A stretch of 64,000 nucleotides of DNA, from positions 607-64,606 of the forward strand of contig JAZDKQ010000023.1 of assembly GCA_043802865.1 (NCBI GenBank), given 5' to 3'. The notes below the pieces were generated by a model. The model did not search any database, was not told the DNA's origin, and worked only from the letters and a program-made list of their open reading frames with translations. Shown here piece after piece: positions 1 through 64,000 of this stretch. This DNA comes from Candidatus Moraniibacteriota bacterium (GTDB taxonomy: Bacteria > Patescibacteriota > Minisyncoccia > Moranbacterales > UBA11712). Position 1 is the first letter of the stretch. The number at the start of each line of letters is the position of its first letter. The position numbers and the translations under genes are program-made.

Positions 1-431
1 CGAAAAAAAACGATTTACGGGTTTTGGTGATCGCGGCTGAAAACAGTTTGAGCGCGCCGGAGGAAATCAAGCGGGCAATTTGGAAAAAATATCCCGGATT
101 GTCGGCAAAATCAGAATATTTTTCAAGTAGCCAAGACTTCTTCAAAAATGGTATAATAGAGGAGGCCGAAATAATTTTTGTCAATTTCGGCGCGCCGGAA
201 CAGGAAAAATTCATATTCGAAAATCGTGAAAAATTTCCAAACGCGAAGATCCTTATCGGAGTAGGGGGTGCTTTTGATTTCCTCACGGGAAAAATCAAGC
301 GCGCGCCGAGTTTTTTGCGAGGCCTTGGCCTTGAGTGGCTCTGGAGAGTGATCCAGGAGCCGAAAAGGATCAAGCGAATTTGGAACGCAGTGGTGGTATT
401 TTCAGTGCTCTCTCTCACAAGAAAAAAATAA
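1..431 (+). CDS. WecB/TagA/CpsF-family (GT26) glycosyltransferase, C-terminal fragment; 5' end lies outside the window
   Basis: ORF track first codon is TTG at 24 and the frame stays open to position 3. C-terminal motif GLEWLWRVIQEPKRIKR is typical of the WecB/TagA family. Confidence 0.55.
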   Translation, partial: KKNDLRVLVIAAENSLSAPEEIKRAIWKKYPGLSAKSEYFSSSQDFFKNGIIEEAEIIFVNFGAPEQEKFIFENREKFPNAKILIGVGGAFDFLTGKIKRAPSFLRGLGLEWLWRVIQEPKRIKRIWNAVVVFSVLSLTRKK

Positions 432-442
432 TCAAAAAATCA

Positions 443-934
443 ATGAACAAAAGACTCATCATTTTGATAAGTTCGATTGTGATCGCTGCCGGTTCTTTTT
501 GGGGGATCACGCAAATCAGCTGGAGCTCGTCGGCGGGCAATGTCGTGTATGCTTTCTTGGCAATATTTTTTCTTGGTATGCTTGTTTCGAATCAACAATA
601 CGAAGAGGACATTTTTTCAAAAATAGAAAGAACCGTGAGCGCGTTCCTGCTTTCATATACAGTGTTTTTTTATTTCCTTTACGCGCCGTTGAGCCAATAT
701 TTTTTCGGAACACTGATCACGAAAACTTCTTTCATGGCGGATCTTTTGTCGCTGATTCTTTTTATGATATTCTTTTTTCTGTTCGGAACAATTTTCCTCG
801 TCATCAGCAGGTTTGCCCGTGTGGGATTGTTTTCAAGCTGGCGATTTTTCAATAACGCAATAGTGTTTTTTGTCTCGAGAATTTTGTTCATCCCCGCGGT
901 CGGAATTTTTGTTTTGTTTTTTCGATGGAAATAA
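443..934 (+). CDS. hypothetical polytopic membrane protein
   Basis: ATG at 443 inside ORF 335..934. Sequence is strongly hydrophobic with about 4 TM segments. No recognisable motif. Confidence 0.4.
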   Translation: MNKRLIILISSIVIAAGSFWGITQISWSSSAGNVVYAFLAIFFLGMLVSNQQYEEDIFSKIERTVSAFLLSYTVFFYFLYAPLSQYFFGTLITKTSFMADLLSLILFMIFFFLFGTIFLVISRFARVGLFSSWRFFNNAIVFFVSRILFIPAVGIFVLFFRWK

Positions 935-2427
935 TTTTATCCAAATTTATGAATTCAAAATCCCGGGTGCGGTTTGCGCCTAGTCCAACCGGATATTTGC
1001 ATATTGGAGGCCTTCGAACGGCGCTCTACAATTTTCTTTATGCCAAAAAAACAAAAGGCGAATATTTTTTGCGCATTGAGGACACGGACCAGAAAAGATT
1101 TGTTCCGGGAGCGATCGAAAAATTGCTTGAATCTTTGAAATGGGCGGGACTCATGCACGGCGAAGGTGTTTTGCTCGATAAATCGGGAAATATCGCCGAA
1201 AAAGGCGAATTTGGGCCGTATATTCAATCAAAACGGGTTGAAATATACCAAAAATACGCCTATGAATTAGTAAAAGAGGGGAAAGCCTATTATTGCTTCT
1301 GCGCGCCGGAACGGCTTGATTCTTTGCGCGCTGTTCAGGAAAAAGCCAAGCTCGCTCCGGCTTATGATAAATTATGCTTAAAAACGCTAGCATTGGAAGA
1401 CGCGAAAAAAAGAATTGCAAGCGGCGAAAAATATGTGATTCGTTTTGATGTTCCCGAAACGGGGGAAACGGAATTCGAAGACGCGGTACGCGGGAAAATG
1501 AAGTTTGTGAACAAAAATCTCGATGATTATGTCTTGCTCAAATCCGATGGTTTTCCGACGTACCATCTGGCGCACGTTATTGATGACTATCTAATGCAAA
1601 CGACACTTGTAATTAGAGGAGAGGAGTGGCTGCCAAGCACGCCCAAACATATTCTTCTTTTTGAGGCTTTTGGCTGGGAGGCGCCGCAGTATGCGCATCT
1701 CTCGACGATTCTCAACAAAGATACGAAAAAGAAATTGTCCAAGCGCGACGGGGACGCAAGCGTGGAGGATTTTAGGGCGAAGGGATATCTTCCGGAAGCA
1801 GTTGTCAATTTCATCGCGCTTCTCGGCTGGAATCCGAAAACGGAGAAAGAAATATTCACTCTTTCTGAGCTTGCGGAAGAATTTGACGTGGCGAAACTCA
1901 ACAAGGCCGGGGCGATCTTTGACCTCGAAAAGCTGGATTGGATGAACGGTCTCTATATTCGTGAAAAAGAAATAAAAGAACTCGCGGATTTGTGCCGGCC
2001 ATATCTTGAGAAATATGAAGAGAATTTGACCGATGAATATCTTGAAAAAATAGTAATCGTCGAAAGAGAAAGGATGAAGAAGCTATCGGATATTGCGGAA
2101 AATACGGAGTTTTATTTTTCTGTGCCGGTCAGCGACGCAAAAATATTGAAATGGAAAGATATGACCGACGATGATCTGCAGGAGTCGCTAAATAAATCTC
2201 TGGAAATAGTCGCAAGCGTTGCCGAGAATGACTGGGTATTGGATAATATAAAAAATAAACTGATGGCCGTGGCTGATCCAAAGAACAGGGGAGAGTTGCT
2301 TTGGCCACTCCGCGTCGCTTTGACCGGAAAAGAAAAAAGCCCGTCGCCATGGGAGGTCGCTTGGGCGATAGGCAAGGAAGAGAGTATTAAGAGAATCAAT
2401 ACAGCGATCGAATTGTCGCAATCTTAA
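925..2427 (+). CDS. gltX: glutamyl-tRNA synthetase
   Basis: Class I HIGH motif (PSPTGYLHIGG) and KMSKS-like KLSKRDG. Length about 500 aa. Alternative ATG at 949 (MNSKSRVRFAPSPTG) would remove the overlap with the upstream gene. Confidence 0.9.
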   Translation: MEIILSKFMNSKSRVRFAPSPTGYLHIGGLRTALYNFLYAKKTKGEYFLRIEDTDQKRFVPGAIEKLLESLKWAGLMHGEGVLLDKSGNIAEKGEFGPYIQSKRVEIYQKYAYELVKEGKAYYCFCAPERLDSLRAVQEKAKLAPAYDKLCLKTLALEDAKKRIASGEKYVIRFDVPETGETEFEDAVRGKMKFVNKNLDDYVLLKSDGFPTYHLAHVIDDYLMQTTLVIRGEEWLPSTPKHILLFEAFGWEAPQYAHLSTILNKDTKKKLSKRDGDASVEDFRAKGYLPEAVVNFIALLGWNPKTEKEIFTLSELAEEFDVAKLNKAGAIFDLEKLDWMNGLYIREKEIKELADLCRPYLEKYEENLTDEYLEKIVIVERERMKKLSDIAENTEFYFSVPVSDAKILKWKDMTDDDLQESLNKSLEIVASVAENDWVLDNIKNKLMAVADPKNRGELLWPLRVALTGKEKSPSPWEVAWAIGKEESIKRINTAIELSQS

Positions 2428-2432
2428 AAAAA

Positions 2433-3803
2433 ATGGAGAATACAAAATACAAAATACAAAATACAAAATACTGGCATCGTTATGCGACGACTTTTGCATA
2501 TGTTTTTTGTATCATGATTGTCGGAGGCTATCTTATAAAACAAGCTTTTGCCCAAAATATCCCAAGCAATAGTGGCGCGACCAACCCTGCGACCACAAAC
2601 GCGGCTGACCAGCAAGTGATTCAGGGCAAGCAGGAGCAAATTGAGGATCTTGAGCAGAAAGCGGAGAATTATCGCCAGATGATCGAATTGAACCAAAGCA
2701 AAGCCCAGACGCTTGGAAATCAGATAAAGCTGATGGAAGGGCAAATCTCCTCGCTTGAGCGCGATGTAGCTGATATGCAGCAGAAAATCGATTCCACCAA
2801 GCAAGACATTGACTCACTCTCAACGCAAATCGAGACAAAGAAAAAAGATATTGAGGGGCAAAAAATTGTCTTGGGGCAGCTGCTCCAGGCCTATTATGAA
2901 AATGATCAGGATACCCTTACAGAAATGCTTCTCAAAAACTCGAGCTTTTCCGAATTTATGAATCAAACGGAATATATTTCCCAAACCGGATCAAAAGTTG
3001 ATGAGGTTTTGAGCTCCATCACGGACGCGAAGAATACTCTAGAAGGCGCAAAAAAACAGCTTGAATCGAAAAACGAACAGCAAAAAGAACAAAGAGGAAA
3101 CATAACCCAGAAGAAAGTGGCGCTTGACGGAGAACAAGCATCAAAAGAGCAATTGCTGGCCGATACAAACGGAGAGGAACAAAAATACCAACAGCTTCTT
3201 CAACGGGTTGAAGAGCAAAAGCGGGGTCTTTTGGGTGATATCGATGAATTGAGCCAACAAAAAAGCTCCGATCTTGCGGCCGTTGAAGCGACACTCAAAA
3301 AACCAAAAAGCGGACTTGCTTCCACAAGTTGGTATTTCAATCAGCGTGATTCCCGCTGGGGCGATCAGAGTATCGGATTTTCAAACACTTTAATGAAAAG
3401 CTACGGTTGCGCGGTGACGGCGGTGGCAATGGTCTTTAGCTATCACGGGGAAAATATCAATCCGGGAACGCTTGCCAAACAGCCGATCTTTTCGCATGAT
3501 CTCATCGTCTGGCCGAAATCATGGAAAGGGACAACTCTTGTTTCTTCGACGGGACATGGAAACATTGATTGGAACGTTGTCAATGAAGAAATAAAAAACA
3601 AAAATCCGGTGATTGTTTTTGTGAAAGCCACAAAGAGGGGAGCGGGGCACTATGTGGTGGTTCATGCCAAAGACAAAAACGGGGATTATGTCGTCCATGA
3701 TCCATATTGGGGAGCGAATATTTTCCTCAGCTCAACAAAAGCCTATGTCGGCGCGCTATACGGCAGCGGCGTCGTGGTTGACCAGATGATAATTTATCAT
3801 TAG
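2433..3803 (+). CDS. membrane-anchored coiled-coil protein with C-terminal papain-like cysteine peptidase (C39-like/CHAP-type) domain; putative cell-wall hydrolase
   Basis: N-terminal hydrophobic segment, then about 250 aa of Q/E/K-rich heptad-like sequence. C-terminus has SYGCAVTAVAMVFSYHG and GAGHYVVVHAKDKNGDYVVHDP (Cys/His pair). Confidence 0.55.
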   Translation: MENTKYKIQNTKYWHRYATTFAYVFCIMIVGGYLIKQAFAQNIPSNSGATNPATTNAADQQVIQGKQEQIEDLEQKAENYRQMIELNQSKAQTLGNQIKLMEGQISSLERDVADMQQKIDSTKQDIDSLSTQIETKKKDIEGQKIVLGQLLQAYYENDQDTLTEMLLKNSSFSEFMNQTEYISQTGSKVDEVLSSITDAKNTLEGAKKQLESKNEQQKEQRGNITQKKVALDGEQASKEQLLADTNGEEQKYQQLLQRVEEQKRGLLGDIDELSQQKSSDLAAVEATLKKPKSGLASTSWYFNQRDSRWGDQSIGFSNTLMKSYGCAVTAVAMVFSYHGENINPGTLAKQPIFSHDLIVWPKSWKGTTLVSSTGHGNIDWNVVNEEIKNKNPVIVFVKATKRGAGHYVVVHAKDKNGDYVVHDPYWGANIFLSSTKAYVGALYGSGVVVDQMIIYH

Positions 3804-4127
3804 AAAATTATTTTTAATTTTTCTTTTTGTTGGCGACGGATCTGAAATTCGTCGGTGTGGAACAAGAGGAGACGGAATACATCGATCCGATTGAGATCGG
3901 GATCAAACAAGCATACAAGATGGTCGAGGAGAACAAAATAATCGATGGGATGACAATTGCAGCTTTATTTCCAGCAAGAGAGAAACTTCTCAAATAGGTT
4001 TATGCGATAGCGTAGCTGTCGCATAACCTACATTGTGCGACGTTGCATATCAACCTCAACCTCTACTTCCCTCCCGAAAATATTGGGGAAATTGAATAAA
4101 AGAAAAACCTATTTTTTTTATAACAAA

Positions 4128-4156
4128 AGCCCCCCGCTCTATCTTGGCGGGGGCTC
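4128..4156 (-). terminator. rho-independent terminator downstream of iscU
   Basis: GCCCCCCGC..GCGGGGGC hairpin followed by a T-run on the minus strand. Confidence 0.5.
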
Positions 4157-4189
4157 TGTTATATCTGTAAGCGTATATATAGCGATAAA

Positions 4190-4630
4190 TTATTTTTTCT
4201 TTTTCTTGGCTGAGTTCGTTTTTCTGGTCTTCTCCGGCAACATGGATCCCTTTTTGGCTTTGGACCTATAATCCTCGATTGCCCGCTTCAAGGCGCTCTC
4301 TGCGAGGTTTGAGCAGTGCATTTTCAAGGGTGGAAGCCCCTCAAGCTTGTCAGCGACATCCTGGCGCGAAATCTTGAAAGCGTCGTCCAGACTTTTTCCT
4401 TTGGCCATTTCCGTCACCATGGATGATGTCGCGATTGCCGCGGCGCAGCCCAGAGTCTCAAACTTTATATCAGAAATAATTTCCTTATCTTTTGTTTTTT
4501 TGACTTTGATATAAACCGTCATGATGTCGCCGCATCTCGGATTTCCGACCGTGCCAAAACCATCCGGGTTTTTCATCGATCCCTGATTCTTCGGCTTCAT
4601 GAAATATTTGAGAACTTTTTTTGAATACAT
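4190..4630 (-). CDS. iscU: IscU/NifU-type Fe-S cluster scaffold
   Basis: Motifs RCGD, LGCAAAIATSS and HCS (the three conserved Cys). ATG confirmed at 4630. Confidence 0.85.
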   Translation of the reverse strand: MYSKKVLKYFMKPKNQGSMKNPDGFGTVGNPRCGDIMTVYIKVKKTKDKEIISDIKFETLGCAAAIATSSMVTEMAKGKSLDDAFKISRQDVADKLEGLPPLKMHCSNLAESALKRAIEDYRSKAKKGSMLPEKTRKTNSAKKKKK

Positions 4631-4730
4631 ATGTTGGTAGCTAGCATTTAGTATCTGGTATTTAGCATATCGTTTTTAAAATAAATTTAAAAAATACTAA
4701 ATACTAAATACAAGATACCAGATACTAAAT

Positions 4731-5927
4731 TTATTTCCCTGCGATTTTGCGAAGCCTTGCAGCAACGGCTTTCAGTGTATCAACGAAAAGATCAACTTCT
4801 TGCTTGGTCGTATATTTTCCAAGTGTCACGCGTAAGCTGCCGTGACTTTCTTCTTCGCCGAGGCCAATGGCGAGCAAAACATGAGACGGGCGAAGGTCGT
4901 TTGACGAGCAGGCGCTTCCGGTCGAGACGGCAATGCCGGCAAGGTCGAGTCCCAAAAGCATCCCCTCGCCTTCCACGTCTTTGATGATGAAATTGGCGTT
5001 GTTGGGAATTCTTTTTATTTTTGATCCATTGAGACGCGCGCCTTTGATTTCTTTCAGCACGCGAACGATCATATGATCTTGCAATTTTTCGACGATCTTG
5101 TGATTCCGCGCTCTTTCATATTCTGCAAGTTCGAGAGCGGCTCCAAAGCCGACGATTCCGGGGACATTGAGCGTTCCCGCGCGCCATCCTGCTTCGTGAT
5201 CTCCGCCGTCTTGAATTCTTTTCAGGGGCGTGTTTTTCCGGATGAAAAGCAATCCAACGCCTTTCGGCCCATATATTTTGTGCGCCGAGGCGGTGAGAAG
5301 ATCCATTCCTAAATTGTTCACGTGGCAGTCGAGATAGTTCACCGCTTGCACCGCGTCGGTGTGAAAAAGAATTTTCGTCTCGCGGTTTCTGTTTTCTTTG
5401 GCGATCAGTTTTCCGATTTCCTTGATGGGTTGGATCGTGCCGATCTCGTTGTTGGCATACATAATGGAAACGAGGGCCGTGTTTTTTTGGATTGATTTTT
5501 TTACGTCGTTCATATTGACTACGCCTTTTTTTCCGATGGGCAAATAGGCCACTTCTGCCATCCCCTGCTCTTTAAGCTTTTTGCACGATGCGAGAACGCA
5601 GGAATGTTCGAATGCCGTCGTCACGATATGCGGTTTAATCTTTTTTTCGCTGAAGTGTGAAATGAGGGCGATGATCGCGCCTTTCAGGGCAAGATTGTTG
5701 CTTTCCGTCGCGCCCGAGGTGAAGACAATCTCTCCCGGTTCGCATCCGAAAAAATCCGCAGCTTGTTTCCGAGCTTTTTTCACAGCCTCAGTCGCCTCTC
5801 GCCCGAAGGAATGCAATGATGATGGATTGCCGAATTTTTGGGAGAAAAAAGGTTTCATCGCAGCAAAAACCCGCGGATCAACGGGTGTGGTGGACGCATA
5901 ATCAAGATATATTTTTCGTTTTGCCAT
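4731..5927 (-). CDS. iscS: cysteine desulfurase (IscS/NifS family)
   Basis: PLP-lysine motif SAHKIYGPKG and active-site SGSACSS. Start moved to internal ATG (MAKRKIYLDYASTTP) at 5927. Confidence 0.85.
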   Translation of the reverse strand: MAKRKIYLDYASTTPVDPRVFAAMKPFFSQKFGNPSSLHSFGREATEAVKKARKQAADFFGCEPGEIVFTSGATESNNLALKGAIIALISHFSEKKIKPHIVTTAFEHSCVLASCKKLKEQGMAEVAYLPIGKKGVVNMNDVKKSIQKNTALVSIMYANNEIGTIQPIKEIGKLIAKENRNRETKILFHTDAVQAVNYLDCHVNNLGMDLLTASAHKIYGPKGVGLLFIRKNTPLKRIQDGGDHEAGWRAGTLNVPGIVGFGAALELAEYERARNHKIVEKLQDHMIVRVLKEIKGARLNGSKIKRIPNNANFIIKDVEGEGMLLGLDLAGIAVSTGSACSSNDLRPSHVLLAIGLGEEESHGSLRVTLGKYTTKQEVDLFVDTLKAVAARLRKIAGK

Positions 5928-5979
5928 ATGGTATAATACTAGGCTCTGCCGCGCTTTCTTGCAAGTTTTGCAATGCAAT

Positions 5980-6354
5980 TCAGCCGCCGGCTTTTTGCGC
6001 TCCCTTCTCATCCGAGCCGAAATGATGGGCGATTTCATGTCGGACAGTGCTGAAAATTTGTTTTTTGAGCGCTTCTTCCGTCCGACAAAGGCTTTCTATG
6101 GGTTTTTTGAATATGGTGATTCGGTCCGGAAAAACTGGTCCGACATTAAGCCTCTTTGATTGATGGTAGCCTTCATAGAGCCCGAGAAGCAAAATGTTTT
6201 TTCTTCCCTGCAGCCGCGCTTTTTTGAGTTGCTCTCTGGTCGGCTGATCTTCAACAAAAAAGGCCAGATTGTGAATCCTTTCCCAAAAATTTTCCGGCAC
6301 GCCTTCAATGGCCTCGGCCACCCATTTTTCGAATTGTTTTTTGGAGACCCGCAT
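5980..6354 (-). CDS. zincin-like metallopeptidase-family protein (DUF1025-type)
   Basis: C-terminal HEIAHHFG motif and PDRITIFKKPIE. Start at internal ATG (MRVSKKQFEKW). Confidence 0.55.
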   Translation of the reverse strand: MRVSKKQFEKWVAEAIEGVPENFWERIHNLAFFVEDQPTREQLKKARLQGRKNILLLGLYEGYHQSKRLNVGPVFPDRITIFKKPIESLCRTEEALKKQIFSTVRHEIAHHFGSDEKGAQKAGG

Positions 6355-6479
6355 ACTTATTGAAAATTGTTTCCAATTATCTCCGCCGGAATTCAACCTT
6401 AGGAACGGTTGGAGACTTCTCTCTACACAGAATTAGGGAGTTTTGGCTTATTCCTAAAATTGAAACTATACTTCGGAAA

Positions 6480-7184
6480 TCAAAACTTGGTTTTTTCATC
6501 GGTTGAAATTTCTTTTCCGTACGCATTCTCAACTTCCCGGCTGACTTCGTCTTCAGCCCGATGAAACTTGAGAAGTGAAAAAATCACAAGTCCCCCGATT
6601 ATGATTCCGAAGCTGTTTAAAAGAAAAACAAAAAGATAAAAGCGCGTAATATCCGGATTGAGGGCGCTCAATCCGATGCCCACCAAACACAATGGAGGAA
6701 CGACGGAAACAGAAACGGCCACTCCGGGAAGAATGTCTGAGATATCTTTTTTGGTCCAGGCGAATGACGCGGCAGCGCCGGAAGCCAAAGCTACGACGAA
6801 ATAGAGCAAAGCAGTGCGGGCGGTATTTTCAAAGACAAAACCGGCCGATGGATGTCCGAAAAAAATCGCCAAAACGAGACCGCTGGCGACGATGATCAGA
6901 AAAGATTTGAGAAGAAAAAGACTGACCTGGCGAATAAGCGCTATTTTCCCGACTGCAATGCCGAGAGCGATGCAAATAAGCGGGGTGAGTACTGGAGTGA
7001 TGACCATTCCGCCGATAATAATAGCTGAATTACCAAGCAATATTCCGCTTCCGATGACTAGGGAGGAAAGGATAAGCATTAGATAATAGGAAAAACTGGC
7101 CTGGCTGCGTTCAATCAGCTCATCAACCGTGTCATACTGCTCGCTTCGAAGCAGACGGGATCCTTTGTTGTTTTTTTCGTTCAT
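6480..7184 (-). CDS. DUF389-like integral membrane protein
   Basis: Multiple TM segments and motif GGMVITPVLTPL. ATG confirmed at 7184. Confidence 0.45.
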   Translation of the reverse strand: MNEKNNKGSRLLRSEQYDTVDELIERSQASFSYYLMLILSSLVIGSGILLGNSAIIIGGMVITPVLTPLICIALGIAVGKIALIRQVSLFLLKSFLIIVASGLVLAIFFGHPSAGFVFENTARTALLYFVVALASGAAASFAWTKKDISDILPGVAVSVSVVPPLCLVGIGLSALNPDITRFYLFVFLLNSFGIIIGGLVIFSLLKFHRAEDEVSREVENAYGKEISTDEKTKF

Positions 7185-7242
7185 AATGAAATTATACTAT
7201 AAAAAATTATTTCGATAAAGCAACGCGAAAAAAAGAAAAGCA

Positions 7243-7524
7243 CTATTTTCCTGATATTGAATACTTGAAAGAATTAAGCAGCTCCATTTTTTCAGATTTC
7301 TTCAGCTTTTTGATCCGGGCTTCTTCTTTCGAGGCCGAAGACCGATTTTTGAACTTTCGCGAATATATCAGCTTGACCGGCCGGCGAGTCGAAGTATATT
7401 TCGCGCCCAGTTTCGCGCTGCCGTGCTCAGCGATCCTTCGCGTGAGGTTGGTGGTGATCCCAGTATACAAAGTTTTGTCTGCACATTCAAGGATGTAGAG
7501 ATCATACATTTTTTTGAGATGCAT
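7243..7524 (-). CDS. GIY-YIG nuclease-family small protein (UPF0213/YhbQ-like)
   Basis: YDLYILECADKTLYTGITTNLTRRIAEH matches the GIY-YIG core. About 90 aa. Confidence 0.6.
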   Translation of the reverse strand: MHLKKMYDLYILECADKTLYTGITTNLTRRIAEHGSAKLGAKYTSTRRPVKLIYSRKFKNRSSASKEEARIKKLKKSEKMELLNSFKYSISGK

Positions 7525-7682
7525 GCAACGCATGATTAAATTTCCGTATAGTCCGCGCCGAGATGTTGCAGGGAGTAGAATGTCTTCTCGCCGAACCTAT
7601 ATCCCCGCTTGAGCCTGTTCCAATTTTTCAAAGGAGATTGCATGTTGTTTTGAGGCCATGTCTTGGTAGAGATCAGTTGTTA

Positions 7683-7731
7683 CATAACACATCTATTCCT
7701 AAAGTTAAATTTTAGGAATAGATGTGTTATG
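7683..7731. repeat. perfect 21-bp inverted repeat (hairpin, 7-nt loop) in a roughly 200-nt non-coding gap
   Basis: CATAACACATCTATTCCTAAA-gttaaat-TTTAGGAATAGATGTGTTATG. No U-run on either side. Confidence 0.6.
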
Positions 7732-7735
7732 CCTG

Positions 7736-8437
7736 CTAGATATTTAAATTTTTGATCTTTTCGTACTGGTCGAACAAAAAATTAATCACTTCTTCATCTC
7801 CGGGTTGATCGAACTGTTTTTTGAGCTCTTCCTCCGCTTGGTCGCGCGGCTGTGGCGGGATATTTGACGAACCGAAGACCCTGCGGTCAAAAACGTCTAT
7901 CATCGCCAAGAGTCTCGCGTTGTCGACATCAATATCTTCTATATTCTCTATAAGCTTCAAAACAGACGCTTTCGTATCTGGATAAGGCTGTTCCTGAAAT
8001 TCGTGATGGATCAGAATCGGATTATAAACTCTGGGACTTCTTTTCTCCTGTTTCAAATGTGCATATCCTTGGATTGAGTGTTTTCTCACCACTTCAAAGT
8101 CCTTTGCGCTGAATTTTCCAAAAGGTCTGGCGAGATATTTTTGGGGAAGTTGTATTTTTCCTATGTCATGGAGAAGGCAGATTTCCACGAAGAATTTGAT
8201 TTCTTCTTCGGAAAAGTTGCGCTCTTTCGCAAGAAGATAGCCCAAATTGGTCATACGCTGTGAGTGGCGCAGCGTGTCTTTTTTGGCGCTCATTCCCGCC
8301 AGATCTTTTTCTCTTTTTTTCAAAAAATCCTTACTTTCATCATCACCTTCGTTATTAATGATCTCAATAATTGCCCGTACTTCCGGCAAATATATTTTGG
8401 GCTTTGATTTTTCGGGATTGAAATCTTCTAGAGTCAT
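7736..8437 (-). CDS. HD-domain phosphohydrolase (degenerate HD-GYP-like)
   Basis: LHDIGK motif and HHEFQEQPYPD (compare HHExxDGxGYP of HD-GYP). Start at ATG 8437; the track start at 8449 is TTG. Confidence 0.6.
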   Translation of the reverse strand: MTLEDFNPEKSKPKIYLPEVRAIIEIINNEGDDESKDFLKKREKDLAGMSAKKDTLRHSQRMTNLGYLLAKERNFSEEEIKFFVEICLLHDIGKIQLPQKYLARPFGKFSAKDFEVVRKHSIQGYAHLKQEKRSPRVYNPILIHHEFQEQPYPDTKASVLKLIENIEDIDVDNARLLAMIDVFDRRVFGSSNIPPQPRDQAEEELKKQFDQPGDEEVINFLFDQYEKIKNLNI

Positions 8438-8563
8438 AAAAAATCGCAAGTATAAAAAATTTATAATATAGCTATCTACCTTTATTCTACCAAAATATCC
8501 CCTTTTTTACAAACAAAAAAACCGCCGATTTTTTCGGAGGTCTAGCGAAGAATCATTCAACAA

Positions 8564-8603
8564 AAACCCTTCTCGCTTTTTTGGCGAGAAATAACAAGGG
8601 TTT
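8564..8603 (-). terminator. rho-independent terminator downstream of 8614..8868
   Basis: TTCTCGC-tttttt-GCGAGAA stem with flanking T-run on the minus strand. Confidence 0.5.
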
Positions 8604-8613
8604 TCCGTGCTGC

Positions 8614-8868
8614 CTATTCTGTTGCTTTGTAAATCACGGCCCCTTCTTTTGTTGGGCTTTCCAGTTTGATCGCCAACTCGTCGCCTTTCTTTCCCTTTTC
8701 CACCGGCTTGTGGTCGATCTGCATCGAGGCGATCTCCATCGTGAAGTCATTTTCACCCTTCACGATCTTTATTTTTTCCCCGACTGCAAGCTTTCCTGAA
8801 AGTCGTACCACTGCCACCATCGCTTTGTCATAGTAGTGGATTACTTTTCCCACTTCTTGATCTGCCAT
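8614..8868 (-). CDS. small EF-Tu-domain-2-like beta-barrel protein
   Basis: 84 aa; pattern VGKVIHYYDKAMVAVVRL...VGEKIKI.G...F...I.SMQIDHKPV. No overlapping ORF. Confidence 0.4.
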   Translation of the reverse strand: MADQEVGKVIHYYDKAMVAVVRLSGKLAVGEKIKIVKGENDFTMEIASMQIDHKPVEKGKKGDELAIKLESPTKEGAVIYKATE

Positions 8869-9101
8869 AGTTTTGTTGATTAAGGCTTAAATATTAATAA
8901 TTTATTCCAAATCGTACATCAGGTGCGAAGCGGAAAGCATTAGGTCGTCCACTTTCCCCTGCGAGTCGAAGTGATAGGACAAAACCATTTTGTTGTCAGC
9001 GATACCGATGGTATATTTCTTGGCTATATTGTACCAAACTTGCGGCAAAAAGGAAAGGCCGGTAAAATACGTATAGAAGATAGCGATAAAACCTGCATTT
9101 T

Positions 9102-10223
9102 ATGAACACTTCCTATTCGGCTCTCGACACTTTTCTCACCTGTCCGCTGAAATACAAATATTCCCAGATCGACCGGATCAGAACTCCCAAATCCAAGGAG
9201 ATGGTTTTTGGGACGCTGATTCACAATACCCTGAAAGTGATACATGCGCCCGGCATACTTTCCCCCACTCCCGAACAAGCGCTTGATTTTTTCTCGAAAA
9301 ACTGGAACGCGGATGTTTTCGCGGATGATTTCGAAGAGCGGGCGGCTTTTTCGCAGGGCGTGGCTATGATCCAGGACTATTACAAAAAAAACGACCCGGC
9401 GAAGATCAACATCATTGATCTTGAATCGCGTTTTCAGATCGAAGTGGAAGCGAAGGGCGAAAAACATATCGTTTCGGGGATTATTGACCGGATCGACAAA
9501 ACCGAAGACGGATATGAAATCATCGATTACAAAACCACGCGCAAATTGCCGAGTCAGGAAAAAGTGGACAATGATCTCCAGCTTTCGATCTATCTGGCGG
9601 CCTTTTTGAAGCGCTATCCGAAAGAAACTGAGAATCTCGACAAAATCAAGGTTTCGCTGTATTATCTCAAGCACGGCGTGAAATTGAGCTCCCAGAGGTC
9701 GCTCGAGCAGGTCAGACAGAGCGAAGAGTTTATGCTTGATCTCATTGATCAGGTCGGAAAATCAAAGTTCGAGCCGACGCTTTCCGGGCTTTGCGACTGG
9801 TGCGGATATCAAAACCTCTGTCCGATGTGGAAACACAAGTTCAAAAAAGAAGAGCCGGAAGATATTGACAGCGTGAAAATTATCGAAGAATATATCGCTC
9901 TCAAAGAAGAGATCAAGTCAAAAGCTGATCGCATCGGAGAGTTGCAGGAAAAATTGAGTGAATATATGGACAGAGAAGATGTGAATCAGGTTTTTGGAGA
10001 CGCTGGACGAATTTTGCGGACGATCAGAAAAACATATAAATACGACCAAGAAAAACTGCGATCAATTTTGGAACCTTTGGATAAATGGGAATCAGTATTG
10101 AAAGTCGATGGGATTGCGCTCAAAAATATTCTCGGCGTTTTGCCTCTCGGCGCCAGAAAAGAAGCCGAAAAAGCACGGGAAGTTGACAAGGAGAGCAAGA
10201 GTTTTATTGTGAAGAAAGGATGA
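9102..10223 (+). CDS. PD-(D/E)XK nuclease-family protein with Cas4/AddB-like cysteine cluster
   Basis: N-terminal Cys (LTCPLKYKY), DYKTTRK...QLSIYL nuclease core, C-terminal CDWCGYQNLC. The antisense ORF 9024..9674 is rejected. Confidence 0.65.
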   Translation: MNTSYSALDTFLTCPLKYKYSQIDRIRTPKSKEMVFGTLIHNTLKVIHAPGILSPTPEQALDFFSKNWNADVFADDFEERAAFSQGVAMIQDYYKKNDPAKINIIDLESRFQIEVEAKGEKHIVSGIIDRIDKTEDGYEIIDYKTTRKLPSQEKVDNDLQLSIYLAAFLKRYPKETENLDKIKVSLYYLKHGVKLSSQRSLEQVRQSEEFMLDLIDQVGKSKFEPTLSGLCDWCGYQNLCPMWKHKFKKEEPEDIDSVKIIEEYIALKEEIKSKADRIGELQEKLSEYMDREDVNQVFGDAGRILRTIRKTYKYDQEKLRSILEPLDKWESVLKVDGIALKNILGVLPLGARKEAEKAREVDKESKSFIVKKG

Positions 10224-10693
10224 AAAAAAGAATAAGAGATTATATAAAGCAATTTTTTTTGATCGACGATACGCCGCACAAAGTTGTCGGCGGGGCGGCT
10301 TTGGGGGCTTTTTTGGGGATTATACCGGGCGAGGGCGTTTTGGCAACGCTTTTTTTCGCGTATATTTTCCGGCTCAATCGCTTGGCGGCTCTTGCGGGAG
10401 TTTTGGCCTTCAATATGTGGACAACTTTCATCGCGTTGCCTGTCGCGGCCGCTATTGGCGGATTGATATTTCGCATTGATCCGCGGACGCTTTCGAATGA
10501 TTTCCATGAGACATTGAGTCTTGGGTGGCAATATCTTTTCAGCTGGAATGTGCTTCGCGAAACCGCCATCCCTCTTTTGACCGGCTATATTGTTCTCGCC
10601 GGATCTGTCGCGGCAATAATATATTTTTCTCTTTTCTATCTTCTGATCAAACGAAAAAAGCTCAAAGAAAAAGAACATTTATTGCTGAAATAG
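10220..10693 (+). CDS. DUF2062-family membrane protein
   Basis: GAALGAFLGIIPGEGV...LAALAGVLAFNMWT pattern. ATG at 10220. Confidence 0.5.
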   Translation: MKKRIRDYIKQFFLIDDTPHKVVGGAALGAFLGIIPGEGVLATLFFAYIFRLNRLAALAGVLAFNMWTTFIALPVAAAIGGLIFRIDPRTLSNDFHETLSLGWQYLFSWNVLRETAIPLLTGYIVLAGSVAAIIYFSLFYLLIKRKKLKEKEHLLLK

Positions 10694-10721
10694 AGACGCG
10701 ATTAATCGCGTCTCTACGGGG
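10691..10721. repeat. family-C palindromic element, copy 1 (intergenic)
   Basis: TAGAGACGCGATTAATCGCGTCTCTA is a perfect 26-nt palindrome followed by CGGGG. Same element at 28641 and 54371. Confidence 0.8.
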
Positions 10722-11408
10722 TTATTTTATCACTGTTCCCAGAAACTTTTTGCGGGTGAGATATCCTTCGAAATTTTTTAGTTTCTTTCCGTTCATGATC
10801 AAGACTTCCATTTTGAGCTCTTCAGCCATCTTTGAAGCGACGGGATCAAAAGGGGCGTTGAGTCCCGGATCCCACTTGTTGCCGACAATTTTTCGGAAAT
10901 CTTTCCATGAAATTTCTTTTATTTTTTTCGCGTCCGCAAACTTTTTGGGGTCCTTGGTATAGACATAGTCGATATTGGAAAGGTTTATCAGCGTTTTCGC
11001 GCCGTATTCTTTGGCGAGGATCACGGCGTCAAGGTCGGTGGAAAAACCGGGTTTCCAGCCGGCGCCGATCAGGATTTTTTCGCGGAAGTCGAATTTTTGA
11101 TAGGGATTTTTGTTGATGCGCGGGTGCGCGTATTTTCGGAATATCGTCCGCAAAAGATGACCATTGAGTCTCGTGGAATGGATTCCGATCCAGTCTCTAT
11201 CATCTTTCTCAATGACGCCGATCTTGAGAACGGCGTTTTGATATTGCCGGCAGATGGATCCTCCGCCGGAAATAATTATAAAGCGATTATTTTGTTTGAT
11301 AAATTTCAAAATAAGATCTTTGAAATTTTTCAAGAATTTCCAGTCTATTCCCTCCGGCGGGAAAATAAGAGACCCGCCAAGAGAAATGACAATAATTTTG
11401 TTTTTCAT
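10722..11408 (-). CDS. pyrH: UMP kinase-like (archaeal-type PyrH / amino-acid kinase fold)
   Basis: IIVISLGGSLI and ISGGGSICRQY motifs; about 228 aa. Confidence 0.5.
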   Translation of the reverse strand: MKNKIIVISLGGSLIFPPEGIDWKFLKNFKDLILKFIKQNNRFIIISGGGSICRQYQNAVLKIGVIEKDDRDWIGIHSTRLNGHLLRTIFRKYAHPRINKNPYQKFDFREKILIGAGWKPGFSTDLDAVILAKEYGAKTLINLSNIDYVYTKDPKKFADAKKIKEISWKDFRKIVGNKWDPGLNAPFDPVASKMAEELKMEVLIMNGKKLKNFEGYLTRKKFLGTVIK

Positions 11409-11418
11409 GATTTTTGAA

Positions 11419-11868
11419 TTATTTTATACAACACTTTGCTCCTTGAAACCCCCGGCCCTCGGCTTCTTCTTTGGAAGAAAAGCAAACCCTGTTTTCTGGT
11501 TTGATATTTTGGGCGTATCGGCACGTCGGGAGATGATATTTGTTTGAATTTTTGCTGGCAACGAAAGCGCATTTTTGGTTGTTGGCCGTCGCAACACTTT
11601 CTGTTGAAGCAGGTTTGCTGTTTGCGGATGCGGTTTTTGTGTCGCTTGCATCAGTTTGGCTTTGACCAGTATTCGCGCTTGCGACTTCAGCAGGCGCGAC
11701 TTTGTTCACAACGATCGGTTCTTGCTTGTTTTTTTGTCCTTTCAAAAATCCGGCCTCAAAAGAGATGGCGGCGATGAGGATTATGCCGATCGCCAATACG
11801 ATTTTTTGCTCATACTTAAGCCAAAATTGACCGATTCGGGATTCCTTGAAACGGGAGATGATTGACAT
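11419..11868 (-). CDS. membrane-anchored protein with C-terminal Ada-like Zn-binding domain
   Basis: N-terminal TM. C-terminus YHLPTCRYAQNIKPENRVCFSSKEEAEGRGFQGAKCC resembles the Ada metal-binding domain (CRPSC...ENV.FF.T.EEA..AGFRPCKRC). Confidence 0.45.
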   Translation of the reverse strand: MSIISRFKESRIGQFWLKYEQKIVLAIGIILIAAISFEAGFLKGQKNKQEPIVVNKVAPAEVASANTGQSQTDASDTKTASANSKPASTESVATANNQKCAFVASKNSNKYHLPTCRYAQNIKPENRVCFSSKEEAEGRGFQGAKCCIK

Positions 11869-11924
11869 CTGGGGGAAAATAAACTATTATTCTATAGTAA
11901 ATTCAATATCTTTGATTCAACTAT

Positions 11925-12197
11925 ATGGCACACAGAAAAGCAGGTGGCTCTACACAGCTTGGCCGAGATTCGCAATCCAAACGGCTCGGTGTCAAAAAAC
12001 ACGGCGGTGAAACGGTGAAAACCGGAAATATAATCGTTCGCCAGCGCGGGACAAAATTCCGCCCGGGTGAAAACGTGAAACGCGGCGGCGATGATACTCT
12101 TTTCGCAATGAAAGACGGAGCAGTCAAATTCGCTTCCAAAAAAATTCGCAAATTTACCGGCAGATTGGCCCGCGCGAAATTCGTGAGCGTGGAATAA
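11925..12197 (+). CDS. rpmA: 50S ribosomal protein L27
   Basis: [42 protein letters not shown] is canonical L27. Confidence 0.9.
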
Positions 12198-12220
12198 GCT
12201 ATCAGGAAACATATTAAAAA

Positions 12221-12250
12221 ATAGAAGCAACAAAGCTTCTATTTTTTTAT
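12221..12250. terminator. bidirectional terminator between rpmA and pyrG
   Basis: ATAGAAGC-aacaa-GCTTCTAT followed by TTTTTTT; A-run upstream. Confidence 0.55.
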
Positions 12251-13872
12251 TTTATCGCGTTCTTAATGAACTCTCTGAAAAGAGGATGCGGGCTCAAGGG
12301 TGAGGATTTGAATTCGGGATGGAATTGAGTTCCCAAATGAAAGGGGTGGGATTTTTTTGGCAGTTCGGCGATTTCCATCAAGCGTCCGTCCGGCGAGGTG
12401 CCGGAAAAGACGAGCCCCACTTTTTCCAGTTGTTCGATGTATTCCGTGTTCACTTCCCATCGGTGGCGGTGGCGTTCGGAAATATTCGGCGTTTTGTAGG
12501 CGCCAAAAGCGATTGTGTTCCTTTTGAGCGTCGCGGGATAGGTGCCGAGCCGCATCGTTGCTCCATAATTCTTGTCAGCGAGATTCTTTTTTTGCTCGGG
12601 CATAATGTCGATCACTGGATATTTGGTGTTGCGATTGATCTCGGTTGTGTTCGCGCCTTTCAATTTCAACACGTTTCTTGCGTATTCGATGACGAGAAGT
12701 TGCATACCATAGCAAAGTCCGAAATACGGAATTTTGTTTTTCCGGCAGAATTCGATCGCTTTCAATTTTCCTTCCACTCCCCGTTCTCCAAATCCGCCCG
12801 GAACAAGAATTCCCGCGTATTTTTTGAGTTCGCGAACCTTGGCGGGATTTTTTTCATATTCTTCGGCGTTCAGCCACTCGATTTGCGGTTTTCTTTTGAA
12901 GGAATAGCAAGCATGTTTCACAGCTTCAATGACGGAAATATAGGCATCAGACAAAACAAAATCACCCGTCCCGAAATATTTGCCGACTATGCCTATTTTA
13001 AGCGGTTTTTTGGAGTTTTTAATATTTTTCACCATAGCTTTCCAGCGCGCCATGTCGTTTTTTTTCGGCTTCAGATTGAGTTTCTCGAGAAGGATGCCGC
13101 TCATATTGTCTTTTTCGAAATTGACTGGCACTTCATAGACCGATTCGATGTCGGGGGCGCTGATAACATCTTTTTCTTGAAGATTGCAATGGTCGGCCAA
13201 TTTTTCTTTCCTTTTTTTGTCGAGGGTGACGGCGCTGCGAGCAATGATGATGTCAGGCTGGATTCCGGCGGCATTGAGCGATCGAACCGCGTATTGGGTC
13301 GGTTTTGTTTTCATTTCTCCGACTGTTGAGGGGACGGGCAAATAGCTCACAAGTGCGAAAAGAACATCGCCCCGGCTTGCGAGACGCATCATTCTTCCGG
13401 CTTCAAGAAACAAGAGTCCCTGATATTCTCCGAGTGTTCCCCCGACCTCAATGAGCATAATTTCAGCCTTCGAGTTCTTCTGGGCTTTTTGAATGCGGCG
13501 GATGATCTCTTTTGGGACATCCGGAACAACATCGACGCATCGTCCGCCATATCCCATCGCCCGCTCGCGGTCGATGATCGTTTTGTACACCATTCCGTTC
13601 GTCATATAATTTTCCGCCGGCAATGTGAAATTCATGAAACGTTCATAATTTCCCATATCCTGATCCGTTTCCATTCCACTGTCCAAAACGAAAACTTCCC
13701 CGTGCTCGGTCGGGTTCATTGTTCCCGCGTCAACATTGAGATATGGGTCGATTTTCATCACCGAGACGCGAAAACCCTTTGATTGAAGGATGTTTCCAAT
13801 CGAAGCGGTGGCAATTCCCTTTCCGACCCCGCTCATCACTCCCCCGACGATAAAAATGTATTTTGGACGCAT
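12247..13872 (-). CDS. pyrG: CTP synthase
   Basis: N-terminal KYIFIVGGVMSGVGKGI and GATase motif GLCYGMQL. Start at internal ATG 13872. The 336-aa antisense ORF is rejected. Confidence 0.9.
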   Translation of the reverse strand: MRPKYIFIVGGVMSGVGKGIATASIGNILQSKGFRVSVMKIDPYLNVDAGTMNPTEHGEVFVLDSGMETDQDMGNYERFMNFTLPAENYMTNGMVYKTIIDRERAMGYGGRCVDVVPDVPKEIIRRIQKAQKNSKAEIMLIEVGGTLGEYQGLLFLEAGRMMRLASRGDVLFALVSYLPVPSTVGEMKTKPTQYAVRSLNAAGIQPDIIIARSAVTLDKKRKEKLADHCNLQEKDVISAPDIESVYEVPVNFEKDNMSGILLEKLNLKPKKNDMARWKAMVKNIKNSKKPLKIGIVGKYFGTGDFVLSDAYISVIEAVKHACYSFKRKPQIEWLNAEEYEKNPAKVRELKKYAGILVPGGFGERGVEGKLKAIEFCRKNKIPYFGLCYGMQLLVIEYARNVLKLKGANTTEINRNTKYPVIDIMPEQKKNLADKNYGATMRLGTYPATLKRNTIAFGAYKTPNISERHRHRWEVNTEYIEQLEKVGLVFSGTSPDGRLMEIAELPKKSHPFHLGTQFHPEFKSSPLSPHPLFREFIKNAIK

Positions 13873-13940
13873 GCTAATTTCAAGAAAATAGAGGTGAAAA
13901 GATATCACCCCTATTTTTAAATTTTTAATAATCTTATATT

Positions 13941-14387
13941 CTAGCCTTCTTCGGGAACCAAAATCACTTTTATATTCGCTTCCAGTCCGTGGTCAAGTTC
14001 CAGTTTTACATCATAATCGCCGACTTCTTTGATTGGCTCCTCGAGCTTCACGCTTTCCGGTTCGATCTTGAGTCCCTCATCCGCAAATGTCTTGGCGATT
14101 GTTTTTTCGTTGACGGATCCAAACAACGTTCCATCTTTTTCTTTGACCTTGATGAATAATTCTCTTCCGTCCAGTTGCTCGGCCAGTTTTTGAACCTCTT
14201 CCAAGTCTGTCTGATCAACCTTTGATTTTTTGGCCGCGTTCAATTCGGCTTCCCGAAGCGCTTGCTCGGTCGCTGGTTTGGCAAGATCTTGTGGAATCAA
14301 AAAATTGCGGGCGTAGCCGTCGGCCACCTCTTTGACTTCTCCCTCCTTGCCGAGCTTGTCGACATTTTTCAGTAGGATTACTTTCAC
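13941..14387 (-). CDS. rplI: 50S ribosomal protein L9
   Basis: MKVILLKNVDKLGKEGEVKEVADGYARNFLIP. GTG start at 14387. Confidence 0.85.
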   Translation of the reverse strand: MKVILLKNVDKLGKEGEVKEVADGYARNFLIPQDLAKPATEQALREAELNAAKKSKVDQTDLEEVQKLAEQLDGRELFIKVKEKDGTLFGSVNEKTIAKTFADEGLKIEPESVKLEEPIKEVGDYDVKLELDHGLEANIKVILVPEEG

Positions 14388-14492
14388 CCCGTTAGAAAAT
14401 TAATTATTATACCCTCGCTAGAAAATGCTTTTGTTTTCTAACGGGGTTCATTGGTTTTATTATAATTCAAAAAAATATTTTAGCAAACCCCC

Positions 14493-15776
14493 CTATTTTA
14501 TCTTCTCCTTGATGATCTCGAGAGCCTTGTCCATCTGAGGATCGCGATTGTTGTTGTAATCAGCGTCGGACAGGTCAACATCGATGGTCGGGTCAATCCC
14601 CCTTTCCATTATATAGTCTCCATTCGGTGTTAGCCAGCGGGCGATTGTCACGCGGAGTGTTGATCCGCCGACCAATTTCTCCAGCTCTTGCACAGAACCT
14701 TTTCCGAATGTTTTTTTGCCGATGAGCGGCGCTCCGAGGTCGTCCCGGAGCGCGCCGGCTGTGATCTCAGAAGCACTTGCACTTCCGCCATTAACAAGCA
14801 CAACAACGGGCAAGTTCCCCAAAATATCGCCGCCTCGCGCCGGAAAATCTTTTTTCCCGCCGTTTGTTGATCCTCTTTCTTCTTCAGAGACGACCACTTT
14901 CCCTTCGGGAATGAATTTTGATGAAATATCAATGGCGGATTCAAGGTATCCGCCTGGATTGTTTCGGAGATCAAGAATGACCCCTTTTGCGTTTTGGGAT
15001 ACGATTTGACTGGCTACCTGATTCATTCCGGAAGTAGTATCGTCTCCAAATTTGGATATTTTTACGACAGCAATTCCGTTGTCTTTGAACTCAAGTTTCA
15101 CGCTTTTGACATTGATTTGATCGCGGATGATCTTCACCTCGATTGGGTTTGTGCTTTTTTCATGCAGAATCATAAGAGATATTTCCGTTCCTTTCGGTCC
15201 GCGGATCAAAGAGACAGCTTCGTCGACTGTCATGTCTGAAGTGAGTTTGTCTCCTATTTTCAGGACTTTGTCGCCTGCCCTAAGTCCGGCTTTTTCGCCG
15301 GGCGACTCGTCAAGGGGAGAAATGACCGTCAAAATATCATTTTTCATCCCAATTTCCACGCCGATTCCCTCAAATGTCCCTTCAAGGTCCTTGGAAAACT
15401 GCTGGCTTTCATCCGGATTCATGAAGCTTGAAAACGGATCGCCGACCGCTTTCACCATGCCGGAGATCGCGCCGTATATCATCTTCTGCCGGTCAAGCTT
15501 TGTTGTGTCGACGTACTTGTCATTCAGGATGTTCCAAGCTTCCCAAAAAAGGTCAAAATCGACATCACTCGGCTGGCTCTTGTCGTGGCTTTTTACAAGG
15601 AGATTTTCGATCGCAATAGGACTCTTGCTTTTGGAGGACGTATATTTGTTGAAAAGGGAACCGGCAAAAAAGCTCACGGAGATGAGAATCACAATACCGA
15701 ATATTTTGAAATTCCGGCGATTTTTCTTTGGTTTGTCGCTTTTTTCTTCTATTTCGCTTTTTTCTTCTATTTCCAT
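14493..15776 (-). CDS. ctpA: S41 C-terminal processing peptidase
   Basis: PDZ segment (GLRAGDKVLKIGDK), GVILDLRNNPGGYL, and catalytic-Ser region GGSASASEITAGAL. Confidence 0.8.
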   Translation of the reverse strand: MEIEEKSEIEEKSDKPKKNRRNFKIFGIVILISVSFFAGSLFNKYTSSKSKSPIAIENLLVKSHDKSQPSDVDFDLFWEAWNILNDKYVDTTKLDRQKMIYGAISGMVKAVGDPFSSFMNPDESQQFSKDLEGTFEGIGVEIGMKNDILTVISPLDESPGEKAGLRAGDKVLKIGDKLTSDMTVDEAVSLIRGPKGTEISLMILHEKSTNPIEVKIIRDQINVKSVKLEFKDNGIAVVKISKFGDDTTSGMNQVASQIVSQNAKGVILDLRNNPGGYLESAIDISSKFIPEGKVVVSEEERGSTNGGKKDFPARGGDILGNLPVVVLVNGGSASASEITAGALRDDLGAPLIGKKTFGKGSVQELEKLVGGSTLRVTIARWLTPNGDYIMERGIDPTIDVDLSDADYNNNRDPQMDKALEIIKEKIK

Positions 15777-15782
15777 GATTTT

Positions 15783-16613
15783 TTATTGATGCGGATTGGG
15801 TTTGCCTTTGTATTTCCAGAAATATTTTATTACACTTTGTATATGGCTTCTCGTGAGTTTGTTGAATGCGGCCTTCAGAATACTTTCGCTGGCAGATCCT
15901 TTTCGATGATAATGAAACATCTGGGAAAAAGGATAATACATGACCCGGTATTTGTTTTCCCAAAATCGCCTGCACCAGTCCACGTCTTCAAAATACATAA
16001 AGAAAGTTCTGTCCATCAGTCCAACTTTTTCAACCGCTTTTTTCGAAGTCATCATTGCGGATCCCATTACCCAGTCCACATCCATCGGCTTATCGTGATC
16101 TCTGTCTTTATACAAAAAATAACTGATCTTTTTTTGAGCAAACTTCAGTTTCCCCAAAAATGTTCTTCGATACAAAATTATCAACGGAGTATAAAATCTA
16201 AAACAGGAAAATTGGAATTTCCCATCAAAATTCAGCAGTTTTGGCCCGGCTATTCCGACCGCCGGGTTGTTTTTCAGATATTCAAGCAGAATATCCGCGG
16301 ATTTGTTCTTTATTACAATATCATCATTCAGAATAAGGTAATAATCCCCCCGTGCATTTTCAATTCCTTCGTTCACGAGTCCCAAGAAACCCAGATTTTC
16401 CGAATGAGAAAAAAATTTTATTTCCGGAAATTCCTCTCGCATCATCATTTCCAAGTCTTCCTCCGTGGAACTGTCGAGAACCAAAATTTCATAATTCTCA
16501 CAAAGAACATTTTTTTTCAGCGATTCAAGGCAAAGACGAAGAACCGCGGGGTTTTTGTAGCTGGTGATTATTACGGATAGTTCAGGATTTCTAGATTTTT
16601 GTTCAGTGTTCAT
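15783..16613 (-). CDS. family 2 glycosyltransferase
   Basis: LSVIITSYKNPAVLRLCLESL plus an LNDD acidic motif. Start at ATG 16613; the track start at 16631 is TTG. Confidence 0.7.
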   Translation of the reverse strand: MNTEQKSRNPELSVIITSYKNPAVLRLCLESLKKNVLCENYEILVLDSSTEEDLEMMMREEFPEIKFFSHSENLGFLGLVNEGIENARGDYYLILNDDIVIKNKSADILLEYLKNNPAVGIAGPKLLNFDGKFQFSCFRFYTPLIILYRRTFLGKLKFAQKKISYFLYKDRDHDKPMDVDWVMGSAMMTSKKAVEKVGLMDRTFFMYFEDVDWCRRFWENKYRVMYYPFSQMFHYHRKGSASESILKAAFNKLTRSHIQSVIKYFWKYKGKPNPHQ

Positions 16614-17617
16614 TGAAATATATTTCGGCAAGCTTCGTGTATTTTGTCATAGTTTCCTCCCGCGGGCAGCAGAATGTATGTTTTTCCTTCCGGAGTGTCG
16701 GCTTTTGACGCATAGAGCAATCCTTCAGGCGAAGTGTCAAAAACTCTCTGTTTCATCTTGGGATCTTGGATTTTGTTGGCGAGATCGAAAAACTTTTTCA
16801 TTTCGGAAATGTCCATATCGGCGCGGACATCGTCTCCCAAAATATTCAAAATATTGTTGACTTTCGTGAAATCAGAAAGCGTTCCAAGGCTCAACATCTT
16901 GTCTTTGAGGGCGATCAGAACCTGTTGCTGGCGCTTGGCTCTCTCGAAATCAGATGAGGCATAGCGCGCCCGGACGAAGAAAAGAGCTTTTGTGCCGTCA
17001 AGGTGGTTTTTCCCGGCGGGAAGAGTGAAATTTGAGGCCGCTTCGCCCTCGAACTGGGTCGGTTCGGAAAAGGGATTGTCGAGATACACATCAACGCCTC
17101 CCACCTTGTCGACAAGCTCCGTGAAGCCCCTGAAGTCGATGCGGACGACATAGTGGATGGGAAGGCCGGTGACGTCGCCTACGACTTGTTTCATCATCTC
17201 CATTCCTTTGCCCTCGCTCTTGTCCTCATATATCGCGTTGACGGCATTTATTTTGCTCTGGCTGGATGTTCCCGGGTCTTGGACATAGAGGTCGCGGGGA
17301 ATTGAAATGAGGGCAATTTTGTTTTCTTGCGGTCGGATCGAGGCGACCATAATTGAATCAGCCAAGAGTCCCCCTCCGGCCATATTGTTTCCGCGCATTC
17401 CAAGGAGAAGGATGTTGATCTGGCCTTCAGCTTGCCCCTGCAATTGGTCTGACCCGACTCCGGGTAGGCTTTTCCAGAGACTTGTCAAAAACCCGCCCTT
17501 GGTCGAAATTTTGCTCAAGGTTGATCCGGCCTTATACATTGCCCATCCACCGGTCACGCAGGTAAGCAAAATGATCACAAGCAAAACCTTGAACCATCTT
17601 TTTCTGAAAATCCCCAT
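16610..17617 (-). CDS. LytR-CpsA-Psr (LCP) family protein
   Basis: N-terminal TM; INILLLGMRGNN...ADSIMVASIRPQENKIALISIPRDLYV. Confidence 0.75.
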   Translation of the reverse strand: MGIFRKRWFKVLLVIILLTCVTGGWAMYKAGSTLSKISTKGGFLTSLWKSLPGVGSDQLQGQAEGQINILLLGMRGNNMAGGGLLADSIMVASIRPQENKIALISIPRDLYVQDPGTSSQSKINAVNAIYEDKSEGKGMEMMKQVVGDVTGLPIHYVVRIDFRGFTELVDKVGGVDVYLDNPFSEPTQFEGEAASNFTLPAGKNHLDGTKALFFVRARYASSDFERAKRQQQVLIALKDKMLSLGTLSDFTKVNNILNILGDDVRADMDISEMKKFFDLANKIQDPKMKQRVFDTSPEGLLYASKADTPEGKTYILLPAGGNYDKIHEACRNIFQ

Positions 17618-17703
17618 GAACTTTGATTGAAAATAAAAAAGAGACTATCCGAAATCCTTTATGAGTATATTATACCACCTGGGAATTGGCAATACAATGC
17701 GGA

Positions 17704-18837
17704 TCACTTTGTGAAACTCTCGTATATTCCCAGCGTTTTCTCTGCGGTTTTTTGCCAAGTATATTTTTTGGCGATTTCAATCCCCTTTCCAATCAGGCTG
17801 TTTCGCAAATTCTCGTCCGACAAAACTGCGTTTATTTTTTCGGCAAAGTCTTTGGGATTTTTTGGGTCGCCAAACAGCGCCGCGTCCTTGCCGATCTCGC
17901 GAAGAACCGGAATGTCAGAGCAGACAACCGGCGTACCGGCAGCCATCGCTTCAATGATCGGAATACCAAAACCTTCGTATAGTGACGGAAAAACAAAGCA
18001 AGCGGCCATTTGCAGCAATGCGGGCTTGTCCTCTTCGTCGATCCATCCGGGGAATATTATTTTATCAGCAAGATTATTTTTCTCGATTGTTTCGTCAATT
18101 TTTGGATCAAAATTGTGTGCTTTCCGGTTTCCGGCGAGGATCAATGGCATATCCAAGTCTTTCAGCGCTTCAATTACAACCGTAATATTTTTTCTTGGCT
18201 GAAGCGTGCCGATATATAGTATGTATTTTGTATTTGGTATTTTGTATTTGGTATTAATTTTTTTGATTTCATCGGGAGAGTATTTTTTGTTAAATCGGCT
18301 AAAATCCACCCCATTGTATACGCAATCAACTTTTTTCGGTGGAATTTTGTAAAAATCAATGATATTTTTTTTCTCGCCTTTCGAAATGGTGATTATTTTG
18401 TTGGCCCGGCGAATACTTCTCGGAATAAGAGTCTTCAAAAAAAACAAATCGGATTTTTTGATATATTCGGGAAAATAGTTGAATGAAATGTCGTGAATTG
18501 TCAGAGCCAATTTCACTTTTTTTGGCTGCCAAAAAGGAGCAATGTATTGCGTGTGAAAAACATCCACCGAATTTTTTTTGAGATAATTCGGCAAGTACCA
18601 AAAATTCCAGCAAAAGCGGTTGGTTTTTTTGATGAAAATAACTTTGAAGTTTTGGCCAAGATCCAGTTTTTTTATTTCTTCGGACAAATCGGCGTCTTCT
18701 TTCGGATCGCGGTCAGTGAAAAGAAAATATTGATTATTTTTATCAATATCTGCCAAATTTTTCACCAAATTGAAAAACACCGCCTCATCGCCGGTTCTTT
18801 TCTTGCCGATCATCCTTATGTCGATGCCAATTTTCAT
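17704..18837 (-). CDS. family 4 glycosyltransferase (GT-B)
   Basis: MKIGIDIR start and EGFGIPIIEAMAAGTPVV motif. Contains AAATAC-type hexamer repeats encoding NTKYKIPNTKY. Confidence 0.7.
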   Translation of the reverse strand: MKIGIDIRMIGKKRTGDEAVFFNLVKNLADIDKNNQYFLFTDRDPKEDADLSEEIKKLDLGQNFKVIFIKKTNRFCWNFWYLPNYLKKNSVDVFHTQYIAPFWQPKKVKLALTIHDISFNYFPEYIKKSDLFFLKTLIPRSIRRANKIITISKGEKKNIIDFYKIPPKKVDCVYNGVDFSRFNKKYSPDEIKKINTKYKIPNTKYILYIGTLQPRKNITVVIEALKDLDMPLILAGNRKAHNFDPKIDETIEKNNLADKIIFPGWIDEEDKPALLQMAACFVFPSLYEGFGIPIIEAMAAGTPVVCSDIPVLREIGKDAALFGDPKNPKDFAEKINAVLSDENLRNSLIGKGIEIAKKYTWQKTAEKTLGIYESFTK

Positions 18838-18878
18838 AATCTTATCATATCTCAAATCCTAGTTTTTCTCAAATAAAG

Positions 18879-18906
18879 AAGCCCCGAGCGTGCGTGCCCA
18901 GGGCTT
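18879..18906 (-). terminator. terminator downstream of the PhoH-like gene
   Basis: AAGCCCTGGGCACGCACGCTCGGGGCTT hairpin (minus-strand sense) followed by a T-rich tract. Confidence 0.5.
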
Positions 18907-18922
18907 GGAAGTGGATCATGGC

Positions 18923-20314
18923 CTAAAGAACTCTCTCGCCAAATTTGGCAAGGGGTGATCTCACGGTTTCTTTGAAGTTAGTGGCGGCCACCATTTTGCA
19001 CTCCTCTTCGTGGCCGACCATGCGACTTATGGCATAGGCGAGACCGCTTGACCTGCGATCCAGCCGGCGGCGAAGGTCAATTTGGCCGAGATCTCCGGTA
19101 AAAATTATTTTAGTTTGCTCCCCGGCGCGCGTGATGATGGTTTTCATCTGATGGGGCGTGAGATTTTGTGCCTCATCGACGATCAATATGCAGCGGTAGT
19201 AGGACATACCCCGTATGTAGTCCAGTGGTTCAGTCACGAACTTCTTCTGCTCACTCATAGATTCGATGAGCTTTCTATTATTGCCCCCCGCATTTTCCTT
19301 GAGAAAATCAAGCGCCTCTGATATTGGGCGCATCCATGGACCAGTTTTTTCTTCAATTCCGCCTGGAAGAAAGCCCATCTTGTCCTGATCCTCAAGATGA
19401 ACCATCGGTCGGGTGATAAGGATTTTTCTGTAGCGAGACCGCAATTCAATCGCAGCCGCCATCGCCATCAACGTTTTGCCCGAACCGGCACCGCCTTGGA
19501 GGAAAATCAAGGAGATGTTGGGGTCGAGCAATTGGGAGAAAGCGATGTATTGGTGCCAGTTTGGACCGTTTCCATTCAAGGAATAGGGTTTCAGTCCCAT
19601 TACTTGAATATTGTTTTGGATGATTTTGTACTTGTCGTTTTTCCGAATAGCTGTGAATGCTGCTCCCCATTTTTGGTCGCTGGCGCCGAGTGTTCCCGGG
19701 TCTCCTGACCAATCACTGAAGCAGATCACGCCCTCGTTTTGAGGCAGGTCAATGCCATCTCCCGGAGGTTGATAGGGGAAAGAGAAATCAGACGAAATAT
19801 CCTGCGATTGAATGTTGAACGTCGGAAGTACAGTCGAAGTGTCGGATATTTCGGTTGCATCGCGAGTATAATCCTCCGCTGTGAAACCGAATTCTCTTGC
19901 CAAAATCCTCACTGGACGATCCCGGGAAACCAAAAATACTTTGGCAAATTCAGCCTTCATTCCTCTGGTTATGGTGTTTGCCGCTGCTATGATTTGATGA
20001 TCGGGACGCTTTTTGTCCATGTCGTCCATGCCCCTGAAGCTCGGTTTTCTGATGATCCTTAGCGAACTCTCACCGTTGAGTGTCAATTCCTCGATGCGCC
20101 TCAAAGCATCGCGGGCATCAATACCGATATCCGGTTTGTCTTTCAGGGCATCCAGTTCATGGATCACAACCAAGGGAATAAACAGCGTGCGGCCGTTTTC
20201 GCGTAGCACGTCAATCGATTCCGGATCATGAATAGCCACGTTGGTGTCGATCACGATGGCTTCAGCGCTTGGTTTTTCGCTGGTTGTCCCTCGTTTTTTG
20301 GCCAAGGCTCCCAT
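18923..20314 (-). CDS. PhoH-like ATPase with N-terminal PIN domain (YlaK-like)
   Basis: PIN acidic residues (IVIDTNV..IHELD), Walker A GGAGSGKT, Walker B ILIVDEAQN. Confidence 0.8.
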   Translation of the reverse strand: MGALAKKRGTTSEKPSAEAIVIDTNVAIHDPESIDVLRENGRTLFIPLVVIHELDALKDKPDIGIDARDALRRIEELTLNGESSLRIIRKPSFRGMDDMDKKRPDHQIIAAANTITRGMKAEFAKVFLVSRDRPVRILAREFGFTAEDYTRDATEISDTSTVLPTFNIQSQDISSDFSFPYQPPGDGIDLPQNEGVICFSDWSGDPGTLGASDQKWGAAFTAIRKNDKYKIIQNNIQVMGLKPYSLNGNGPNWHQYIAFSQLLDPNISLIFLQGGAGSGKTLMAMAAAIELRSRYRKILITRPMVHLEDQDKMGFLPGGIEEKTGPWMRPISEALDFLKENAGGNNRKLIESMSEQKKFVTEPLDYIRGMSYYRCILIVDEAQNLTPHQMKTIITRAGEQTKIIFTGDLGQIDLRRRLDRRSSGLAYAISRMVGHEEECKMVAATNFKETVRSPLAKFGERVL

Positions 20315-20403
20315 AGAAGTCTCCTTTCCCCATTATTGTAGGGATAAATAGATATGGTTTGTGCGCCTAATTTTTAAAGATCCGTTTCTCCCTTCTGAAT
20401 TCA

Positions 20404-22065
20404 CTATAAATCTATTCTCCTCGAGTACGCAAGTGCTTGAAAGATAGAAGAGAAAGTTGCCAATCCCAGCCAAAACAATCCCATCAAGAGTCCCGCGTTG
20501 AAAAAATTTGGTATCAGGAGAGCCAGAAGGCTCAAAAACATAAATATATTCAAATTCTTTTCGAAATCATTCCGGATGATTGGACAGCCGATTATTTTAT
20601 TGAGCGGGCAAATGGGCGAAATTCGGCGGAAAGAATATATGAATAAATATCCGAAAATTATTGCAAAAGCAATCAGTCCCAAAATTCCGCTGCTTGCCCA
20701 AACCTGAAGAAAGATATTGCTCTCGTTCAGTCCCGCCCCTCTTTCGTCGGCTCCGAGCGCCTCGGTGATCGTTCCAAAACCGACTCCGAGGATTGGATGC
20801 TCGCGGATGATTTCGAAACTTTTTCGATAAATTTGGCTGCGAGTCATCACATTGGGGTCTTTCCGAAAAATTTCGGTGACGAATTTTCCTTGTGATTTAT
20901 AAGAATAAATTTCTTCGAGATTGATATGTCGGCAATTGAATTTGGCCAGTTCATCGGTGCTTGCAATCAATTGCGGGATATTCGCGCTGTTCTCGCACGC
21001 GATCGTGATTTTTTGTTCATTTGTCGCAGTTGATCGGGCGCGGTCGAAGATGTCGAACTTGGAAAGTTTTCCAAAATGGATCGCGATTACTGAAATTAGG
21101 GTGATTGCAAATATGATTGCTAATTGATTCAAAAACAAACGAGGGGCAAATTCAATTCGTTCTTTATTTTTTTTGTATAGATTAAAAAGCAAATAGAAAG
21201 CAATAACTGCCGCCGCACTAATCCACGCCGAGCGGGACAAAGTGAGGATGAGGAGAGTGATGTTGAGAAAGATTAATGCATAGGTTCCAGTTCGGGTGGC
21301 GCCCCCTCTCCTTGATAAGGAGAGGGCTAGGGTGAGGTTGATTGCCAGAGAAAAACACAAGAAAATCCCCAGCCAGTCGGGTTCTGTGAAGGTGGAATTC
21401 GGTCGGCCAAACATCACTTCAAATGACCGCGCGCCGAATTTGTCCGCAAAAACTTGCCAAAATCCATAGAACATAACAACCAAACTTGATCCAACAAAGA
21501 AAAAAGCAGTCTTAATAAAGTCGTTTTTATTCCGCAAAAAATTCCTGGCCAAATAATATAAAATAACAAAAGAAAACAATACCAAGCTGTTTTTGAGACT
21601 AATATTTTTAACTGGTGAGTTTATGACCGACAAGAAACTTAGCGGCACGAGCGAAAAAACCAGCCAGTCGATCCATGTGGGTTTCAGCAATTTGAAACTT
21701 AATCGTTTGGATAAATATAAAATAATCACCGCGACGGCGAGCTCCGCTCCCAGAAATTGATATGGCCGCAGTTGAAGCGGCAAAAATCCGGAAGCCAGAA
21801 TCACATTTTCCAGCGGCAAAAGCGAAACGAAAAGAAAAAATACCCATCGCGGGCGGTATAGCGCGACAAGAAGCGCCAAAATCGCGAAAAAAACAAAATC
21901 ACCCGCTCCCAGAGGTAATTTGTTCTTGCCGACAAAGACAATCAGCGCAAACCCCAACGCCACGCTGAAGATCCAGAGAAGAACAAGTTCTTTTTTTAAT
22001 AAATTTTTTATTTTCTGAAAATAATGATTAATCTCCATTACATTATTTGCCTGTAGTTTCTTCAA
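20404..22065 (-). CDS. O-antigen ligase/polymerase-like (Wzy_C) polytopic membrane protein
   Basis: Ten or more TM helices; TLSRSAWISAAAVIAF resembles the Wzy_C SRgaWla motif; sits in a glycan locus. Confidence 0.45.
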   Translation of the reverse strand: MKKLQANNVMEINHYFQKIKNLLKKELVLLWIFSVALGFALIVFVGKNKLPLGAGDFVFFAILALLVALYRPRWVFFLFVSLLPLENVILASGFLPLQLRPYQFLGAELAVAVIILYLSKRLSFKLLKPTWIDWLVFSLVPLSFLSVINSPVKNISLKNSLVLFSFVILYYLARNFLRNKNDFIKTAFFFVGSSLVVMFYGFWQVFADKFGARSFEVMFGRPNSTFTEPDWLGIFLCFSLAINLTLALSLSRRGGATRTGTYALIFLNITLLILTLSRSAWISAAAVIAFYLLFNLYKKNKERIEFAPRLFLNQLAIIFAITLISVIAIHFGKLSKFDIFDRARSTATNEQKITIACENSANIPQLIASTDELAKFNCRHINLEEIYSYKSQGKFVTEIFRKDPNVMTRSQIYRKSFEIIREHPILGVGFGTITEALGADERGAGLNESNIFLQVWASSGILGLIAFAIIFGYLFIYSFRRISPICPLNKIIGCPIIRNDFEKNLNIFMFLSLLALLIPNFFNAGLLMGLFWLGLATFSSIFQALAYSRRIDL

Positions 22066-22372
22066 GAATTATTCTTTTTTCGAATCCTCCTCGATTTTTT
22101 GCTTTTTGTGCTCGGATTTCTTCGATTTGTTCTCTGCTTACACCCTTTACATCGCAAATAGCATATAAAACCTCTAGAATATCAGCGACTTCTTCGATTT
22201 TATGTCCTTCATCGCTACTTAAAAATTCTCTTACTTCTTCTTCGAGTTTTTCCTGTAATTTCTGAAAATATTCTTCATCTTCAGCAATATGTGTAGTTGA
22301 TTCCTTACCATCTCCCTGGATAATTTCAGGAATTTTATCTCTTATGAGTTTGTCGTATTTTATTTTTTTCAT
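22043..22372 (-). CDS. MazG-like all-alpha NTP pyrophosphohydrolase
   Basis: KLIRDKIPEII...EE...EL.DILEVLYAI pattern. ATG at 22372; track start is TTG. Confidence 0.55.
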   Translation of the reverse strand: MKKIKYDKLIRDKIPEIIQGDGKESTTHIAEDEEYFQKLQEKLEEEVREFLSSDEGHKIEEVADILEVLYAICDVKGVSREQIEEIRAQKAKNRGGFEKRIILEETTGK

Positions 22373-22376
22373 AAAT

Positions 22377-23504
22377 TTATTTCTCAAAAAAAACTTTCAC
22401 AAAGCTTTCCCAGCTGAATTTTTTGGCTCGCTCTCTTCCCTTTTCGGCGAGTCGGAGTTTCAATTTGTTGTTTCGCAAGACTTTTCCCATCACTCTGGCC
22501 ATTTCGTCTGTATCATACGGATTGAAATACAGCACCGCGTCGCCGCCGACTTTGGGAAGTGAGGAGGTCTTCGAAACGGCCGTTGGCGTTCCGCTGGCCA
22601 TCGCTTCAAGCGGCATCAGCCCAAAGCCTTCATAAAACGAAGGCAGGATATATAATTCGCAATTCCGATATAGCGCCGGCAAGTCTTTTTGTTTCACAAA
22701 ACCGATCAATTTCACCTTGTCCGCTAGGCCGAATTTTTCAATTTCCGCTTTCACGTCGGTGAACAGATGACTGAAGTGAGATTTGTCCTCTCCTCCAAGC
22801 ACCAAGTTTATGTCATTGACCTCATAATTTCCCGAAAGTTTCGCAAAAGCCTCAAGAAGACCCGGAATATTTTTTCGCGCGTCAAATCCGCCGATATAGA
22901 AAATATATCGCCCAAAAACGCCGTACTTATCGAGAACCTTGTTGTCCTTGTCGCTCGTCGATTTTTCAAAAAACTCTTCTCCGACGCTTGGATAAGCCGT
23001 CTTTATCTTAACGCTTGAAATTTTCAAATACTTGTGGATGTCTTTTTTTGACCACTCGGAAACAGTGACGATCTCATCGGCGTGTTGAATGGCCTTGCAA
23101 GAAATATGGAAGTATAATTTTTTTCTCCAGTTGTCGAGATACTCCGGGAAAATTTTCGGAATGAGATCATGAACGAGCATTTTGTGATTGACGCTTTCAG
23201 GCAAAAAAGTCGGGCATTGATAGAGGGAAATGAATATTTCGCATTTGTCATGACGCGCTTTTTTGGGAAGCAGAAATTTTTCCCACCAGATTTTCCGGAT
23301 CAGATCGTCGCGCTTCCAAGGGGGCAAAAATATTCTTTTGTGAAAATTTTTCGGCAACTTGAGGTCGATATCCTTTTCCAAATACAAAAAATACTCATTT
23401 TCACTTGAATGAGATTTGATGATTTCATTGACAAATCCGCGCGAAACTTGCCCAATTCCGGTGTCAGGCTTTCGCAAAAAAGAAGCATTTATACCGATTT
23501 TCAT
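22377..23504 (-). CDS. family 4 glycosyltransferase
   Basis: MKIGINASFL start and YILPSFYEGFGLMPLEAMASGTP motif. Confidence 0.7.
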   Translation of the reverse strand: MKIGINASFLRKPDTGIGQVSRGFVNEIIKSHSSENEYFLYLEKDIDLKLPKNFHKRIFLPPWKRDDLIRKIWWEKFLLPKKARHDKCEIFISLYQCPTFLPESVNHKMLVHDLIPKIFPEYLDNWRKKLYFHISCKAIQHADEIVTVSEWSKKDIHKYLKISSVKIKTAYPSVGEEFFEKSTSDKDNKVLDKYGVFGRYIFYIGGFDARKNIPGLLEAFAKLSGNYEVNDINLVLGGEDKSHFSHLFTDVKAEIEKFGLADKVKLIGFVKQKDLPALYRNCELYILPSFYEGFGLMPLEAMASGTPTAVSKTSSLPKVGGDAVLYFNPYDTDEMARVMGKVLRNNKLKLRLAEKGRERAKKFSWESFVKVFFEK

Positions 23505-23607
23505 ATAGTTATAAGGTACAACAAAAAAGGCAATTTTGCAATACTTGAAGCTGGATTTATTTCGGCATATATGCTATGCTAATGTTCAGTTGGAGCTTAA
23601 CTTTTTT

Positions 23608-23641
23608 CAGCCCGAGGCTGATCCGCCTTGGGCGGAAGACC
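23608..23641. repeat. family-A-like GC-rich palindromic element (intergenic, variant)
   Basis: CAGCCCGAGGCTGATCCGCCTTGGGCGGAAGACC. Same subtype as the insert at 43171. Confidence 0.6.
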
Positions 23642-23660
23642 TAACTTTTTAAAATATATT

Positions 23661-24611
23661 ATGCGTTTAATTGTCAACATTCCGGCCTATAACGAAGAAA
23701 AAACAATCGCCGGAGTCATCCAAAACATTCCCCGTCAGATTGCGGGAATTGACGAGGTGAAAGTACAGGTCATTGACGACGGGTCGTCCGACAAGACGGT
23801 CGAAGTGTCAAAAAATGCCGGTGCGGATTTCATCGTGAGCCATCCAAGAAATATGGGTCTCGGGGTCGGGTTCAGAACGGCGATTGAGTCGGCTCTTGAA
23901 AACGGCGCGGATATCATGGTGAATATTGATGCTGATGGCCAATTTCCGGCCGGCGATATTCCAAAATTCACGGAGCTGATCGTTGAGGGCAAAGCGGATA
24001 TGGTCGTGGCTTCCCGTTTTGGGATCAAATCGGCCAAGAATATGCCGTGGATAAAAAGTTTCCTCAATCGCTTCGCAGCCAACATCATCGGAAAGTTTTT
24101 GCGCCATCCGATCGACGATCTCACTTGCGGTTTTCGGGCGCTTTCCCGCGAAACGATGCTGCGGCTCAATTTGGCCTATCGCTTCACCTATACCCAGGAA
24201 ACGATCATTGATGCTATTTCCAAAAATCTTGTCGTCAAGTGGATTCCGGTTGAAGTGACATATTTCGACGATCGAAAATCAAAAGTCGTGAAAAGCATAT
24301 CGAAATTTGTCTATCAATCATTTCTCATCATCATTCGTACTGTCCGGGACGCGCGACCGATGGTTTTTTTCGGGATTCCGGGCGTTGTTTTTATTACAAG
24401 CGCCGGTGCCATCGGAATTGCGTTTCTGGGCTACTATTTCTCCCATTTCAAAGTTTCTCCCTTCCGCACGTGGCTTTCTTTGGCCGTGATATTGCTTTTG
24501 GTCGGCGTCCAGCTTCTTGTTTTCGCGCTCATTGCCGATATGATCCGCAACAACCGGAAACTCACTGAAGAACAGATGTATTTCTTGAAAAAAGAAAAGT
24601 ACAAGAAATGA
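23661..24611 (+). CDS. GT2 polyprenyl-phosphate glycosyltransferase (DPM1/GtrB-like) with C-terminal TM helices
   Basis: MRLIVNIPAYNEE, VIDDGSSD, DADGQF motifs; two C-terminal TM segments. Confidence 0.7.
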   Translation: MRLIVNIPAYNEEKTIAGVIQNIPRQIAGIDEVKVQVIDDGSSDKTVEVSKNAGADFIVSHPRNMGLGVGFRTAIESALENGADIMVNIDADGQFPAGDIPKFTELIVEGKADMVVASRFGIKSAKNMPWIKSFLNRFAANIIGKFLRHPIDDLTCGFRALSRETMLRLNLAYRFTYTQETIIDAISKNLVVKWIPVEVTYFDDRKSKVVKSISKFVYQSFLIIIRTVRDARPMVFFGIPGVVFITSAGAIGIAFLGYYFSHFKVSPFRTWLSLAVILLLVGVQLLVFALIADMIRNNRKLTEEQMYFLKKEKYKK

Positions 24612-25714
24612 AAATTCTTTTTATATCTCATTCCTATCCTCCGATTTGGGGCGGAGTGGAAAGCCAGAACTTCAATCTTGCCGAAAATCTCAAGAAGGTC
24701 GCGGAAGTGAAAGTGATCGCCAACGGCAAGGGCAAAAAATATTTGCCGATTTTTTTGCCGATGACGCTTTTGCGAATGCTTTTTTTGATGCCGAAATTCG
24801 ATGTGTGTCTTCTGGGAAACGGCGTGCTTGCTCCTTGGGGCGTCATTGCGAAATTGTTTCATCCGTGGAAGAAACAATTTTGCGTCGTTCATGGGTTGGA
24901 TATCACTTTTGCAAACAAGAAGGGTTTTTTGTCAAAAGTTTATAAAAGTATCAACATTCCATCACTCAAAAAGCTCGACAAGCTGCTGATGGTTGGCAAT
25001 ACGACCATCGAAGAGGCGGTCAAAGCCGGAATAAGGCGGGAACATTGCGTTTTTGTGCCAAATGGGATAAACCCCAATGAATTTGCCGAGAAACACAGCC
25101 GCGGAGAGATGGCGAAAGTGCTGGACGCCGATATCGAAAACAAAAAAATAATTTTTCGACTGGGAAGATTTGTTTCGCACAAAGGAACGAGTTGGTTTAT
25201 TGATAATGTAATGCCAAAACTTCCGGAAAATGTCATAATGGTTGCGGCAGGTGGAAGAATCGGAAAGCGCGTCGCCGGCGACAAAGATGATTTTCTGGTT
25301 TGCGAAAAGATCATCAAAGAAAAAAATCTCGGCAGCCGTGTCCGTCTTTTTCCGAACATTGCCGAAAAACAAAAGAAAATTTTGCTGGGTACGGCTGATC
25401 TTGTGGTTTCGCCAAACATAAAAGTTCCGGGAACAATGGAAGGTTTCGGCATAAACGTGATCGAGGCAAGTGCTTGCGAAAGAATGGTCGTCGCTTCTGC
25501 GCTTGAAGGTCTCAAGGACGCAGTGAAAGACGGCGAGAACGGATTTTTGGTCGAGAGTGGGAATTCGGAAGCTTGGATTCAAAAAATCAAAGAACTATTG
25601 CTTTTGAGTGATGAAACGCGAAAAAAATTTGGTGAAAAAGCAAGAAAATATACGATTGAAAATTTCAGCTGGGACAAAGTAGCAAAAAGATATTTGGAGG
25701 AAATGAAAAAATAA
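24608..25714 (+). CDS. family 4 glycosyltransferase
   Basis: EGFGINVIEASACERMVVAS motif. The 4-nt overlap with the upstream gene suggests translational coupling. Confidence 0.7.
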   Translation: MKILFISHSYPPIWGGVESQNFNLAENLKKVAEVKVIANGKGKKYLPIFLPMTLLRMLFLMPKFDVCLLGNGVLAPWGVIAKLFHPWKKQFCVVHGLDITFANKKGFLSKVYKSINIPSLKKLDKLLMVGNTTIEEAVKAGIRREHCVFVPNGINPNEFAEKHSRGEMAKVLDADIENKKIIFRLGRFVSHKGTSWFIDNVMPKLPENVIMVAAGGRIGKRVAGDKDDFLVCEKIIKEKNLGSRVRLFPNIAEKQKKILLGTADLVVSPNIKVPGTMEGFGINVIEASACERMVVASALEGLKDAVKDGENGFLVESGNSEAWIQKIKELLLLSDETRKKFGEKARKYTIENFSWDKVAKRYLEEMKK

Positions 25715-25717
25715 TTT

Positions 25718-27643
25718 ATGGTCATCGATCTCCTAAAATTGATTCTCACAATCCCCTTTCTCCTTGTTTTGCCGGGGTTCTTTTTCCAATTGGCTGTTTT
25801 CGGCATGAAAAGCAGAAAAATATCTTTTTTTGAAAAAGCGGTCTTGACCGTTCCATTCAGCCTGATTGCCGTCAACTTGATCATTTTGCTTCTGGACAAG
25901 TTGAATATTCTGCTGAAAGGCCCGGTGATCGTCGGGGCTGTGCTGATATTTTGTGCTGTGTGTTTCGCGGTTTTTCAATTTCGATTCGGAAAGAAAAAAA
26001 ACAAAGAGGATGGCGTGGAGCCTGAAAAAATATTTAATTTTTCCACTTGGCAGACGATTTTCATTCTTCTTGCAATCGTTCTGGCGATTTTCATCCGCAC
26101 AGCCTATCTCTCCGATACGATCGTCCCCTCTTCAACCGATCTGGGACATCATATGTATTGGTCCCAGATGATCATCAATTCTGGACATCTTCCCGAATAT
26201 GGAATGCCGGACTTCATCATCGGTGAACATATCGTTTTTTCCGCGGTGAATCTTGTGAGCGGGGCGGGATTGATGTCGGCGATGCCGGCGCTTCTCCTTT
26301 TTCTTTTCAACATCACAGGAATTTTCACCATCGCGATCCTGCTTGGTCGGATATTTGAAAACAAAAAGATCGTCGCTGTTTCTTTTTTCGTCGCCGGATC
26401 TTTGTACGCAATAAACGCGCCGCAAGGGCGATATGTGAGCGGCGGAGTCATTGGAAATATCATTGGCGATATGCTGATTCCCGTGGCGCTATATTTTCTC
26501 TATCGTGCTCTCACCGAAAAAGATCAAATTTTTGCCGGCCTATTCCTCTTTTCATTCGCGGGACTGCTTTATACCCATCATTTGAGTGCGTTTATTTTTA
26601 TTTTTTCAATTGTTGCTATCATAGCTCTGTATCTGATATTGAACTTCAGAAATATCTTCAAGATTGCCGGAGATTGGCTGAAAGTGTTTTTGAAGCCGTT
26701 TCCTCTCGCGATTTTGCTGCTGGTCGCCTTCTTTTTTCTGTTTGTTTTCACACCGTCATATTTCAATTCAGCTGCGGTGAGTCAAGCCACGGGTACGCCC
26801 ACGAAGATCACGCGAGTTGGCTTGAGTTTGAGTCAAATTGAGAGAGGCATCGGAAGCGCCCAATTGTTTTTGGCCGGACTCGGGTTTCTTTTGGTCCTTC
26901 TTGAACTGTTTAGAGAAAAAGAATGGTCCGCCCGAGGCGGATCTCAGCCAAAGGCTGACCAGCCTCTGGCCGGCGCCGAAAAATTTGGCGGAAAATATTC
27001 CGTCGCACTTAGCTGGATTTTGATCCTTTTTGTCATGACATGGAAGCCGGCACTTCTGGATGTGAATATTCCCAGCGACCGGATAAGTAATTATTTGTTT
27101 TTGCCGATCGCTCTTCTCTCCGCCTACGGCTTGGTGCGATATTTTGAAATTTTTGGCGCGGCAGCCTCCCGCTTCTCTTCGGCTGTTTTGCTTTTCACGC
27201 TCCTGTTTTTCGTCATCACGAACGGACTTTCGGACAGCGCGGACGCCTTCAAGACAAAAAACCAATTTCAGCAAGCGGTGCAAACTTTTCACTCGGCCGA
27301 GTATCTGGCGTCAACAGTGGACACAAACAAAGATATAATTTTGAAAGACCATGTGAACATATACGGAGATTCGTGGTACAAATTGTTTTTTATGAAAGAT
27401 TATAAATATCCCCTCTCTCGAGGAGTTCTCACGCGATATGTTGATCCGACAAAAACGCGCGAAACTTGTACGCGGGACATGATCTCTTTTCCGGAAAGCG
27501 ATACCGCGAAGGAATGTTTTGCCGATACGGGCGTGAACTACGTCGCCGTGAATTCCCAGATCGAAGGCAATAGTTTTGAAAAATACCCGGATTTCTCAAA
27601 AGTCTACGGCTCGGATTATATTTCTATTTTTAGAAGAGATTAA
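25718..27643 (+). CDS. large polytopic membrane protein (possible GT-C-type glycosyltransferase/polymerase)
   Basis: At least 12 predicted TM helices plus a C-terminal soluble domain. No firm motif. Carries a family-A element in-frame at 26928. Confidence 0.4.
   Translation: MVIDLLKLILTIPFLLVLPGFFFQLAVFGMKSRKISFFEKAVLTVPFSLIAVNLIILLLDKLNILLKGPVIVGAVLIFCAVCFAVFQFRFGKKKNKEDGVEPEKIFNFSTWQTIFILLAIVLAIFIRTAYLSDTIVPSSTDLGHHMYWSQMIINSGHLPEYGMPDFIIGEHIVFSAVNLVSGAGLMSAMPALLLFLFNITGIFTIAILLGRIFENKKIVAVSFFVAGSLYAINAPQGRYVSGGVIGNIIGDMLIPVALYFLYRALTEKDQIFAGLFLFSFAGLLYTHHLSAFIFIFSIVAIIALYLILNFRNIFKIAGDWLKVFLKPFPLAILLLVAFFFLFVFTPSYFNSAAVSQATGTPTKITRVGLSLSQIERGIGSAQLFLAGLGFLLVLLELFREKEWSARGGSQPKADQPLAGAEKFGGKYSVALSWILILFVMTWKPALLDVNIPSDRISNYLFLPIALLSAYGLVRYFEIFGAAASRFSSAVLLFTLLFFVITNGLSDSADAFKTKNQFQQAVQTFHSAEYLASTVDTNKDIILKDHVNIYGDSWYKLFFMKDYKYPLSRGVLTRYVDPTKTRETCTRDMISFPESDTAKECFADTGVNYVAVNSQIEGNSFEKYPDFSKVYGSDYISIFRRD
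26928..26978. repeat. family-A element (extended variant) in-frame in membrane protein gene
   Basis: TCCGCCCGAGGCGGATCTCAGCCAAAGGCTGACCAGCCTCTGGCCGGCGCC encodes SARGGSQPKADQPLAGA. Confidence 0.6.
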
Positions 27644-27648
27644 AAACT

Positions 27649-28020
27649 ATGTCATCAAAAATAATCATCATCGCTACGGTCGTGCTTCTCATCGTGAGCT
27701 TCTCGGTGCTTTTTGTCATTGAAGCCAAAAATCACGATTACGATTACAAAAAAGCATGGAGCGTCGTGTATTTTGAAAATCCGCGGAACAATTCGCTCGA
27801 TTTCGCGGTTGAAAACCATGAAGGCGAAAAATCAGAATACGGCTACAAAATTTTTGTTGGTGACGACAAAGTGATCGATGAAAAGGTTGAGATTGAAGCC
27901 GGCGCCAAACAAAAAATCTTACCGGTGATCCCGAGCGAGAAATTGAAAGGAAACAAGATTTTGATTGACGTCAGCTACAAAGATACGGATTATAAGATAT
28001 ATAAAAGTTTGGGGAAATGA
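27649..28020 (+). CDS. small membrane-anchored hypothetical protein
   Basis: N-terminal TM (IIIIATVVLLIVSFSVLFVI); 123 aa. Confidence 0.35.
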   Translation: MSSKIIIIATVVLLIVSFSVLFVIEAKNHDYDYKKAWSVVYFENPRNNSLDFAVENHEGEKSEYGYKIFVGDDKVIDEKVEIEAGAKQKILPVIPSEKLKGNKILIDVSYKDTDYKIYKSLGK

Positions 28021-29153
28021 AAAAGATATTATTATTGACTCGGCCGATTTGTTCCCCGTGGGATGAAGGGTCGAAAAATTTTGCCTATACCCTTGCCAAA
28101 TACGCGAGTGATTTTGAAATTCATATATTAACATGCGGATCTTTAGCGGATTTGGCGGATAATATTGTTCAACATCAGATTTATACATCGCCGAAACTGG
28201 ATTTTTCTCAAAAATTCAGATTATTTAAGTTTCTTAAAAAGGCTAATGATTTTGATATCATTCATTCCCTTTTTACTCCGACAAAACTAAATTCTTTTTT
28301 TATCAAGTTTGCGTTGAAGAGTAAAAAAGCAAAATTTATTCAAACTGTTGCTACTTTGCGCGAAGATTTGTATAGCGAGGGAGATTTCAAGAAAATATTA
28401 TTCGGTGATCAGATCATCACCTATTCCGATTATGCCAAAGAAAAACTGGAGAAAATGGGTTTTGATAAAATAAAAAGAATTTATCCTGGGATTGACATTG
28501 AAAAATACTCTCCTTCTCCAAAAAATCAGGAACTCATGAAAAAACTCGAAACGAGTGAGGATGATTTTGTCATCAATTATGCCGGCGAGTATGTGCGGCT
28601 TGGGGATATGGATGATATTATCGAGACGTTTATCGGACTCGTAGAAACGCGATTAATCGCGTCTCTACAGGGAGAAATTAAAAAGAATTTCAAACTACAT
28701 CTCGCCGTGCGGGTGAAGAATGAAAAAGACGCAAATAAGAAAAAAGAAATTATTAAAAAATTAGAAAGAGAAAATATCCTGGACAGGGTGGCTTTTATTG
28801 ACGACGGCAGTTATGAGATGCAAGATATCTTTAATCTCTGTGATATTTCCATTTTCCCCGCGCGCACAATGGCCGGGAAATTTGATATTCCCCTGGCTGT
28901 CATCGAGGCGATGGCTTGCGGAAAGCCGGTGGTCGCGAGCAATCTTGAAAGGATTAAATATTTTCTCAGCAATGAAAATAGCATCCTGATCGCGCCCGGA
29001 AACCGTGAAGTCCTCAAAGAGAATATTTTGTATCTATATAATAATCCAGAAAAACGATACGATTTGGCAAAAAAAGCGATAAGGTTCGTTCGGGAAAACT
29101 TTGATATAATGAAAGTGGTGAAGGAGTATGAAGAAGTTTATGAAAAACTATGA
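28017..29153 (+). CDS. family 4 glycosyltransferase carrying an in-frame family-C palindromic element
   Basis: C-terminal FPARTMAGKFDIPLAVIEAMACGKPVVASN. Element at 28641-28671 reads VETRLIASLQG. Confidence 0.7.
   Translation: MKKILLLTRPICSPWDEGSKNFAYTLAKYASDFEIHILTCGSLADLADNIVQHQIYTSPKLDFSQKFRLFKFLKKANDFDIIHSLFTPTKLNSFFIKFALKSKKAKFIQTVATLREDLYSEGDFKKILFGDQIITYSDYAKEKLEKMGFDKIKRIYPGIDIEKYSPSPKNQELMKKLETSEDDFVINYAGEYVRLGDMDDIIETFIGLVETRLIASLQGEIKKNFKLHLAVRVKNEKDANKKKEIIKKLERENILDRVAFIDDGSYEMQDIFNLCDISIFPARTMAGKFDIPLAVIEAMACGKPVVASNLERIKYFLSNENSILIAPGNREVLKENILYLYNNPEKRYDLAKKAIRFVRENFDIMKVVKEYEEVYEKL
28641..28671. repeat. family-C palindromic element, copy 2 (in-frame inside GT4 gene)
   Basis: GTAGAAACGCGATTAATCGCGTCTCTACAGGG. 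Offset from the ATG is 624 nt, which is a multiple of 3. Confidence 0.8.
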
Positions 29154-30625
29154 ACATTGAATCTCTATTCGCTCACAAAAAGAAATTTCAAACGGACAAA
29201 ATGAAAGTCCCGGCGATTTTGCATTGCTCGGACAATCTTTTGCCGAACGAAAAAACTCTCGCGCAGCTTGAAAATACCGCTTCGCAAGAACATGTTTTTC
29301 ACCACATTGCGGCGCTTTCGGATGTTCACGACAAAAAAGGCCGCAAAAATCCGACCGGGACAGTTGTCGCGAGCGAAAATTTTCTTTTGCCGCAGATCAA
29401 CGACACGGCGCCAAACTGCGGAATGCGGTTTTTGAAAACGAATCTAACAGACGCTGATTTGGCTCCGGAAAATATCAACAAATTATTCAACGCCCTTTTG
29501 AAGCCGGTTCCGACAAAAGCCTACGTCGGATCGAAAATTCCATATTCTCTTGTCGTGGATATATGCCGGCACGGACTTAAGCCGGTGACGGAATATTTCA
29601 AGACGCGAACAAAAAATGAGATCAAAAATACTTTCAAGGGCGGAAATTTTTTTTCCGCCGAAGGCGGATCCGCCTCTGGCGGAGACATACCCAGCAAACA
29701 AGATATCACTGACGCTATTCCCCAGTTGTTTTTGTGGATTGGAAAATTTCGTCTCGGAATTCTTGGAGCGGCAGGAAATCATTTTTTGGATCTCATGAAG
29801 ATATCCGAAATAAAAGATCCTGAAATGGCAGAAAAATTTGGGATCAAAAAAGGACAATATATTTTTATGATGCACACTGGATCAGGACTTTTGGGACAGT
29901 ATGCATCGTACCTGTATACTCCAAAGAAAAAAGAACATACAAGCCAGCGCATTGTGCTTGAACTTGGGAAACTGACATGGCGATCCGGAAAGAAAGATAC
30001 CTACAAGAAAATTGCGAAGAAAATCGCCGAGTATAAAGATAAAGACGAATTTTTCGCCTATGACGCGGAATCCCCCGAAGGAAAAATGTTTTTGACGGCG
30101 CATCAAGCAGCGGGCAATCAAGGATTTGCCAATCGCTGCATTCTCACTCACAATCTTGATCAGACAATTGAAAAAGTTTTGGGAAAAAATCCCGAGCTAG
30201 AACTCCTTTATGACGCGCCGCATATTTTTGTGAATCGCGAAAACCATTTTGGAAAGGATGTTTGGGTGCATCGCAACGGCGCTGTCCGGGCGATTGCCGG
30301 AGAACCCGTTTTCATTCCGTCTTCTATGTCAACTCCTGCCTATCTGGCTGTTGGCACTGATCAGAATGAATCAACATTTTTTTCTGCCGCTCACGGCACC
30401 GGACGACGAAAAAATCCCGAAAGCAACAAAGCCGGGACAAAGGACGAATTGTTCGCGAAAATGCAGCAGCGAAAAGTAAAATTGTTCAACGCCAAATCAA
30501 AAGGTGTGGTTTTTCAGGATTCAGGATATTATAAGGATGTTGAAGAAGTGATCGCCGGAATGGAAGAAAACAAAATCGTGAAACCGGTGGCGAAAATGGA
30601 ACCAATTGCCGTTTTAATGTACTAA
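29150..30625 (+). CDS. rtcB: RtcB-family RNA ligase (divergent), carrying an in-frame family-A element
   Basis: LSDVHDKKGRKNPTGTVVAS (compare MPDVHxGxG), APNCGMRF (compare DINCGVRL), HTGSGLLGQ, HRNGAVRA, PSSMSTPAYLAVGT, AAHGTGRR. Confidence 0.65.
   Translation: MNIESLFAHKKKFQTDKMKVPAILHCSDNLLPNEKTLAQLENTASQEHVFHHIAALSDVHDKKGRKNPTGTVVASENFLLPQINDTAPNCGMRFLKTNLTDADLAPENINKLFNALLKPVPTKAYVGSKIPYSLVVDICRHGLKPVTEYFKTRTKNEIKNTFKGGNFFSAEGGSASGGDIPSKQDITDAIPQLFLWIGKFRLGILGAAGNHFLDLMKISEIKDPEMAEKFGIKKGQYIFMMHTGSGLLGQYASYLYTPKKKEHTSQRIVLELGKLTWRSGKKDTYKKIAKKIAEYKDKDEFFAYDAESPEGKMFLTAHQAAGNQGFANRCILTHNLDQTIEKVLGKNPELELLYDAPHIFVNRENHFGKDVWVHRNGAVRAIAGEPVFIPSSMSTPAYLAVGTDQNESTFFSAAHGTGRRKNPESNKAGTKDELFAKMQQRKVKLFNAKSKGVVFQDSGYYKDVEEVIAGMEENKIVKPVAKMEPIAVLMY
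29653..29684. repeat. family-A element in-frame in rtcB
   Basis: TTCCGCCGAAGGCGGATCCGCCTCTGGCGGAG encodes SAEGGSASGGD. Confidence 0.7.
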
Positions 30626-30629
30626 AAAA

Positions 30630-31238
30630 TTGAAACTAATCACCCTTTCCGGGCTTGACGGTTCCGGGAAGTCGACGCAAATTGAATTGTTGAAAGAATT
30701 TCTTGAAAAACAAGGGAAAAGTTTTTTCTATTTCCATGGCGCGGGCTTTTCTGTGTCTTCGTTGTACAAAATATTCCCTATATTTTCGTGGAAGAAAACC
30801 AAAGAAAAAAATCGAAGCGACAAGGGTGTCACAAAAGCGAACTGGATTGAGATTCAACTTCGAAAAATTGCTTTGTTTATCGATATATTAAGATTTCGTA
30901 GATTAGCAACAAAGCTAAAAGTCGATTGCATTATCTCCGATCGGTATTTTTATGACAGTGTGGTTAATATGAATTTCCTTTCCGGAAAAAATAGCAAATT
31001 ATGCGCTGAAAAATACATTCCAAAACCCGATTTTGCCTTTTATATAAATGCAAAACCGGAAATTATCATGCAGCGCGAACGAAAGCCGGATCAAGGAGTG
31101 AAATATTTGGTGGCGAAAGAAAAAATATTTGCTGATAAAATCAAGAAATGGAATATGATTGTGGTTGATGGAGAGAAAATAAAAGAAGAAATATTTACTG
31201 AAATAAAGTCAAAAATAAAATGTCTAAATTCCTCGTAA
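30630..31238 (+). CDS. P-loop kinase, thymidylate-kinase-like fold
   Basis: ITLSGLDGSGKSTQ P-loop and DRYFYDS (compare DRY..S of Tmk). TTG start. Confidence 0.45.
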   Translation: MKLITLSGLDGSGKSTQIELLKEFLEKQGKSFFYFHGAGFSVSSLYKIFPIFSWKKTKEKNRSDKGVTKANWIEIQLRKIALFIDILRFRRLATKLKVDCIISDRYFYDSVVNMNFLSGKNSKLCAEKYIPKPDFAFYINAKPEIIMQRERKPDQGVKYLVAKEKIFADKIKKWNMIVVDGEKIKEEIFTEIKSKIKCLNSS

Positions 31239-32719
31239 AATCATTTTTCTGGGTTACTCTTTCGGAGATTATATACAACCTCTCGGCTTATGTCATCCAT
31301 TCCGGAATGGGGCGGATTTTGGGTCCGGCGGAATACGGAAGATACGGAATCGTTGTCACGCTCACGACGATGATCGTCGTTCTCATCGGGCAAGGCGTTC
31401 CGACGGCCATGGCGAAATATCTTGGGGAGATATATGATACGAAACCGGGACTCATTCCAATCATCAAAAAACAAACTGCAAAAATACAGTTTTATTTGAT
31501 CGGCGCGGTAACCATTATTTTCTTTTTTCTCGCTCCAGTGATCTCCCTTGTTCTTCATGACAAGACGCTCACGCCCCTTTTCCAGATTTCAACTCTGGTT
31601 ATTCCCGCTTTTGCTCTGGCTTCATTCTACTTCTACTATTACACCGGCCTGCACGAATTCAAGACGCAAGCATGGCTCAAAACATCGCGAGCTTTTTTCC
31701 GCATTCTTTTCATTCTGGGACTGGCGCTTCTTTTGAAATCAAAAGGTTACGCGCTCGAAGGGGCAATTGTGGGCTATATCCTAGCGCCCCTTTCCATTTT
31801 TTTCGAGGCCAATCTCCTCGACAAATTCAAAAAAATAAAGCCGGAAGGATTTTTTGACTGGCGAAAGCTTGTGCAATATGCCTGGCCGATGACGCTTTTT
31901 CTCATCGCCTATGAATTTTTGATCACGATCGATCTCTATCTCGTGAAAGGAATTTTGCAAAACGACTATTTGACCGGAATATACAACGGCGCCATCACGG
32001 TCGGGCGTATTCCCTATTTTTTGTTTTATGCGCTGACGATCATTATTCTTCCCGTGGTATCAAAATCAACCTCGAGCAACAATCATGCCGAGACCAAAAA
32101 ATTGATCGGACAATCTTTGCGCCTCATGGTGATGTTTCTCTTGCCGATCGCGATCTTGATGGCCGTATATTCTCGGCCGGTTTTGCAAATATTTTATGGA
32201 AATAAATTTCTGGCTGCGGCTGGTCCGATGTCGATCTTGATGGGCGGGGTCGCGTTTCTCACGATCTTCTATGTCATGGCCTTTGTTTTGAACGGCGCCG
32301 GAAAAGTGAAAGCGCCTATGTATATCGCCTTTGCCGGTCTTGCGACGAACATAATCTTGAGCTATTTTCTCATCCAAAAATATGCTCTTGTGGGCGCGGC
32401 AGTCGCCACCTCAATCACTTCTTTTGTTGCAATGGTGTTGATTCTCGCCTATTCCTACAGATTTTTCGGCTATTTGTTCAAATTTTCCAGTTTCGTGAAA
32501 ATTTTGCTCGCTTCGGCAATCATGTACTTCGCCTCAATATTTTTTCCGGAAGGGAAATATATTTTCCTTCTCTGGTCAGCTATTTTATTCGCTATTTATA
32601 TCTTTCTTTTATATATTTTCCGCGAATTCGGCGCATCTGATCTTGAGCTTGTGAAACAACTTCTCGCAAAAAAGAAACTGAAAACCGCCGCCGCCGACGT
32701 GGGAGAAGAGGCTTTGTAG
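31220..32719 (+). CDS. polysaccharide flippase (Wzx/MOP superfamily)
   Basis: About 14 TM helices; 499 aa; sits in the glycan locus. Confidence 0.5.
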   Translation: MSKFLVKSFFWVTLSEIIYNLSAYVIHSGMGRILGPAEYGRYGIVVTLTTMIVVLIGQGVPTAMAKYLGEIYDTKPGLIPIIKKQTAKIQFYLIGAVTIIFFFLAPVISLVLHDKTLTPLFQISTLVIPAFALASFYFYYYTGLHEFKTQAWLKTSRAFFRILFILGLALLLKSKGYALEGAIVGYILAPLSIFFEANLLDKFKKIKPEGFFDWRKLVQYAWPMTLFLIAYEFLITIDLYLVKGILQNDYLTGIYNGAITVGRIPYFLFYALTIIILPVVSKSTSSNNHAETKKLIGQSLRLMVMFLLPIAILMAVYSRPVLQIFYGNKFLAAAGPMSILMGGVAFLTIFYVMAFVLNGAGKVKAPMYIAFAGLATNIILSYFLIQKYALVGAAVATSITSFVAMVLILAYSYRFFGYLFKFSSFVKILLASAIMYFASIFFPEGKYIFLLWSAILFAIYIFLLYIFREFGASDLELVKQLLAKKKLKTAAADVGEEAL

Positions 32720-32768
32720 AAATAAAAAAGCTCCTCTATGCAGAGAAGTTTTTATAAAATATTCGTGC

Positions 32769-33602
32769 TTATTTTTTTGCCAGCTTCACTGTATTCCAAA
32801 GCAGCATCGCAATCGTCACCGGGCCCACTCCGCCGGGGATGGGGGTGATGAAAGATGCTTTTTTGGAGACTGATGCGAAATCTACATCGCCAAAAAGTTT
32901 TTTGCCGACGCGGTTCACGCCGACGTCAATCACGACAACGCCTCTCTTCACCATACTCGCTTTAATAAATTTCGGCTTTCCAACGGCCACGACAAGAATG
33001 TCGGCTTTTTGAGTATAGCTTTTCAAGTTTTTGGTGTGATGATGACAGATCGTGACAGTCGCGTTTCGGTTCAACAGAAATTGCGCCATCGGTTTTCCGA
33101 CGATGTTCGAGCGTCCGACAACAACCGCGTTCTTGCCTTCGATCTTGATTTTATATTCTTCCAATAATTTGACAATTCCCAGCGGTGTGGCCGGTGCGAC
33201 AACCGAATATTGCTCGCCTTCTTGCGCGAATTTTCCAAAATTGAGCGGATGAAGACAATCGGCGTCTTTTCGCGGGTCGATACTCTCAATAATTTTCTTT
33301 TTATCAATATGTTTCGGGAGCGGCAGTTGAACCATAATGGCTGAAACATTTTTGTCTTTATTTAATTTTCCAACAACTGACAGGAGCTTCGCTTCGGAAA
33401 TTTTTGCGGGAAAAATCAGAGTTTGCGAGCCTATCCCCGCTTTTTCGCAAAATATGCCTTTTCGCCGGACATAAATGGCTGAAGCCGGATCATCGCCGAC
33501 CAAGACCATCGCCAAAACAGGTTTGCGCTTCATAGTGGCAACTCTTTTCTTCAGTTGAAGTATGATCTTGTTGGCAAGTTTTGTGCCGTCGAGAATTTTC
33601 AT
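32769..33602 (-). CDS. folD: bifunctional methylene-THF dehydrogenase/cyclohydrolase
   Basis: MKILDGTKLA...VLVGDDPASAIYVRRK and VVVGRSNIVGKPMAQFL. Confidence 0.85.
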   Translation of the reverse strand: MKILDGTKLANKIILQLKKRVATMKRKPVLAMVLVGDDPASAIYVRRKGIFCEKAGIGSQTLIFPAKISEAKLLSVVGKLNKDKNVSAIMVQLPLPKHIDKKKIIESIDPRKDADCLHPLNFGKFAQEGEQYSVVAPATPLGIVKLLEEYKIKIEGKNAVVVGRSNIVGKPMAQFLLNRNATVTICHHHTKNLKSYTQKADILVVAVGKPKFIKASMVKRGVVVIDVGVNRVGKKLFGDVDFASVSKKASFITPIPGGVGPVTIAMLLWNTVKLAKK

Positions 33603-33608
33603 AATAAA

Positions 33609-34034
33609 CTATCTTAGAGGCAATTTTGGCAGACTATTTTTTATTTCCCCTCGTTCATTTTCAAGAGAGGCAATGCGAATGTTCCACGCCTTAGTGTTTT
33701 TGGCAAGCTCTTGTCCGTAAAAAACAAAATTGCTTGAAAGCTGCAATTTGGAGCCAGGTGCCATTGAATGTTCTCCGGCATAGTGATCAAATGCCATTTT
33801 ATCTTCGATGTCTATTTCAACAAGAAATCCATTTCCTTCGGCGAAATCACGAGCGATCTTTTTATTGTCAGTGAAAAATTGTCCCACAGCTATCTCGCGC
33901 AGTTCCTTGAAGCGTTTGATTTGATCCTTTGGGAGATCATCTTCATCGAATTTGGATTGCAAATCCCGGAATTCTTTTTCCAGTTCTTCGGTCAAAAAAA
34001 CCGGTTGTGTTTTATAGCCGCGATATAGCTTCAT
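33609..34034 (-). CDS. hypothetical protein
   Basis: No clear motif. First ATG at 34034 (MKLYRGYK); the track start at 34097 is TTG. Confidence 0.35.
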   Translation of the reverse strand: MKLYRGYKTQPVFLTEELEKEFRDLQSKFDEDDLPKDQIKRFKELREIAVGQFFTDNKKIARDFAEGNGFLVEIDIEDKMAFDHYAGEHSMAPGSKLQLSSNFVFYGQELAKNTKAWNIRIASLENERGEIKNSLPKLPLR

Positions 34035-34158
34035 AACAAAAATATTACAACCCCTTAATACAGTGAAGATTCTTTGCACAATTATTTCACGAACCAAGCA
34101 GATCCTTTGATATTTTCTTGCTTTTTGAGATTTTTGTACATACTTTCCGATCTATTCA

Positions 34159-34344
34159 TTATTTTACAAGTTTTAAATAACTCGGATCATCTTTTTCGAT
34201 GGCCTGCAATATTTCTTCAACGTCTGGTTCTTTCTCCTTACTAAGCGATTTTTGAATTCTCTTGAACATTTCCTTTTCCGCTCGCCTTTTTTGCAGATCA
34301 GCCACTTCAGATGCCTTTTCCCCCTTTTCCATTGTATTGACCAT
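34159..34344 (-). CDS. small charged hypothetical protein (61 aa)
   Basis: ATG start and no overlapping ORFs; K/E-rich. Confidence 0.3.
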   Translation of the reverse strand: MVNTMEKGEKASEVADLQKRRAEKEMFKRIQKSLSKEKEPDVEEILQAIEKDDPSYLKLVK

Positions 34345-34421
34345 ATATTTTCTTTATAAAGTATCCATTCTATGTTAAAATTCTATCAAAGATTCAAACT
34401 TTAGGCAATCATTTTAAACCC

Positions 34422-35219
34422 ATGATCCGATTCGCGGCCATCACTCCTCATCCCACGCTGATCATTCCCTCTATTGGGAAAAGCAATTTGAATTTGGTGC
34501 GAAAAACTGTGAACGCGATGAAGCAGATCGGGGAAAAATTCCGGGCGGTGAAGGCGGATACAATCGTGATTATTTCTCCGCACGGTCCGGTGCAATATGA
34601 CAAATTCATGATTAACTATTCTCCGATGCTCCGCGGCGGCTTGGGGTCGTTCGGCGATCAGCGAAGATTTGTTTTTGAAAACGATCGCGAACTTGTTGAT
34701 GAGATCGTGAAGTTTTCCCGAGAGTCGCATTTACCGGTCGGACTGGTACGCGAGCTCGAGCTTGACCGCGGGGCGCTTGTTCCGCTTCACTATCTGATCA
34801 GTGAAAAAGACGCGGCGTACAATCCACGCTTGATCCATATGTCCTTTTCAATGCTCCCGCTCGAATATCATCTTCGTTTTGGAGAAGTTCTCGGAAAAGT
34901 TCTGCAAGGTTCTTCGAAGATCGTATCCCTTGTGGCGAGCAGTGATCTGTCTCACCGTGTTTCTCAAGGAGCGCCGGCTGGATATTCTCCGCAAGGAAGA
35001 ATTTTTGATCGAAAAGTCGTCGAAATTATTCAGCGAAAAAATATCAAAGGTCTTTTGGATATGGATCCGATTCTCATTGAAGAAGCCGGCGAATGTGGGC
35101 TTCGTTCGATCACTATGTTGCTCGGCGCGATTTCCGGTCTGCGCTGGGAAGCGAAATCTTTGAGCTATGAAGCGCCGTACGGAGTCGGATATCTGACGGC
35201 GAATATCAATATCAAGTAA
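34422..35219 (+). CDS. class III extradiol dioxygenase-like / AmmeMemoRadiSam-B-like protein
   Basis: AITPHPTLIIPSIG and VIISPHGP motifs; about 265 aa. Confidence 0.45.
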   Translation: MIRFAAITPHPTLIIPSIGKSNLNLVRKTVNAMKQIGEKFRAVKADTIVIISPHGPVQYDKFMINYSPMLRGGLGSFGDQRRFVFENDRELVDEIVKFSRESHLPVGLVRELELDRGALVPLHYLISEKDAAYNPRLIHMSFSMLPLEYHLRFGEVLGKVLQGSSKIVSLVASSDLSHRVSQGAPAGYSPQGRIFDRKVVEIIQRKNIKGLLDMDPILIEEAGECGLRSITMLLGAISGLRWEAKSLSYEAPYGVGYLTANINIK

Positions 35220-35225
35220 TTCCAA

Positions 35226-35366
35226 ATCCTCCCCTCCTCAGTTTCCGCCAAAGGCGGATCTGCCCCTGGTTGAGAGGAGGGGGCAGGGGGAGGTGTTGCA
35301 AGAGCGCAGAAAACTCTCAACACCCCTCTGTCCTTCGGACATCTCCCCCCATCTAAGAGGAGAAGG
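35226..35366. repeat. family-B structured element, copy 1, with a nested family-A copy (35242-35268); supplies the priA SD
   Basis: Matches 47317-47430 except for the 27-nt insert TTTCCGCCAAAGGCGGATCTGCCCCTGGT. TIRs are ATCCTCCCCTCCTCA / TGAGGGGAGAAGGAT. The 3' end reads AGAGGAGAAGG 5 nt before the priA ATG. Confidence 0.8.
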
Positions 35367-35370
35367 TTTA

Positions 35371-37326
35371 ATGAAAATTATCTCCGTGAATAAGTATCTT
35401 ATCCAAGTTGCTCCTATCATTCCTCTTCCTGTTAGCCGCACGCAGGTTTTTTCATATTGGCATAGTGAAAATATTTCGCCGGGGACGCTGGTTTCGGCGC
35501 CTTTCTATTTTCGTGATATTCAGGGCATAGTTGTTGGTTCAAGTGAGAAATCTTCAAGGCGAGAATCGCTTGAATTGAAAAATATCAGGTCGGTCATAGA
35601 AGAAAAATTTTTGAACGAAAATCAAATTAAGCTCGCTCGAAAAATCGCCGAATACTATTTCGCGCCACTCGGGTCAGTGCTTAAGCTGATGGTTCCGAAA
35701 GTAGTGAAGCAGAGGGTGAAAAAAACAGGGAAAATCGGCCTGCCCGCAGTGCTTCGCGTAGCGAGGCGGGCGGGCGAGGAAGCGTTGAAAATAATAAATA
35801 GCAAAAAAAATAAATTTCTGTTGATCGGGGGTGGAAAGAAGAGAGAAAAAATAAATGCCGATTTGATCCAAGAATGTCTGAAAAGCGGCAAGCAGTGCCT
35901 CATACTTGCGCCAGAAATATTTTTTTCGCATAATGTTTATGAAAAGCTAAATGCGGAATTTTCCGAAGAGATCGCACTTATCCACAGCCGAATAACAAAA
36001 GGACAATACTATAGTTGGTGGGAAAAAATAAAAACGGGGAAAATAAGAATAATAATTGCCTCAAAACAAGGAATATTTTTGCCTTTTTCCGATTTGGGTC
36101 TCATCATTATTCAAGACGAGCAGGATATTTCATTCAAGCAGTGGGAGTCGATGCCTCGCTACAGCGGAGTGCGGGGGGCGGAATTTTTGGCCGATATCGC
36201 GGGCGCGAAATTGGTTTTGGAAAGCTTCGCGCCGTCGGCCGAGACTTTATATAGGGCGAAAAACCGTGAAATAGAAATAGTTGAAACAAAAATCGATAAA
36301 AGTGACTTTCCGAAGTTTGAGATTGTTTCATTGGAGAAAGAAAAGAAAAATCCGGACTTTCCCATTTCAAACATGCTGTACAGCCGTTTGGCTGAAATCG
36401 TGAACAGCAAAAAACAAGCCGTTGTTTTTGTGAACAGGCGTGGGTTTTCCACCCGCACGACATGCGAAAATTGCAAAAAATTTTTGAAATGTCCAAAATG
36501 CGACCGGGCGCTCATATATTCGGAAGAACAATCGCAATATCGCTGTTTGCACTGCGCCTACAAAATGGAACTCTTCAGCGCCTGCCCGTCTTGCGGCGGA
36601 TTTCAATTTTCGCATCGCGGAATCGGAACGCAAACGGTTGAAAAAAAGATCAAACGGCTTTTCTCTTCGGCGCGGGTTGTTCGTCTCGACGCGGACGCAG
36701 CGAAAAGTTTGGAGAAATACCGAAGCATACTGCAAGATTTTTCGGCGGGCAAAATCGATATTCTTGTCGGCACGCAGTCGGCGATCAAGGGGATATATTC
36801 GGACGGCGTCGAATTGGCCGCTTCGATCTCGGGGCGTGATTTCACGGATGGAATTGAATTCAATTCTCGCGCTCTCGCGCTCTCGCGGTTATTTTATATG
36901 GCGAACTTGCTAAACAAAAATGGAATTTTGACAATCCAATCCTTTTTCGGCGGCAATCCCCTTTTTGACTATTTGGAAAAAAATGAATTGAAAAAATATT
37001 TTGTACGCGAACTTGCAATGCGAAAAAAATTGTCCTATCCTCCGTTTCGCAAATTTGTGAAGCTTGGCTTTCGCGATAAATCCGAAAGAAAGGCCGTGAA
37101 CGAAACGAAAAAAACATTTGACTTGCTGCGAGCGACGAGCAATAATGAGATTGAAATAATCGGCCCGTACGCGGCATTATCACTCCAAAAAAGAGGCTTG
37201 TATCAGCGAAATATTCTTCTGAAATTCGATCCCGAAAAAAACATTGGCGACTTGCCCGTTCGATCTGCGATCGGAGCTCTGCGCAAAGGCTGGTCGGTCG
37301 ATGTTGATCCAGTTTCAATATTTTAG
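35371..37326 (+). CDS. priA: primosomal protein N' (PriA helicase), Walker A apparently degenerate
   Basis: N-terminal 3'-DNA-binding-like domain, Cys-rich zinc region (CENCKKF..CPKCD..CLHCAY..CPSCGG), Walker B-like IIIQDEQD. The Walker A position reads LIGGGKKREK rather than GxxGxGKT. Confidence 0.7.
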   Translation: MKIISVNKYLIQVAPIIPLPVSRTQVFSYWHSENISPGTLVSAPFYFRDIQGIVVGSSEKSSRRESLELKNIRSVIEEKFLNENQIKLARKIAEYYFAPLGSVLKLMVPKVVKQRVKKTGKIGLPAVLRVARRAGEEALKIINSKKNKFLLIGGGKKREKINADLIQECLKSGKQCLILAPEIFFSHNVYEKLNAEFSEEIALIHSRITKGQYYSWWEKIKTGKIRIIIASKQGIFLPFSDLGLIIIQDEQDISFKQWESMPRYSGVRGAEFLADIAGAKLVLESFAPSAETLYRAKNREIEIVETKIDKSDFPKFEIVSLEKEKKNPDFPISNMLYSRLAEIVNSKKQAVVFVNRRGFSTRTTCENCKKFLKCPKCDRALIYSEEQSQYRCLHCAYKMELFSACPSCGGFQFSHRGIGTQTVEKKIKRLFSSARVVRLDADAAKSLEKYRSILQDFSAGKIDILVGTQSAIKGIYSDGVELAASISGRDFTDGIEFNSRALALSRLFYMANLLNKNGILTIQSFFGGNPLFDYLEKNELKKYFVRELAMRKKLSYPPFRKFVKLGFRDKSERKAVNETKKTFDLLRATSNNEIEIIGPYAALSLQKRGLYQRNILLKFDPEKNIGDLPVRSAIGALRKGWSVDVDPVSIF

Positions 37327-37335
37327 GCAAAAAAT

Positions 37336-37794
37336 ATGTTGAAAATAATAAAATATCCAAATAATCTCTTGCGCCGAAAGACGCGGGAAGTCAAAGTTGA
37401 CGAGTTGAAAGACCCAAAAGTCCAGCGGTTGATTTTTGACATGTCGAAAATAATGGAGGTTGAAGAAGGAGTTGGTCTTGCAGCGCCGCAAGTCGGATCA
37501 GATCTCCGGATCTGTGCTATACGAATCGGTGAGGAAGCTTATGTCTTGATCAATCCGAAAATAAAAACTTACTCGCGAAAAAAAGATATTTTCGAAGAAG
37601 GCTGTTTGAGCTTTCCGGGAAAATTTTTTCCGGTCGAGCGGCCGCTCAAAGTGAAAGTTCAAGCGCGAGATGTAGAAGGAAAAAAATTCAAAATCAAGGC
37701 CGACGGTCTTCTTGCCCGCGTGCTTCAGCATGAGATCGATCATCTCGAAGGAATTTTAGTGATCGACCGAGCGATAAAAGGTAAATTGGGGTAA
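37336..37794 (+). CDS. def: peptide deformylase
   Basis: GVGLAAPQVG, EGCLSFPG, HEIDHLEG motifs. Confidence 0.85.
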   Translation: MLKIIKYPNNLLRRKTREVKVDELKDPKVQRLIFDMSKIMEVEEGVGLAAPQVGSDLRICAIRIGEEAYVLINPKIKTYSRKKDIFEEGCLSFPGKFFPVERPLKVKVQARDVEGKKFKIKADGLLARVLQHEIDHLEGILVIDRAIKGKLG

Positions 37795-37828
37795 AATCCT
37801 AACATCCAATGTTAGGAAAATTACGAAA

Positions 37829-38812
37829 TTGATTAATAAACCAAAAATTGTATTCTTCGGCACGCCGGAATTTGCGGCGGGGGTTTTGAAATCGCTTGTT
37901 GGCAACAAATACAATATTGCTTTTGTCTTCACTCAGCCGGACAAAAAAATTGGGAGAAGACAAGAAGTTGTTTTTTCTCCGGTGAAAGATTTGGCGCTGA
38001 AAAACAAAATTGAAATATTTCAGCCGGAAAGTTTGCGAGACAGTGAATTGGCCGAAAAGATTAAAAAAATTGGCGCTGATCTTTTTGTTGTCGCCGCGTA
38101 TGGGAAAATATTACCCAAAGATATATTGGAAATTCCAAAATATGGAGCGATAAACATTCACGCATCTCTCCTTCCAAAATATCGCGGAGCGTCGCCGGTG
38201 CAATGTGCTATCCTCTCTGGAGAAAAAGAAACAGGGATCACAGTGATGAAAATGAACGAAAAGATGGATGAGGGTGATATTTTGGCGCAGAAAAAGATAG
38301 AGATCGGCGAAAATGAAACGGCGGATTTATTGTTAAATAGGCTGTCAAAAATTGGAGCGGACATGATTGGCGAATTTATTCCCGACTGGATTTCCGGAAA
38401 AATAAAGTCGATTCCTCAAGATCAAAATATGGCGACTTATTGCAAGCCGGTCAAGCGCGAAGACGGGAGAATAGATTGGAATTGTCCCGCCGAAGAAATA
38501 AGCTGCAAATGGCGAGCCTATTATCCCTGGCCGGGAATATATTCAATAATAAATATCTCCGCCAGAGGCGGATCCGCCTTTGACGGAAAAAATCAGCCCA
38601 AAAGGCTGAAATTGTTGGAGATAGAGATTATTCCCAATATAAAGACTGGCGAAAAAACCGGGAAAATTATAGAATATGATCAGAAAGTTGCCGTTCAAAC
38701 GGAAATTGGATTGATAATTTTGAAAAAAGTTCAACTTGAAGGGAAGAAGGAAATAGATATCGATGAATTTTTGAGAGGCAATGTCGGATTCATTGGAAGT
38801 ATTTTGGAATAA
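37829..38812 (+). CDS. fmt: methionyl-tRNA formyltransferase, carrying an in-frame family-A element
   Basis: MINKPKIVFFGTPEFA; SLLPKYRGASPVQ; C-terminal domain present. TTG start. Confidence 0.85.
   Translation: MINKPKIVFFGTPEFAAGVLKSLVGNKYNIAFVFTQPDKKIGRRQEVVFSPVKDLALKNKIEIFQPESLRDSELAEKIKKIGADLFVVAAYGKILPKDILEIPKYGAINIHASLLPKYRGASPVQCAILSGEKETGITVMKMNEKMDEGDILAQKKIEIGENETADLLLNRLSKIGADMIGEFIPDWISGKIKSIPQDQNMATYCKPVKREDGRIDWNCPAEEISCKWRAYYPWPGIYSIINISARGGSAFDGKNQPKRLKLLEIEIIPNIKTGEKTGKIIEYDQKVAVQTEIGLIILKKVQLEGKKEIDIDEFLRGNVGFIGSILE
38557..38587. repeat. family-A element in-frame in fmt
   Basis: CTCCGCCAGAGGCGGATCCGCCTTTGACGGA encodes SARGGSAFDG in the C-terminal domain. Confidence 0.7.
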
Positions 38813-38816
38813 GCAT

Positions 38817-39638
38817 ATGCAAAACGAAAAAAATCAACACAAAGTTTTCGTAGTCGGATTTTCATTGATTGTCTTGCTTCTTCTTTGGTTTCTCCTGAAG
38901 CCTCTTGTTTCAAGCTGGAAAAATGGACAGCCGAGCAGAGACGAACAAAAAGCCAATGAAGAGATATTGAAGGCTCCTTCAGTGATGCCGGAAGATCTTT
39001 TCAAAAAAATTCAGAGCAAGTCGAAAATAGTTTTGGCGGACACAAGCAGTCCGAATGAATTCAGCCGCGGGCATATTGCGACGGCGGTGAATATTCAGGC
39101 GGACAAATTGGACAAAGATTTTTTTACGGCTCTTGGAGCGGATCAGACAGCGGATATATTCATTGTGAATCAAGGCGACAAATTGGCTGATCTGGCGACG
39201 GTTGTGAATAAAATAATTTCTCAAGGCTTCGTGAATGCCAAATATCTGCGGGGCGGCATTCCGGGCTGGCGGGAAAAGGGCTTTCCCCTCGTTTCTTTCG
39301 GCGGATCGGATCAAGACAGCGCGAAAGTCAAAAAAATAACGATCGACGAGATCAAAAAAGACGTTGAAATAACTGCCGATATTCTTCAGTTTTTGGATGT
39401 GCGAGGCAAGAATGATTTTGCGAAAGAGCGCGTTGTCGGAGCGATCAATGTGCCTCTTTCAGAACTTGAAACAAGGAAAAACGAAATTCCAGCCTTGAAG
39501 AAGATCATCGTATATGGATCAAATGAAAATGAAAGTTTTCAAGCGGCAGTGATTTTGTTTGATCTAAATTTTTTCAATATATATCAGATGGAAGGCGGAA
39601 TTGATCAGTGGAGAGCGGCGGGAGGAAACACCGAATAG
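38817..39638 (+). CDS. tandem rhodanese-like domain protein (both domains lack the catalytic Cys); N-terminal TM
   Basis: Two D..S..EF..GHI..A.NI-type rhodanese folds. NQGDK and YGSNENES replace the Cys loops. ATG at 38817. Confidence 0.55.
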   Translation: MQNEKNQHKVFVVGFSLIVLLLLWFLLKPLVSSWKNGQPSRDEQKANEEILKAPSVMPEDLFKKIQSKSKIVLADTSSPNEFSRGHIATAVNIQADKLDKDFFTALGADQTADIFIVNQGDKLADLATVVNKIISQGFVNAKYLRGGIPGWREKGFPLVSFGGSDQDSAKVKKITIDEIKKDVEITADILQFLDVRGKNDFAKERVVGAINVPLSELETRKNEIPALKKIIVYGSNENESFQAAVILFDLNFFNIYQMEGGIDQWRAAGGNTE

Positions 39639-39675
39639 TGATCAGTGAACAACGAACAATAATTTAGATAAAAAA

Positions 39676-39710
39676 AGAAACGAGATTATTCCCGTTTCTT
39701 TTTATTTTTC
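39676..39710. terminator. bidirectional terminator between the rhodanese gene and groES
   Basis: GAAACG-agattattcc-CGTTTC with an A-run before and a T-run after. Confidence 0.55.
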
Positions 39711-39718
39711 ACGAGTAA

Positions 39719-39991
39719 TTACTTCACGATCGCCAGTATATCTTCATTTTTCACCAGCAAATATTCTTTGTTTTTCACTTTGATCTCGTTTCCGGAATAT
39801 TTGGAATAGATCACTTTCTGCCCGGGCTTGACCTTGATCTTCTTGTCTTCACCTGTGGCGATCACTTTCCCTTCTTGCGGCTTTTCTCCGCTTGCGTCAG
39901 GAAGGACGATGCCGGAAGCGGTTTTTGTATCAACCTCCATAGGCTCGATAAGCACATTTTCGCCCAACGGCTGTATATTCGGCTTTGACAT
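39719..39991 (-). CDS. groES: co-chaperonin GroES
   Basis: IQPLGENVLIEP...GIVLPDASGEKPQEGKVIATG is canonical GroES. No groEL is adjacent. Confidence 0.85.
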   Translation of the reverse strand: MSKPNIQPLGENVLIEPMEVDTKTASGIVLPDASGEKPQEGKVIATGEDKKIKVKPGQKVIYSKYSGNEIKVKNKEYLLVKNEDILAIVK

Positions 39992-40041
39992 ATGTTTTTC
40001 TTGATCTAAATTATTATTGAAATTGCTCCCAGATATGTATT

Positions 40042-40356
40042 CTAGCTTTTTGGGGCTTGTTCGTCAAGTTCAGTTTTTGCATCTTCTGCTTTGACATTCA
40101 AAACCATTTTCTTGGTTTTTTGCGCGCTCTGTGTTTCAATCGGCTGCGGCGCGTCTGATTTTTTGGAAAAAGCGAAAATATAGATGATATCAAGAATTCC
40201 AAGAGTATTCACAATTAATAAAATAACAAACCAAGCAACGCTCCGGTTTCCGGCTGCGCGCCAAAGTGCCACGCCTTTCCATGGAATGATCCAAGCCGCG
40301 GCAAGGATGAAAATCCACTGATGAGCTGCGAGAAATGTCATGAAATTTTCAGGCAT
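40042..40356 (-). CDS. small two-TM membrane protein (DUF5652-like)
   Basis: AAHQWIFILAAAWIIPWKGVALWRAAGN..WFVILLIVNTLGILDIIY. ATG at 40356. Confidence 0.45.
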   Translation of the reverse strand: MPENFMTFLAAHQWIFILAAAWIIPWKGVALWRAAGNRSVAWFVILLIVNTLGILDIIYIFAFSKKSDAPQPIETQSAQKTKKMVLNVKAEDAKTELDEQAPKS

Positions 40357-40405
40357 AGTTTTATAGAAAATTATTTGGCAAGTCAGGATACATCGTGGAA
40401 CAATT

Positions 40406-40490
40406 TTAGTATAACATACGCGGGAATATTGGAGAATTGGGAAAGCGTTGAAGTGAAAATGGAACAAGTGAAAGTTTTGTTAAAATAAAA
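40406..40490 (-). promoter_or_regulatory. 85-nt leader/promoter module, copy 1 (paralogous to 41168-41252)
   Basis: About 80% identity to 41168-41252. Contains a TG-extended -10 (TGTTATACT) roughly 55 nt upstream of the ATG at 40356 and is preceded by a terminator hairpin. Confidence 0.5.
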
Positions 40491-40558
40491 AAACCGCCTC
40501 AACCGTTGGGTATCAGCGGGAGCAAGTAGGATTGCTCATGCCGTTTGTCTTACCAATC

Positions 40559-41014
40559 CTACCGGAGCATCACCACCGGCCAGATCCAAATTCCGATTCC
40601 GAGGATGTAGAGGAACCAGTAGTTCGTCCACAGCCAGCCGAGAGCGGGGTTGTGAAGTTCCCGCACGGTGCCGCGGAGATCGTTGAGCGCAACCTGGTAA
40701 GCGGTTTCATTTTTGGGAATATTTTTGATGCTGTCCAGGCGCTCGATGATACGGTTCAGCGCTTTGTAGTGAAGCGTCAGGTCATTGGCCGGTGTCTTGA
40801 AGACGAGGGCAAAATGGCCGCGGGTCATACCCCATTCCTCCATATTCTTTTTGAGGGTCTGGAGATACTCGACCATATCCTCCCGGTCTGCGGCCACCTG
40901 CGCCCGGTCAATCACGGCGTCGATATTACGTACTGCGCCGTAGCCAGTAATGACGAGGAAGCCTGTACAGGCCGCGGTCAAAATACAAGCGAAGATCAAA
41001 GCAACTTTCATCAT
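40559..41014 (-). CDS. hypothetical lipoprotein-like membrane protein (GC-rich island gene 1)
   Basis: Signal peptide with LTAAC lipobox-like motif, C-terminal TM. About 55% GC against a roughly 40% background. Strong SD AAGGAGA 8 nt upstream of the ATG. The plus-strand antisense ORF is rejected. Confidence 0.45.
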   Translation of the reverse strand: MMKVALIFACILTAACTGFLVITGYGAVRNIDAVIDRAQVAADREDMVEYLQTLKKNMEEWGMTRGHFALVFKTPANDLTLHYKALNRIIERLDSIKNIPKNETAYQVALNDLRGTVRELHNPALGWLWTNYWFLYILGIGIWIWPVVMLR

Positions 41015-41073
41015 GTCCAGATTCTCCTTTGAAAGGACTAGATTTTATAAAATTTTGTCCATTTGGACTTATC

Positions 41074-41102
41074 ATACTAGCACTTCTATTATTCTTTGTC
41101 AA
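41074..41102 (-). promoter_or_regulatory. sigma70-like promoter for 40559..41014
   Basis: Minus strand reads TTGACA-17 nt-TAGTAT about 55 nt upstream of the ATG. Confidence 0.45.
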
Positions 41103-41167
41103 TATCTAAAATAGGCTTATAAAAGCCCATTTGCTGGCACTCAAGGATATATTTGCGATTGATTTTA

Positions 41168-41252
41168 GTTTAACATATGCAGGGATTTTGGAAAATTGGG
41201 AGAGCGTCGAGGTGAGGTTGGAGAGAGTGAAAGTTTTGCTAAAAAAATAAGC
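41168..41252 (-). promoter_or_regulatory. 85-nt leader/promoter module, copy 2
   Basis: Paralogous to 40406-40490. Followed by terminator hairpin AAGCGGACATCACAGAAGTTCTGTGTGGTGTCCGCTT and a T-run on the minus strand. Confidence 0.5.
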
Positions 41253-41307
41253 GGACACCACACAGAACTTCTGTGATGTCCGCTTCTTGCAGGCGTTCGC
41301 GCTATGC

Positions 41308-41922
41308 TTAGCGCGCGCTGTTGGCCCGGGCTCGGGCGTAGCTTTGGGTATGGCCGGCTTTGACGATGTCGCCGGTCTGGTTGCATTTGAACTTGCCTCC
41401 GGTGAGCGGCTTGAAGGTCGTCTTCGGGGGCATCTTGACGGTGATGGCCATCGGTTTGTTCAACCCTTTCTTGGCCTTCTTGATCGCCGGACGGAGATGA
41501 TGAGCCATGTCGCTGAATCCCAGCGTCATGATATGCATACCGCGCCCGGCCCGTGTGGTGGTCTCTTCGTTAAGGTGCGCCATCACTTCAGCCGCGGCAA
41601 CCCTCGTGTTCGCCTTGTGAGTCGCCTCTATCGCAGGCGTAATCACTTGGCTGGACTTTCTGAGCTCGGCAACGGCATTTTCCGCCGCCTCGGGCCCGTT
41701 GTCCCGATTGTAGCCCCAGGTGTTGACCTCGTCTTTGGAAAGGTCGATTTTCATGACGCGCCCCTTGAGATAGTCGAAATTGGCGCCCATGCTCAGAATC
41801 TCTTTGGCCTCTGCCTCGGTCATCGGTTTGGGGTCATAGTGTATGAAACCCATACTCTGCGGCTTTGAGGCGTTGTACAACGCGGCGAGAACAGCTGCTC
41901 TATTGAGTCCCTTAACGTCCAT
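41308..41922 (-). CDS. hypothetical basic protein (GC-rich island gene 2)
   Basis: About 58% GC. Strong SD AGGAGGA 6 nt upstream of the ATG at 41922. No recognised domain. Alternative upstream ATG at 41982. Confidence 0.45.
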   Translation of the reverse strand: MDVKGLNRAAVLAALYNASKPQSMGFIHYDPKPMTEAEAKEILSMGANFDYLKGRVMKIDLSKDEVNTWGYNRDNGPEAAENAVAELRKSSQVITPAIEATHKANTRVAAAEVMAHLNEETTTRAGRGMHIMTLGFSDMAHHLRPAIKKAKKGLNKPMAITVKMPPKTTFKPLTGGKFKCNQTGDIVKAGHTQSYARARANSAR

Positions 41923-42038
41923 TCTATTCTCCTCCTGTATGCTCTTTAAAGTCTCGCGACTATTTATTTGTAAAATAACCATTCATAACTGACTGGGTAT
42001 CTTAGCACAAATAAAACAAGGAGTCAAGTGAAACAAAT

Positions 42039-42063
42039 AAAAAAGGCTTTTATAAGCCTTTTT
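42039..42063 (-). terminator. terminator (GGCTTTTATAAGCC core) downstream of 42095..42790
   Basis: AAAAAGGCTT-ttat-AAGCCTTTTT. Related hairpin GGCTTATAAAAGCC at 41121-41140. Confidence 0.5.
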
Positions 42064-42094
42064 GCTGGGATTGTGGGACGATGTTCGAACCTTT

Positions 42095-42790
42095 TTACTG
42101 GATTTTTGAGCTATTTAGTTCCTTTAACTTTTGATCCCACCATTTTTTTATAGTATCTGCATGAGTTTTCGGCCCAGCTTTACGGAAATACTCAAATTTC
42201 TCTTCGAACATTTTATGATGTTTTTTCAAATTCTCCTGACTTTTCAATGCCCATAAAGAATGTTTTAGCTCTGCATTTTCCTTTTTGGCTAGATATTCAG
42301 TCGGTAAATATCGGTTCGCCGATACGTCAAAATCGATTGGCTCTATTTGAAGATTATAATTTTTATCAAATATTTTTCTAGCCAACGCCTTTATTCGGTT
42401 CTCTCGGGTCTGTTCGCAAAAAATGAAAATATTTGCTTTTTTGATATTACTTTTACTTAAAATCTTTTTACTGTTAATTAAATTTTCAAGAGTTGATAGC
42501 GACTTGTTTTCTGAAATTAGAGTCCAATTCTTAGTGATTGATTTCAAAGATGGACTATCCTTGATCAATTTGGAAAAAAATTTGATCATCTCATCAGCCT
42601 CGGTTCTTTTATATGGTTTAAATCCGTCGGTATTTCCACCGCAAAAGATGATAATAGGTCTCGATATATCATTTTTTAGGACAGTACTATATATCTTATT
42701 GAAAACTATTTTCAAATAAAAATTATATTTTTCGTCTTTAAGGATATTCTTCGGCACTCCGTATCCGAAAACTATAAAAACATTGTTCAT
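42095..42790 (-). CDS. DUF218/YdcF-like protein (very AT-rich gene)
   Basis: IIIFCGGNTDG...EADEM pattern resembles DUF218. About 30% GC, clearly below the background. Confidence 0.4.
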   Translation of the reverse strand: MNNVFIVFGYGVPKNILKDEKYNFYLKIVFNKIYSTVLKNDISRPIIIFCGGNTDGFKPYKRTEADEMIKFFSKLIKDSPSLKSITKNWTLISENKSLSTLENLINSKKILSKSNIKKANIFIFCEQTRENRIKALARKIFDKNYNLQIEPIDFDVSANRYLPTEYLAKKENAELKHSLWALKSQENLKKHHKMFEEKFEYFRKAGPKTHADTIKKWWDQKLKELNSSKIQ

Positions 42791-42828
42791 AATATTTGTT
42801 TCAAAAAAATCAAAGAGTCTTAAATATC

Positions 42829-42901
42829 GGCTGGGGTGCTAGGATTCGAACCTAGGATCATGGGACCAGAACCCATTGCCTTACCACTTGGCTACACCCC
42901 A
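42829..42901 (-). tRNA. tRNA-Gln (anticodon CUG)
   Basis: TGGGGTGTAGCCAAGTGGTAAGGCAATGGGTTCTGGTCCCATGATCCTAGGTTCGAATCCTAGCACCCCAG. U1-A72 and G73 as in bacterial tRNA-Gln; anticodon loop TTCTGGT. Confidence 0.85.
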
Positions 42902-43155
42902 ATGTTATTATATTTTTCTATAATATCTCTTTTTTCTCCCACCCCACTATAACTTTTCAAATATTTTTCCCTTAATCTGGCTTCGGGCATCGATGTATGC
43001 TGTTCTGTGTATATTAGGGCAAATGGTCTTCTTGAACGAGTAGATTTAACTTTGCCTGAATTGTGATTAGATAACCTTTTCCTGACATCAGCAGTAATGC
43101 CGACGTAACAATTATCGTCTTGTAGGCTTTTAAGAATATAGAGGTAATATTTCAT
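42892..43155 (-). CDS. GIY-YIG nuclease-family small protein; stop codon lies inside tRNA-Gln (positions 8-10)
   Basis: MKYYLYILKSLQDDNCYVGITADVRKRLSNHNSG...RPFALIY matches the GIY-YIG core. ATG at 43155; the track extension to 43221 reads through the tRNA fragment. Confidence 0.6.
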   Translation of the reverse strand: MKYYLYILKSLQDDNCYVGITADVRKRLSNHNSGKVKSTRSRRPFALIYTEQHTSMPEARLREKYLKSYSGVGEKRDIIEKYNNIGV

Positions 43156-43157
43156 TG

Positions 43158-43214
43158 TTTTACCACTTGCCTGCCCGCGGCTGAGCCTTGGGCGCGGCCA
43201 GGGGCTACACCCCA
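43158..43214 (-). repeat. duplicated 5' end of tRNA-Gln (positions 1 to about 20) interrupted by a 33-nt GC-rich family-A-like insert
   Basis: Minus strand reads TGGGGTGTAGCC-[CCTGGCCGCGCCCAAGGCTCAGCCGCGGGCAGG]-CAAGTGGTAA, immediately upstream of the GIY-YIG ATG. Confidence 0.7.
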
Positions 43215-43254
43215 ATAACATCCCAGATTCTATAATATTTTGGGAAAAATATCA

Positions 43255-43283
43255 AGAAAAAAGCCGGAAGTCGGCTTTTTTGA
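43255..43283 (-). terminator. terminator downstream of ftsX
   Basis: AAAAAAGCCG-acttc-CGGCTTTTTT on the minus strand. Confidence 0.55.
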
Positions 43284-43322
43284 AATCCCCCCTTATCCCC
43301 CATTAGAAAGGAAAAAATTTTT

Positions 43323-44234
43323 TTATACTTTCAGATATCTTCGAATGGCGATGAAACTGCTGACGGTTCCCAAAGCAACGCCGGTGACGAGTTGGACGAG
43401 GAAAATGAGCCACAAATAGTGGATAAAGCTGTCTTGCACTTCTTTGATGGAAACTGCTCCGGCTATATAGGGCGCGGCAACCTTGACGAGTGGGAAAAGA
43501 ATGAGCATCACGGCGATTGCTGAAACAGTGCCATAGATTATCCCTTCAAAAATGAACGGCATCCGGATGTAGTGGTTCGACGCTCCGACAAGGCGCATGA
43601 TCTCGATTTCCTGCCGATGGGCGTATATCGTGATCCGGACCGCGTTGAAAGTGATTAGGACGGCGATCAAAGAGAATATAGTGGCCAGCATGATGCCGAC
43701 TTTTTTGGTTGTCGAAAGAACATTATTGAGCCGTTCAATGACGATTTTGTTTTTCGCATAGTTGATCCGGCTGATGTTGCTGGCGAAAGACGAATTTTGT
43801 ATCGCGGTTGCGATGATGTCGTATTTGTCCGGCGTGACGGCCTTTATGTTTATTGAAGCGTTCAGGGGGTTGTCTCCGATCGCCTCGATTGATTGCAAAA
43901 TCAGCGGATTGTCAGCGTTTTTGGATTTGAATTCGTCGAGAGCCCTGTCTTTTGAAATATAGTCGGCCGTTTTCACTTCTTTGTATTGCAAAACGGTTGA
44001 CCGGAATTCGAGTATTTTTGATTCCTCAACATCTCCCTTGAAATATACGCTGATATCCACCTTGTCCTGAACGGATCGGATCACAAGACTTGCGGCGATG
44101 GAAAGAACGATCAGCGTGCTGATGATGAGAAGCGTGAGGGAGATAATGCTGATCACGGCAAAGCTCAGCCATTCGTTGCGGCGAAAGTGGGTGAAACCGG
44201 ACTTGAACGTACGCGAGAGTGTGAGTAGCAGCAT
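43323..44234 (-). CDS. ftsX: cell-division permease FtsX
   Basis: N-terminal TM, large extracellular loop, three C-terminal TM segments; adjacent to ftsE. Confidence 0.75.
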   Translation of the reverse strand: MLLLTLSRTFKSGFTHFRRNEWLSFAVISIISLTLLIISTLIVLSIAASLVIRSVQDKVDISVYFKGDVEESKILEFRSTVLQYKEVKTADYISKDRALDEFKSKNADNPLILQSIEAIGDNPLNASINIKAVTPDKYDIIATAIQNSSFASNISRINYAKNKIVIERLNNVLSTTKKVGIMLATIFSLIAVLITFNAVRITIYAHRQEIEIMRLVGASNHYIRMPFIFEGIIYGTVSAIAVMLILFPLVKVAAPYIAGAVSIKEVQDSFIHYLWLIFLVQLVTGVALGTVSSFIAIRRYLKV

Positions 44235-44252
44235 TATTTTTGATTCGTGAAA

Positions 44253-44939
44253 TTAGATCGCATAACGGCCCTTGCTATGATCTCGGATTATTTTTCCTTG
44301 ATCAAGGGTGATGACGCGTTTTTTCAGGCGATTGACGATATCCTTGTTGTGCGTTGCCAGGAGAACGGTTGTGCCGAGTTTGTTGATCTTTAGAAGCAAT
44401 TGGATGATCCCCCAACTGCTGATTGGGTCGAGATTTCCGGTCGGCTCGTCGGCAATGATGAGCGGCGGACGGTGAACAAGCGCCCGGGCAATCGCCACTC
44501 TCTGCTGTTCTCCTCCCGAAATTTCACGGGGATAGCTGTCTGTTTTGTGCGCGAGTCCCACGATCTCAAGAATTTGCGGAACCAATTCGCAGATTTCCTG
44601 TTCGCTGTGGTCGGATACTTCAAGCGCAAATGCCACATTTTCGAAAAGAGTTTTTTTGGGGAGCAATTTGAAATCCTGAAAAACTGTTCCGATCCGCCGG
44701 CGATAAAAAGGCAATTGCTTGGGAGTCAGGTGGGAAATGTCCTCTTCATTGAAAAAGATTTCGCCTGTTGTCGGTTTTTCTTCGGCATAAAGAAGTTTGA
44801 GGAGCGTCGATTTTCCTGCTCCGCTGTGCCCGACAAGAGAAACAAATTCTTCTTTTTGGATGATGAAATTGATGTCGTCAAGAGCGACGGTATGTATTCC
44901 TCCGGTATATATTTTTTTGACGTTTCGGAACTCGATCAT
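44253..44939 (-). CDS. ftsE: cell-division ABC ATPase FtsE
   Basis: Walker A GHSGAGKST and ABC signature LSGGEQQRVAIARAL. Confidence 0.85.
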   Translation of the reverse strand: MIEFRNVKKIYTGGIHTVALDDINFIIQKEEFVSLVGHSGAGKSTLLKLLYAEEKPTTGEIFFNEEDISHLTPKQLPFYRRRIGTVFQDFKLLPKKTLFENVAFALEVSDHSEQEICELVPQILEIVGLAHKTDSYPREISGGEQQRVAIARALVHRPPLIIADEPTGNLDPISSWGIIQLLLKINKLGTTVLLATHNKDIVNRLKKRVITLDQGKIIRDHSKGRYAI

Positions 44940-44942
44940 TTT

Positions 44943-46026
44943 TTATTTTTTACTGAGATACGACTCAATGAACCCGTTCAAATTTCCATCCAGCACTTCT
45001 TCCGGGTTTTTGGATTCAAATTTTGTTCGGTGGTCTTTGACGAGCTTGTATGGATGCAAGATATACGATCGGATCTGGCTTCCCCACTGGACTTCGGTGT
45101 GCTCGCCTTTGATTTCTTTCTTTTCTTTTTCTTTGTTTTCCAGATATTTTTGGTGCAATTTCGCTTTCAGAATTTTCATCGCCTGATCCTTGTTTTGAAG
45201 CTGGCTCCTTTCGTTTTGGGAGCTTATGACAATACCCGATGGGATGTGCGTCACGCGAACGGCGCTGTCGGTCTTGTTGACAGATTGGCCGCCGGCTCCC
45301 GAGGATCGGAAAGTGTCGATCTTCAATTCGCTCGGGTCAATTTCAACTCCTTCTATTTTATCAATTTCTGGCAAAACTTCAACCAGCGCGAAAGAAGTCT
45401 GGCGAAGATTTTTGGCGTTGAACGGGGAAAGGCGCACCAAACGATGCACTCCCGCTTCTGCCCGGAGATATCCGTAGGCGAGTTTTCCAACAATTTCTAT
45501 TGTCGCACTTTTGATTCCGGCTTCCTGTCCGCGCGATTCGGAAATCAGTTTCGCTTTCCATTTTTTTCGCTCAGCGAATCGGAGAAACATTTTGAGGAGC
45601 ATTTCGGCCCAATCCTGCGCGTCCGTTCCTCCGGTTCCACTATGGATCGAAAGAATGGCGTTGCTTTGGTCATAAACTCCGCGGAAAAGCGTTTCGAACT
45701 CGATATTTTCAATATCTTTTTCAATGTTTCGGTTTTTTTCTTCGATCTCCTGCTTGATCTCCGGGTCATTCGCGGCAAGACCAGCCATTTCTTTCAAATT
45801 GTCAACTTCTGTCTCGAGTTCGCTCAATTTCTTGATATCGCCTCTCAATCCCTCCAGTTCTTGCATCGTTTTCTGCGCTGATTCCTGATTTTGCCAAAAA
45901 TTTTCGCTGTTTGATATTTTTTCAAGTTTGTCAATTTTTGTTTTCTTTTGAGGCAAGTCAAAGACGGTCGCTTACGGAAGCGATTCGATCTCGGAGCTCG
46001 TCAAGTTTTGTGATGATTTCTTGCAT
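44943..46026 (-). CDS. prfB: peptide chain release factor 2 with programmed +1 frameshift
   Basis: SPF and GGQ motifs. ORF0 from ATG 46026 reads MQEIITKLDELRDRIASVSDRL then UGA at the canonical CTT-TGA-C context (minus strand, about 45957-45963). The +1 frame continues DLPQKK... for about 360 aa in total. Confidence 0.8.
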
Positions 46027-46054
46027 TGATTTTATTATATCATATATTTCGCCA

Positions 46055-46083
46055 TTGCCAAAACCAAAAAAGTCGCCTATAAT
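46055..46083 (+). promoter_or_regulatory. sigma70-type promoter for the tRNA-Gly/tRNA-Thr pair
   Basis: TTGCCA-17 nt-TATAAT, ending 18 nt before tRNA-Gly. Confidence 0.55.
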
Positions 46084-46101
46084 TCCTTTGTAAATACAGC
46101 A

Positions 46102-46172
46102 GGCGGGATTAGTTCAGTGGCAGAACACGACCTTCCCAAGGTTGAAATACGGGTCCGATTCCCGTATCCCGC
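46102..46172 (+). tRNA. tRNA-Gly (anticodon CCC)
   Basis: GCGGGATTAGTTCAGTGGCAGAACACGACCTTCCCAAGGTTGAAATACGGGTCCGATTCCCGTATCCCGCT; anticodon loop TTCCCAA. Confidence 0.8.
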
Positions 46173-46179
46173 TCTGAAA

Positions 46180-46252
46180 AGCCGATGTAGCTCAGTTGGC
46201 AGAGCGACACACTCGTAACGTGTAGGTCCGCGGTTCGATCCCGCGCATCGGC
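46180..46252 (+). tRNA. tRNA-Thr (anticodon CGU)
   Basis: GCCGATGTAGCTCAGTTGGCAGAGCGACACACTCGTAACGTGTAGGTCCGCGGTTCGATCCCGCGCATCGGCT; anticodon loop CTCGTAA. Confidence 0.8.
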
Positions 46253-47305
46253 TCAGAACACCGAAGGATCCCCTTCGGAATTGGCGGGAAGGTTTTGCTC
46301 GAAAGTTCGCATTCCGCCGTCGCGGAACTCGATTTGAGTATTGCTTGAATTCCACTGGTAGTCTTTCAAGAATATTGTAACCGAGTAAACCTTCGTTTTT
46401 TCTTTCAACCAGTCGGCAAAAGTGGTTTTTTTCACGAAAATCTGGCGAAGATGCACCAAATCAAATCCGTTGTCCATCTTTTTCTCTTCCAATTTCAGAA
46501 CATGGAACCCAAGCGGGCTTTCGATCGGTTCACTGATCTCCCCCGTTTTCATCGAAAACGCTTTGTCTGCGACAGTTTGGATCAGCTGATCTTTCGTCGA
46601 CCAGCCGAGATCGCCTCCGTTTTCCGCGCTTTGTCCGTCTGAATTTTCTTTCGCCACTTTTGCGAAATCCTCTTTTTTGCTTGTCGCTTTTTCATAGAGC
46701 GATTTTATTTTTGCTTGCTGAGTGCTTGTGTCCATTTCATTCACATAAACTTCCGCCAATTTTTCGCTGTACATTCCGGGCTTCACAACTTTTTGTTCGA
46801 AGTCATTGATGGTCCAGCCGTATAGTCTTGCAAGGTCGCTCATCAAATTGTCCTTGTTTCCGAATTGTTGGATAGTGCTCTCAAGTTCCGTGGAGACAGC
46901 ACTGTTAGTGAGTGTGATACCGCGCTTTTGAGCAAGATTTTCGATCACCTTGTTTTCGATCATTTTATTTATGATCTCTTTTTCCTTGACTTGGAGTCTT
47001 TTTACTCCTTGATCGGTTGAAAAATCAACTCGCATGCCGATTTTTTCGAAGTCCTGCGATTCATAGAATTTTTTGACGGAAGCTACATTGACTTTGATCT
47101 CATTGACACTGATGGATCCCGCTCCGCGGACATATACGGCCGGAAACGGAATGACTTTGGTCGCGCCAACAAAAAAACGGTTGTTCCAATTGAATTTATA
47201 GACGCCAAGAACCAAAAACAGCAAAAATACAAAAATCGCGCCGGCGGCAACGCCGACAATTATCCAAATTTTGTGTTTTTTGAGATTTCCTTTTTTGTTG
47301 GGCAT
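46253..47305 (-). CDS. membrane-anchored parvulin-type peptidyl-prolyl isomerase (PpiC/PrsA-like)
   Basis: N-terminal TM; parvulin segment GGDLGWSTKDQ...ISEPIESPLGFHVLKL. Confidence 0.55.
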   Translation of the reverse strand: MPNKKGNLKKHKIWIIVGVAAGAIFVFLLFLVLGVYKFNWNNRFFVGATKVIPFPAVYVRGAGSISVNEIKVNVASVKKFYESQDFEKIGMRVDFSTDQGVKRLQVKEKEIINKMIENKVIENLAQKRGITLTNSAVSTELESTIQQFGNKDNLMSDLARLYGWTINDFEQKVVKPGMYSEKLAEVYVNEMDTSTQQAKIKSLYEKATSKKEDFAKVAKENSDGQSAENGGDLGWSTKDQLIQTVADKAFSMKTGEISEPIESPLGFHVLKLEEKKMDNGFDLVHLRQIFVKKTTFADWLKEKTKVYSVTIFLKDYQWNSSNTQIEFRDGGMRTFEQNLPANSEGDPSVF

Positions 47306-47316
47306 AATAATTATGG

Positions 47317-47430
47317 AATCCTCCCCTCCTCAACTGAGGAGGGGGCAGGGGGAGGTGTTGTGATAATGCAGAAAACTTATCAACACCCCTCTGTCCTTCG
47401 GACATCTCCCCTCATCTGAGGGGAGAAGGA
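47317..47430. repeat. family-B structured element, copy 2 (intergenic, directly upstream of 46253..47305)
   Basis: 114 nt: ATCCTCCCCTCCTCAACTGAGGAGGGGGCAGGGGGAGGTGTTG...CAACACCCCTCTGTCCTTCGGACATCTCCCCTCATCTGAGGGGAGAAGGAT. On the minus strand its end provides a GGAGG motif upstream of the PPIase ATG. Confidence 0.8.
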
Positions 47431-47449
47431 TTCTAAGATTAATAAAAAA

Positions 47450-47953
47450 TCAGTTTTTTGTTGCAAAGAAAGTTCGCCACCATTTTTGCCAGTTTGAAGA
47501 TGTATCTTCCGGCATTGCAGTCGTGCTTTCAGTTTTTTCCGGTTGATTGCTTGTTTCCTGAAGGGGATCTTTTCGAAGAACGATCATCTTCTCGTCGCCT
47601 TTTTGAAGATTCAATTTTTCGCGGGCTTCTTTTTCTTGAAAATCCGTTGAAGAAAGATAGTCGATCAGGTTTTCCATATTGCTATTTTCCTGTCCCATCT
47701 GGCTTATCTGGGTTTGGAGGCCGTCAATTTCTTTCTGGATCTGCCTTTTGCGATAGGCTTCTTTTCCGAGGGATATTCCGATCAAGACGAGGACGGTCAA
47801 ACCGGCGAGAAAAAATATTCCCGAAAAAATTCTGGTCGACAATTTTGAATTTTGACTGTTTCGCTTGGCCACTTTTTGTTTTAGGAACTTAGCATTGGGG
47901 CAATAGTAAAAGCAATCATCGAGAGAACGGCAAGGATAGTGATTATCAGCCAA
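47450..47953 (-). CDS. FtsB/DivIC-like septum-formation initiator
   Basis: Single TM, coiled coil, then FQEKEAREKLNLQKGDEKMIVL (DivIC/FtsB signature). TTG start, so the start is uncertain. Confidence 0.45.
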   Translation of the reverse strand: MADNHYPCRSLDDCFYYCPNAKFLKQKVAKRNSQNSKLSTRIFSGIFFLAGLTVLVLIGISLGKEAYRKRQIQKEIDGLQTQISQMGQENSNMENLIDYLSSTDFQEKEAREKLNLQKGDEKMIVLRKDPLQETSNQPEKTESTTAMPEDTSSNWQKWWRTFFATKN

Positions 47954-48006
47954 ACTATACGCACTTTTTTCTTGTGTCTCGATTTCATAGTACTTTCATT
48001 ATACCA

Positions 48007-49881
48007 CTATTTTCGCAAAACCGCCAAAAAGGCGCTGCTCGGGATTTCAACCCGTCCGAGATTGGTCATCTTTTTCTTTCCTTTTTTCTGCTTTTCAAGC
48101 AATTTTCTCTTGCGGGTGATGTCCCCGCCATACAACTTGGCCGTCACGTCTTTTCGGAAGGCTTTGACTGATTCGCGAGCGAGGATTTTTCCGCCAACGG
48201 CTGCTTGAAGGGCAATCACGAAGTTTTGGCGCGGAATGACATCCTTCAACTTTTCCACGGTGGCTTTGCCATCCGAAAAAACTTTTTCTTCCGGAACTAT
48301 TCTTGAGAAAGCGTCAATCCTGTCGCCCCCAACAAGAATATCGAGTTTCACGAGCTTGTTCGGCCGGTACCCAAGAAACGCATAGTTCATCGAAGCATAT
48401 CCACTCGAAGCGCTTTTCAGCTGGTCATGCAAATTGATGATGACGTCCGTGAGAGGAGATTCAAAGGTGAGGATCAGTCTTTCCGCGTCTATATATTCCG
48501 TGTTCTTGTATTCCGCTCGCGTGCTCCGCATCAGATCCATAATCGAGCCGAGATATTTTGAAGGAGAAATGAGATCGAGTTTCACATAGGGCTCTTCAAT
48601 GGATTCAATGATCGAAGGATCCGGCATTTCAAGGGGAGAATATATTTTAATTTTTTTTACTTTTCCGCCCGAGGCGGATCCGCCTTTGGCGGATATTTCA
48701 TATACCACGCTTGGAGTGGTAATGACTGGGTCTATTTCAAATTCCCTTTTGAGTCTTTCCTGGACAATTTCTATATGAAGGAGTCCTAAAAATCCGCAGC
48801 GAAATCCCCGTCCTAGCGCCAGATTGGCTTCCGGTTCAAACGCGAACGCGGCATCGTTGAGTTTCAATTTTCCCAGCGCGTCTCGCATGAAGTTGTAATC
48901 GTCTCCTTCTTTCGGATAGAAACTGGCATAAACAACCGGCCGGATCTCTTTGTATCCGGGAAGCGCCTGCATTTCGCCTGGGTTTTTTTCCAAAACGATC
49001 GTATCGCCGACGCGGCAGTCTTCGACGGTTTTGAATCCGGTCGCGATGTATCCGATATCGCCCGCGGACAATTCATTTGTTTTTTCCAAATTCGGCTTGA
49101 AATGGCCGACTTCGATCACGGAACTTCCCTGCTTGGTCGCCATAGCGAGAATTTTTTCTTCGGCATGGATCTTTCCGTCGACAATTCGGACATAGGCGAG
49201 AACTCCTCTGTAGGTATCATATTTTGAATCAAAAATGAGAGCGCGAAGAGATTTTTCCTGTTTTCCTTTGGGAGAAGAAATTTTTTCGACGATCGTTTCA
49301 AGAATTTTTTCAACGCCTTCCCCTGTTTTCCCACTGGCCTCGAGAATTTCTTCTTCCTTGCAGCCGAGAAGATGAACGATTTCTTTTTTCGTTTTTTCTA
49401 TCTCGGCGTTCGGAAGATCTATTTTGTTGATCACGGGAATGATTTCCAGCCCCTGTTCGATGGCATAATAGAGATTGGCGACTGTCTGCGCTTGTACGCC
49501 TTTTGACGCGTCCACAAGCAAAACCGCGCCCTCCACAGCGGCCAGGGAGCGAGAAACTTCATATTGAAAGTCCACATGCCCGGGAGTGTCTATGAGATTC
49601 AAGATAAAAAAGTCCGGCTTTGAGGAATTGGAGGCGTCAGCCGACAAGGGAAAAGCCGGACTTTGATTTGAAATCCGAGGACTATAAATCATCCTTACGG
49701 GTTGTAATTTTATAGTAATGCCACGCTCGCGCTCAAGATCCATCGTGTCCAGAAGCTGTTCTTTCATCTTTCGATCTTCGACCGTATGCGTAATCTCAAG
49801 CATCCGATCGGCCAGAGTGGATTTCCCATGATCGATATGCGCGATTATACAAAAATTCCGGATGTTTTGCTGGTTATTCAT
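48007..49881 (-). CDS. lepA: elongation factor 4 (LepA) carrying two in-frame palindromic insertions
   Basis: IIAHIDHGKSTLADR, NLIDTPGHVDF, conserved C-terminal domain. Extra segments GGSASGG and SPRISNQSPAFPLSADASNSSKPD. Confidence 0.9.
   Translation of the reverse strand: MNNQQNIRNFCIIAHIDHGKSTLADRMLEITHTVEDRKMKEQLLDTMDLERERGITIKLQPVRMIYSPRISNQSPAFPLSADASNSSKPDFFILNLIDTPGHVDFQYEVSRSLAAVEGAVLLVDASKGVQAQTVANLYYAIEQGLEIIPVINKIDLPNAEIEKTKKEIVHLLGCKEEEILEASGKTGEGVEKILETIVEKISSPKGKQEKSLRALIFDSKYDTYRGVLAYVRIVDGKIHAEEKILAMATKQGSSVIEVGHFKPNLEKTNELSAGDIGYIATGFKTVEDCRVGDTIVLEKNPGEMQALPGYKEIRPVVYASFYPKEGDDYNFMRDALGKLKLNDAAFAFEPEANLALGRGFRCGFLGLLHIEIVQERLKREFEIDPVITTPSVVYEISAKGGSASGGKVKKIKIYSPLEMPDPSIIESIEEPYVKLDLISPSKYLGSIMDLMRSTRAEYKNTEYIDAERLILTFESPLTDVIINLHDQLKSASSGYASMNYAFLGYRPNKLVKLDILVGGDRIDAFSRIVPEEKVFSDGKATVEKLKDVIPRQNFVIALQAAVGGKILARESVKAFRKDVTAKLYGGDITRKRKLLEKQKKGKKKMTNLGRVEIPSSAFLAVLRK
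48664..48695. repeat. family-A element in-frame in lepA
   Basis: TTCCGCCCGAGGCGGATCCGCCTTTGGCGGAT encodes SAKGGSASGGK (minus-strand reading). Confidence 0.7.
49609..49664. repeat. family-D palindromic insertion in the lepA G-domain region
   Basis: AAAGTCCGGCTTT...31 nt...AAAGCCGGACTTT (13-bp inverted repeat). Coincides with about 18 extra residues before NLIDTPGHVDF. Confidence 0.55.
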
Positions 49882-49920
49882 ATTCTTTAATCTACCTCAT
49901 TTTCGTCTTTTTGCAAATAA

Positions 49921-49960
49921 AAAAGCCGCCTCAATCAATTTCTTGATATATTAGCGGCTA
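49921..49960 (-). terminator. terminator downstream of 49987..50331
   Basis: AGCCGCC...GGCGGCT hairpin with a T-run on the minus strand. Confidence 0.45.
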
Positions 49961-49986
49961 GCATCTTCTGCTGAGTCGTTGGTCGA

Positions 49987-50331
49987 TTATTCGCATGTGA
50001 TGCCCGAAGTGTAGTTTTTAACTCTTTTAATAATGGCGTTTTTATGAAGGTACGCTCTCGATTTAAAGTGTATTGCAACTTCATCTCCCTTTTTTATGCA
50101 CCTCGCAATGCGTCGTTCATCATCCGTGGCCCCTAAACTCACAAGGGTTTCTTTTCCTCCTGATTCGTTAGTGAGTCTTATGATGATTGTAGTTCCGCCT
50201 ATTAAGGGTTGCGTGGTGATCTCAATATCCTCTACAGTCTGTGGCTTGTCCAGATCGTAATTCGTGCCACATCCGAACGCTGGAAGAGTTATGAGAACTA
50301 AAGCAGTGACAATATAAAGAACTCTTTTCAT
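49987..50331 (-). CDS. small secreted/lipoprotein-like hypothetical
   Basis: Signal peptide with AFGCG lipobox-like motif; 114 aa. Confidence 0.4.
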   Translation of the reverse strand: MKRVLYIVTALVLITLPAFGCGTNYDLDKPQTVEDIEITTQPLIGGTTIIIRLTNESGGKETLVSLGATDDERRIARCIKKGDEVAIHFKSRAYLHKNAIIKRVKNYTSGITCE

Positions 50332-50452
50332 TTTTCCAACCCCCTTTTTGTGTGATTTCTAGCGATTTAGCTAGATGTTAAATCATAGTGAAGAAAAAGT
50401 AATACGTCAAATAGAATTTACCTAAAATCTATAATATTGCTTTATACAAGTC

Positions 50453-52087
50453 TTATATTCCACTGGCCTCCGTTGGGTCTTCGGGGAGGGGCGGGCGGAG
50501 GCGGAAAATCTGTCCTGAAAATAATTTTTTGAGATAATGGAATTCTTCAAGATCGAAAATGCGTGCGAGGGCGAAATAAGTTGCGAGGCCGAGGCCTCCC
50601 GCGAAAAGCATTTGCCAGAAAACGCCGAGGAATGTGTCGAGATTGATGTATGGGCTGATCAGATATTTCGCGACTTGGGCGACAAGTCCGGCGGCGAGCG
50701 CGGAAACGGAAATTTTGAGGATCACGTAAACTATTTTTTTGTCATCGAGATTCTCAAGCTTGTTGCGGAGAATGAAAACAAGAAGAAACATATTGACGAC
50801 GCTTGCAAGCGAAAACGCCCAGACAAGACCAAGAATTCCATAATAGTGCGAAAGAATCAAAGCGGCTGCCAAATTGAAAACTTCGCTGATGATCCCGGTC
50901 AGAAACGGAACTCTTGTGTTGTGAAGGGCATAGAATGACCGCGCCAGAAGCGGAATCGTGCTTTGGGCAAAAAGGCTCACGGCGAAAATTCCCAGTGCCT
51001 GAAAGGTGAAAATCGTGTCCTGCCAGTCGAAATTCCCCGTACCGAGGATGATGCGCACAATCTGGGCGCGAAGAACGAGGATCAGGATGCTCGCCGGAAT
51101 AATGAAAAACAAAATCTGTCGGAAAGTTTTGGAAAAATTCTGAATGAAAATGTCCCGCTCGTCTCGCGCGGCGTGATGGGAAAGGATCGGAAAAACGGCA
51201 AGAGCGAAAGGAATCGCGAAAATTCCCAGTGGAAAACTCTGAAGATTGTTCGCAAAGTTGAAAATCGCGAGGCTTCCCGCGGTGAGGGTTGAAGCAATGA
51301 TCGTGACGACGAGCAAATTGATCTGCGTGACGGCAAGACCCATCGTGCGCGGAATCATGAGAGTGATCACTTTTCGAAGATTCTTATTTTTGAAATTCAA
51401 ATGCGGAAAATATTTTAGTCCGATCATTTTCACATTCGGATATTGAATTGCCATGTGAAGAAACGCGCCAATAACCACTCCCCAAGCAAGGCCCGCGATT
51501 CCAAACGGCTTTACCAAGAAAACCGCGCCGAAAATTATGCCGAGATTATACATGATCGGCGCGAGAGAATAGATCAAAAATCGTTTGAAGGAGTTCAGTA
51601 TACCGCCGAAAATGCCGCTGATGCCAAGAAAAATCGGGCTCAAAAACATGATCCGGGTGAGAGTCACGACTCCCTGCATTTTTTCCCCCGAAAACCCGGG
51701 AGTGATTATTTTCATGAGTTGCGGCGCAAAAATTGCAAGTATTCCGGCCAAAACGATCAAAAACAAGAGTGCTGTCGTGAGAAAAACATTCACGAGCTCC
51801 CATGCTTCGCTCTTTTCATCTTTTGCAATGAGGCCGGTAAAAACAGGAATGAACGCGGCGCTCAAAGCTCCGAGAATGAGGAGGTTATAGATCAAATCCG
51901 GCACGCGAAACGCGGCATAATATATATCGAGCGTGTCCCCCGCTCCGAAATGTGAAGCAAGGATGCGGTCGCGCAGAAGCCCCAAAACACGGCTCATGAT
52001 CCCAGCCATCGCGATCACAAACGCCGCCGAAGCCACGGAGCTCGACGGAGTTGAATTAATGAATTTTTGGTGAAGAGATTTTATCAT
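50453..52087 (-). CDS. murJ: lipid II flippase MurJ (MviN)
   Basis: N-terminal GLLRDRILASHFGAGDTLDIYYAAFRVPD is the MurJ signature; 14 TM helices. Confidence 0.8.
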   Translation of the reverse strand: MIKSLHQKFINSTPSSSVASAAFVIAMAGIMSRVLGLLRDRILASHFGAGDTLDIYYAAFRVPDLIYNLLILGALSAAFIPVFTGLIAKDEKSEAWELVNVFLTTALLFLIVLAGILAIFAPQLMKIITPGFSGEKMQGVVTLTRIMFLSPIFLGISGIFGGILNSFKRFLIYSLAPIMYNLGIIFGAVFLVKPFGIAGLAWGVVIGAFLHMAIQYPNVKMIGLKYFPHLNFKNKNLRKVITLMIPRTMGLAVTQINLLVVTIIASTLTAGSLAIFNFANNLQSFPLGIFAIPFALAVFPILSHHAARDERDIFIQNFSKTFRQILFFIIPASILILVLRAQIVRIILGTGNFDWQDTIFTFQALGIFAVSLFAQSTIPLLARSFYALHNTRVPFLTGIISEVFNLAAALILSHYYGILGLVWAFSLASVVNMFLLVFILRNKLENLDDKKIVYVILKISVSALAAGLVAQVAKYLISPYINLDTFLGVFWQMLFAGGLGLATYFALARIFDLEEFHYLKKLFSGQIFRLRPPLPEDPTEASGI

Positions 52088-54616
52088 CTATTTTTCTACT
52101 GCCAGTCCCACAAACTTGTCCGTATTCAAAACAGTTTCCATTTTGAGTGAGTTGTCATTTTGTTTCGCGTTGTCCGGCCAGCGCCAGATTGTTTTCAGAT
52201 TGTCCGGCAAATTCACCTCAGAAAAAAGTTTGCTACCAACGCTTCCAGATTGTTTTTGATAGAGGACGGAAAAAGAATCAGCGGGATGTTGCAGTGAATC
52301 GAAACTCAATTTGAAAGGTAGCGCGTATTTGTATGTGATCGTTGTTGATTCGCCCGGACTGACGTATACCCAGTTCGCAAAAACGGTTTTGTTGTTTTCG
52401 TCATATATTTTCGTTCCTGATTCTTCGTCGATTCGGGCGGAATCGTCTTCGGCCTGGACTTGAGGATCTTTTTTGAATCCAAGTGATTGATAGTCGAGCG
52501 CCGGCGGTACGAATTCACGTGTTTGGCCGGAAACTTCAAGAAGTTTCGCGCCATCGGGAACATATACTCGCATCCAGTCTCCATTCACCTTGTTCCACCA
52601 GTCATAATTCTCATTGCCTCCGTTATGTTTGCGCGTTATGGAAACCGTGTCAACAATACTCCCATCAGATGCAATTTCGCTTTTGTGATCAATTGTTTCG
52701 TCGATCACACCGTCGGTCTTGAAGCCATTGATATTGGTGTTGATCACCGACAAAAAATCTTTGTCAGTATTCAAAATTTCTCCCGACCATTTTTGGTCAG
52801 AGATCAATTTTTGAATATTGAAGTTTCTTGAATAAAGAAGCAGATGTTTTTCCGAGAGGGCGGTGTTGAAAGCCTTGAGCGTTTTGAGCACCGAGACAAG
52901 TCCTTTTTCGCTCATCACTTTGTCAAGAATTTTCGGCGTGAGGTCGGCGACGAATTTCTTCGGCTGATTCAATTCTTTGTCATAATCAAGTTCGACTTCC
53001 TGCTGGGTTTCCTCAATGAAGTTGTCTGCGTCGATAGTTTTGTTGTATTCCGGCATATCGATCGGTCCGGTGATTGCAAGAAGGTCGCGAAGTAGTTCAG
53101 GAGTGATCGCGATCACTCCGTCCACGGTCGGTCCTCCTGTTTTTTCATAGAACCAGGAAACTTTTTCGGCCGAAGTTGGAAAATTCGGGAACCAGTTGGC
53201 GTCATGCATGGTCCAAACGGCGCTCATTTTCTGGATCGGAGCGGGTGGGATGACGCGGGCTTTGAGCTGGCCGTCCGGATTGTATATATCGTCCACGAAA
53301 AGTTTCTTCACCCGACCGTTCCCGATGTCAAGAATCCCATAGCTTCCGATGAAACCGCCCGTTGCCCGCATTTCCTGATTGTTTTCAAAGAGAAACAAAT
53401 ATTTTCGCGGACCGTTGTATCCGAGAACATCAAGGAATATCTGGGAATAGTCAAGAAAATTTTTGAGGCTCTCATTGACAAGAGGCAATTTGCTCTTAAG
53501 CTGGGCAAATTGTTCCCGCATTTCAAGAGGCAGATCATCAATATTGACTTTGTCGAGGTCATCTTGGGCCACCGAAAGTTCTCCGCTTGATTTTTGGATC
53601 CCGTCTCGTAAATTCAAAAATAGGTCCGTGAGTGAAGGCTGATCGGCTTGATTTGCACCGTCAAGAGGATTGCCAATCAAATTGAGCGATTTTGCCGATT
53701 CGGCGAGACTTTTTCCGGCCAGCGAAAAATGCTCTCCGGCGGAAACGACATAGTTGGCGCTTGCAATTTTGGAAATTCCGGGCACAAAACGCAAAATCTC
53801 GCTGAAATTGCCTCCAATATGCGCGATATCACTATTGGCATCGGAAAGAATTTGATAAGACTCGGAAAAATCAACCGCGGCCTTATCAAACTGGCTGTTT
53901 GAAAGATTGTCCTTTGCTTCGGCAAATTGTCCGAGAGCTCTTTCGCCTGTTGCGACAAGTTTTTTTTTCATATCAAGTGCTTTTTGGACATAGGAAAGAG
54001 CGGGAATTGAAAAAGAGAATAGAAGCAGAATGCAGGCAAACGAAACTGCATAACTGAAACTCGGAACCGAAGAAAAATCTTGCGAAAAAATATTTTTTTG
54101 AATTTTCAATTTGCTTAAATTTGGAATAAGCTTTCCGGAAAGTTTTTTGATCGACTCGATTTGCTTTTTCAGTGATAATTTTCTGGATCTTTTTTTGAAT
54201 ATTACTTTTTTCGGCTCAGGCTTGGTTATCCTTTCCGAAAAAGTTTCTAGTTTTGGCTGATATAGTTCGTCAGAAATATTAAAATATTTATTGAACAACT
54301 CTGGTTTTTTTGGCTGAAAATTGATTTCCTCTTGCAGAGACGCAAAATCTTGCTTCTCAACTGCGTTTTCGCCCGTAGAAACGCGATTAATCGCGTCTCT
54401 ACTTTCGCAAACAATTTTTGGCCCAACGACATCAGCCATGCGCAAACCATGCCTATTTGCTGAAATATTTTTTTTGTATATTTTTTTGTCCGGAAGAGTG
54501 ACCATTCGCCTCAATTTTTTTATTTTCGCCAAATTCAAAGAACCGTCCGAATTTACCGGCTTCACATCGAACATCTGGGGCAGAATGTTTTTTCGTTTTG
54601 ACATTTTTATCCGCAA
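52088..54616 (-). CDS. DUF4012-domain protein (TM-anchored, large extracytoplasmic domain); family-C element near the 5' end
   Basis: GPRKYLFLFENNQEMRATGGFIGSYGILDIGNG matches the DUF4012 core. Single TM about 180 aa from the N-terminus. Confidence 0.55.
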   Translation of the reverse strand: MRIKMSKRKNILPQMFDVKPVNSDGSLNLAKIKKLRRMVTLPDKKIYKKNISANRHGLRMADVVGPKIVCESRDAINRVSTGENAVEKQDFASLQEEINFQPKKPELFNKYFNISDELYQPKLETFSERITKPEPKKVIFKKRSRKLSLKKQIESIKKLSGKLIPNLSKLKIQKNIFSQDFSSVPSFSYAVSFACILLLFSFSIPALSYVQKALDMKKKLVATGERALGQFAEAKDNLSNSQFDKAAVDFSESYQILSDANSDIAHIGGNFSEILRFVPGISKIASANYVVSAGEHFSLAGKSLAESAKSLNLIGNPLDGANQADQPSLTDLFLNLRDGIQKSSGELSVAQDDLDKVNIDDLPLEMREQFAQLKSKLPLVNESLKNFLDYSQIFLDVLGYNGPRKYLFLFENNQEMRATGGFIGSYGILDIGNGRVKKLFVDDIYNPDGQLKARVIPPAPIQKMSAVWTMHDANWFPNFPTSAEKVSWFYEKTGGPTVDGVIAITPELLRDLLAITGPIDMPEYNKTIDADNFIEETQQEVELDYDKELNQPKKFVADLTPKILDKVMSEKGLVSVLKTLKAFNTALSEKHLLLYSRNFNIQKLISDQKWSGEILNTDKDFLSVINTNINGFKTDGVIDETIDHKSEIASDGSIVDTVSITRKHNGGNENYDWWNKVNGDWMRVYVPDGAKLLEVSGQTREFVPPALDYQSLGFKKDPQVQAEDDSARIDEESGTKIYDENNKTVFANWVYVSPGESTTITYKYALPFKLSFDSLQHPADSFSVLYQKQSGSVGSKLFSEVNLPDNLKTIWRWPDNAKQNDNSLKMETVLNTDKFVGLAVEK
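54371..54402. repeat. family-C palindromic element, copy 3 (reverse orientation; inside the 5' part of the DUF4012 ORF)
   Basis: CCCGTAGAAACGCGATTAATCGCGTCTCTAC encodes ESRDAINRVSTG on the minus strand. Confidence 0.8.
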
Positions 54617-55758
54617 CTTTTATATATTTCAAGCGTTTCTTTCGCCATTTTTTTCCAGCTGTATTTTTGAATTTGTTTTTTCCCGGCTTCAATCAATTTT
54701 TTTCGCAAATCATTGTCCGTCAAAACTTTTTCAATCACTTCGGAAGCTTCAGAAACACCTCGCGGATCAAAGAAAAGGGCGGCATTCCCCAATATTTCCG
54801 GCAGACAGGACGCATTGGAACTTGCGACTGGAATATTTCTTGCCATCGCTTCAAGCGGCGGGAGACCGAATCCCTCATAAAGCGAAGGAAAAACATACAG
54901 CCTTGCTTCGCGATATATTGTTGGCAGATGATCTTCATCTATATGGTCGGGAAAAACAACGTTTGAAACTTCATTGTCCGCCACGAATTTTTTCAGCCGT
55001 TTGTAAAAATAATCTTCCTTTCCCGCGAGAACCAAGCTCAAACCGGGATGCTTTTTGGCAACTCCCTTGAAAGCCGAAATGAGCCGTTCGAGATTTTTGT
55101 GCGGGTAGGCATTTCCGACATACAAAATGTACGGTCTCATTATACCATACTTTTTGAGAACAGTTTCCGAATTTTCCAGCAGTGGTTTTTCAATCGTGTC
55201 CACCCCCTCATAGGTGACGATAATTTTTTTCGAATCTATATCGAAATTTTCCAGTATATCTTTTTTCGTGTGCTCCGAAACGGCGATTATTTTTTCCGAT
55301 TTCTTGATGGCTCGGTTGATCACTCGATGATACGCTTTTTTCTTGAAAAAATATGCCGGAGCCGACAAAGTTGACGCCTTACGGGTGGAATATCGAAAAA
55401 GAATAAGGTCGTGAATCGTGACGATGAATTTTCCTTTGTATGAAACAGGAACATTGAAGTGGGGAAAATGGACAAGATCAAGTCCGCAGCTCGCAAAGAT
55501 TTTCGGCATTTGGATCTGTTCCCGCAGTGTGTACCAAGGGACATCCGCCAAAACTTTCGTGAAATGTTTGCTTTGAGGCTGGTATTCATCCCAATTTTCT
55601 TTTCGGAGAAATATAAAAAACTGGTAGGAATTGTCCCAGCCGGAGGCTGGTCCGTCTTGGGCGGAGATATTTTCCAGATTTTCTATCAGTTTTTGAGTAT
55701 ACCGCCCGAGTCCCTTTCCTATCGACCCGAAAAAGCGGGCATCGATTCCAATGCGCAT
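54607..55758 (-). CDS. family 4 glycosyltransferase
   Basis: MRIGIDARFF start and YEGFGLPPLEAMA motif. Confidence 0.7.
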   Translation of the reverse strand: MRIGIDARFFGSIGKGLGRYTQKLIENLENISAQDGPASGWDNSYQFFIFLRKENWDEYQPQSKHFTKVLADVPWYTLREQIQMPKIFASCGLDLVHFPHFNVPVSYKGKFIVTIHDLILFRYSTRKASTLSAPAYFFKKKAYHRVINRAIKKSEKIIAVSEHTKKDILENFDIDSKKIIVTYEGVDTIEKPLLENSETVLKKYGIMRPYILYVGNAYPHKNLERLISAFKGVAKKHPGLSLVLAGKEDYFYKRLKKFVADNEVSNVVFPDHIDEDHLPTIYREARLYVFPSLYEGFGLPPLEAMARNIPVASSNASCLPEILGNAALFFDPRGVSEASEVIEKVLTDNDLRKKLIEAGKKQIQKYSWKKMAKETLEIYKSCG

Positions 55759-56852
55759 TTTCTCCAGCTGAATTTTTGAGATTGTGTCAGTCCCCTTTCT
55801 TTTATTTTAGCATACAACTTTTCATCAGTCAGAACAGTTCTCATCGCCATGGCAAGTTCGTCCGGTCGGTTTGGATCAATCAGAATCGCAGCTTTCCCGG
55901 CGACTTCGGGAATTGAAGAATTGTTCGAGGCGATCACCGGAGCTCCGCAGGCCATCGCTTCAAGAATCGGCAGGCCAAAACCTTCAAAAAAAGAGGGATA
56001 GATGAAAAGCGAAGCGAGATTGTATACATATGGCCGGTCCTCCCTTTCGATGTAGCCGCATGTTTTCAGATTTTCTTTCTCGACCATTTCGCGGCAAAGC
56101 GGGCTGATGTTTCCCGCCAAAACCAGTTTGAATTTGCCAAGTTCCGGATTTTTTGAAATAAAAATTTTGTAGGCGGAAGCGATCGATGAGATATTTTTTC
56201 TTGGCTCTATATTTCCCAAATAGAGAACAAATTTGTAGGGCAAGTCATATTTTTTTTGGATTTCAAGAAGTTTCGGGTCATTTCTGTCAATAATTTTGAA
56301 ACTGTCGCTGATTCCGTGGTGAACAACGTCGATCTTTTCGGGATCTGTTTTATAGATTGTTTCCAGATCTTTTTTCGTTGATTCCGAAACGGCAATCAAT
56401 TTTTCGGCTGATCGAGCTATTCTCCGGGGATTCACGAAATATTCATGCCACAATCTGGTTTTGAAGGGAAAGAAGTTGGGATATCTCTCAAAAGAAAGGT
56501 CGTGAAATGTGGCAACGAGACGGCATTTTTTGCTCACGGAGAGAAAATTTATGTTCGGGGCGAAAAAAACATCCGCGCCTCCGATCATTTTATCGATTTT
56601 CGGCCAATTGAGATACCAGAAACAAAAATTGAGGATCCTATTCGGGAAAGAAAATCTCTTCATTTTCGCGTGCGGGTATTTTTTGATCCACTCGAAATTT
56701 CGGTTGGCTCTTTGCTTGAAAGAATTTGAAAAAACAATATATTCGTTTTTCGTGTCTGCCTCCAAAAGATTTCTCAAAAGCTTCAGGGCGTATTCCCCCA
56801 CTCCGGATATTTTTTCCTCCTCAAGACATCTGGCATCGAATCCGATTTTCAT
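55719..56852 (-). CDS. family 4 glycosyltransferase
   Basis: MKIGFDARCL start and FEGFGLPILEAMACGAPVIASN motif. Overlaps the next GT4 by 40 nt. Confidence 0.7.
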   Translation of the reverse strand: MKIGFDARCLEEEKISGVGEYALKLLRNLLEADTKNEYIVFSNSFKQRANRNFEWIKKYPHAKMKRFSFPNRILNFCFWYLNWPKIDKMIGGADVFFAPNINFLSVSKKCRLVATFHDLSFERYPNFFPFKTRLWHEYFVNPRRIARSAEKLIAVSESTKKDLETIYKTDPEKIDVVHHGISDSFKIIDRNDPKLLEIQKKYDLPYKFVLYLGNIEPRKNISSIASAYKIFISKNPELGKFKLVLAGNISPLCREMVEKENLKTCGYIEREDRPYVYNLASLFIYPSFFEGFGLPILEAMACGAPVIASNNSSIPEVAGKAAILIDPNRPDELAMAMRTVLTDEKLYAKIKERGLTQSQKFSWRKCALESMPAFSGR

Positions 56853-57464
56853 TTATTCTTCCGAAATATAATGTTTTCCGAATGCGAGCAGTGTTCCAAG
56901 AAACAATCCGGCAAGCATTGCAATTCCCAAATTGACCCGCAAATCCTGCGTATCTTTTAAAATGATCAGATCACTCGCGTTGATCTGAAACCAATTTGGA
57001 TCGCGGGCATCGGTGTTGAGGGCTTTTGTTTTTTCGGAAACAACAGAAGAGATAGCCGGAGCAATTTTGCCCGATTCTTCGCTCGCTTCAGTGGAATATC
57101 GCACGCTGACGAGATTTGAAGACAATTTTTCTGCCTGGAAACTTTTTGAAAGATTGCGCATCGTCTTTTGGTCGCTACTCACACCCGCCTTGTCAAAAAT
57201 ACTCTTTGCCGTGCCCGGGGATTTCAGCCATTCAACAACTGTTTCAGAGAACTTATCATCCGCTTGCAAGCGATAAAATTGGTCATAGCGATAGTCGGCG
57301 GTTGATTGCGTTTCGGTCTGGCCTATATTCAAAAGAAGAGAGGCGGAATATGTTTGCGACTGCCTCACTGACCAGGCATAGACGGCAACAACGGCGATAA
57401 TCACTGTATAAATCACGACGGAGATGTTTAGTTTCAAGATTTTGTAGTATTCTTTTAGTTCCAT
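56853..57464 (-). CDS. Wzz-like polysaccharide chain-length determinant (two TM)
   Basis: N-terminal and C-terminal TM helices flank a periplasmic domain. Confidence 0.5.
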   Translation of the reverse strand: MELKEYYKILKLNISVVIYTVIIAVVAVYAWSVRQSQTYSASLLLNIGQTETQSTADYRYDQFYRLQADDKFSETVVEWLKSPGTAKSIFDKAGVSSDQKTMRNLSKSFQAEKLSSNLVSVRYSTEASEESGKIAPAISSVVSEKTKALNTDARDPNWFQINASDLIILKDTQDLRVNLGIAMLAGLFLGTLLAFGKHYISEE

Positions 57465-57466
57465 AA

Positions 57467-58576
57467 TTATATTTTATTCAAATTAAATTCGCTCAAACTT
57501 TTTTCGATATGGTTCTTTATTTTATTTTTGAATATCTCCCTGTCAAACGGCAGGGCTCTTTCGCGGATCTTTTGGGAATCGAAATCATCAGAATTGAATT
57601 TTTGCAGAATTTCTGTGAGCGCTTCGGAAGTTTGTTCGTCAAAAAACAAGCCTTCCTGTCCTTCCCTGACATGTTCCACGATATCTCCCCCGCGGAAAGC
57701 GATGATCGGCTTTCCGGAGGCCAATGCCTCGATCGCAACTATGCCGAAATCTTCTTCTTGCGGAAAAATGAAGGCTTTGGCGCGGGCATAAGTCCGGGAA
57801 AGCTGTTCATCACTCAATCTGCCCGTGAATTCAATGTTGGAATGAGCCATTTTCATGAGCCTTTTTTTGTCCGGGCCTTGACCCCCGATTATTTTGAGTG
57901 GCCAGCCCAATTTGTTGAACGCTTCAATCACAATATCAAATCGTTTGTAAGTCATCAAACGGCCAACCATCAAAAAATAATTTTCTTTTTTTTCATCAAG
58001 ATGAAATTTGTTGACATCCACCGGCGGATTGATCACTGTCGAATTTTTTCTGTAGTATTTTTTTATCCGACTTGCCACGAATTTTGAGTTGGCGATATAT
58101 TCATCTGGCCGGTCGGCGCTCATCCGATCCCAGATCCGGATATAGTTCATGAAAAAAGGCGTAATTTTTTTGACGAATCTCGGAAAACCGAATTCTTCGA
58201 TATACTTTTGGCAGTCATCCCAGGCATATCTCATCGGCGTATGACAATAGCAAATGTGGAGTGTCTCAAGCGGAGTTATCACGCCTTTTGCATAGCTCGA
58301 AGAATCAGAAAGAACAATGTCGTATTTTGAAAGATCGAATTGCTCGATCGCCGGCGGCATCAAAGGCGGGAAAATGCGATGATTTTTGCGGGTATAGGGA
58401 AATTTTTGGAGAAATGAGGTGTATATTCTCTTCCCTTTGAAAATTCCGTGCGTTTTCTCCTCGTCGTATATCAGCGTATAAATAGGCGCATGTGGCCAAA
58501 TCTCAGTGAAACATTCAAGGACTCTCTCCGCGCCTCCATATTGCACCAAATAATCGTGAACCAAGGCTATTTTCAT
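57467..58576 (-). CDS. family 4-like glycosyltransferase
   Basis: MKIALVHDYLVQYGGAERV start and EDFGIVAIEALASGKPIIAF motif. Confidence 0.65.
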   Translation of the reverse strand: MKIALVHDYLVQYGGAERVLECFTEIWPHAPIYTLIYDEEKTHGIFKGKRIYTSFLQKFPYTRKNHRIFPPLMPPAIEQFDLSKYDIVLSDSSSYAKGVITPLETLHICYCHTPMRYAWDDCQKYIEEFGFPRFVKKITPFFMNYIRIWDRMSADRPDEYIANSKFVASRIKKYYRKNSTVINPPVDVNKFHLDEKKENYFLMVGRLMTYKRFDIVIEAFNKLGWPLKIIGGQGPDKKRLMKMAHSNIEFTGRLSDEQLSRTYARAKAFIFPQEEDFGIVAIEALASGKPIIAFRGGDIVEHVREGQEGLFFDEQTSEALTEILQKFNSDDFDSQKIRERALPFDREIFKNKIKNHIEKSLSEFNLNKI

Positions 58577-58909
58577 ATATAAATACTAGCTCTTTTCCGC
58601 AATTTTGGCAATAAAAAAGGTTTATGGTTTTCCATAAGCCTGGCTTACGATTTCTTTATCCTGCTTCTCTAAGCAGTTATATAGGCGACGAAGGAAATTG
58701 CCGTGCATGCAATTCCATATAATCCCCAGACAACTGCTTCCTGTGGGTTAGACTTTGCCTTCCATACGGAGATTACAGGTGCTGGCAATGCCATACCCAA
58801 AAATAAGATATGAATACCTAACTTTAAAAGATGCGTAGAGCGCCTCCTATTTCTGGATTTTATTCAATTTTTCGGGAACATTGTAGTTTGGAGCAAAACG
58901 TGGAATTTG

Positions 58910-59506
58910 TCAAGTTTTTTTGCCATTTCCCAAGATTTCCGCTGATTCGCGTTTTTTGATGAGACTAATCACGATAAGCGCGAGGATGGCGCAGGCAAAA
59001 ATCACCACGCCGGCATATTTGATATATTGGCTGATTTGGGCGGCGGCGTAGCCGAAGAAATATCCGAGAATGACGAGAAGCGAACTCCAGACAAGCCCGC
59101 CGAGGATGGAATATTTGATGAATTTCAAAAGTTTCATTCGGAGTGCTCCTGCGAGAGTGAAAGTGATATAGCTCAAGCCGGTTGTTGATTTGACATAAAA
59201 TATAAGCTTTCCGCTGTTCTGATGAAATTTGTCTTCGAGCTTATTGACTGTCGCGTCTTTTATTTTCAAGAATTTTTGCGCTTTTTCAATAATTTTCGGC
59301 CCGCCAAAATATCCGATGAAATACAAGCCGATATCTCCCAGAACATCTCCGACGACGCTCAAAAGAAAAACAATCCCCACGTTGAAATATCCCTGCGAGG
59401 CGAGAAAAGCAGCGATCATAGTCGCGAAAGGCCCCTCGAAAAACATCAAAACAAACATCAGTGGATATCCCCAGTATGGAAGAAGGTGGAGAAAATCTTG
59501 ATTCAT
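58910..59506 (-). CDS. DedA/TVP38-family membrane protein
   Basis: FFEGPFATMIAAFLASQGYFN...GDVLGDIGLYFIGYFGG is the DedA core. Confidence 0.75.
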   Translation of the reverse strand: MNQDFLHLLPYWGYPLMFVLMFFEGPFATMIAAFLASQGYFNVGIVFLLSVVGDVLGDIGLYFIGYFGGPKIIEKAQKFLKIKDATVNKLEDKFHQNSGKLIFYVKSTTGLSYITFTLAGALRMKLLKFIKYSILGGLVWSSLLVILGYFFGYAAAQISQYIKYAGVVIFACAILALIVISLIKKRESAEILGNGKKT

Positions 59507-60921
59507 AAGTTCTTTCTTTTCTTTAATAACACAAAAAAAGTCTTGAATAGTATTTCAATATCCATCCACATGGACCAATTTTCGATATAATAAATATCGA
59601 GGCGCGCTTCGTCGGTGAAGCTCAAGTCGGATCGGCCGGATATTTGAGCGAGTCCCGTCACGCCGGGTTTAATGGAAAGAGTTCTTTTTTGCCAAGTTTC
59701 ATATTTTTCCACTTCGCGCGGTTGATGCGGACGCGGACCAACAAGACCCATATCGCCTTTTAATACATTGAACAATTGCGGAAGTTCATCAATTGAAAGA
59801 GCTTCGATGATTCTGCCGACGCGAGTTTTTCGAGGATCATTTCTGATCTTGTAAAGCGGTCCCTTGCGGACGCTTTGAGTCTCAATCAATTTCTTTTCAA
59901 GTTTCATGGCTTCTTCTTGATTTGGATTTTGCGCTCCGACACACTGATCAATCTTCATATAGCGAAACTTGAATACATTGAAGTTTCCGTTGTGTCCCAC
60001 TCGTTCGTTTTTGAAAATGATCGGACCTCGAGAATCAAGCCTGATGGCAATCGCGATGAGAATCAATATTGGAGAAGTGATTATGATCCCAAAAAAAGAG
60101 CCGATTATGTCAAAAATTCTTTTGGCGATCTTCCCCCATCCGTCGAGGGGGGTGTTTTTGATCGCGATCACCGGTTCGTCAAAAAGGGTTCTGATCTCGA
60201 AATTTGTGCTCACAGACTGGAGAATCGCCGGAACGAATTTGAGTTCGATGCGATTGCGATGGGAAAAATCACTCAATAGGCGAAGCTCGTTCATTTGCAC
60301 GTTTGGATCGCAAACCAAAATTTCATCAATGCCTCTTTCTTTGTGGATTTGTCGCAAAGAGTCTATGTCAATTGAAGACTCTTGAGAGATTATTTTGTAT
60401 CCGTGTCCCGGATTTCCCTTGAACTCATGGCAAACCGTGTCGCAATATCCGCTTTTTCCGATGAGAGCGAGGCGATGCATGCCAATCCCTTTGTAGATCA
60501 AAAGAATTTTTTGCGTGAGGTTCACGGCATAGCGTGACAAGCTGATGAATACAATGGACAGCGCCCAAGCGGAAAGAATGATGAATCGTGAAGAAAACCA
60601 TTCTCGCTGGAGAAATATAGCGAGGATGACAAGCGTCATTCCAACTGAAATTGAAAAAGATATTTGTAAAAATTCCCGCCAAAAAGTGCGGGTTGTTTTC
60701 AACGCGTATAGTCCTTCAAGCGCAAAAATGATCAGAAAAACAGGCGCAACGAGAAGGATAATTTTGATATAGGATAAGAAAGAGAATTGAAACAAGACCG
60801 GTTTGATCTCGATGATGCCGGGAGTGAAACGCAACCAATATGCGACTGCTCCCGCAAGAACGATCATCAAAAAATCGGCGGGAACAAGAAGCGCGGCGAA
60901 AAATAATTCAGACTTTTTCAT
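59503..60921 (-). CDS. polyprenyl glycosylphosphotransferase (WbaP/CpsE-type initiating sugar transferase)
   Basis: KRIFDIIGSFFGIIITSPILILIAIAIRLDSRGPIIFKNERVG...LPQLFNVLKGDMGLVGPRP. Confidence 0.8.
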   Translation of the reverse strand: MKKSELFFAALLVPADFLMIVLAGAVAYWLRFTPGIIEIKPVLFQFSFLSYIKIILLVAPVFLIIFALEGLYALKTTRTFWREFLQISFSISVGMTLVILAIFLQREWFSSRFIILSAWALSIVFISLSRYAVNLTQKILLIYKGIGMHRLALIGKSGYCDTVCHEFKGNPGHGYKIISQESSIDIDSLRQIHKERGIDEILVCDPNVQMNELRLLSDFSHRNRIELKFVPAILQSVSTNFEIRTLFDEPVIAIKNTPLDGWGKIAKRIFDIIGSFFGIIITSPILILIAIAIRLDSRGPIIFKNERVGHNGNFNVFKFRYMKIDQCVGAQNPNQEEAMKLEKKLIETQSVRKGPLYKIRNDPRKTRVGRIIEALSIDELPQLFNVLKGDMGLVGPRPHQPREVEKYETWQKRTLSIKPGVTGLAQISGRSDLSFTDEARLDIYYIENWSMWMDIEILFKTFFVLLKKRKNL

Positions 60922-60933
60922 ACTATAAATTGA

Positions 60934-61338
60934 GATTAGTCGGGGCCTATAAGCCGGATTCTGTATCCCGCCAAAGCGGGACGATAATCATTTATCTAGC
61001 CCAGACATTGCTGTCGGGGTCGAGCGTTTTCTCTATTTTAAAAAATAGAGTACAAACTTGCACCAAGCAGGGTTTACCAAATTCCAATTATTGCTAATTG
61101 GTTCCGACCGCAGCTGGATACTTTGCGCGAGCTCAATATCCAACACCAGTCGGCTTTTCACCTTTGTCCGCCGAAGAGGCGGATAGTATTGTCTCTGTGG
61201 CACTTTCCCTAAATATATTTTTCAATATACCCGATGGGGGTTACCCATTGCTCTTTTTGTCCCGCTAAGCGGGACAGGTGTCCGGACTTTCCTCCTCGCC
61301 CATAAAGGGTGAGGCGATTATCCAGCCCTGACTAACTT
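60934..61338 (-). ncRNA. rnpB: RNase P RNA (bacterial type)
   Basis: Minus strand contains GAGGAGGAAAGTCCGGACAC (P4 5' strand), AGGGAAAGTGCCACAGAGAC, ACAGAATCCGGCTTATAGG (P4 3' strand). P1 pairs TTAGTCAGGGC with GCCCCGACTAA. About 490-nt gap with no credible ORF. Confidence 0.85.
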
Positions 61339-61410
61339 AATACTATAATATCTTTGAAAAAATTTGTCAAGCCCTCAAAATAGAAAAATATTGCTTTATA
61401 TAAAGCAATA

Positions 61411-61848
61411 TTAGAACATTCGGCTTTGAGCCCGAGTGGCTTCATCAAGGGCGAGATTGGCAAGTCGGTCGGCTTCAGTGTTTTTTCCGCGCGGAATATG
61501 AGTATATTTCACATCTCCAAAGTCGATGGAAAGATTCCAGATCTGGAGAAAAAATTTCTGGATATTTTCATCATTGAGCTTGTACTCGTGATTCATTTGC
61601 TTGACAACCAATTCGCTGTCAAGAAAACATTCAACGGACAACGATTTCGTCTTTGTTTTTCCATAGAGCAACTTCACTTTTTGAAGCGCAAAAAGCAAAG
61701 CCTTGTATTCCGCTTCGTTGTTTGTCGCGTATCCGATGAATTCGCGATAAGTTTTTTTCGAACCGGCAGACTCGATCACAACCCCGATTCCGGACGGACC
61801 AGGGTTCCCTCGCGCCCCGCCATCGGTGAAAATTTTGATTTTGTTCAT
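61411..61848 (-). CDS. rnhA: ribonuclease HI
   Basis: IFTDGGARGNPGPSGIGVV...NNEAEYKALLFAL...ADRLANLA. Confidence 0.85.
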   Translation of the reverse strand: MNKIKIFTDGGARGNPGPSGIGVVIESAGSKKTYREFIGYATNNEAEYKALLFALQKVKLLYGKTKTKSLSVECFLDSELVVKQMNHEYKLNDENIQKFFLQIWNLSIDFGDVKYTHIPRGKNTEADRLANLALDEATRAQSRMF

Positions 61849-63569
61849 TGTTTTTTGATATCAATTATATTCAGTTCCAATTTTCGACTGCCATTCCATT
61901 CGTTCGAACGCAGACAGAAAACAGCTTCGATCTTGTCTCCGGGTTTGAATTCCGGGAATCTTTCCCCGCTTTTCCAAAATATGCCTTCAATGATCTTAGA
62001 CTTTCCAGCTGCAAATGAAAATTTGAGATGTTTTTGGCTGTTGCCGACCATTTTTATTTCCCGGACGATCAAGCCCTTCGAAAGAAAGACTGGTTCGCAG
62101 TTTCCTTGTCCAAAGGGCTCAAATTTTTTTATTTCCGCGTGCAGATCCCAGTCGATTTCTTCCGATTTCACTTCGGTGTCTATGAGCAATTTTTTGCCCC
62201 ATTTTTCCGCGTCGTACTCTTTTTCGATCATCTTCAGCAACTCTTTTTCAAATATTTTGATATTTTTCGGCTTTATCTTGAGTCCCATCGCCTGTTTGTG
62301 TCCACCATATTTTTCGGTGTGTCGGTCAAGCGCCGAGACGGCGGAAACAATATCAAAAGATTCAATGCTTCTACCTGATCCTTCAAAAAGATTTTCGCCT
62401 TCTTTGAAAAGAAAAACGGGGCAATGATATTCGTCGCAAATTTTTCCCGCGACAACCCCGACAATTCCGAGCGGCCAATGCTCTCCGCTTCTCACGATCA
62501 GTTTATGAATCTTTTTGTCGTCGATTGTGCTCTTCACTTCTTTGTATACTTGCTGGGATACTTTTTGTCGCTGGGTATTCATGCTTTCCACTTCAAGCGC
62601 TAAAATACGGGCTTTCACGGGGTCGTTTTCGAGAAGCAAGTTGAGTGCGAGGTCGGCATGATCCATCCGGCCGCTTGCGTTGAGGCGCGGACCTATCTGA
62701 AAAGCGACATTTTCGGCGGTTGGGGGATTTTTCTCTCCAATAGGAAGCCGGGCGGATTGGATGATCTCCACAAGTCCCGTTCGCTTGGTTTTTTGGAGAA
62801 CAATGAGACCGAACTTCGCAAAAATCCTGTTTTCCGAGGTGAGGGGTACGCAATCGGCAATAGTTCCAATCGCAACGATGTCCAAAAACCATTTCAACTG
62901 GTCAATTTTTTTGGGAAGAAACTTTTCAAAAATTGCTTGAGCCAGCTTAAACGCAACTCCTGCTCCCGCAAGATCCGGAAAGGGGTATTTTTGGCCGGGA
63001 AGTTTCGGGTTTATTATCGTGCAGTTTGTTGGCAATTTTTTCGGAACGGAATGGTGATCAGTGACGATCACTCCAATTCCCTGTTTCTGGGCATATTTGA
63101 TCTCCTCCCAATTCGACATTCCGCAATCAACGGTGATGATCAGCGCGGGATCGTATCTTGATTTTATGAGATCAATCGCCGCGATATTCAGTCCATAGCC
63201 TTCTTTGTTGCGATCGGGGATATAGACGGCCGGCGCGAAGCCGATTTTTTCCAAAACTTCCTTGAGAAGCACTGAGGATGTGAGGCCGTCAGCGTCATAA
63301 TCTCCAAATATTGTTATTGCTTCATTTTTTTTTTGCGCTTTTCCAATTCTTTCAATTGCCTCATTTATTCCGGACAGACCAAATGGAGAAAGCAGGTCTT
63401 CGTATTTGCTTTGAAAAAATTTCTCAATTTCTTGAGGTTTTTTGATATTTCTGGCGAGAAGCAATTGAATGGTCGTTGAATTCAGGCGAAGCTTCTCGAG
63501 CTCTTCCGGAATTTTTTGAACGGGCCGCAATGTCCATTTTTTCATAGATTCAAATCGCACTTTGGACAC
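61845..63569 (-). CDS. recJ: single-stranded-DNA-specific exonuclease RecJ
   Basis: DHH motifs: GDYDADGLTS, VIVTDHH, and DHH-associated GGHKQAMG. Confidence 0.85.
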   Translation of the reverse strand: MSKVRFESMKKWTLRPVQKIPEELEKLRLNSTTIQLLLARNIKKPQEIEKFFQSKYEDLLSPFGLSGINEAIERIGKAQKKNEAITIFGDYDADGLTSSVLLKEVLEKIGFAPAVYIPDRNKEGYGLNIAAIDLIKSRYDPALIITVDCGMSNWEEIKYAQKQGIGVIVTDHHSVPKKLPTNCTIINPKLPGQKYPFPDLAGAGVAFKLAQAIFEKFLPKKIDQLKWFLDIVAIGTIADCVPLTSENRIFAKFGLIVLQKTKRTGLVEIIQSARLPIGEKNPPTAENVAFQIGPRLNASGRMDHADLALNLLLENDPVKARILALEVESMNTQRQKVSQQVYKEVKSTIDDKKIHKLIVRSGEHWPLGIVGVVAGKICDEYHCPVFLFKEGENLFEGSGRSIESFDIVSAVSALDRHTEKYGGHKQAMGLKIKPKNIKIFEKELLKMIEKEYDAEKWGKKLLIDTEVKSEEIDWDLHAEIKKFEPFGQGNCEPVFLSKGLIVREIKMVGNSQKHLKFSFAAGKSKIIEGIFWKSGERFPEFKPGDKIEAVFCLRSNEWNGSRKLELNIIDIKKQ

Positions 63570-64000
63570 CTGAATGATGCGTCCAAGCCTTTCCCTTCGA
63601 TTTTCGGAGTGAGCTCAAGAATTATCTTGCTGTGACAATTCGGGCATTCAAAGCCGGGCAACCCCATCTTTTTGGCAAGTGCCGGCGCGCTCCAGCCAAA
63701 ATAATCAAAACCGATCTGAAATGAACTGCTTGCTGAAATCAGGTTTTTCACCCTGTTGACGACTTCACGCGGAGTCATCGATCCTTGCACAATGAAAGCA
63801 TCGATGTCCAATTCTTTGGCGCGCTTGCGATCTTCTTCTCGTCCAAGGTGACTGATGATTGCTATGGGAACATCTTTTGTGTCGATGTTTTCGCGGAGAG
63901 CGGAGATGAGCTGAAAGCCATCCATTCGGGGCATGATAATCCCGGTCATGATCACATCGAAACTTCCCTTGGAAATAAGGTCTATGCCTTCAACTCCATC
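63542..64000 (-). CDS. response-regulator receiver-domain protein with C-terminal Zn-ribbon; partial (5' end beyond the window)
   Basis: The frame continues past 64000 (DGVEGIDLISKGSFDVIMTGIIMPRMDGF is a receiver motif). C-terminal CPNC...CPKC. Confidence 0.55.
   Translation of the reverse strand, partial: DGVEGIDLISKGSFDVIMTGIIMPRMDGFQLISALRENIDTKDVPIAIISHLGREEDRKRAKELDIDAFIVQGSMTPREVVNRVKNLISASSSFQIGFDYFGWSAPALAKKMGLPGFECPNCHSKIILELTPKIEGKGLDASFRCPKCDLNL

Follow-up and report, generated by a model that had tools for sequence, protein, structure and literature searches.

Three near-identical copies of a 28-nt palindrome, together with one degenerate family member, were identified in the window, that is, the whole 64-kb stretch of a Moranbacteria genome analyzed in this study. 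The intact copies (n = 3) share the consensus (G/A)TAGA(G/A)ACGCGATTAATCGCGTCTCTAC and lie, with no strand assigned, at positions 10690-10717 (copy 1, ATAGAGACGCGATTAATCGCGTCTCTAC, then GGGG), 28641-28668 (copy 2, GTAGAAACGCGATTAATCGCGTCTCTAC, then AGGG) and 54375-54402 (copy 3, whose 28-mer equals that of copy 2 on the plus strand and is preceded by CCC), spaced 17.9 and 25.7 kb apart. The degenerate member at 54334-54361 (GCAGAGACGCAAAATCTTGCTTCTCAAC, no strand assigned) matches GTAGAGACGCAAAATCTTGCGTCTCTAC at 25 of 28 positions and is separated from copy 3 by 13 bp. Copy 1 is located between a DUF2062 gene (10220-10693, plus strand) and a convergent gene of the amino-acid-kinase family (10722-11408, minus strand), copy 2 lies inside a GT4 glycosyltransferase gene (28017-29153, plus strand), and both copy 3 and the degenerate copy are contained in a DUF4012 gene (52088-54604, minus strand) encoding 838 aa in the NCBI annotation.

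A first-pass annotation of this DNA had reported three near-identical 28-nt copies, and their number is above chance: a search for the 28-mer with up to three mismatches returned three matches in the window and none in 100 dinucleotide-preserving shuffles. The folding energies of the copies as single-stranded DNA range from -8.9 to -12.3 kcal/mol, values that no sequence among 200 shuffles equalled. The hairpins have a stem of 12-13 bp and a loop of 2-4 nt, with 11-12 pairs and a 4-nt loop in the computed folds. Copy 1 is perfectly paired (-12.3 kcal/mol, z -6.1), and the perfect 26-nt palindrome previously noted in it corresponds to 10691-10716, the first base of the copy being A rather than G. 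The 3' foot is CTAC in all three copies; the 5' foot is GTAG in copies 2 and 3, while copy 1 has ATAG on the plus strand and GTAG on the minus strand. Copies 2 and 3 contain one A-C mismatch on the plus strand, equivalent to a G-T pair on the minus strand. Both carry their one asymmetric base (GAAACG) on the same strand, so that the earlier description of copy 3 as reversed holds for its GGG flank and its host gene but not for the repeat itself. The Rfam gathering scan of the window placed no family at the copies and matched only RNase P RNA and three tRNAs.

Copy 1 together with its GGGG (10718-10721) makes up the entire gap up to the stop codon of the convergent kinase-family gene (10722-10724), which ends 4 nt past the copy. 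It had been described as intergenic and directly following the DUF2062 stop; it does fill the intergenic gap, but the TAG at its own foot (10691-10693) is that stop codon. The two intragenic copies are translated as the first-pass annotation stated: copy 2 is in frame in the GT4 ORF as VETRLIASLQG, with a G to A change in one arm that is synonymous (GAG to GAA), and copy 3 is read on the minus strand of the DUF4012 ORF as ESRDAINRVSTG, of which RDAINRVST is the part encoded by the repeat. The degenerate copy yields VEKQDFASLQ, and it and copy 3 are both within the poorly conserved N-terminal tail of the DUF4012 protein. Two frames of the 28-mer are open (VETRLIASL and RDAINRVST), and the third contains TAG and TAA. 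A palindrome could in principle give the same peptide from either strand, as had been proposed, but the frame used differs between copies 2 and 3, which therefore encode different peptides. In the predicted GT4 structure, the insert forms a longer surface helix plus loop, modelled with lower confidence, immediately ahead of beta-strand 2 in the C-terminal Rossmann domain.

Comparison with orthologues shows that copies 2 and 3 arose by insertion. Of 116 GT4 orthologues, 100 have nothing at the site and another 15 have various other palindromes there, and the filled orthologues are scattered across the tree; a DNA alignment of this gene included one empty orthologue and two carrying other family members. 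Empty sites in relatives, which the first-pass annotation had suggested looking for, are thus seen at the GT4 site. For the DUF4012 gene, the closest relative (L241, from an independent assembly, GCA_964615005.1) carries a perfect consensus at the site of copy 3 with the same peptide kept, from which it follows that copy 3 goes back to an ancestor and was inherited in consensus form. Decayed versions occupy the site of the degenerate copy in most DUF4012 orthologues, and the intragenic copies gather stem-breaking synonymous changes, with decay of older ones. The G to A variant common to copies 2 and 3 occurs in only one of 126 copies elsewhere and was considered as proof of copying within the genome; this was rejected because L241 has copy 3 in consensus form. 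Parallel drift in the two copies is possible, as each change is, in the frame of its gene, a synonymous transition at the third codon position.

These comparisons bear directly on whether the repeat could be a conserved protein-coding motif (ETRLIAS or RDAINRVS) with an incidental palindrome. Both intragenic copies are in frame and the peptide is retained in the closest DUF4012 relative, as such a motif would be, but the great majority of GT4 orthologues lack any insert at the site, and the predicted structure gains merely a longer helix and loop there. Moreover, the same DNA is found in RecG, TsaD, RNase H, MnmA, UvrC and RAYT genes as well as between genes, in two frames and both orientations. 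We regard a coding motif as almost certainly not the explanation, in agreement with the original suggestion of a dispersed, insertion-type palindromic element.

The flanks of the copies were compared with those of copies elsewhere. GGG within 5 nt of the foot, which had been taken for a target or flank preference, is not general, being found on about 7.5% of sides among 222 copies elsewhere, and the only base preference at -1/+1 is a weak T...A. The idea that GGG is part of the mobile unit was also discarded, since the variant arm is distal to GGG in copy 2 and proximal to it in copy 3, and GGG is rare elsewhere. A check for target-site duplications, likewise suggested in the first-pass annotation, covered 228 copies: at no offset were direct repeats more frequent than in permuted flanks, which fits HUH/Y1 enzymes and not DDE transposases. 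A 6-nt direct repeat around copy 3 (GCGAAA, with GCAAAA on both sides in L241, a seeming co-variation) was examined as a target duplication and, given the lack of direct-repeat excess in the 228 copies, is treated as local chance.

The palindromic sequence, its CRISPR-repeat-like length and the GAGACG...CGTCTC arrangement, equivalent to two inverted BsmBI sites, might suggest a miniature inverted-repeat element moved by a DDE enzyme, a stray CRISPR repeat, or an assembly or cloning artefact. Each of these readings meets contrary evidence: the missing target duplication and a length of 28 nt, too short for terminal inverted repeats plus a spacer, argue against the first; the three copies are kilobases apart and form no array; and the same insert occurs at the same site in the independent assembly of L241, while related repeats are also present in the finished genomes listed by Quentin et al. 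We therefore consider this group of explanations highly improbable.

Beyond the window, the 22-28-mer was found in at least 120 genome loci from about 10 phyla, including Cyanobacteria, Bacteroidota, CPR, Gammaproteobacteria and Myxococcota, and also in phage contigs. The boundaries of the element are exactly GTAG and CTAC, and the surrounding DNA is unrelated between loci. About one third of the copies elsewhere are inside long ORFs, those in RecG and UvrC belonging to CPR relatives, while copies in phage contigs lie between structural genes. All belong to a superfamily of the form GTAGAGACG-N10-CGTCTCTAC, in which the window variant has the inner sequence CGATTAATCG. An unbiased scan of viral contigs for this form returned 124 copies with 55 different inner 10-mers, the commonest of which was CGATTAATCG (n = 19); most inner 10-mers are self-complementary, and the inner stem therefore co-varies. 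The repeat, labelled "family C" in the first-pass annotation, is accordingly not private to this genome but one variant of a cross-phylum superfamily, a published double-foot REP. Only two exact matches were present in the plasmid collection, both cyanobacterial and unannotated, and the literature search for the repeat sequence itself yielded nothing relevant. In several phage contigs, two elements are spaced by exactly 1857 bp, and such pairs were examined as ends of an insertion sequence; a phage capsid-type gene lies between them and the hairpins are merely intergenic. Neighbouring "UvrA-like" ORFs in eight loci, considered as a link to repair genes, reflect ABC-ATPase paralogy and contain no element.

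A host-selected functional hairpin, such as a bidirectional terminator, an mRNA-stabilising stem or a protein-binding site that is now immobile, would account for copy 1 filling the 28-nt gap between two convergent genes and for the phage-contig copies between structural genes, and REPs generally prefer sites downstream of ORFs. Copy 1 is not called in a simple terminator scan of 10400-11000, its T-run beginning 6 nt past the stem. More generally, long ORFs contain two of the window copies and about one third of those elsewhere, the intragenic ones acquire stem-breaking changes and decay, and local selection cannot yield near-identity across phyla. Such a function is very unlikely as the general explanation; a secondary, exapted role is possible for copy 1.

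The element is associated with genes for RAYT transposases in both search directions. Eight of the 38 Bacteroidota loci fetched via the element carry it in frame inside a RAYT gene. The encoded proteins contain the motifs MPNH[IV]H, WQxRFHDHI and YIxNNP, varying as VVMPNH[IV]H, (A/T)W(Q/H)xR(F/Y)(H/Y)(D/E)(H/R)I and YI(E/I/F)(N/V/E)N(P/V) with REP-derived inserts between them. They match NCBIfam NF047646 (REP-associated tyrosine transposase) with E values of 8e-15 to 7e-12, at scores of 45-55 bits that are below the 80-bit equivalog cut-off, and Pfam Y1_Tnp is matched weakly; these low scores are in part due to the inserts that split the domain. Conversely, when 80 metagenome RAYT loci were retrieved through the protein only, a double-foot hairpin was present in the ORF, or no more than 500 bp away from it, at 50 of them. 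These 80 loci contain 86 hairpins, 77 of which are in the gene or within 500 bp and 53 of which start with GTAGAGACG; the density at RAYT is 0.64 per kb, compared with 0.027 per kb in the remainder of the same loci. The exact consensus of the window occurs inside RAYT at two loci (L250 and L255).

HMM and motif searches of the 64-kb window and of about 200 kb of further CPR DNA detected no RAYT-like ORF; a sample of this size would most often fail to include a single-copy gene from a genome of about 1 Mb. No apparent relatedness to the CPR DNA compared was seen for any of the 80 metagenome RAYT loci. RAYT genes are rare in viral contigs (two loci), and phages thus have no obvious role as carriers of the enzyme.

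Taken with the architecture of the hairpins, this association makes it probable that the palindromes of the window are "double-foot" REPs of RAYT subclass 2.4 (Bertels group 4), as the CGATTAATCG variant of the superfamily. The copies have the features of this class: a GT[AG]G 5' foot, a C[TC]AC 3' foot, a nearly full stem of 7-20 nt, a loop of 2-5 nt and dispersed occurrence. Subclass 2.4 is characterised by the motifs NH[IFV]H (HuH), WQ (W) and YIxNNP (Y), with an insert of variable kind separating HuH from Y, and 28-nt examples of its REPs, such as GTAGAGACGCACGGCCGTGCGTCTCTAC, are given in Table S1 of Quentin et al. 2018 (BMC Genomics 19:475, PMC6006769). Like these, the window copies are 28 nt long with 5' GTAG and 3' CTAC, a 12-bp stem and a 4-nt loop, and they share the arms GTAGAGAC(G/A)...(C/T)GTCTCTAC. 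In both cases the repeats are found in frame within genes, the RAYT gene included, in Cyanobacteria, Bacteroidetes and scattered phyla. The window copies differ in that their inner CGATTAATCG is absent from Table S1, in that they have no adjoining RAYT, and in their Moranbacteria host, the published sample being one of complete genomes without mention of "candidate phyla".

Classical GTAG REPs and REPINs with their RAYTs, as in E. coli and Pseudomonas (Di Nocera et al. 2013, PMC3733652; Bertels and Rainey 2011, PMC3116915), were also compared. Both kinds of repeat have GTAG at the hairpin foot, are dispersed, favour gene ends and now and then lie in frame within genes, often those for DNA repair (here RecG and UvrC of CPR relatives), and an HUH/Y1 mobiliser is presumed for both. 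In classical REPs, however, a single strand carries the GTAG, which is unpaired, whereas here it is paired with CTAC and a foot is present on both strands; moreover, classical REP sequences are species-specific, while the present element is nearly invariant across phyla. The subterminal hairpins of IS200/IS605 and its miniature derivatives are also single-stranded DNA hairpins for an HUH/Y1 enzyme that leaves no target duplication, but they delimit a larger element, with its own or a borrowed tnpA, that inserts beside a fixed 4-5-nt target for which there is no counterpart here. The Rickettsia palindromic elements (RPE), reportedly described by Ogata and colleagues in 2000, similarly persist as palindromic selfish DNA in the form of in-frame inserts in protein-coding genes; they are 100-150 bp long, are not known outside Rickettsia and are not known to have a GTAG foot or a RAYT partner.

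The alternative with most in its favour is that the element is a "small dispersed repeat" (SDR) of Nostocaceae that moves through an RNA intermediate independently of RAYT (Elhai et al. 2008, Genome Res 18:1484). In Nostoc, Calothrix and their relatives, copies of the present element do lie within tandem heptamer repeats, with nested or partial self-insertions (loci L007, L017, L078, L002, L067, L068 and L103). SDRs are hairpins of 21-27 nt for which an RNA intermediate was proposed, and they reportedly occur in heptamer repeats with nested or partial self-insertions. By description, then, both are hairpins of the same size range that in Nostocales are embedded in heptamer repeats and form nested copies. 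SDR5 is reported to insert at a fixed HIP1 position, and SDRs to be confined to Nostocaceae, whereas the present element spans about 10 phyla; its association with RAYT in both search directions favours an HUH route at the DNA level, and the data hold no sign of reverse transcription. RNA-mediated movement as an SDR is thus unlikely, and, in a comparison made by description only, the two names may denote one element, in which case SDRs would not be a true rival.

If the repeats are double-foot REPs, their movement can be outlined as follows. The hairpin would form in single-stranded DNA, for example at a replication fork, where a monomeric HUH/Y1 nuclease (RAYT) would recognize the GTAG foot and the conserved AGACG stem base, and would then cut and rejoin the strand so that the hairpin is placed at a new site without target duplication. 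Because the 3' foot CTAC is the complement of the 5' guide tetranucleotide GTAG, the same GTAG-hairpin is available on both strands. Single-stranded GTAGAGACGCGATTAATCGCGTCTCTAC is the predicted substrate for binding and cleavage by a subclass 2.4 RAYT. Two of three frames are stop-free on either strand, and copies in permissive protein loops or tails therefore survive in frame; the third frame contains TAG and TAA, and copy 1 now serves as the stop codon of a gene. The copies in the Moranbacteria genome are now drifting under coding constraint. The data show that the repeat belongs to this family, is associated with RAYT genes, has been inserted and has no target duplication; the enzymology, and any present action of a RAYT in this genome, are inferred. 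For the E. coli RAYT, binding and cleavage/rejoining are established in vitro only, and no RAYT is known to move REPs in vivo.

One observation is not predicted by a simple RAYT model, namely the repeated use of a single codon position in GT4 by members of the family and by unrelated palindromes: at least 10 different GTAG-foot variants and two unrelated palindrome families occupy it in scattered lineages. A speculative extension, to which we give only a small chance, is that in Moranbacteria, and perhaps in CPR generally, double-foot REPs are more than fossils and are repeatedly swapped or re-inserted at a few fixed positions of housekeeping genes, maybe without a resident RAYT, for example by means of an enzyme that phages or host bacteria provide in trans, or by foot-to-foot strand exchange between REPs. 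If so, REPs would represent a cassette-like supply of peptide variation in the surface loops of proteins in reduced genomes.

Because the palindrome is assigned to the described REP/RAYT system of subclass 2.4, it cannot be counted as a new class of element. Three aspects go beyond the published descriptions that we found: the near invariance of the GTAGAGACG-type double-foot REP across about ten phyla and its commonness in phage contigs; its occurrence in CPR, in frame in the housekeeping genes GT4, DUF4012, RecG, UvrC, TsaD, MnmA and RNase H; and the many independent hits at one linker position of GT4. They are relevant to the influence of small palindromes on the proteins of reduced genomes and to the question whether RAYTs move REPs. 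For annotation, VETRLIASL and RDAINRVST peptides in hypothetical proteins represent REP read-through.

A further junction was observed repeatedly at the edge of the element: the sequence CTAC|GGGCGAAA recurs at copy 3 of the window and at three other loci (L122, L085 and L097). Here, GGGCGAAA resembles an arm of another type of subclass 2.4 REP, GTAGGGGCGAAA...

Reading of the window sequence bore out the three palindrome positions given by the first-pass annotation: copy 1 at 10690-10717 (ATAGAGACGCGATTAATCGCGTCTCTAC, then GGGG), copy 2 at 28641-28668 (GTAGAAACGCGATTAATCGCGTCTCTAC, then AGGG), and copy 3 at 54375-54402, a 28-mer identical to copy 2 with CCC directly before it. A hairpin scan added a decayed fourth relative at 54334-54361, 13 bp from copy 3. 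At up to three mismatches, the degenerate 28-mer matched just the three copies in the window and nothing in 100 dinucleotide-preserving shuffles; the 14-nt core alone was far less decisive, with 0.59 matches expected at two mismatches. Folded as single-stranded DNA, each copy forms a stem of 11-12 bp and a loop of 4 nt, with energies of -12.3, -9.2, and -8.9 kcal/mol (-10.5 for copy 3 on its other strand), and all folds beat each of 200 shuffles.

In a perfect copy, two frames are free of stops (VETRLIASL and RDAINRVST) and the remaining one contains TAG and TAA, the same for both strands, and each window copy occupies a different one of the three. Copy 2 is translated as VETRLIASLQG in the GT4 glycosyltransferase ORF, and copy 3 contributes ESRDAINRVSTG, from the minus strand, to the DUF4012 protein's N-terminal tail. 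Two convergent genes enclose copy 1: the DUF2062 gene, for which the copy's own TAG (10691-10693) serves as stop codon, and an amino-acid-kinase-family gene on the opposite strand, which stops at 10722-10724. A terminator role is possible for copy 1 only, but a simple terminator scan gave it no support.

In a GTDB scan with one genome per species, GARACGCGATTAATCGCGTYTC was identified in at least 120 loci. Counted from record titles, the matches listed included 58 Cyanobacteria (mostly Nostocales), 38 Bacteroidota, 10 CPR/Patescibacteria, 4 Gammaproteobacteria, 3 FCPU426, 2 Myxococcota, one each of Spirochaetia, Abditibacteriaceae, and Altimarinota, and 2 unclassified. Similarity starts at GTAG and ends at CTAC in nearly all listed loci, the flanks being unrelated, and in other CPR-type genomes the same 28-mer lies in frame in RecG, TsaD, RNase H, MnmA, and UvrC genes. 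Viral contigs, scanned for GTAGAGACG-N10-CGTCTCTAC without bias as to the middle, contained 116 loci with 124 non-redundant copies and 55 different inner 10-mers, nearly all self-complementary or close to it, of which CGATTAATCG was the most frequent (19 copies). Given these constant arms and many self-complementary inner 10-mers, the window element is one variant of a superfamily in which the inner stem co-varies; such co-variation marks a hairpin under selection.

In Nostocales loci (L007, L017, L026, L031, L050, L074, L078, L094, and others), the 28-mer typically sits within tandem heptamer repeats, for example AGTATGA, GAGTTAG, or GAATTAC, that run on at both sides. The small dispersed repeats of Nostoc, reportedly described by Elhai in 2008, may well be these elements by a different name; in keeping with this, the Nostocales copies lie within heptamer repeats and have formed nested copies. 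One-arm partial tandem duplications (such as ...CGTCTCTAC|GATTAATCGCGTCTCTAC) and nested or stuttered copies were seen at L053 2398, L022 885, L129 2416, L067, L068, L002, and L103. One phage recovered from several samples (L129-L131, L145, L151) has double-foot repeats 1857 bp apart flanking its capsid-type gene, with different inner sequences (CAATAGCTTG vs. CAATATTTTG).

When ORFs adjoining the element were clustered over all loci, a single family came up repeatedly: a ~200-codon gene with the motifs VVMPNH[IV]H, WQxRFHDHI, and YIxNNP, which contains the element in 8 of the 38 Bacteroidota loci, in frame after the first motif and before the later ones, sometimes in 2-4 copies. These proteins matched NCBIfam NF047646 (REP-associated tyrosine transposase, RAYT) with E-values of 8e-15 to 7e-12, under the equivalog cut-off, and Pfam Y1_Tnp weakly. 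A published description agrees exactly: the RAYTs, or TnpA_REP, of subclass 2.4 (Bertels RAYT group 4) carry the motifs NH[IFV]H, WQ, and YIxNNP, and some of the REPs that partner them are of a "double foot" type, which begins with GT[AG]G at the 5′ end and closes with C[TC]AC at the 3′ end, among them the 28-nt GTAGAGACGCACGGCCGTGCGTCTCTAC and GTAGAGACAAGGCATGCCTTGTCTCTAC of Table S1 (Quentin et al., 2018, PMC6006769); the window-type variant ATTAATCGCG is absent from that table.

Reciprocally, 50 of 80 metagenome loci retrieved with a RAYT protein alignment alone had a double-foot hairpin inside, or at most 500 bp from, the RAYT ORF (inside it in 41), and hairpin density in or within 500 bp of the ORF was 0.64 per kb, compared with 0.027 per kb over the remainder of these loci. 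GTAGAGACG starts 53 of the 86 hairpins of these loci, hairpins within and next to one RAYT gene usually share their inner sequence, and exact GTAGAGACGCGATTAATCGCGTCTCTAC lies within the RAYT gene in two loci (L250 and L255). Because the element leads to RAYT in Bacteroidota and RAYT loci lead back to the hairpin, the link between hairpin family and transposase clade is solid in both directions. The window element is a double-foot REP of RAYT subclass 2.4, belonging to a described family and not to a new kind. No RAYT was found in the 64-kb window, by HMM or by HUH...Y motif, or in the other CPR DNA searched; in viral contigs RAYT genes are rare (2 loci), though hairpins are common. One Bacteroidota RAYT gene (L035, 2593-3360) has four consecutive REP-derived segments in its HuH-Y linker (AETQLID..., AETRLIAS, AETRLIAS, VKTRLIAS), an in-frame REP array within a transposase gene.

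The palindrome was rightly taken for an insertion: at its GT4 site, 100 of 116 full-length orthologues have only a six-residue linker (consensus AKENKN), and these empty orthologues rule out a conserved coding motif. Of the 16 with an insert, the window's own protein included, 10 have GTAG-foot hairpins with varied inner sequences (VETRLIASL, VETQNFASL, VETRHGASL, VETR(Q/H)CLVST, VETPCRDVST, TKTPQRGVST) and six have palindromes of two families unrelated to these (GGAYMR...AAY.RPL and IPxxxG...LDPRFRGDD). In aligned DNA, the window and two orthologues (L123, L122) each have a different family member at this position, which is empty in a third orthologue (L121). Filled orthologues are scattered among empty ones in a neighbour-joining tree, so this single position has seen many independent gains, replacements, or losses. 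In an AlphaFold model (mean pLDDT 85, locally lower at the insert), the insert falls where a surface helix ends and in the loop leading to the following beta-strand of the C-terminal Rossmann domain; this predicted position fits a permissive site, which alone gives no explanation for so precise a hot spot. At a second variable spot (alignment A1 columns 58-66, window about 28160-28190), many orthologues, unlike the window's protein, have inserts such as ENGGSTSVWRSNLQ or LSPNWGLK, which may be other small palindromic insertions.

The closest DUF4012 relative (L241, protein 89% identical) has a perfect consensus hairpin at the copy 3 site, so copy 3 is inherited, and its C-to-T change is later and synonymous. 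Beside copy 3, the segment VEKQDFASLQ is a decayed hairpin, of which most DUF4012 orthologues retain remnants at the corresponding site; REPs have therefore long been entering this lineage.

A set of 228 copies had no direct-repeat excess at any offset, and the target-site duplication raised in the first-pass annotation is therefore absent. The GGG flank noted there is present at all three window copies, and at the other hairpins of the GT4 site, but is not a general rule, since elsewhere only about 7.5% of sides have GGG at 5 nt or less from the foot; GGG as a target is thus not supported. The base following CTAC is A in 42-50% of cases, and CTAC|GGGCGAAA is seen again at a few unrelated loci. 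Of the genomic copies, about 9%, vs. 0.1% expected, are centred exactly in a longer 6-16 bp palindrome, so some insertions enter the tips of pre-existing hairpins. Among L010, L019, L040, L061, L089, L085, and L097, some copies are centred in a longer perfect palindrome of up to 16 bp per side and some lie in a terminator-like hairpin loop (TTCGCCC...GGGCGAAAAAAA).

HUH/Y1 enzymes are known to act on single-stranded DNA hairpins in the case of IS200/IS605 TnpA and, in vitro, of E. coli TnpA_REP. The flank and insertion properties of the element fit this type and do not fit a DDE transposase; we infer that an HUH/Y1 enzyme would act here on single-stranded DNA hairpins. A reading as CRISPR, MITE, or artefact fails on spacing, on absent target duplication, and on an independent assembly that contains this insert too. 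The novelty is modest: CPR as host lineage, a near-invariant element sequence across phyla and in phages, and the striking reuse of one GT4 gene position.

The window contains further palindromes. TCCGCC-N4-GGCGGATCCGCC-N4-GGCGGA, two adjoining hairpins, occurs at 29654-29683, 38558-38587, and 48664-48693, at least once in frame in an RtcB-like ORF (GGSASGG); related half-forms lie at 26947-26970 and 23610-23633, with the reading PKADQPLAG in ORF 25718-27643. Lacking the GTAG foot, it is a family distinct from the REP copies. A third hairpin family, with CCCTCTCC/GGAGAGGG-type arms, is found at 21304-21326, 47323-47344, and 47403-47428, and in a relative's contig (L123, 1354-1412). RNase P RNA (bacterial class A, 178.6 bits; 60934-61333, minus strand) and three tRNA genes (42831-42901, minus; 46103-46253, plus) are also encoded. 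At 4634-4728, imperfect inverted repeats overlap in a cluster with many TAGCATTTAGTAT / ATACTAAATAC motifs, and 7683-7731 is an almost perfect 49-nt palindrome (CATAACACATCTATTCCTAAAGTT A AATTTTAGGAATAGATGTGTTATG) with 24-nt arms, 96% complementary, around a 1-nt centre.

Follow-up and report, generated by a model that had tools for sequence, protein, structure and literature searches.

A 30-nt double-hairpin element inserted in frame into conserved genes of a Candidatus Moraniibacteriota bacterium and present in many bacterial phyla

Introduction

A short GC-rich palindromic sequence, here called family A, recurs between genes and within conserved genes of a Candidatus Moraniibacteriota bacterium. 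This raises the question of what kind of element it is and how it could come to lie inside genes such as lepA, fmt, and rtcB. We analyzed a stretch of 64,000 nt (assembly GCA_043802865.1, contig JAZDKQ010000023.1, positions 607 to 64,606), referred to below as the window, together with syntenic relatives and other genomes that carry the element.

Results and discussion

Family A copies in the window

Seven family A copies are present in the window, five of them intragenic and two intergenic (Table 1). A first-pass annotation of this DNA had also listed seven, of which six are real. The remaining entry, 43171-43203, is a separate palindrome that gave no hit with a profile built from 121 copies and that folds no better than its shuffles (z = -0.76), while the copy at 55636-55665, which lies beyond the range covered by that list, is an addition to it. 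The copy in the membrane-protein gene, initially delimited as 26928-26978, was correctly located and extends over 66 nt.

Table 1. Coordinates of family A copies and associated features in the window.
Feature	Position	Location (strand)	Reading or remarks
Imperfect copy, 14 nt, GAGCTTAACTTTTT	23593-23606		Resembles AGACCTAACTTTTT (23637-23650), 3' of the 23607-23636 element
Hybrid dimer, TCAGCC-CGA-GGCTGA + TCCGCC-TTG-GGCGGA, 30 nt	23607-23636	Intergenic, between divergent glycosyltransferase genes	nhmmer E = 2.6e-6
Composite, 66 nt, in frame	26927-26992	Membrane-protein gene, 25718-27643 (+)	SARGGSQPKADQPLAGAEKFGG
Dimer, 30 nt	29654-29683	rtcB, 29150-30625 (+)	SAEGGSASGG
Degenerate dimer, unit 1 intact, unit 2 TCTGCC-CCT-GGTTGA	35244-35273	LigB-priA spacer	Profile E = 1.6e-5
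Dimer, 30 nt	38558-38587	fmt, 37829-38812 (+)	SARGGSAFDG
Small stand-alone GIY-YIG nuclease gene	42892-43155	(-)	Pfam PF01541, E = 9e-16; lodged at tRNA-Gln (42829-42901)
Separate GC-rich imperfect palindrome, 33 nt	43171-43203	Splits duplicated tRNA-Gln 5' fragment	16 nt upstream of GIY-YIG gene start
Dimer, 30 nt	48664-48693	lepA, 48007-49881 (-)	SAKGGSASGG
Variant dimer, CCAGCC-GGA-GGCTGG + TCCGTC-TTG-GGCGGA	55636-55665	Glycosyltransferase gene, 54607-55758 (-)	SAQDGPASGW

The unit of family A is a 15-nt hairpin, TCCGCC-NRA-GGCGGA, with a 6-bp GC stem (TCCGCC/GGCGGA) and a 3-nt loop. In its usual form the unit is joined without a spacer to its own reverse complement, giving 30 nt, and the loops read NRA then TYN in >95% of copies. 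The window copies are 63-73% G+C as compared to 43.6% for the window as a whole, which bears out the marked GC richness first ascribed to them. When up to three mismatches are allowed, the family A consensus occurs at 5 loci in the window against 0.00 expected; CCGCC-N3-GGCGG occurs 8 times (0.04 expected), CAGCC-N3-GGCTG occurs 3 times (0.03 expected), and the consensus search at genome scale likewise lies far above chance. The density of family A in the window is ~0.11 per kb. Hybrid CAGCC/CCGCC dimers are found at 23607 and 55636. In the membrane-protein gene, the composite consists of a CCGCC-stem dimer that is interrupted by a CAGCC-stem dimer nested within it (26944-26973) together with GAAAAA. 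The nested sequence matches a sibling CAGCC family found in >120 metagenome contigs. The degenerate dimer in the LigB-priA spacer forms the center of a second inverted repeat, which is C-rich/G-rich.

Family A is two independent hairpins

When folded as DNA, each copy forms two hairpins, well above shuffles (z about -4), with -11.7 kcal/mol and z = -4.4 for the hybrid dimer at 23607 and z = -3.1 for the variant dimer at 55636. When folded as RNA, a single hairpin of -19 to -23 kcal/mol is possible. These two forms were compared by covariation among 15 variant dimers selected by hand from among the pattern hits. Under the two-hairpin model, 97.8% of cells are paired, 6 of 12 stem pairs are altered on both sides, and the covariation score was reached by 0 of 500 shuffles; in the same 15 sequences, covariation for the single long hairpin was not above shuffles (54/500). 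The original description of a two-arm palindrome was right as to the arms, but what is conserved is a pair of independent 6-bp hairpins and not one long hairpin. The stems evolve via compensatory changes that preserve the two separate hairpins.

Intragenic copies share one reading frame

All five intragenic window copies preserve the reading frame, as had been proposed, and all five are in one common frame. The same frame predominates elsewhere: of 126 copies, 75 fall within stop-free stretches no shorter than 600 nt (versus 74% for random positions), and 64 of these 75 are in frame 0, the frame that reads Ser-Ala-x-Gly-Gly twice. Intragenic copies are overwhelmingly in this single frame. An insert adds about ten small amino acids, in keeping with the flexible Gly/Ser/Ala-rich peptide noted at first pass. 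Host genes outside the window include those for AspRS, PDH E2, GrpE, DnaE, and T9SS sorting domains.

The view that the inserts fall where homologues have short loops is also supported. LepA homologues of solved structure are without the inserted segment, an alignment of the window protein with Thermus EF4 has a 7-residue gap at the insert, and an AlphaFold model of RtcB predicts the insert to be coil within the block of lowest pLDDT. For RtcB and Fmt, homologues of solved structure have no conserved counterpart at the insert, in a region where these alignments are poor.

Such placement in loops and linkers (in PDH E2, the insert follows the lipoyl domain), together with the possible RNA hairpin, could suggest that the element is retained for its usefulness, either as a Gly/Ser linker or as an mRNA or DNA hairpin that regulates expression. 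We consider this highly implausible, since the codons are fixed at the DNA level where selection on the protein would allow drift, the intergenic copies are the same in sequence, the host genes are unrelated, the closest relatives manage without the inserts, and covariation favors two DNA-type hairpins over a long RNA hairpin.

Empty sites in close relatives

The proposed comparison with related genomes revealed empty sites in syntenic relatives (L124 and L121) at all six comparable positions, which are fmt, rtcB, lepA, the membrane-protein gene, and both intergenic sites. Family A is thus an insertion relative to close relatives. The clearest case is fmt, where L121 and L124 both have clean empty sites, the insert is exactly 30 nt, and alignment with the two relatives reveals no target-site duplication; family A inserts without one. 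In the membrane-protein gene the insert is 66 nt and the L124 orthologue is without 23 codons at precisely that place. Both intergenic sites are empty in L124. The LigB-priA spacer is 18 nt in that relative and about 150 nt in the window, and at the 23607 site L124 has a single copy of the 14-nt flank sequence and no element, such that the 14-nt imperfect copy and the hybrid dimer align as a 44-nt insertion.

The remaining two sites are less simple. At rtcB the net difference of +27 nt fits a 30-nt insert combined with a 3-nt loop difference, and the element is missing from the closest RtcB orthologues (P0122-P0128, 82-88% identity). At lepA the net difference of +18 nt is not a clean 30-nt event; the element is missing from the nearest orthologues P0001, P0002, and P0004 and is carried by P0003. 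In comparisons with orthologues, which the first-pass annotation had proposed, the majority of LepA and RtcB orthologues are without the element. The mobility of family A is something that we infer from comparisons alone.

The LepA loop is filled in at least six scattered lineages, each amid empty relatives, at positions that differ by 0-3 residues. The patchiness of the lepA and rtcB inserts among orthologues, and the finding that a few codons next to the insert are common to filled alleles and missing from empty ones (KVKK following the insert in lepA, DIP following that in rtcB), would be in line with few insertions whose filled alleles then spread through homologous recombination, such as might follow natural transformation, the element acting much like an uptake or recombination signal. 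This explanation is very unlikely in our estimation. Identity is not raised over any extended tract around the insert, the window lepA is nearer overall to that of L122, which is empty (about 90%), than to that of L123, which is filled (about 80%), and the insert positions vary between lineages. In addition, ~0.1 per kb with the same sequence across phyla is unlike species-specific uptake sequences, and recombination cannot create copies in unrelated genes.

Distribution across genomes

The identical 30-mer is present in >120 species genomes of uncultivated bacteria from many phyla. Hosts of the exact 30-mer include many CPR classes, Omnitrophota, Ignavibacteriota, PVC, and Chloroflexota, FCB is also among the hosts, and in total the hosts comprise CPR and at least eight other phylum-level groups. 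The searchable literature contained neither the family A sequence nor its peptides. This agrees with the suggestion that the element is uncharacterized in CPR-like genomes, although the element is not CPR-specific and spans many phyla. The stems are identical across phyla that range from 30% to 70% G+C, which is not explained by vertical descent and requires either that horizontal transfer took place repeatedly or that a partner is conserved very widely. Within a genome, 11 of 24 pairs of copies have the same loop pair as compared to 4.9% between genomes, which is expected if copies are made from a local master.

All 120 genome hits are metagenome-assembled genomes, as might be the case if the repeat were an assembly, adapter, or amplification artefact of metagenomic sequencing. 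We give this next to no credence. The element-bearing contigs range from short assemblies to megabase scale (1.6 Mb) and were submitted by many different projects, filled orthologous sites are common to independent assemblies (L123 and L125), and the strong reading-frame bias and genome-specific loops also argue against it. Furthermore, we know of no common sequencing adapter that family A matches.

Comparison with known repeats

REPs are GC-rich imperfect palindromes of 20-40 bp, with a stem of 6-9 bp and a GTAG or CGTC tag at one end, that are regarded as selfish and non-autonomous; inverted dimers are common, including hetero- or hybrid dimers, and are sometimes 1-2 bp apart or nested in other palindromes, and in Opitutus terrae and Rickettsia conorii REPs lie inside ORFs, including DNA-repair and tRNA-synthetase genes, where they encode 20-30 residues (PMC3733652). 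Family A shares with REPs and REPINs the short GC-rich stem-loops, the inverted and hybrid dimers, the nesting, and the intragenic cases. However, neither GTAG nor CGTC is found in the element or its flanks (123 copies), and a single unit, with its 6-bp stem, is no longer than 15 nt, such that the dimer alone, with no spacer, reaches 30 nt. REPs are also predominantly extragenic and their families lineage-specific, whereas 75/126 family A copies lie in long stop-free spans, 5/7 are intragenic in the window, and the sequence is identical across many phyla. Lastly, RAYT-mobilized REPs have a cognate Y1 HUH RAYT gene, often repeat-flanked, and none was seen for family A in the loci searched.

Rickettsia palindromic elements (RPEs), to which the first-pass annotation likened family A, are about 100-150 bp, fall into ten families confined to Rickettsia, and insert in frame at fold-compatible positions of many unrelated housekeeping genes (PMC10969869). 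The likeness stands insofar as family A is also found in frame, at structurally tolerated positions, within unrelated conserved genes. It fails in length (30 nt) and host range (CPR, Omnitrophota, FCB, PVC, Chloroflexota, and others), and the defining features of family A are closer to those of REP dimers than to those of RPEs.

Bacterial MITEs (Correia, ERIC, RUP, and others) are non-autonomous, palindromic, multi-copy, and occasionally intragenic (PMC10969869, PMC3184786). Family A resembles them in these respects. MITEs are typically 50-500 bp, have terminal inverted repeats that match those of a parent IS, and make target-site duplications, whereas family A is 30 nt, makes no duplication (fmt), and had no parent IS in the loci searched. 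Elements of the IS200/IS605 type insert without duplication, 3' of a short specific target and dependent on DNA hairpins. The lack of duplication and the hairpins of family A fit this, but its preference (see below) is two-sided and not for a one-sided tetranucleotide, and no TnpA was found in the loci searched. The uptake sequences DUS and USS are species-specific short motifs, present at roughly one per kb, that arise largely by point substitution; family A is sparser, crosses phyla, and consists of discrete 30-nt indels.

PARCELs are coding repeats with dyad symmetry that are patchy across distant microbes (PMC2996958). Family A is likewise a dyad-symmetric, patchy coding repeat, but PARCELs are 25-residue tandem repeats in accessory surface proteins and family A copies are dispersed 10-residue inserts in housekeeping proteins. 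Yeast mitochondrial GC clusters, Allomyces double-hairpin elements, and sponge mitochondrial hairpin elements are very short GC-rich hairpin or double-hairpin repeats (PMC4478555, PMC2800124). Family A resembles them as a very short GC-rich double hairpin that invades compact genomes, genes included. To our knowledge, these organellar repeats invade AT-rich compact genomes and their genes without a known enzyme, and no in-frame codon-palindrome logic has been described for them. They differ from family A in being organellar, lineage-restricted, and of other sequences.

Target preference and a proposed mode of insertion

The flanks of 123 distinct copies from other genomes have T at -2 in 85%, A at +2 in 77%, and both in 65%, the 5' flank reading tTY and the 3' flank rAa. 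The target flank consensus of family A is TTY|RAA. Direct repeats of the flanks occur in 5.7% of copies versus 0.8% in the null, some copies have flank duplications of 11-15 nt, and some junctions are imprecise.

Scanning 40 of the 63 window ORFs with Pfam, plus syntenic annotation, revealed no transposase, and there was no RAYT among the window ORFs scanned or beside copies in the searched loci. A tblastn search of the window and 127 element-bearing loci (about 1 Mb), with approximate sequences of IS200 TnpA and E. coli RAYT as queries, found one IS200, the hairpins of which are unrelated. Across about 1.8 Mb of loci, no larger element with family A termini was present, and the copy in L005 lies within a 185-nt composite repeat that lacks a transposase gene.

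These results would suit a route with no dedicated enzyme, in which copies arise when replication switches templates. A nascent strand that has stalled at a T-rich|A-rich site would pair, through microhomology, with the TT/AA flanks of a hairpin copy already present, be extended across that copy, and then switch back. The lack of a target duplication, the resemblance of both flanks to those of other copies, the imprecise junctions, and the flank duplications all speak for this route. We nonetheless think it unlikely, because it leaves unexplained the recurrence of exactly these stems across phyla, the compensatory stem families, the exact 30 nt of the fmt event despite microhomology of 2-3 nt on each side, and the clustering of the sibling family at GIY-YIG genes and inside tRNA fragments that is described below.

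In our judgment, family A is probably a mobile double hairpin of the REP/RPE-like kind, non-autonomous and with selection acting as a filter on its insertions. Insertion would be driven by structure in single-stranded DNA, and a hairpin-recognizing nuclease or transposase acting in trans may place the element where T-rich sequence meets A-rich sequence and within the loops of other stem-loops. Two properties would make insertion into surface loops nearly neutral in the Ser-Ala-x-Gly-Gly frame: the lengths of 15 and 30 nt are divisible by three, and TCC-GCC/GGC-GGA, being palindromic, specifies small residues whichever way round it is read. Such insertions would survive while others are purged. 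Neutral in-frame insertion could in turn allow the element to persist in genomes that are about 90% coding.

A candidate partner

The only candidate enzyme to which the data point is the small GIY-YIG nuclease encoded beside sibling-family copies; an IS200/RAYT-type HUH enzyme is the textbook alternative. Of 120 loci with the sibling CAGCC-stem family, 17 have a small GIY-YIG gene no more than 200 nt away (14 after the removal of apparent duplicate contig pairs), where about 2 are expected. In the two dozen or so loci of this kind that we examined, a partial tRNA copy is interrupted by the hairpin in its D-, anticodon-, or T-loop. For the CCGCC family, association with GIY-YIG genes and tRNAs is not significant (2/126 and 5/133 copies). 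The link of the sibling family to GIY-YIG genes and partial tRNAs is a lead and not proof.

It is conceivable, if doubtful, that the 15-nt modules are the working ends of an undescribed mobile system whose partner is a stand-alone GIY-YIG nuclease of ~85 residues and not a transposase. If such a system exists, its nuclease cassette would settle within tRNA-gene loops and leave a hairpin-split partial tRNA copy. The 30-nt non-autonomous derivatives of the system would be smaller than any mobile element known so far and, being codon-palindromic, could colonize coding sequence whichever way round they insert. Their movement would be among phyla that live together in groundwater and sediment, and possibly from CPR episymbionts to their hosts or the reverse.

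Free-standing GIY-YIG homing endonuclease genes, of the phage seg/mob type, are small selfish ORFs beside conserved genes. The loci here are similar in that small GIY-YIG ORFs are lodged at tRNA genes, where part of the tRNA is duplicated and a GC-rich hairpin is inserted near the junction. We know of no hairpin component in the GIY-YIG homing cassettes described so far, and the link here to solo hairpins in protein genes differs in being statistical and confined to the sibling family. In the window, the GIY-YIG gene is accompanied by the palindrome at 43171-43203, which is different from family A. This palindrome recurs in L248, and a 14-nt stump is found at the same position in L250.

Anatomy of the element

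The first-pass annotation had described a GC-rich palindromic element in at least seven copies, and reading of the seven claimed sites revealed a common 15-nt module, TCCGCC-NNN-GGCGGA, with a 6-bp stem and a 3-nt loop. Two such modules usually abut, which explains the GGATCC at the junction. The consensus, allowing three mismatches or fewer, matched 5 window loci versus 0.00 expected, while CCGCC-N3-GGCGG occurred 8 times (0.04 expected) and CAGCC-N3-GGCTG 3 times (0.03 expected). A profile built from 121 copies of other genomes detected most of the window copies (see the table), and a scan for perfect GC-rich hairpins revealed an extra one in a glycosyltransferase gene. The original observation is confirmed, except that some coordinates were wrong and one copy (43171-43203) was misassigned: it gave no profile match and its fold was not supportive. 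The window copies are 63-73% G+C, compared to 43.6% for the window.

An alignment of 123 distinct copies gives the consensus tTY | TCCGCC N-R-A GGCGGA TCCGCC T-Y-N GGCGGA | r-A-a, in which the second unit of the dimer is the reverse complement of the first. The middle loop bases of the two units avoid Watson-Crick pairing, with G/T in 41 and A/C in 29 copies versus G/C in 14 and A/T in 15 (70 versus 29 copies; Fisher p = 9e-5). This anti-correlation rules out loop complementarity between the units and implies that many copies have an orientation; beyond an oriented master copy, we could not explain the bias.

Positions of features in the window and in loci of other genomes. "Profile" denotes a match to the 121-copy profile.
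Sequence	Position	Feature	Observation
Window	7243-7533 (-)	second small GIY-YIG gene	no tRNA or GC-rich hairpin adjoining
Window	23607	intergenic copy	profile; accompanied by 14-nt imperfect duplication of downstream flank
Window	26927	copy in membrane-protein gene	profile (first unit); 66 nt extra, made up of CCGCC dimer, nested 30-nt CAGCC-stem dimer and six bases
Window	26944-26973	sibling (CAGCC) copy	nested in membrane-gene copy
Window	29654	copy in rtcB	profile; compatible with 30-nt insert plus 3-nt loop difference
Window	35225-35370	LigB-priA spacer	~150 nt versus 18 nt in L124; C-rich/G-rich inverted repeats (family B of the first-pass annotation) with a degenerate CCGCC copy at the center
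Window	35244	intergenic copy	profile
Window	38558	copy in fmt	profile
Window	42829-43240	small GIY-YIG gene at tRNA-Gln	33-nt palindrome splits duplicated tRNA 5' fragment
Window	42892-43155 (-)	small GIY-YIG gene	
Window	43171-43203	palindrome in tRNA-Gln fragment	CCTGGCCGCGCCCAAGGCTCAGCCGCGGGCAGG
Window	48664	copy in lepA	profile; net +18 nt, within indel-rich Lys-rich loop
Window	49609-49664	second, unrelated in-frame palindromic insert, lepA G domain	perfect 13-nt arms AAAGTCCGGCTTT / AAAGCCGGACTTT; related version in L121, shorter in L122, none in L123 or PDB homologues
Window	55636-55665	copy in glycosyltransferase gene	found by hairpin scan
L005	4569-4752, 6390-6572	185-nt composite repeat containing the element	second repeat inside, translation ...CHPERSEE...RYARNDN...
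L029	6021	copy in T9SS type A sorting domain	Ignavibacteria
L042	390	copy in T9SS type A sorting domain	Ignavibacteria
L072	2838	copy in T9SS type A sorting domain	Ignavibacteria
L036	4725-4790	copy at UvrC N-terminus	11-15-nt target direct repeats flank element, giving a 45-nt insertion
L061	7340-7400	copy in cysteine desulfurase gene	as L036; read in Arg-rich frame
L248	about 1370-1410	another tRNA-like sequence	divided by palindrome near-identical to that at window 43171-43203
L250	about 940-960	same position	just the 14-nt ends of that palindrome
L258	1001-1635	two tandem GIY-YIG genes (1.74-Mb contig)	tRNA-Leu-like copy ahead of each

Two short hairpins are the conserved fold

DNA folding of the copies gives two hairpins, with energies of -9 to -13 kcal/mol and z of about -3 to -4.4. 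Folded as RNA, a step the first-pass annotation had proposed, they form one long hairpin (-19 to -23.5 kcal/mol). Variant stems occur beside the canonical one or replace it (TCAGCC/GGCTGA, CCAGCC/GGCTGG, CCCGCC/GGCGGG, TCGGCC/GGCCGA, TTCGCC/GGCGAA, and CCCTCC/GGAGGG). For 15 variant dimers, the two-hairpin model leaves 97.8% of cells paired, with 6 of 12 pairs changed on both sides, a score reached by 0 of 500 shuffles; covariation for the long RNA hairpin was no higher than in shuffles of the same set, which argues against it as the selected structure. Since the 15 sequences were hand-picked, we regard the covariation as supporting rather than decisive. Hybrid dimers, such as those at 23607 and 55636, keep both short hairpins intact and break the long one. 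A known RNA family is ruled out as well, as an Rfam gathering scan of the window returned RNase P RNA and three tRNAs and no family for the element.

Copies are insertions with a target preference

The copies are insertions relative to related genomes. L124, a syntenic contig with an RtcB 88% identical to that of the window, spans window ~22-39 kb and is empty at each of the five sites that can be compared; a second relative, L121, is empty at lepA and fmt. The fmt alleles differ by exactly 30 nt (...CTA|AAAAAT... in L124 versus ...ATC[30 nt]AAAAAT... in the window), and no target is duplicated. Solved-structure homologues are without the LepA segment (a 7-residue gap versus Thermus EF4), and the insert is absent from most of 120 LepA and most of 120 RtcB orthologues. 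An AlphaFold model of RtcB (pLDDT 88.6) places the insert in coil, with the lowest confidence, 56, for its 10-residue block. The first-pass annotation had placed the inserts where homologues have short loops, and both the genome comparison and the alignments bear this out.

Both flanks of the element are biased independently, and both biases occur together in 65% of copies. Clean empty sites already have the flanking bases, so TTY|RAA reflects the choice of target and does not belong to the element. MITEs create target duplications. A general target-site duplication is ruled out here, as flank direct repeats were found in just 5.7% of copies, and nesting inside other palindromes showed no overall enrichment (7.3% versus 5.5%). 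CCCCT...AGGGG arms like those of the LigB-priA spacer flank the element in three loci of other genomes (L075, L114, and L120).

A codon palindrome is tolerated in frame

Stop-free spans of at least 600 nt contain 75 of the 126 copies (random positions, 74%), and 64 of these 75 share frame 0. This frame reads S-A-x-G-G-S-A-x-G-G in both directions, since the codons TCC and GGA are each other's reverse complement, as are GCC and GGC; SAKGGSASGG and SAEGGSASGG are the most frequent peptides, and the remaining frames give Pro- or Arg-rich peptides. The in-frame Gly/Ser/Ala-rich peptide recognized in the first-pass annotation also occurs outside the window. In frame-0 genes of L001-L120, the loci of other genomes carrying the element, the sense strand favors NAA/TCN (26) over NGA/TTN (9). 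Host genes include those of AspRS, PDH E2 (in the linker after the lipoyl domain), GrpE, DnaE, a GH57-like enzyme, and an ABC solute-binding protein.

The likeliest reading of the frame bias is that it reflects which insertions survive. Owing to a length that is a multiple of three and the Ser/Ala/Gly codon palindrome, the element is harmless in one frame whichever way it lands, and it shows how selfish DNA can persist where non-coding space is almost nil. Surface loops of essential proteins (LepA, RtcB, Fmt, AspRS, DnaE, and GrpE) have been enlarged and diversified by the element in uncultivated lineages, with consequences for aligning sequences, building phylogenies, predicting structures, and calling genes in MAGs.

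The same 30-mer occurs in many phyla

We scanned one genome per GTDB species (596 Gb) for the 30-mer, requiring an exact match at 24 fixed bases and leaving the loops free, extending the genome-scale pattern search proposed in the first-pass annotation. At least 120 matches were found, versus a chance expectation well below one. Among the matches listed, all of which are MAGs, about two-thirds are from Patescibacteria of many classes, with hosts taken from record titles. The others listed are from Omnitrophota, Kiritimatiellae/Lentisphaerae/Verrucomicrobiota/Planctomycetes, Ignavibacteriota/Bacteroidota, Chloroflexota, Margulisbacteria, and Firestonebacteria, along with a Desulfotomaculaceae MAG and several bins labeled Gammaproteobacteria.

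Although some host labels are doubtful, the wide host range is real, because the loci span 30-70% G+C, include contigs of 1.6 Mb, and carry T9SS-domain copies in Ignavibacteria. Long contigs with the element, of 0.87 and 1.6 Mb, include CAWINB010000004, CAWHAG010000001, and CAWIAG010000002. Three Ignavibacteria copies lie in the T9SS type A sorting domain, which marks the FCB group, and share one location there, between ...VxF and ...LxSGVYFY. A phage vector is ruled out by just 2 exact matches in 2.9 million IMG/VR contigs. An identical 30-mer in CPR, Omnitrophota, Ignavibacteriota, PVC, and Chloroflexota may serve as a tracer of DNA exchange, through common habitats or symbiotic contact. In one Kiritimatiellae MAG (L002, L005, and L050), the element lies within a 185-nt composite repeat.

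Evidence of copying within genomes and of repeated insertion

Copies from one MAG share an identical loop-triplet pair in 11 of 24 pairs, versus 4.9% between genomes. In the LepA tree, a two-unit insert is present in the window protein and in orthologues P0003, P0028, P0076, P0080, P0078/83, and P0104; these filled lineages are scattered among empty relatives, and the insert is offset by 0-3 residues. Overall, the window lepA resembles an empty allele more closely than it does that of L123, a filled comparison contig. No recombination tract is visible around the lepA and rtcB inserts, and this reading was rejected.

The lepA and rtcB loops are permissive sites, since unrelated inserts occupy the same loops in other lineages. 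These were seen in RtcB of P0157, P0161, P0168, P0216, P0222, and P0240 and in LepA of P0013, P0029, P0042, P0051, P0088, and P0119 (for example, ...VIPAQAGIQS..DSG..GMT... and KACPPGNAKRCGR), and their sequences resemble what other palindromic repeat families would give when translated.

Comparison with known elements

Among described elements, REP dimers come nearest. They have 6-9-bp stems, form inverted hetero- and hybrid dimers whose units are in some cases separated by 1-2 bp, and nest in other palindromes; inside genes of Opitutus terrae and Rickettsia, REPs encode 20-30 residues (Di Nocera et al., PMC3733652). Unlike REPs, the element has no GTAG or CGTC tag, is half the size, is mostly intragenic, is common to many phyla, and was not seen with a RAYT. 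RPEs likewise insert in frame but differ in size and host range, being ~150 bp and confined to Rickettsia (PMC10969869). In organelles, the analogues are the GC clusters and double-hairpin elements of mitochondria. In the literature that could be searched, the sequence, half-sequence, and peptides of the element had no match other than cloning primers. We regard the element as one of the REP/RPE kind, with the unusual traits of a 30-nt length, a codon palindrome, and cross-phylum identity; the RPE-like interpretation of the first-pass annotation is supported and extends beyond one genome and beyond CPR. It would rank among the smallest self-propagating DNA elements known.

A sibling family, GIY-YIG genes, and partial tRNA copies

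A sibling family with compensatory stems, TCAGCC-NRA-GGCTGA plus CCAGCC-TYT-GGCTGG, was found in at least 120 metagenome contigs. In genes it reads QPxA(D/G)QPxA(G/E), and the frame with TGA is avoided.

No transposase, integrase, or Y1/HUH enzyme was found in the window by a Pfam scan of 40 of the 63 called ORFs and Pfam annotation of the syntenic L121 and L124, which covers most of the rest. The nucleases present are two small stand-alone GIY-YIG genes and one PD-(D/E)XK nuclease. An IS200/RAYT partner gained no support: across ~1 Mb of loci with the element, tblastn gave one IS200 (L066), whose end hairpins are of an unrelated type.

ORFs were clustered from 120 CCGCC loci and 120 sibling-dimer loci (TCAGCC..GGCTGA-CCAGCC..GGCTGG) among the matches listed, and small GIY-YIG proteins formed the largest cross-locus cluster. 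A sibling dimer lies within 200 nt of a small GIY-YIG gene in 17 of 120 loci (14 without apparent duplicate contig pairs) versus ~2 expected, usually 14-27 nt ahead of the start or 0-80 nt beyond the stop. Of 124 sibling cases, 26 have a tRNA gene within 400 nt. In about two dozen loci of this type that we inspected, the hairpin interrupts an incomplete copy of the neighboring tRNA in the D-, anticodon-, or T-loop, a few bases from the end of tRNA homology. Intron-like inserts in functional tRNAs are ruled out, as deleting the element restored a detectable tRNA in 0 of 251 cases. When GIY-YIG homologues were picked regardless of hairpins, the same theme appeared in 3 of 5 distinct loci (L248, L250, and L251), and the palindrome at window 43171-43203 is its local version.

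These associations make the small GIY-YIG nuclease a candidate partner of the hairpin elements, which we treat as a lead. Alternatively, partial tRNA copies made by GIY-YIG cassettes could be neutral structured targets, giving the sibling association. For the CCGCC family, linkage to GIY-YIG genes (2/126) or tRNAs (5/133) was not significant. The linkage of sibling hairpins, GIY-YIG genes, and tRNA fragments offers a testable candidate for the machinery behind REP/RPE-like repeats without RAYTs.

One order recurs, in which a double hairpin interrupts a partial tRNA copy in its D- or anticodon loop, and a small GIY-YIG gene and then an intact tRNA follow (L143, L145, L152, L154, L157, L165, L182, L186, L187, L193, L202, L207, and L216); in L186, the dimer flanks the GIY-YIG gene on both sides. 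Sibling hairpins also interrupt partial tRNA copies where no GIY-YIG gene separates the copy from the intact tRNA next to it (L129, L162, L169, L198, L203, L208, L209, L231, and L232). CCGCC-family equivalents, likewise with no GIY-YIG gene between (L047, L084, and L101), are all in T-loops. T-loop insertions read GGTTC|AAATCC, in agreement with the TTY|RAA preference of the CCGCC family.

Follow-up and report, generated by a model that had tools for sequence, protein, structure and literature searches.

A GC-rich DNA repeat of inverted intrastrand-triplex-type modules at short gene junctions of a Candidatus Moraniibacteriota genome

Intrastrand triplex repeats, i.e. the BoxC, PIT and TMECO elements, have been known for about 25 years. 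Folded single strands are also the substrate recognised in the single-strand transposition of REP/REPIN sequences, with their RAYT proteins of the Y1/HUH type, and of IS200/IS605 elements; REP families are normally species-specific. The Correia/NEMIS elements of Neisseria are MITEs that alter the expression of neighbouring genes, and H-DNA requires a mirror repeat of a pyrimidine (homopurine/homopyrimidine) tract. PIT, BoxC and TMECO are names for the same elements of E. coli and other bacteria (Hoyne et al. 2000, as cited in PMC4666352; Holder et al. 2015, PMC4666352). The elements are intergenic and without strand bias, and five cases of inverted pairs of two subtypes have been described (PMC4666352). 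Single strands of TMECO/BoxC form stable triplexes in vitro, and for TMECO a quadruplex was excluded by NMR (PMC4666352). For TMECO in vivo, DMS footprinting lent no support to a stable triplex and the duplex was ordinary B-DNA; for BoxC/PIT/TMECO in general, in vivo probing gave no support for a stable triplex and no function is known (PMC4666352). The loops allowed in published searches are 1-6 nt for ITxF and 0-10 nt for Hoyne et al. 2000.

Here, we compare these systems with a GC-rich element, family B, that is present twice in the window, i.e. the whole stretch of 64,000 nt of Candidatus Moraniibacteriota DNA that was analysed. In a homology search, the PriA protein encoded in the window is 100% identical to an NCBI protein from a Candidatus Moraniibacteriota MAG. 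Copy 1 (35226-35366, plus strand, 141 nt) fills the spacer between a LigB-like gene and priA, and copy 2 (47317-47431, plus strand), which is intact, lies in the DivIC/PPIase spacer antisense to both genes. As the original prediction proposed, the two are copies of one element of ~114 nt: apart from one gap block (31 alignment columns), 102 of 114 positions are the same, i.e. 89.5% identity. Two words, one of 31 nt (CAACACCCCTCTGTCCTTCGGACATCTCCCC) and one of 25 nt (GAGGAGGGGGCAGGGGGAGGTGTTG), are each present in exactly two places in the window, where 100 shuffles give an expectation of 0. It also holds that the repeated element is discrete, that its ends are inverted repeats and that one of its loops has a smaller hairpin nested inside. 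The terminal repeats (ATCCTCCCCTCCTCA / TGAGGGGAGAAGGAT) are imperfect, 12 of 15 positions being complementary in copy 2, and the right one is partly lost in copy 1 (AAGGTTT); the internal arms GGGGGAGGTGTTG and CAACACCCCTC pair as had been described. The nested insert in the first-hairpin loop of copy 1 (35241-35270, plus strand, ~30 nt) accounts for the gap block, consists of the family-A-like hairpin TCCGCC-AAAG-GCGGA and a decayed second hairpin, and is 82% identical over 33 nt to the twin-hairpin family A, of which the window holds seven copies. Two details had to be corrected: the motif CCTTCGG, described as tetraloop-like, is not a C(UUCG)G tetraloop but a TTC triloop closed by four base pairs (GTCC/GGAC), and copy 1 ends 4 nt rather than 5 nt before the priA ATG. 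A coding reading (peptides of the PLCPSDISP or GEMSEGQRG type) was rejected because flanks and reading frames vary among the copies.

Family B is an inverted pair of modules. Each module has three tracts, namely two arms, one of pyrimidines and one of purines, and a further tract in which the sequence of the purine arm is mirrored. In copy 2, the left module (47322-47357, plus strand) reads CCCCTCCTC - AACT - GAGGAGGGGG - CA - GGGGGAGGTG, i.e. pyrimidine arm, loop, purine arm, loop and mirror tract. After a variable central spacer or hairpin tip (47361-47380), of which two sequence subtypes exist among the copies, follows the right module (47384-47426), which on the minus strand reads TCTCCCCTC - loop - GAGGGGAGA - T + GTCC-GAA-GGAC - AGAGGGG(T) and on the plus strand has the order third tract, hairpin, pyrimidine arm and purine arm. 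In copy 1, with all parts on the plus strand, the left module has the pyrimidine arm CCCCTCCTC (35231-35239), a first loop that holds the nested insert, the purine arm GAGGAGGGGG (35274-35283) and, 3' of a CA loop, the mirror-image third tract GGGGGAGGTG (35286-35295), which doubles as the 5' arm of the central stem. Its right module retains a conserved 26-mer (CCCCTCT / GTCCTTCGGAC / A / TCTCCCC; 35323-35348), and the right-hand hairpin is decayed, the purine arm and terminus (TAAGAGGAGAAGG; 35354-35366) having three substitutions compared to the family consensus. The linker before the third tract measures 2-3 nt in the left module and in the right module is an 11-nt hairpin (GTCC-TTC-GGAC) plus one base.

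An ITxF-like scan of the window for class II motifs as defined in PMC4666352, i.e. a purine tract with its Watson-Crick complement on the 5' side and its mirror image on the 3' side (G being mirrored by G, and A by either A or T), returned four motifs, compared to one in total in 30 dinucleotide shuffles. Three of them are the left modules of both copies (35230-35296 and 47322-47357, plus strand) and the right module of copy 2 (47384-47426, minus strand); the decayed right module of copy 1 does not qualify. G-quadruplex and i-motif readings were set aside, a single module having only two G-runs. The fourth motif, CCCTCTCC-TTGATAA-GGAGAGGG-CTA-GGGTGAGG (21304-21339, plus strand), is separate from family B though of the same kind; it is BoxC/TMECO-like, approaches the TMECO consensus and sits inside an O-antigen-ligase-like ORF.

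Family B resembles PIT/BoxC/TMECO in being GC-rich and intergenic, in measuring ~35-45 nt per module with tracts of 8-10 nt, in having the same order of tracts on one strand and in allowing T opposite A. The lack of strand bias, the inverted pairing of two subtypes and the variable presence among relatives are also features that the two share. The second loop of the left module (2-3 nt) is similar to the 3-nt second loops of TMECO (TTA or CCG), and the left module of copy 2, with loops of 4 and 2-3 nt, lies within the ITxF limits (tract 6-15 nt, both loops 1-6 nt). Outside these limits are the first loop of copy 1 (38 nt) and the second loop of the right module, where TMECO has 3 nt and family B has a hairpin linker of 12 nt (T + the 11-nt hairpin). 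The tract sequences also differ: the TMECO consensus is CCCTCNCCC N3-6 GGGNGAGGG N3 GGGNGAGGG, whereas family B has CCCCTCCTC / GAGGAGGGG(G) / GGGGGAGGTG and TCTCCCC / GGGGAGA / AGAGGGG. TMECO is reported from Proteobacteria only and not on mobile elements, whereas the core of the right module crosses phyla and occurs in phages. The host of family B is a CPR bacterium, and the triplex of family B is predicted from sequence. As in H-DNA, the arrangement CCCCTCT - spacer - TCTCCCCC... repeats a pyrimidine tract in mirror image; unlike in H-DNA, the arms measure only 7-10 nt and one strand also carries the purine arm that complements the tract, and therefore a single-strand fold is possible and a supercoiled duplex is not required.

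Both copies in the window are insertions, because close relatives have empty sites at both junctions. At the priA junction, two relatives (L146 and L268, the latter being the closest with 88% PriA identity) have no element and LigB and priA overlap by ATGA (4 nt), as they do in contig P0004 as judged from gene coordinates only; the spacer in the window is 151 nt. The DivIC/PPIase spacer measures 144 nt in the window and is 23-24 nt and element-free in three relatives (L149, L151 and L148). Comparison of empty and occupied sites places copy 2 between TTAG and (G)CCA, and at this well-resolved site there is no target-site duplication above 1-2 nt. The copy 1 junction is rearranged and has about 10 + 19 nt of extra sequence, so that its exact insertion boundaries are not definable and the site is uninformative on target duplication. 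In a further relative (L147), a different AT-rich inverted-repeat element occupies the same LigB/priA junction. The arrival of this small non-coding repeat at the priA junction is recent.

A copy census, as had been called for, yielded at least 14 more copies of family B in related Candidatus Moraniibacteriota-type contigs, the copies being on genome contigs (L015, L025 and L095; 3 copies) and at 13 metagenome loci. These copies have sharp ends and AT-rich flanks, their neighbouring genes are unrelated to one another, and a comparison of the flanks of 14 copies gave no common repeat. A BLAST search of a plasmid collection with the element gave no match. The right module on its own is far more widespread. 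An exact match to its 22-nt core is present on 120 or more contigs, from Chloroflexota, Bacteroidota, Clostridia, CPR and other bacteria, and also in tailed phages, and the module occurs alone in many phyla with unrelated flanks. Contamination is not a necessary reading of exact 22-26-mers that are common to several phyla. Replicons of Rhizobium, Sinorhizobium and Ensifer have the same module with the linker GTCC-TGCC-GGAC, in unannotated intergenic DNA of 58 plasmid records; the rhizobial intergenic repeats (RIME, Sm-repeats, AB/C palindromes) are candidate kin. An all-against-all comparison of ORFs across 145 loci identified no protein family recurring beside the module, and a full-text literature search for the sequence strings of the element found no paper.

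The three tracts of the right module co-vary by triplex rules, as seen in two ways: (i) in 122 of 142 distinct module copies the C-run of the third tract has the same length as the C-run of the pyrimidine arm, whereas 5000 permutations stratified by phylum averaged 71 such copies and never exceeded 86, and the matched classes 3/3, 4/4, 5/5 and beyond recur within each phylum group, and (ii) coordinated variants of all three tracts exist, i.e. CCCTTT / TTTCCCC / GGGGAA (L029), CCCCCCT / TCCCCCC / GGGGGA (L023, L099 and L041) and CCCCTCCTT / TTCCTCCCC / GGGGAGGAA with a 3-nt CCG linker (L121 and L123). Motifs of class II are also enriched: 142 are present in 809 kb of loci, of which 74 lack the canonical core, and a shuffle contained 0. 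Perfect 8-nt purine-arm hairpins that are not themselves mirror-symmetric have an exact mirror copy after them 49 times and a direct copy three times (18 versus 2 when counted by distinct arm sequence). The latter comparison refers to exact matches, the version with one mismatch being uninformative because shifted G-runs fit both rules. The matching of run lengths could partly reflect a few subfamilies that were inherited and then spread, and therefore independent events would be fewer than the copy counts suggest.

Combining these data, we suggest, with a probability of roughly 0.7, that family B, a repeat at the DNA level, neither codes for protein nor moves autonomously, consists of inverted intrastrand-triplex-type modules and is inserted in very short AT-rich gene junctions. 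In each module, the pyrimidine and purine arms would form a hairpin with the third tract lying in its major groove. On the G-rich strand, the third tract would be antiparallel with the triples G.G-C, A.A-T or T.A-T, and on the C-rich strand it would be parallel with the triples C+.G-C and T.A-T; a triplex of this pyrimidine motif is disfavoured at neutral pH, because 4-6 neighbouring cytosines have to be protonated. Between the two modules, the third tracts complement one another and make up the central stem, and therefore, in a single strand, this Watson-Crick stem may win over the triplex. The features under constraint would be those of a folded single-stranded DNA, such as becomes exposed during replication, repair or single-strand transfer, and not those of a transcript, and the right module would belong to a superfamily that is spread among phyla by horizontal transfer and carried by phages.

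By analogy with REP/REPIN-RAYT or IS200/IS605, the element would most likely spread by a single-strand mechanism that recognises its structure, acts in trans and leaves no target duplication. Like REP/REPIN, family B is a short, structured, extragenic and non-autonomous inverted doublet of short imperfect palindromes with a spacer, and its insertion is free of duplications. Unlike REP families, the right module crosses phyla; the GTAG-type 5' tetranucleotide that is a hallmark of REP is absent from the ends of family B. No Y1_Tnp-type match and no other transposase or RAYT-like gene was present among the 54 of 60 window ORFs that were scanned, nor was there RAYT or TnpA beside any copy. Because of this lack of a transposase or RAYT-like gene in the window or near the modules, the mobilisation step is a guess.

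Two other readings need to be considered. The element could be an ordinary MITE derived from an insertion sequence with a DDE transposase, the terminal repeats being transposase sites and the mirror symmetry incidental, in agreement with its small size of ~114 bp, its imperfect terminal inverted repeats (12/15), its non-coding and multi-copy nature, its presence/absence polymorphism and the other inverted-repeat element at the LigB/priA junction of L147. However, the copy 2 site has no target-site duplication, each terminal repeat pairs with adjoining internal sequence and not solely with the other end, the right module stands alone with unrelated flanks in many phyla, and the mirror relation holds across many arm sequences (49 mirror versus 3 direct copies). 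An autonomous relative with the same termini and a transposase was found neither among the scanned window ORFs (54 of 60) nor as a recurrent gene beside the modules, and we consider this origin unlikely. Similarly, the likeness to Correia/NEMIS elements, which extends to a size of ~100-150 bp, terminal inverted repeats, adjoining genes and a possible outward-facing expression signal, ends at the lack of a target-site duplication and of a partner insertion sequence, at an SD-like run that is predicted to be paired and at a host without general SD use. A REP-like cluster of hairpins that works in RNA in either direction, by blocking 3' exonucleases, by weak termination or by separating genes, would explain the purine/pyrimidine tracts merely as a source of very stable stems. 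Both strands indeed form stable hairpins, the element lies between genes of apparent operons, and the module is common in convergent spacers between long ORFs (19) and rare in divergent ones (3), although these counts depend on crude ORF calls, and selection against promoter insertions would likewise deplete divergent spacers. With no T-run after the hairpins, no promoter or terminator activity of PIT/TMECO in E. coli (PMC4666352) and a mirroring, co-changing third tract that stability leaves unexplained, we regard such a function as distinctly unlikely.

A further reading, close to the original prediction of a highly structured RNA, is that the hairpins act in the transcript, as the 5' leader of priA, as a regulatory element of this gene or as a small RNA, with the 3' end as ribosome-binding site. 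In its favour, the predicted folds are strong (copy 2, minimum free energy -60.2 kcal/mol, z-score -4.7), hairpin stems of the wider superfamily co-vary, AGGAG precedes an in-frame ATG at 8 nt, and about 10 of 14 family copies have the start of a long ORF 4-22 nt from one end. The opposite strand, however, folds equally well, and the proximity to start codons is matched in the window by proximity to upstream stop codons, the element being close to start codons because it fills tiny spacers. The orientation is not fixed: relative to the flanking genes copy 1 is sense and copy 2 antisense, and between co-directional ORFs the numbers of sense and antisense occurrences of the shared module are 19 and 21, respectively. 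The copies have unrelated neighbouring genes, not of one gene family, and the closest relatives, in which LigB overlaps priA, lack the element at this junction. Searches of Rfam at gathering and at permissive thresholds (E-value up to 10) gave only microRNA noise for the element, the matches elsewhere in the window being RNase P and tRNAs only. Consensus folding of 14 family B copies gave 0 compensatory pairs among 35 predicted pairs, a result that neither backs nor counters any structure because the stems are invariant. From the occurrence in both orientations, the lack of an Rfam match and the lack of compensatory pairs, we conclude that family B is a DNA-level repeat rather than an RNA gene; we hold the leader or small RNA to be very improbable.

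The related proposal is that the element supplies the Shine-Dalgarno sequence of priA. AGGAG (35358-35362) is present with an appropriate spacer of 8 nt to ATG 35371, from which priA (35371-37326, plus strand) encodes 651 aa. However, these bases are part of the hairpin purine arm, with a predicted probability of being unpaired of about 0, and alignment places the ancestral start of priA at GTG 35389, 18 nt downstream of ATG 35371. Moreover, SD motifs precede genes of this genome about as often as they occur in random windows: most native genes lack an SD, as had been stated, GGAG, GAGG or AGGA being present at most 20 nt from the start in 8 of 60 long ORFs (13% of genes compared to 9.6% of random 17-nt windows). 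Strong cases number only three, two of them genes that adjoin family B copies; the PPIase (PrsA-like) gene (46253-47305, minus strand), whose ATG lies 12 nt past the left end of copy 2, has GGAGG 14 nt upstream of its ATG. The window contains no 16S rRNA. The SD-like run at priA is probably a by-product, i.e. the purine arm at the end of the element. The insertion of copy 1 has broken the start/stop overlap of LigB and priA, and the in-frame ATG 4 nt past copy 1 may now serve as the priA start, with the decayed purine arm perhaps offering AGGAG at 8 nt. For annotation, this locus is a caution that GC-rich repeats with purine ends mimic Shine-Dalgarno sequences and create spurious ORFs in SD-poor genomes.

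The clean pairs of empty and occupied sites indicate that insertion of elements of this kind leaves no duplication and that, in a streamlined CPR genome, even a gene overlap of 4 nt can be the target. What is new here compared to PIT/BoxC/TMECO is the variant with a hairpin linker, which is outside the reach of published searches, and natural covariation in many lineages, which is evidence of the kind that established RNA structures. Published surveys would miss the hairpin-linked class because their loops are limited to 6-10 nt. Tentatively, and with considerable doubt, we suggest from the comparison of module sequences that the hairpin-linked module (third tract, GTCC...GGAC hairpin, pyrimidine arm, loop and purine arm, in this order) may represent a cross-phylum, phage-borne superfamily of intrastrand-triplex repeats, the tracts of which would co-vary by Hoogsteen/reverse-Hoogsteen rules. 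If true, this would be comparative evidence for selection on a triple-helical single-strand fold in prokaryotic genomes, and it would imply that structure-specific machinery copies or maintains such elements in Chloroflexota, Bacteroidota, Firmicutes, CPR, Rhizobiales and their phages.

Family B is a non-coding repeat that has been inserted without duplication into minimal spacers, and it is characterized by triplex-type modules arranged as an inverted pair, covariation of the three tracts, a distribution across phyla and phages, and no orientation preference. Its copies in the window, 35226-35366 (copy 1) and 47317-47431 (copy 2), are one element, as originally predicted: the alignment spans the whole shorter copy with 102 of 114 shared positions identical (89.5%) and a single gap block of 31 alignment columns, and a 31-mer and a 25-mer, one per element half, are each present at exactly two places across the 64 kb (0 expected from shuffles). 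Copy 1 occupies the junction of a LigB/Memo-like gene with priA, which are + strand genes; copy 2 separates the - strand genes for DivIC and a PrsA-like PPIase and is thus antisense to its neighbours. Complementarity between ATCCTCCCCTCCTCA and TGAGGGGAGAAGGAT at 12 of 15 positions also confirms the terminal inverted repeats.

On the + strand, copy 2 comprises the terminal sequence AATCCT, hairpin 1 (CCCCTCCTC - AACT - GAGGAGGGG(G)), a short loop CA, the 5' arm of a central stem (GGGGGAGGTGTTG), a variable stretch of ~20 nt, the 3' arm (CAACACCCCTCT), hairpin 3 (GTCC-TTC-GGAC, then A), hairpin 4 (TCTCCCCTC - ATCT - GAGGGGAGA) and the terminal sequence AGGATT. Two earlier details require correction: the CCTTCGG described as tetraloop-like is actually a 4-bp GTCC/GGAC stem with a TTC triloop, and copy 1 ends 4 rather than 5 nt before the priA ATG at 35371. 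The family A insert suspected in copy 1 was found at 35241-35270 inside the loop of the first hairpin, with an 82% match to family A, which has seven copies of a twin hairpin (TCCGCC-NNNN-GGCGGA, twice) in the window; the second hairpin of the nested segment has decayed. Because loop 1, the site of this nested hairpin, is the most variable position across the superfamily and another insert occupies the same loop in locus L122, nesting here is tolerated structurally.

Comparisons with related genomes indicate that both window copies are insertions. The LigB|priA spacer is 151 nt in the window, whereas the LigB stop and priA start overlap as ATGA in L268, the locus of the closest available relative (PriA 88% identical), and in L146, and likewise, judged from gene coordinates only, in the P0004 contig. 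The boundaries of copy 1 are only approximate because ~10 + 19 nt beside it have no clear origin. PriA begins with MKKYIIQ in eight relatives versus MKIISVNKYLIQ in the window, where the protein has six additional N-terminal residues (MKIISV-NKYLIQ; 35371-35391); the ancestral ATG aligns to the GTG at 35389 and the ATG at 35371 is new. The annotated priA start could therefore be an error or a recent acquisition. Between DivIC and PPIase, the window has 144 nt where L149, L151 and L148 have 23-24 nt; the sequence is alignable on both sides, the 114-nt insertion falls between TTAG and (G)CCA, and alignment of the empty and occupied sites gives no target duplication above 1-2 nt. At the same junctions, L147 (PriA 82% identical) has a different 131-nt AT-rich element between LigB and priA (2348-2500; inverted ends GAATTTAGAATTTGGAATTC... 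/ ...AATTCAAAATTCTAAATTC), and L150 and L269 have unrelated small hairpins in the DivIC|PPIase spacer.

The internal design of the element follows a mirror rule. In the right module, the 5' tract CCCCTCT is the mirror image of the pyrimidine arm TCTCCCC, neither its complement nor a copy. Running parallel to the purine arm GGGGAGA, it sets C against G and T against A, as in the pyrimidine-motif triplex rule; the opposite strand obeys the purine-motif rule, its AGAGGGG tract being an antiparallel mirror of GGGGAGA. Given this mirror relation, the small GTCC/GGAC hairpin is the linker from third strand to duplex. In the left module, + strand, the tracts in GAGGAGGGGG - CA - GGGGGAGGTG mirror each other at 9 of 10 positions, the exception being a T opposite A, which the purine motif permits. 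A rule-based scan of the window returned four motifs (both left modules, the right module of copy 2 and 21304-21339), with one match in total in 30 dinucleotide shuffles; in 809 kb of fetched loci it returned 142 motifs versus 0 in a shuffle, and 74 of these lack the canonical core, have many different tract sequences and carry linkers of 2-5 nt or of a T plus hairpin. Among mirror-asymmetric purine-arm hairpins, an exact-match test found the next tract to be a mirror copy 49 times versus a direct copy three times.

The tracts also change together. C-run lengths of the two pyrimidine tracts are equal in 122 of 142 distinct copies, against a mean of 71.2 (sd 4.4, max 86) in 5000 permutations stratified by phylum group; matched classes (3/3, 4/4, 5/5, 6/6, 7/7) recur inside groups, and independent events are fewer than these copy counts. 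All three tracts are altered in L029 (CCCTTT / TTTCCCC / GGGGAA), in L023, L099 and L041 (CCCCCCT / TCCCCCC / GGGGGA), and in the diverged family B copies L121 and L123 (CCCCTCCTT / TTCCTCCCC / GGGGAGGAA, with a 3-nt CCG linker without hairpin). Within family B itself, the covariation anticipated for a conserved RNA fold did not appear, consensus folding giving 35 pairs and 0 compensatory changes because the modules are almost invariant; variation is limited to hairpin tips and the central 20 nt, and the variable parts define two subtypes. Being mutually complementary, the third tracts of family B may also simply form the central stem.

Further family B copies, as had been expected, occur in L025 (Moraniibacteriota), L015, L095 and 13 metagenome contigs, with the same sharp ends and AT-rich flanks. 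The window PriA is 100% identical to an NCBI protein from a Candidatus Moraniibacteriota MAG. L015 and L095 come from DATGZC01, labelled Candidatus Bathyarchaeia archaeon; since a 14,008-nt contig with the same label encodes a bacterial PriA (P0014) and a PPIase (P0156) 68% and 75% identical to those of the window, this MAG is probably a misclassified CPR bacterium.

The right module is far more widespread. Its 22-mer CCTCTGTCCTTCGGACATCTCC has exact matches in at least 120 genome contigs, the matches listed including Chloroflexota/Anaerolineales, Bacteroidota (with isolates of Labilibaculum, Ancylomarina and Christiangramia), Ruminococcus flavefaciens isolates and other Clostridia, Moraniibacteriota, Gracilibacteria, Shapirobacteria, Melainabacteria, Abditibacterium, Elusimicrobiaceae and others, and it is also found in 12 viral contigs. 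Flanks in different lineages are unrelated; conservation sets in sharply two bases 5' of the 22-mer and extends into the hairpin closed by GGGGAGA, the tip of which is freely variable, and the invariance of the linker hairpin across phyla is partly by construction, the exact 22-mer being the query. One viral group, which encodes a head protease and the large terminase subunit, has 3-4 copies in intergenic spacers; canonical modules lie at 1050, 6922, 11569 and 12070 of the tailed-phage contig L137 and at 5927, 6428 and 11075 of L143. The protease of these two contigs is a head maturation protease, and the spacers used include, for example, the one separating the terminase gene from the next gene. 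A search of viral contigs that held the three tracts constant but let the linker vary yielded >120 loci, and the linker stem co-varies, as the commonest linkers are GTCCTGCCGGACA, GCCCTGCCGGGCA and GGCCTGCCGGCCA. The GTCCTGCCGGACA version is that of Rhizobium, Sinorhizobium and Ensifer replicons; in these and Shinella, the module with linker GTCC-TGCC-GGAC is present in 58 records in unannotated intergenic DNA (e.g. plasmid records NC_007765.1, 84173-84220, and NC_021908.1, 83999-84046).

The original prediction envisaged a highly structured RNA that supplies the priA Shine-Dalgarno (SD) sequence. The predicted fold of copy 2 is indeed strong (-60.2 kcal/mol), but that of the opposite strand is equally so (-59.7 kcal/mol), with single-strand folding z-scores of about -4.7 and -5.0. 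By crude ORF calls, modules between long ORFs are sense in 19 cases, antisense in 21, in convergent spacers in 19 and in divergent spacers in three, and no association with any gene family was found among the neighbouring genes compared. The lack of orientation preference and gene-family association, together with insertion polymorphism, argues against an RNA gene or dedicated leader, and the rarity in divergent spacers fits selection against insertion into promoters. Purine-motif triplexes do not form in RNA (PMC4666352) and a pyrimidine-motif version would require runs of protonated cytosines; for these reasons the most plausible folded species would be a G-rich single DNA strand. As for the SD, AGGAG (35358-35362) does lie 8 nt from the ATG at 35371, and on the opposite strand the PPIase ATG has a GGAGG 14 nt away; the two are the purine arms at the two ends of the element. 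Most native genes lack an SD, as proposed: GGAG, GAGG or AGGA occurs within 20 nt of the start in 8 of 60 long ORFs (background 9.6%), and two of the three strong SD-like cases in the window are the priA and PPIase genes. In predicted mRNA folds of decayed copy 1 and of copy 2, the SD-like bases are paired (probability unpaired ~0) and the ATG itself is open. Three substitutions in hairpin 4 of copy 1 weaken the hairpin and turn GGGAG into AGGAG, a single case compatible with secondary recruitment as an SD. A long ORF starts 4-22 nt from an end in 10 of ~14 family B copies because the element fills the whole spacer in compact genomes; the window elements are equally close to upstream stop codons. 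The supply of an SD is thus possible but unproven, and we regard the SD-like sequence primarily as a by-product.

The module architecture is that of the 'potential intrastrand triplex' elements BoxC and TMECO. The TMECO consensus is CCCTCNCCC N3-6 GGGNGAGGG N3 GGGNGAGGG (Holder et al. 2015, PMC4666352); its single strand forms a very stable triplex by CD and NMR, its duplex is ordinary B-DNA, and DMS footprinting in vivo gave no support for a stable triplex (PMC4666352). TMECO motifs are intergenic and without strand bias, form inverted pairs of two subtypes in five cases and mark loci that are more variable between strains, and neither promoter nor terminator activity was detected in earlier work (PMC4666352). 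At 12 nt, the hairpin linker of the right module exceeds both published loop limits, 1-6 nt (Holder et al. 2015) versus 0-10 nt (Hoyne et al.) (PMC4666352). In family B, a CPR genome thus carries one short-loop module and one hairpin-linked module, arranged as an inverted pair.

The window contains other repeats. The motif at 21304-21339 (+), a third triplex-type motif near the E. coli BoxC/TMECO consensus (CCCTCTCC-TTGATAA-GGAGAGGG-CTA-GGGTGAGG), lies within an O-antigen-ligase-like ORF (20404-22065, -) directly upstream of the Wzy_C domain. Family A twin hairpins lie within long ORFs at 48661-48693, 29651-29683, 38555-38587, 55633-55665 and 26941-26973; the lepA copy is in frame (...ISAKGGSASGGKV...) and inserts seven residues compared with Thermus EF4 (4w2e_y), and others are in RtcB, formyltransferase and glycosyltransferase ORFs, recalling in-frame palindromic elements such as Rickettsia RPEs. 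A third family is the perfect palindrome TAGAGACGCGATTAATCGCGTCTCTAC (10691-10721, 28642-28672, 54376-54406), and AATAC/AAAATAC-type short tandem repeats at 2426-2471 and 18217-18270 are inverted to each other. A small GIY-YIG-domain ORF (42892-43221, -; 109 aa) adjoining tRNA-Gln was the sole nuclease-like candidate to emerge from the window, and nothing evident connects it to the repeats.

Neither the 54 of 60 window ORFs that were scanned nor the surroundings of the copies yielded a transposase. We suggest that single strands of the element fold into hairpin-plus-third-strand structures, that this fold would be what is recognised or maintained, and that the element may spread via a trans-acting single-strand mechanism like that of REP/RAYT or IS200/IS605. 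The LigB|priA and DivIC|PPIase junctions are repeatedly colonised, and in this organism the insertion would have uncoupled LigB and priA, possibly shifting the priA start.
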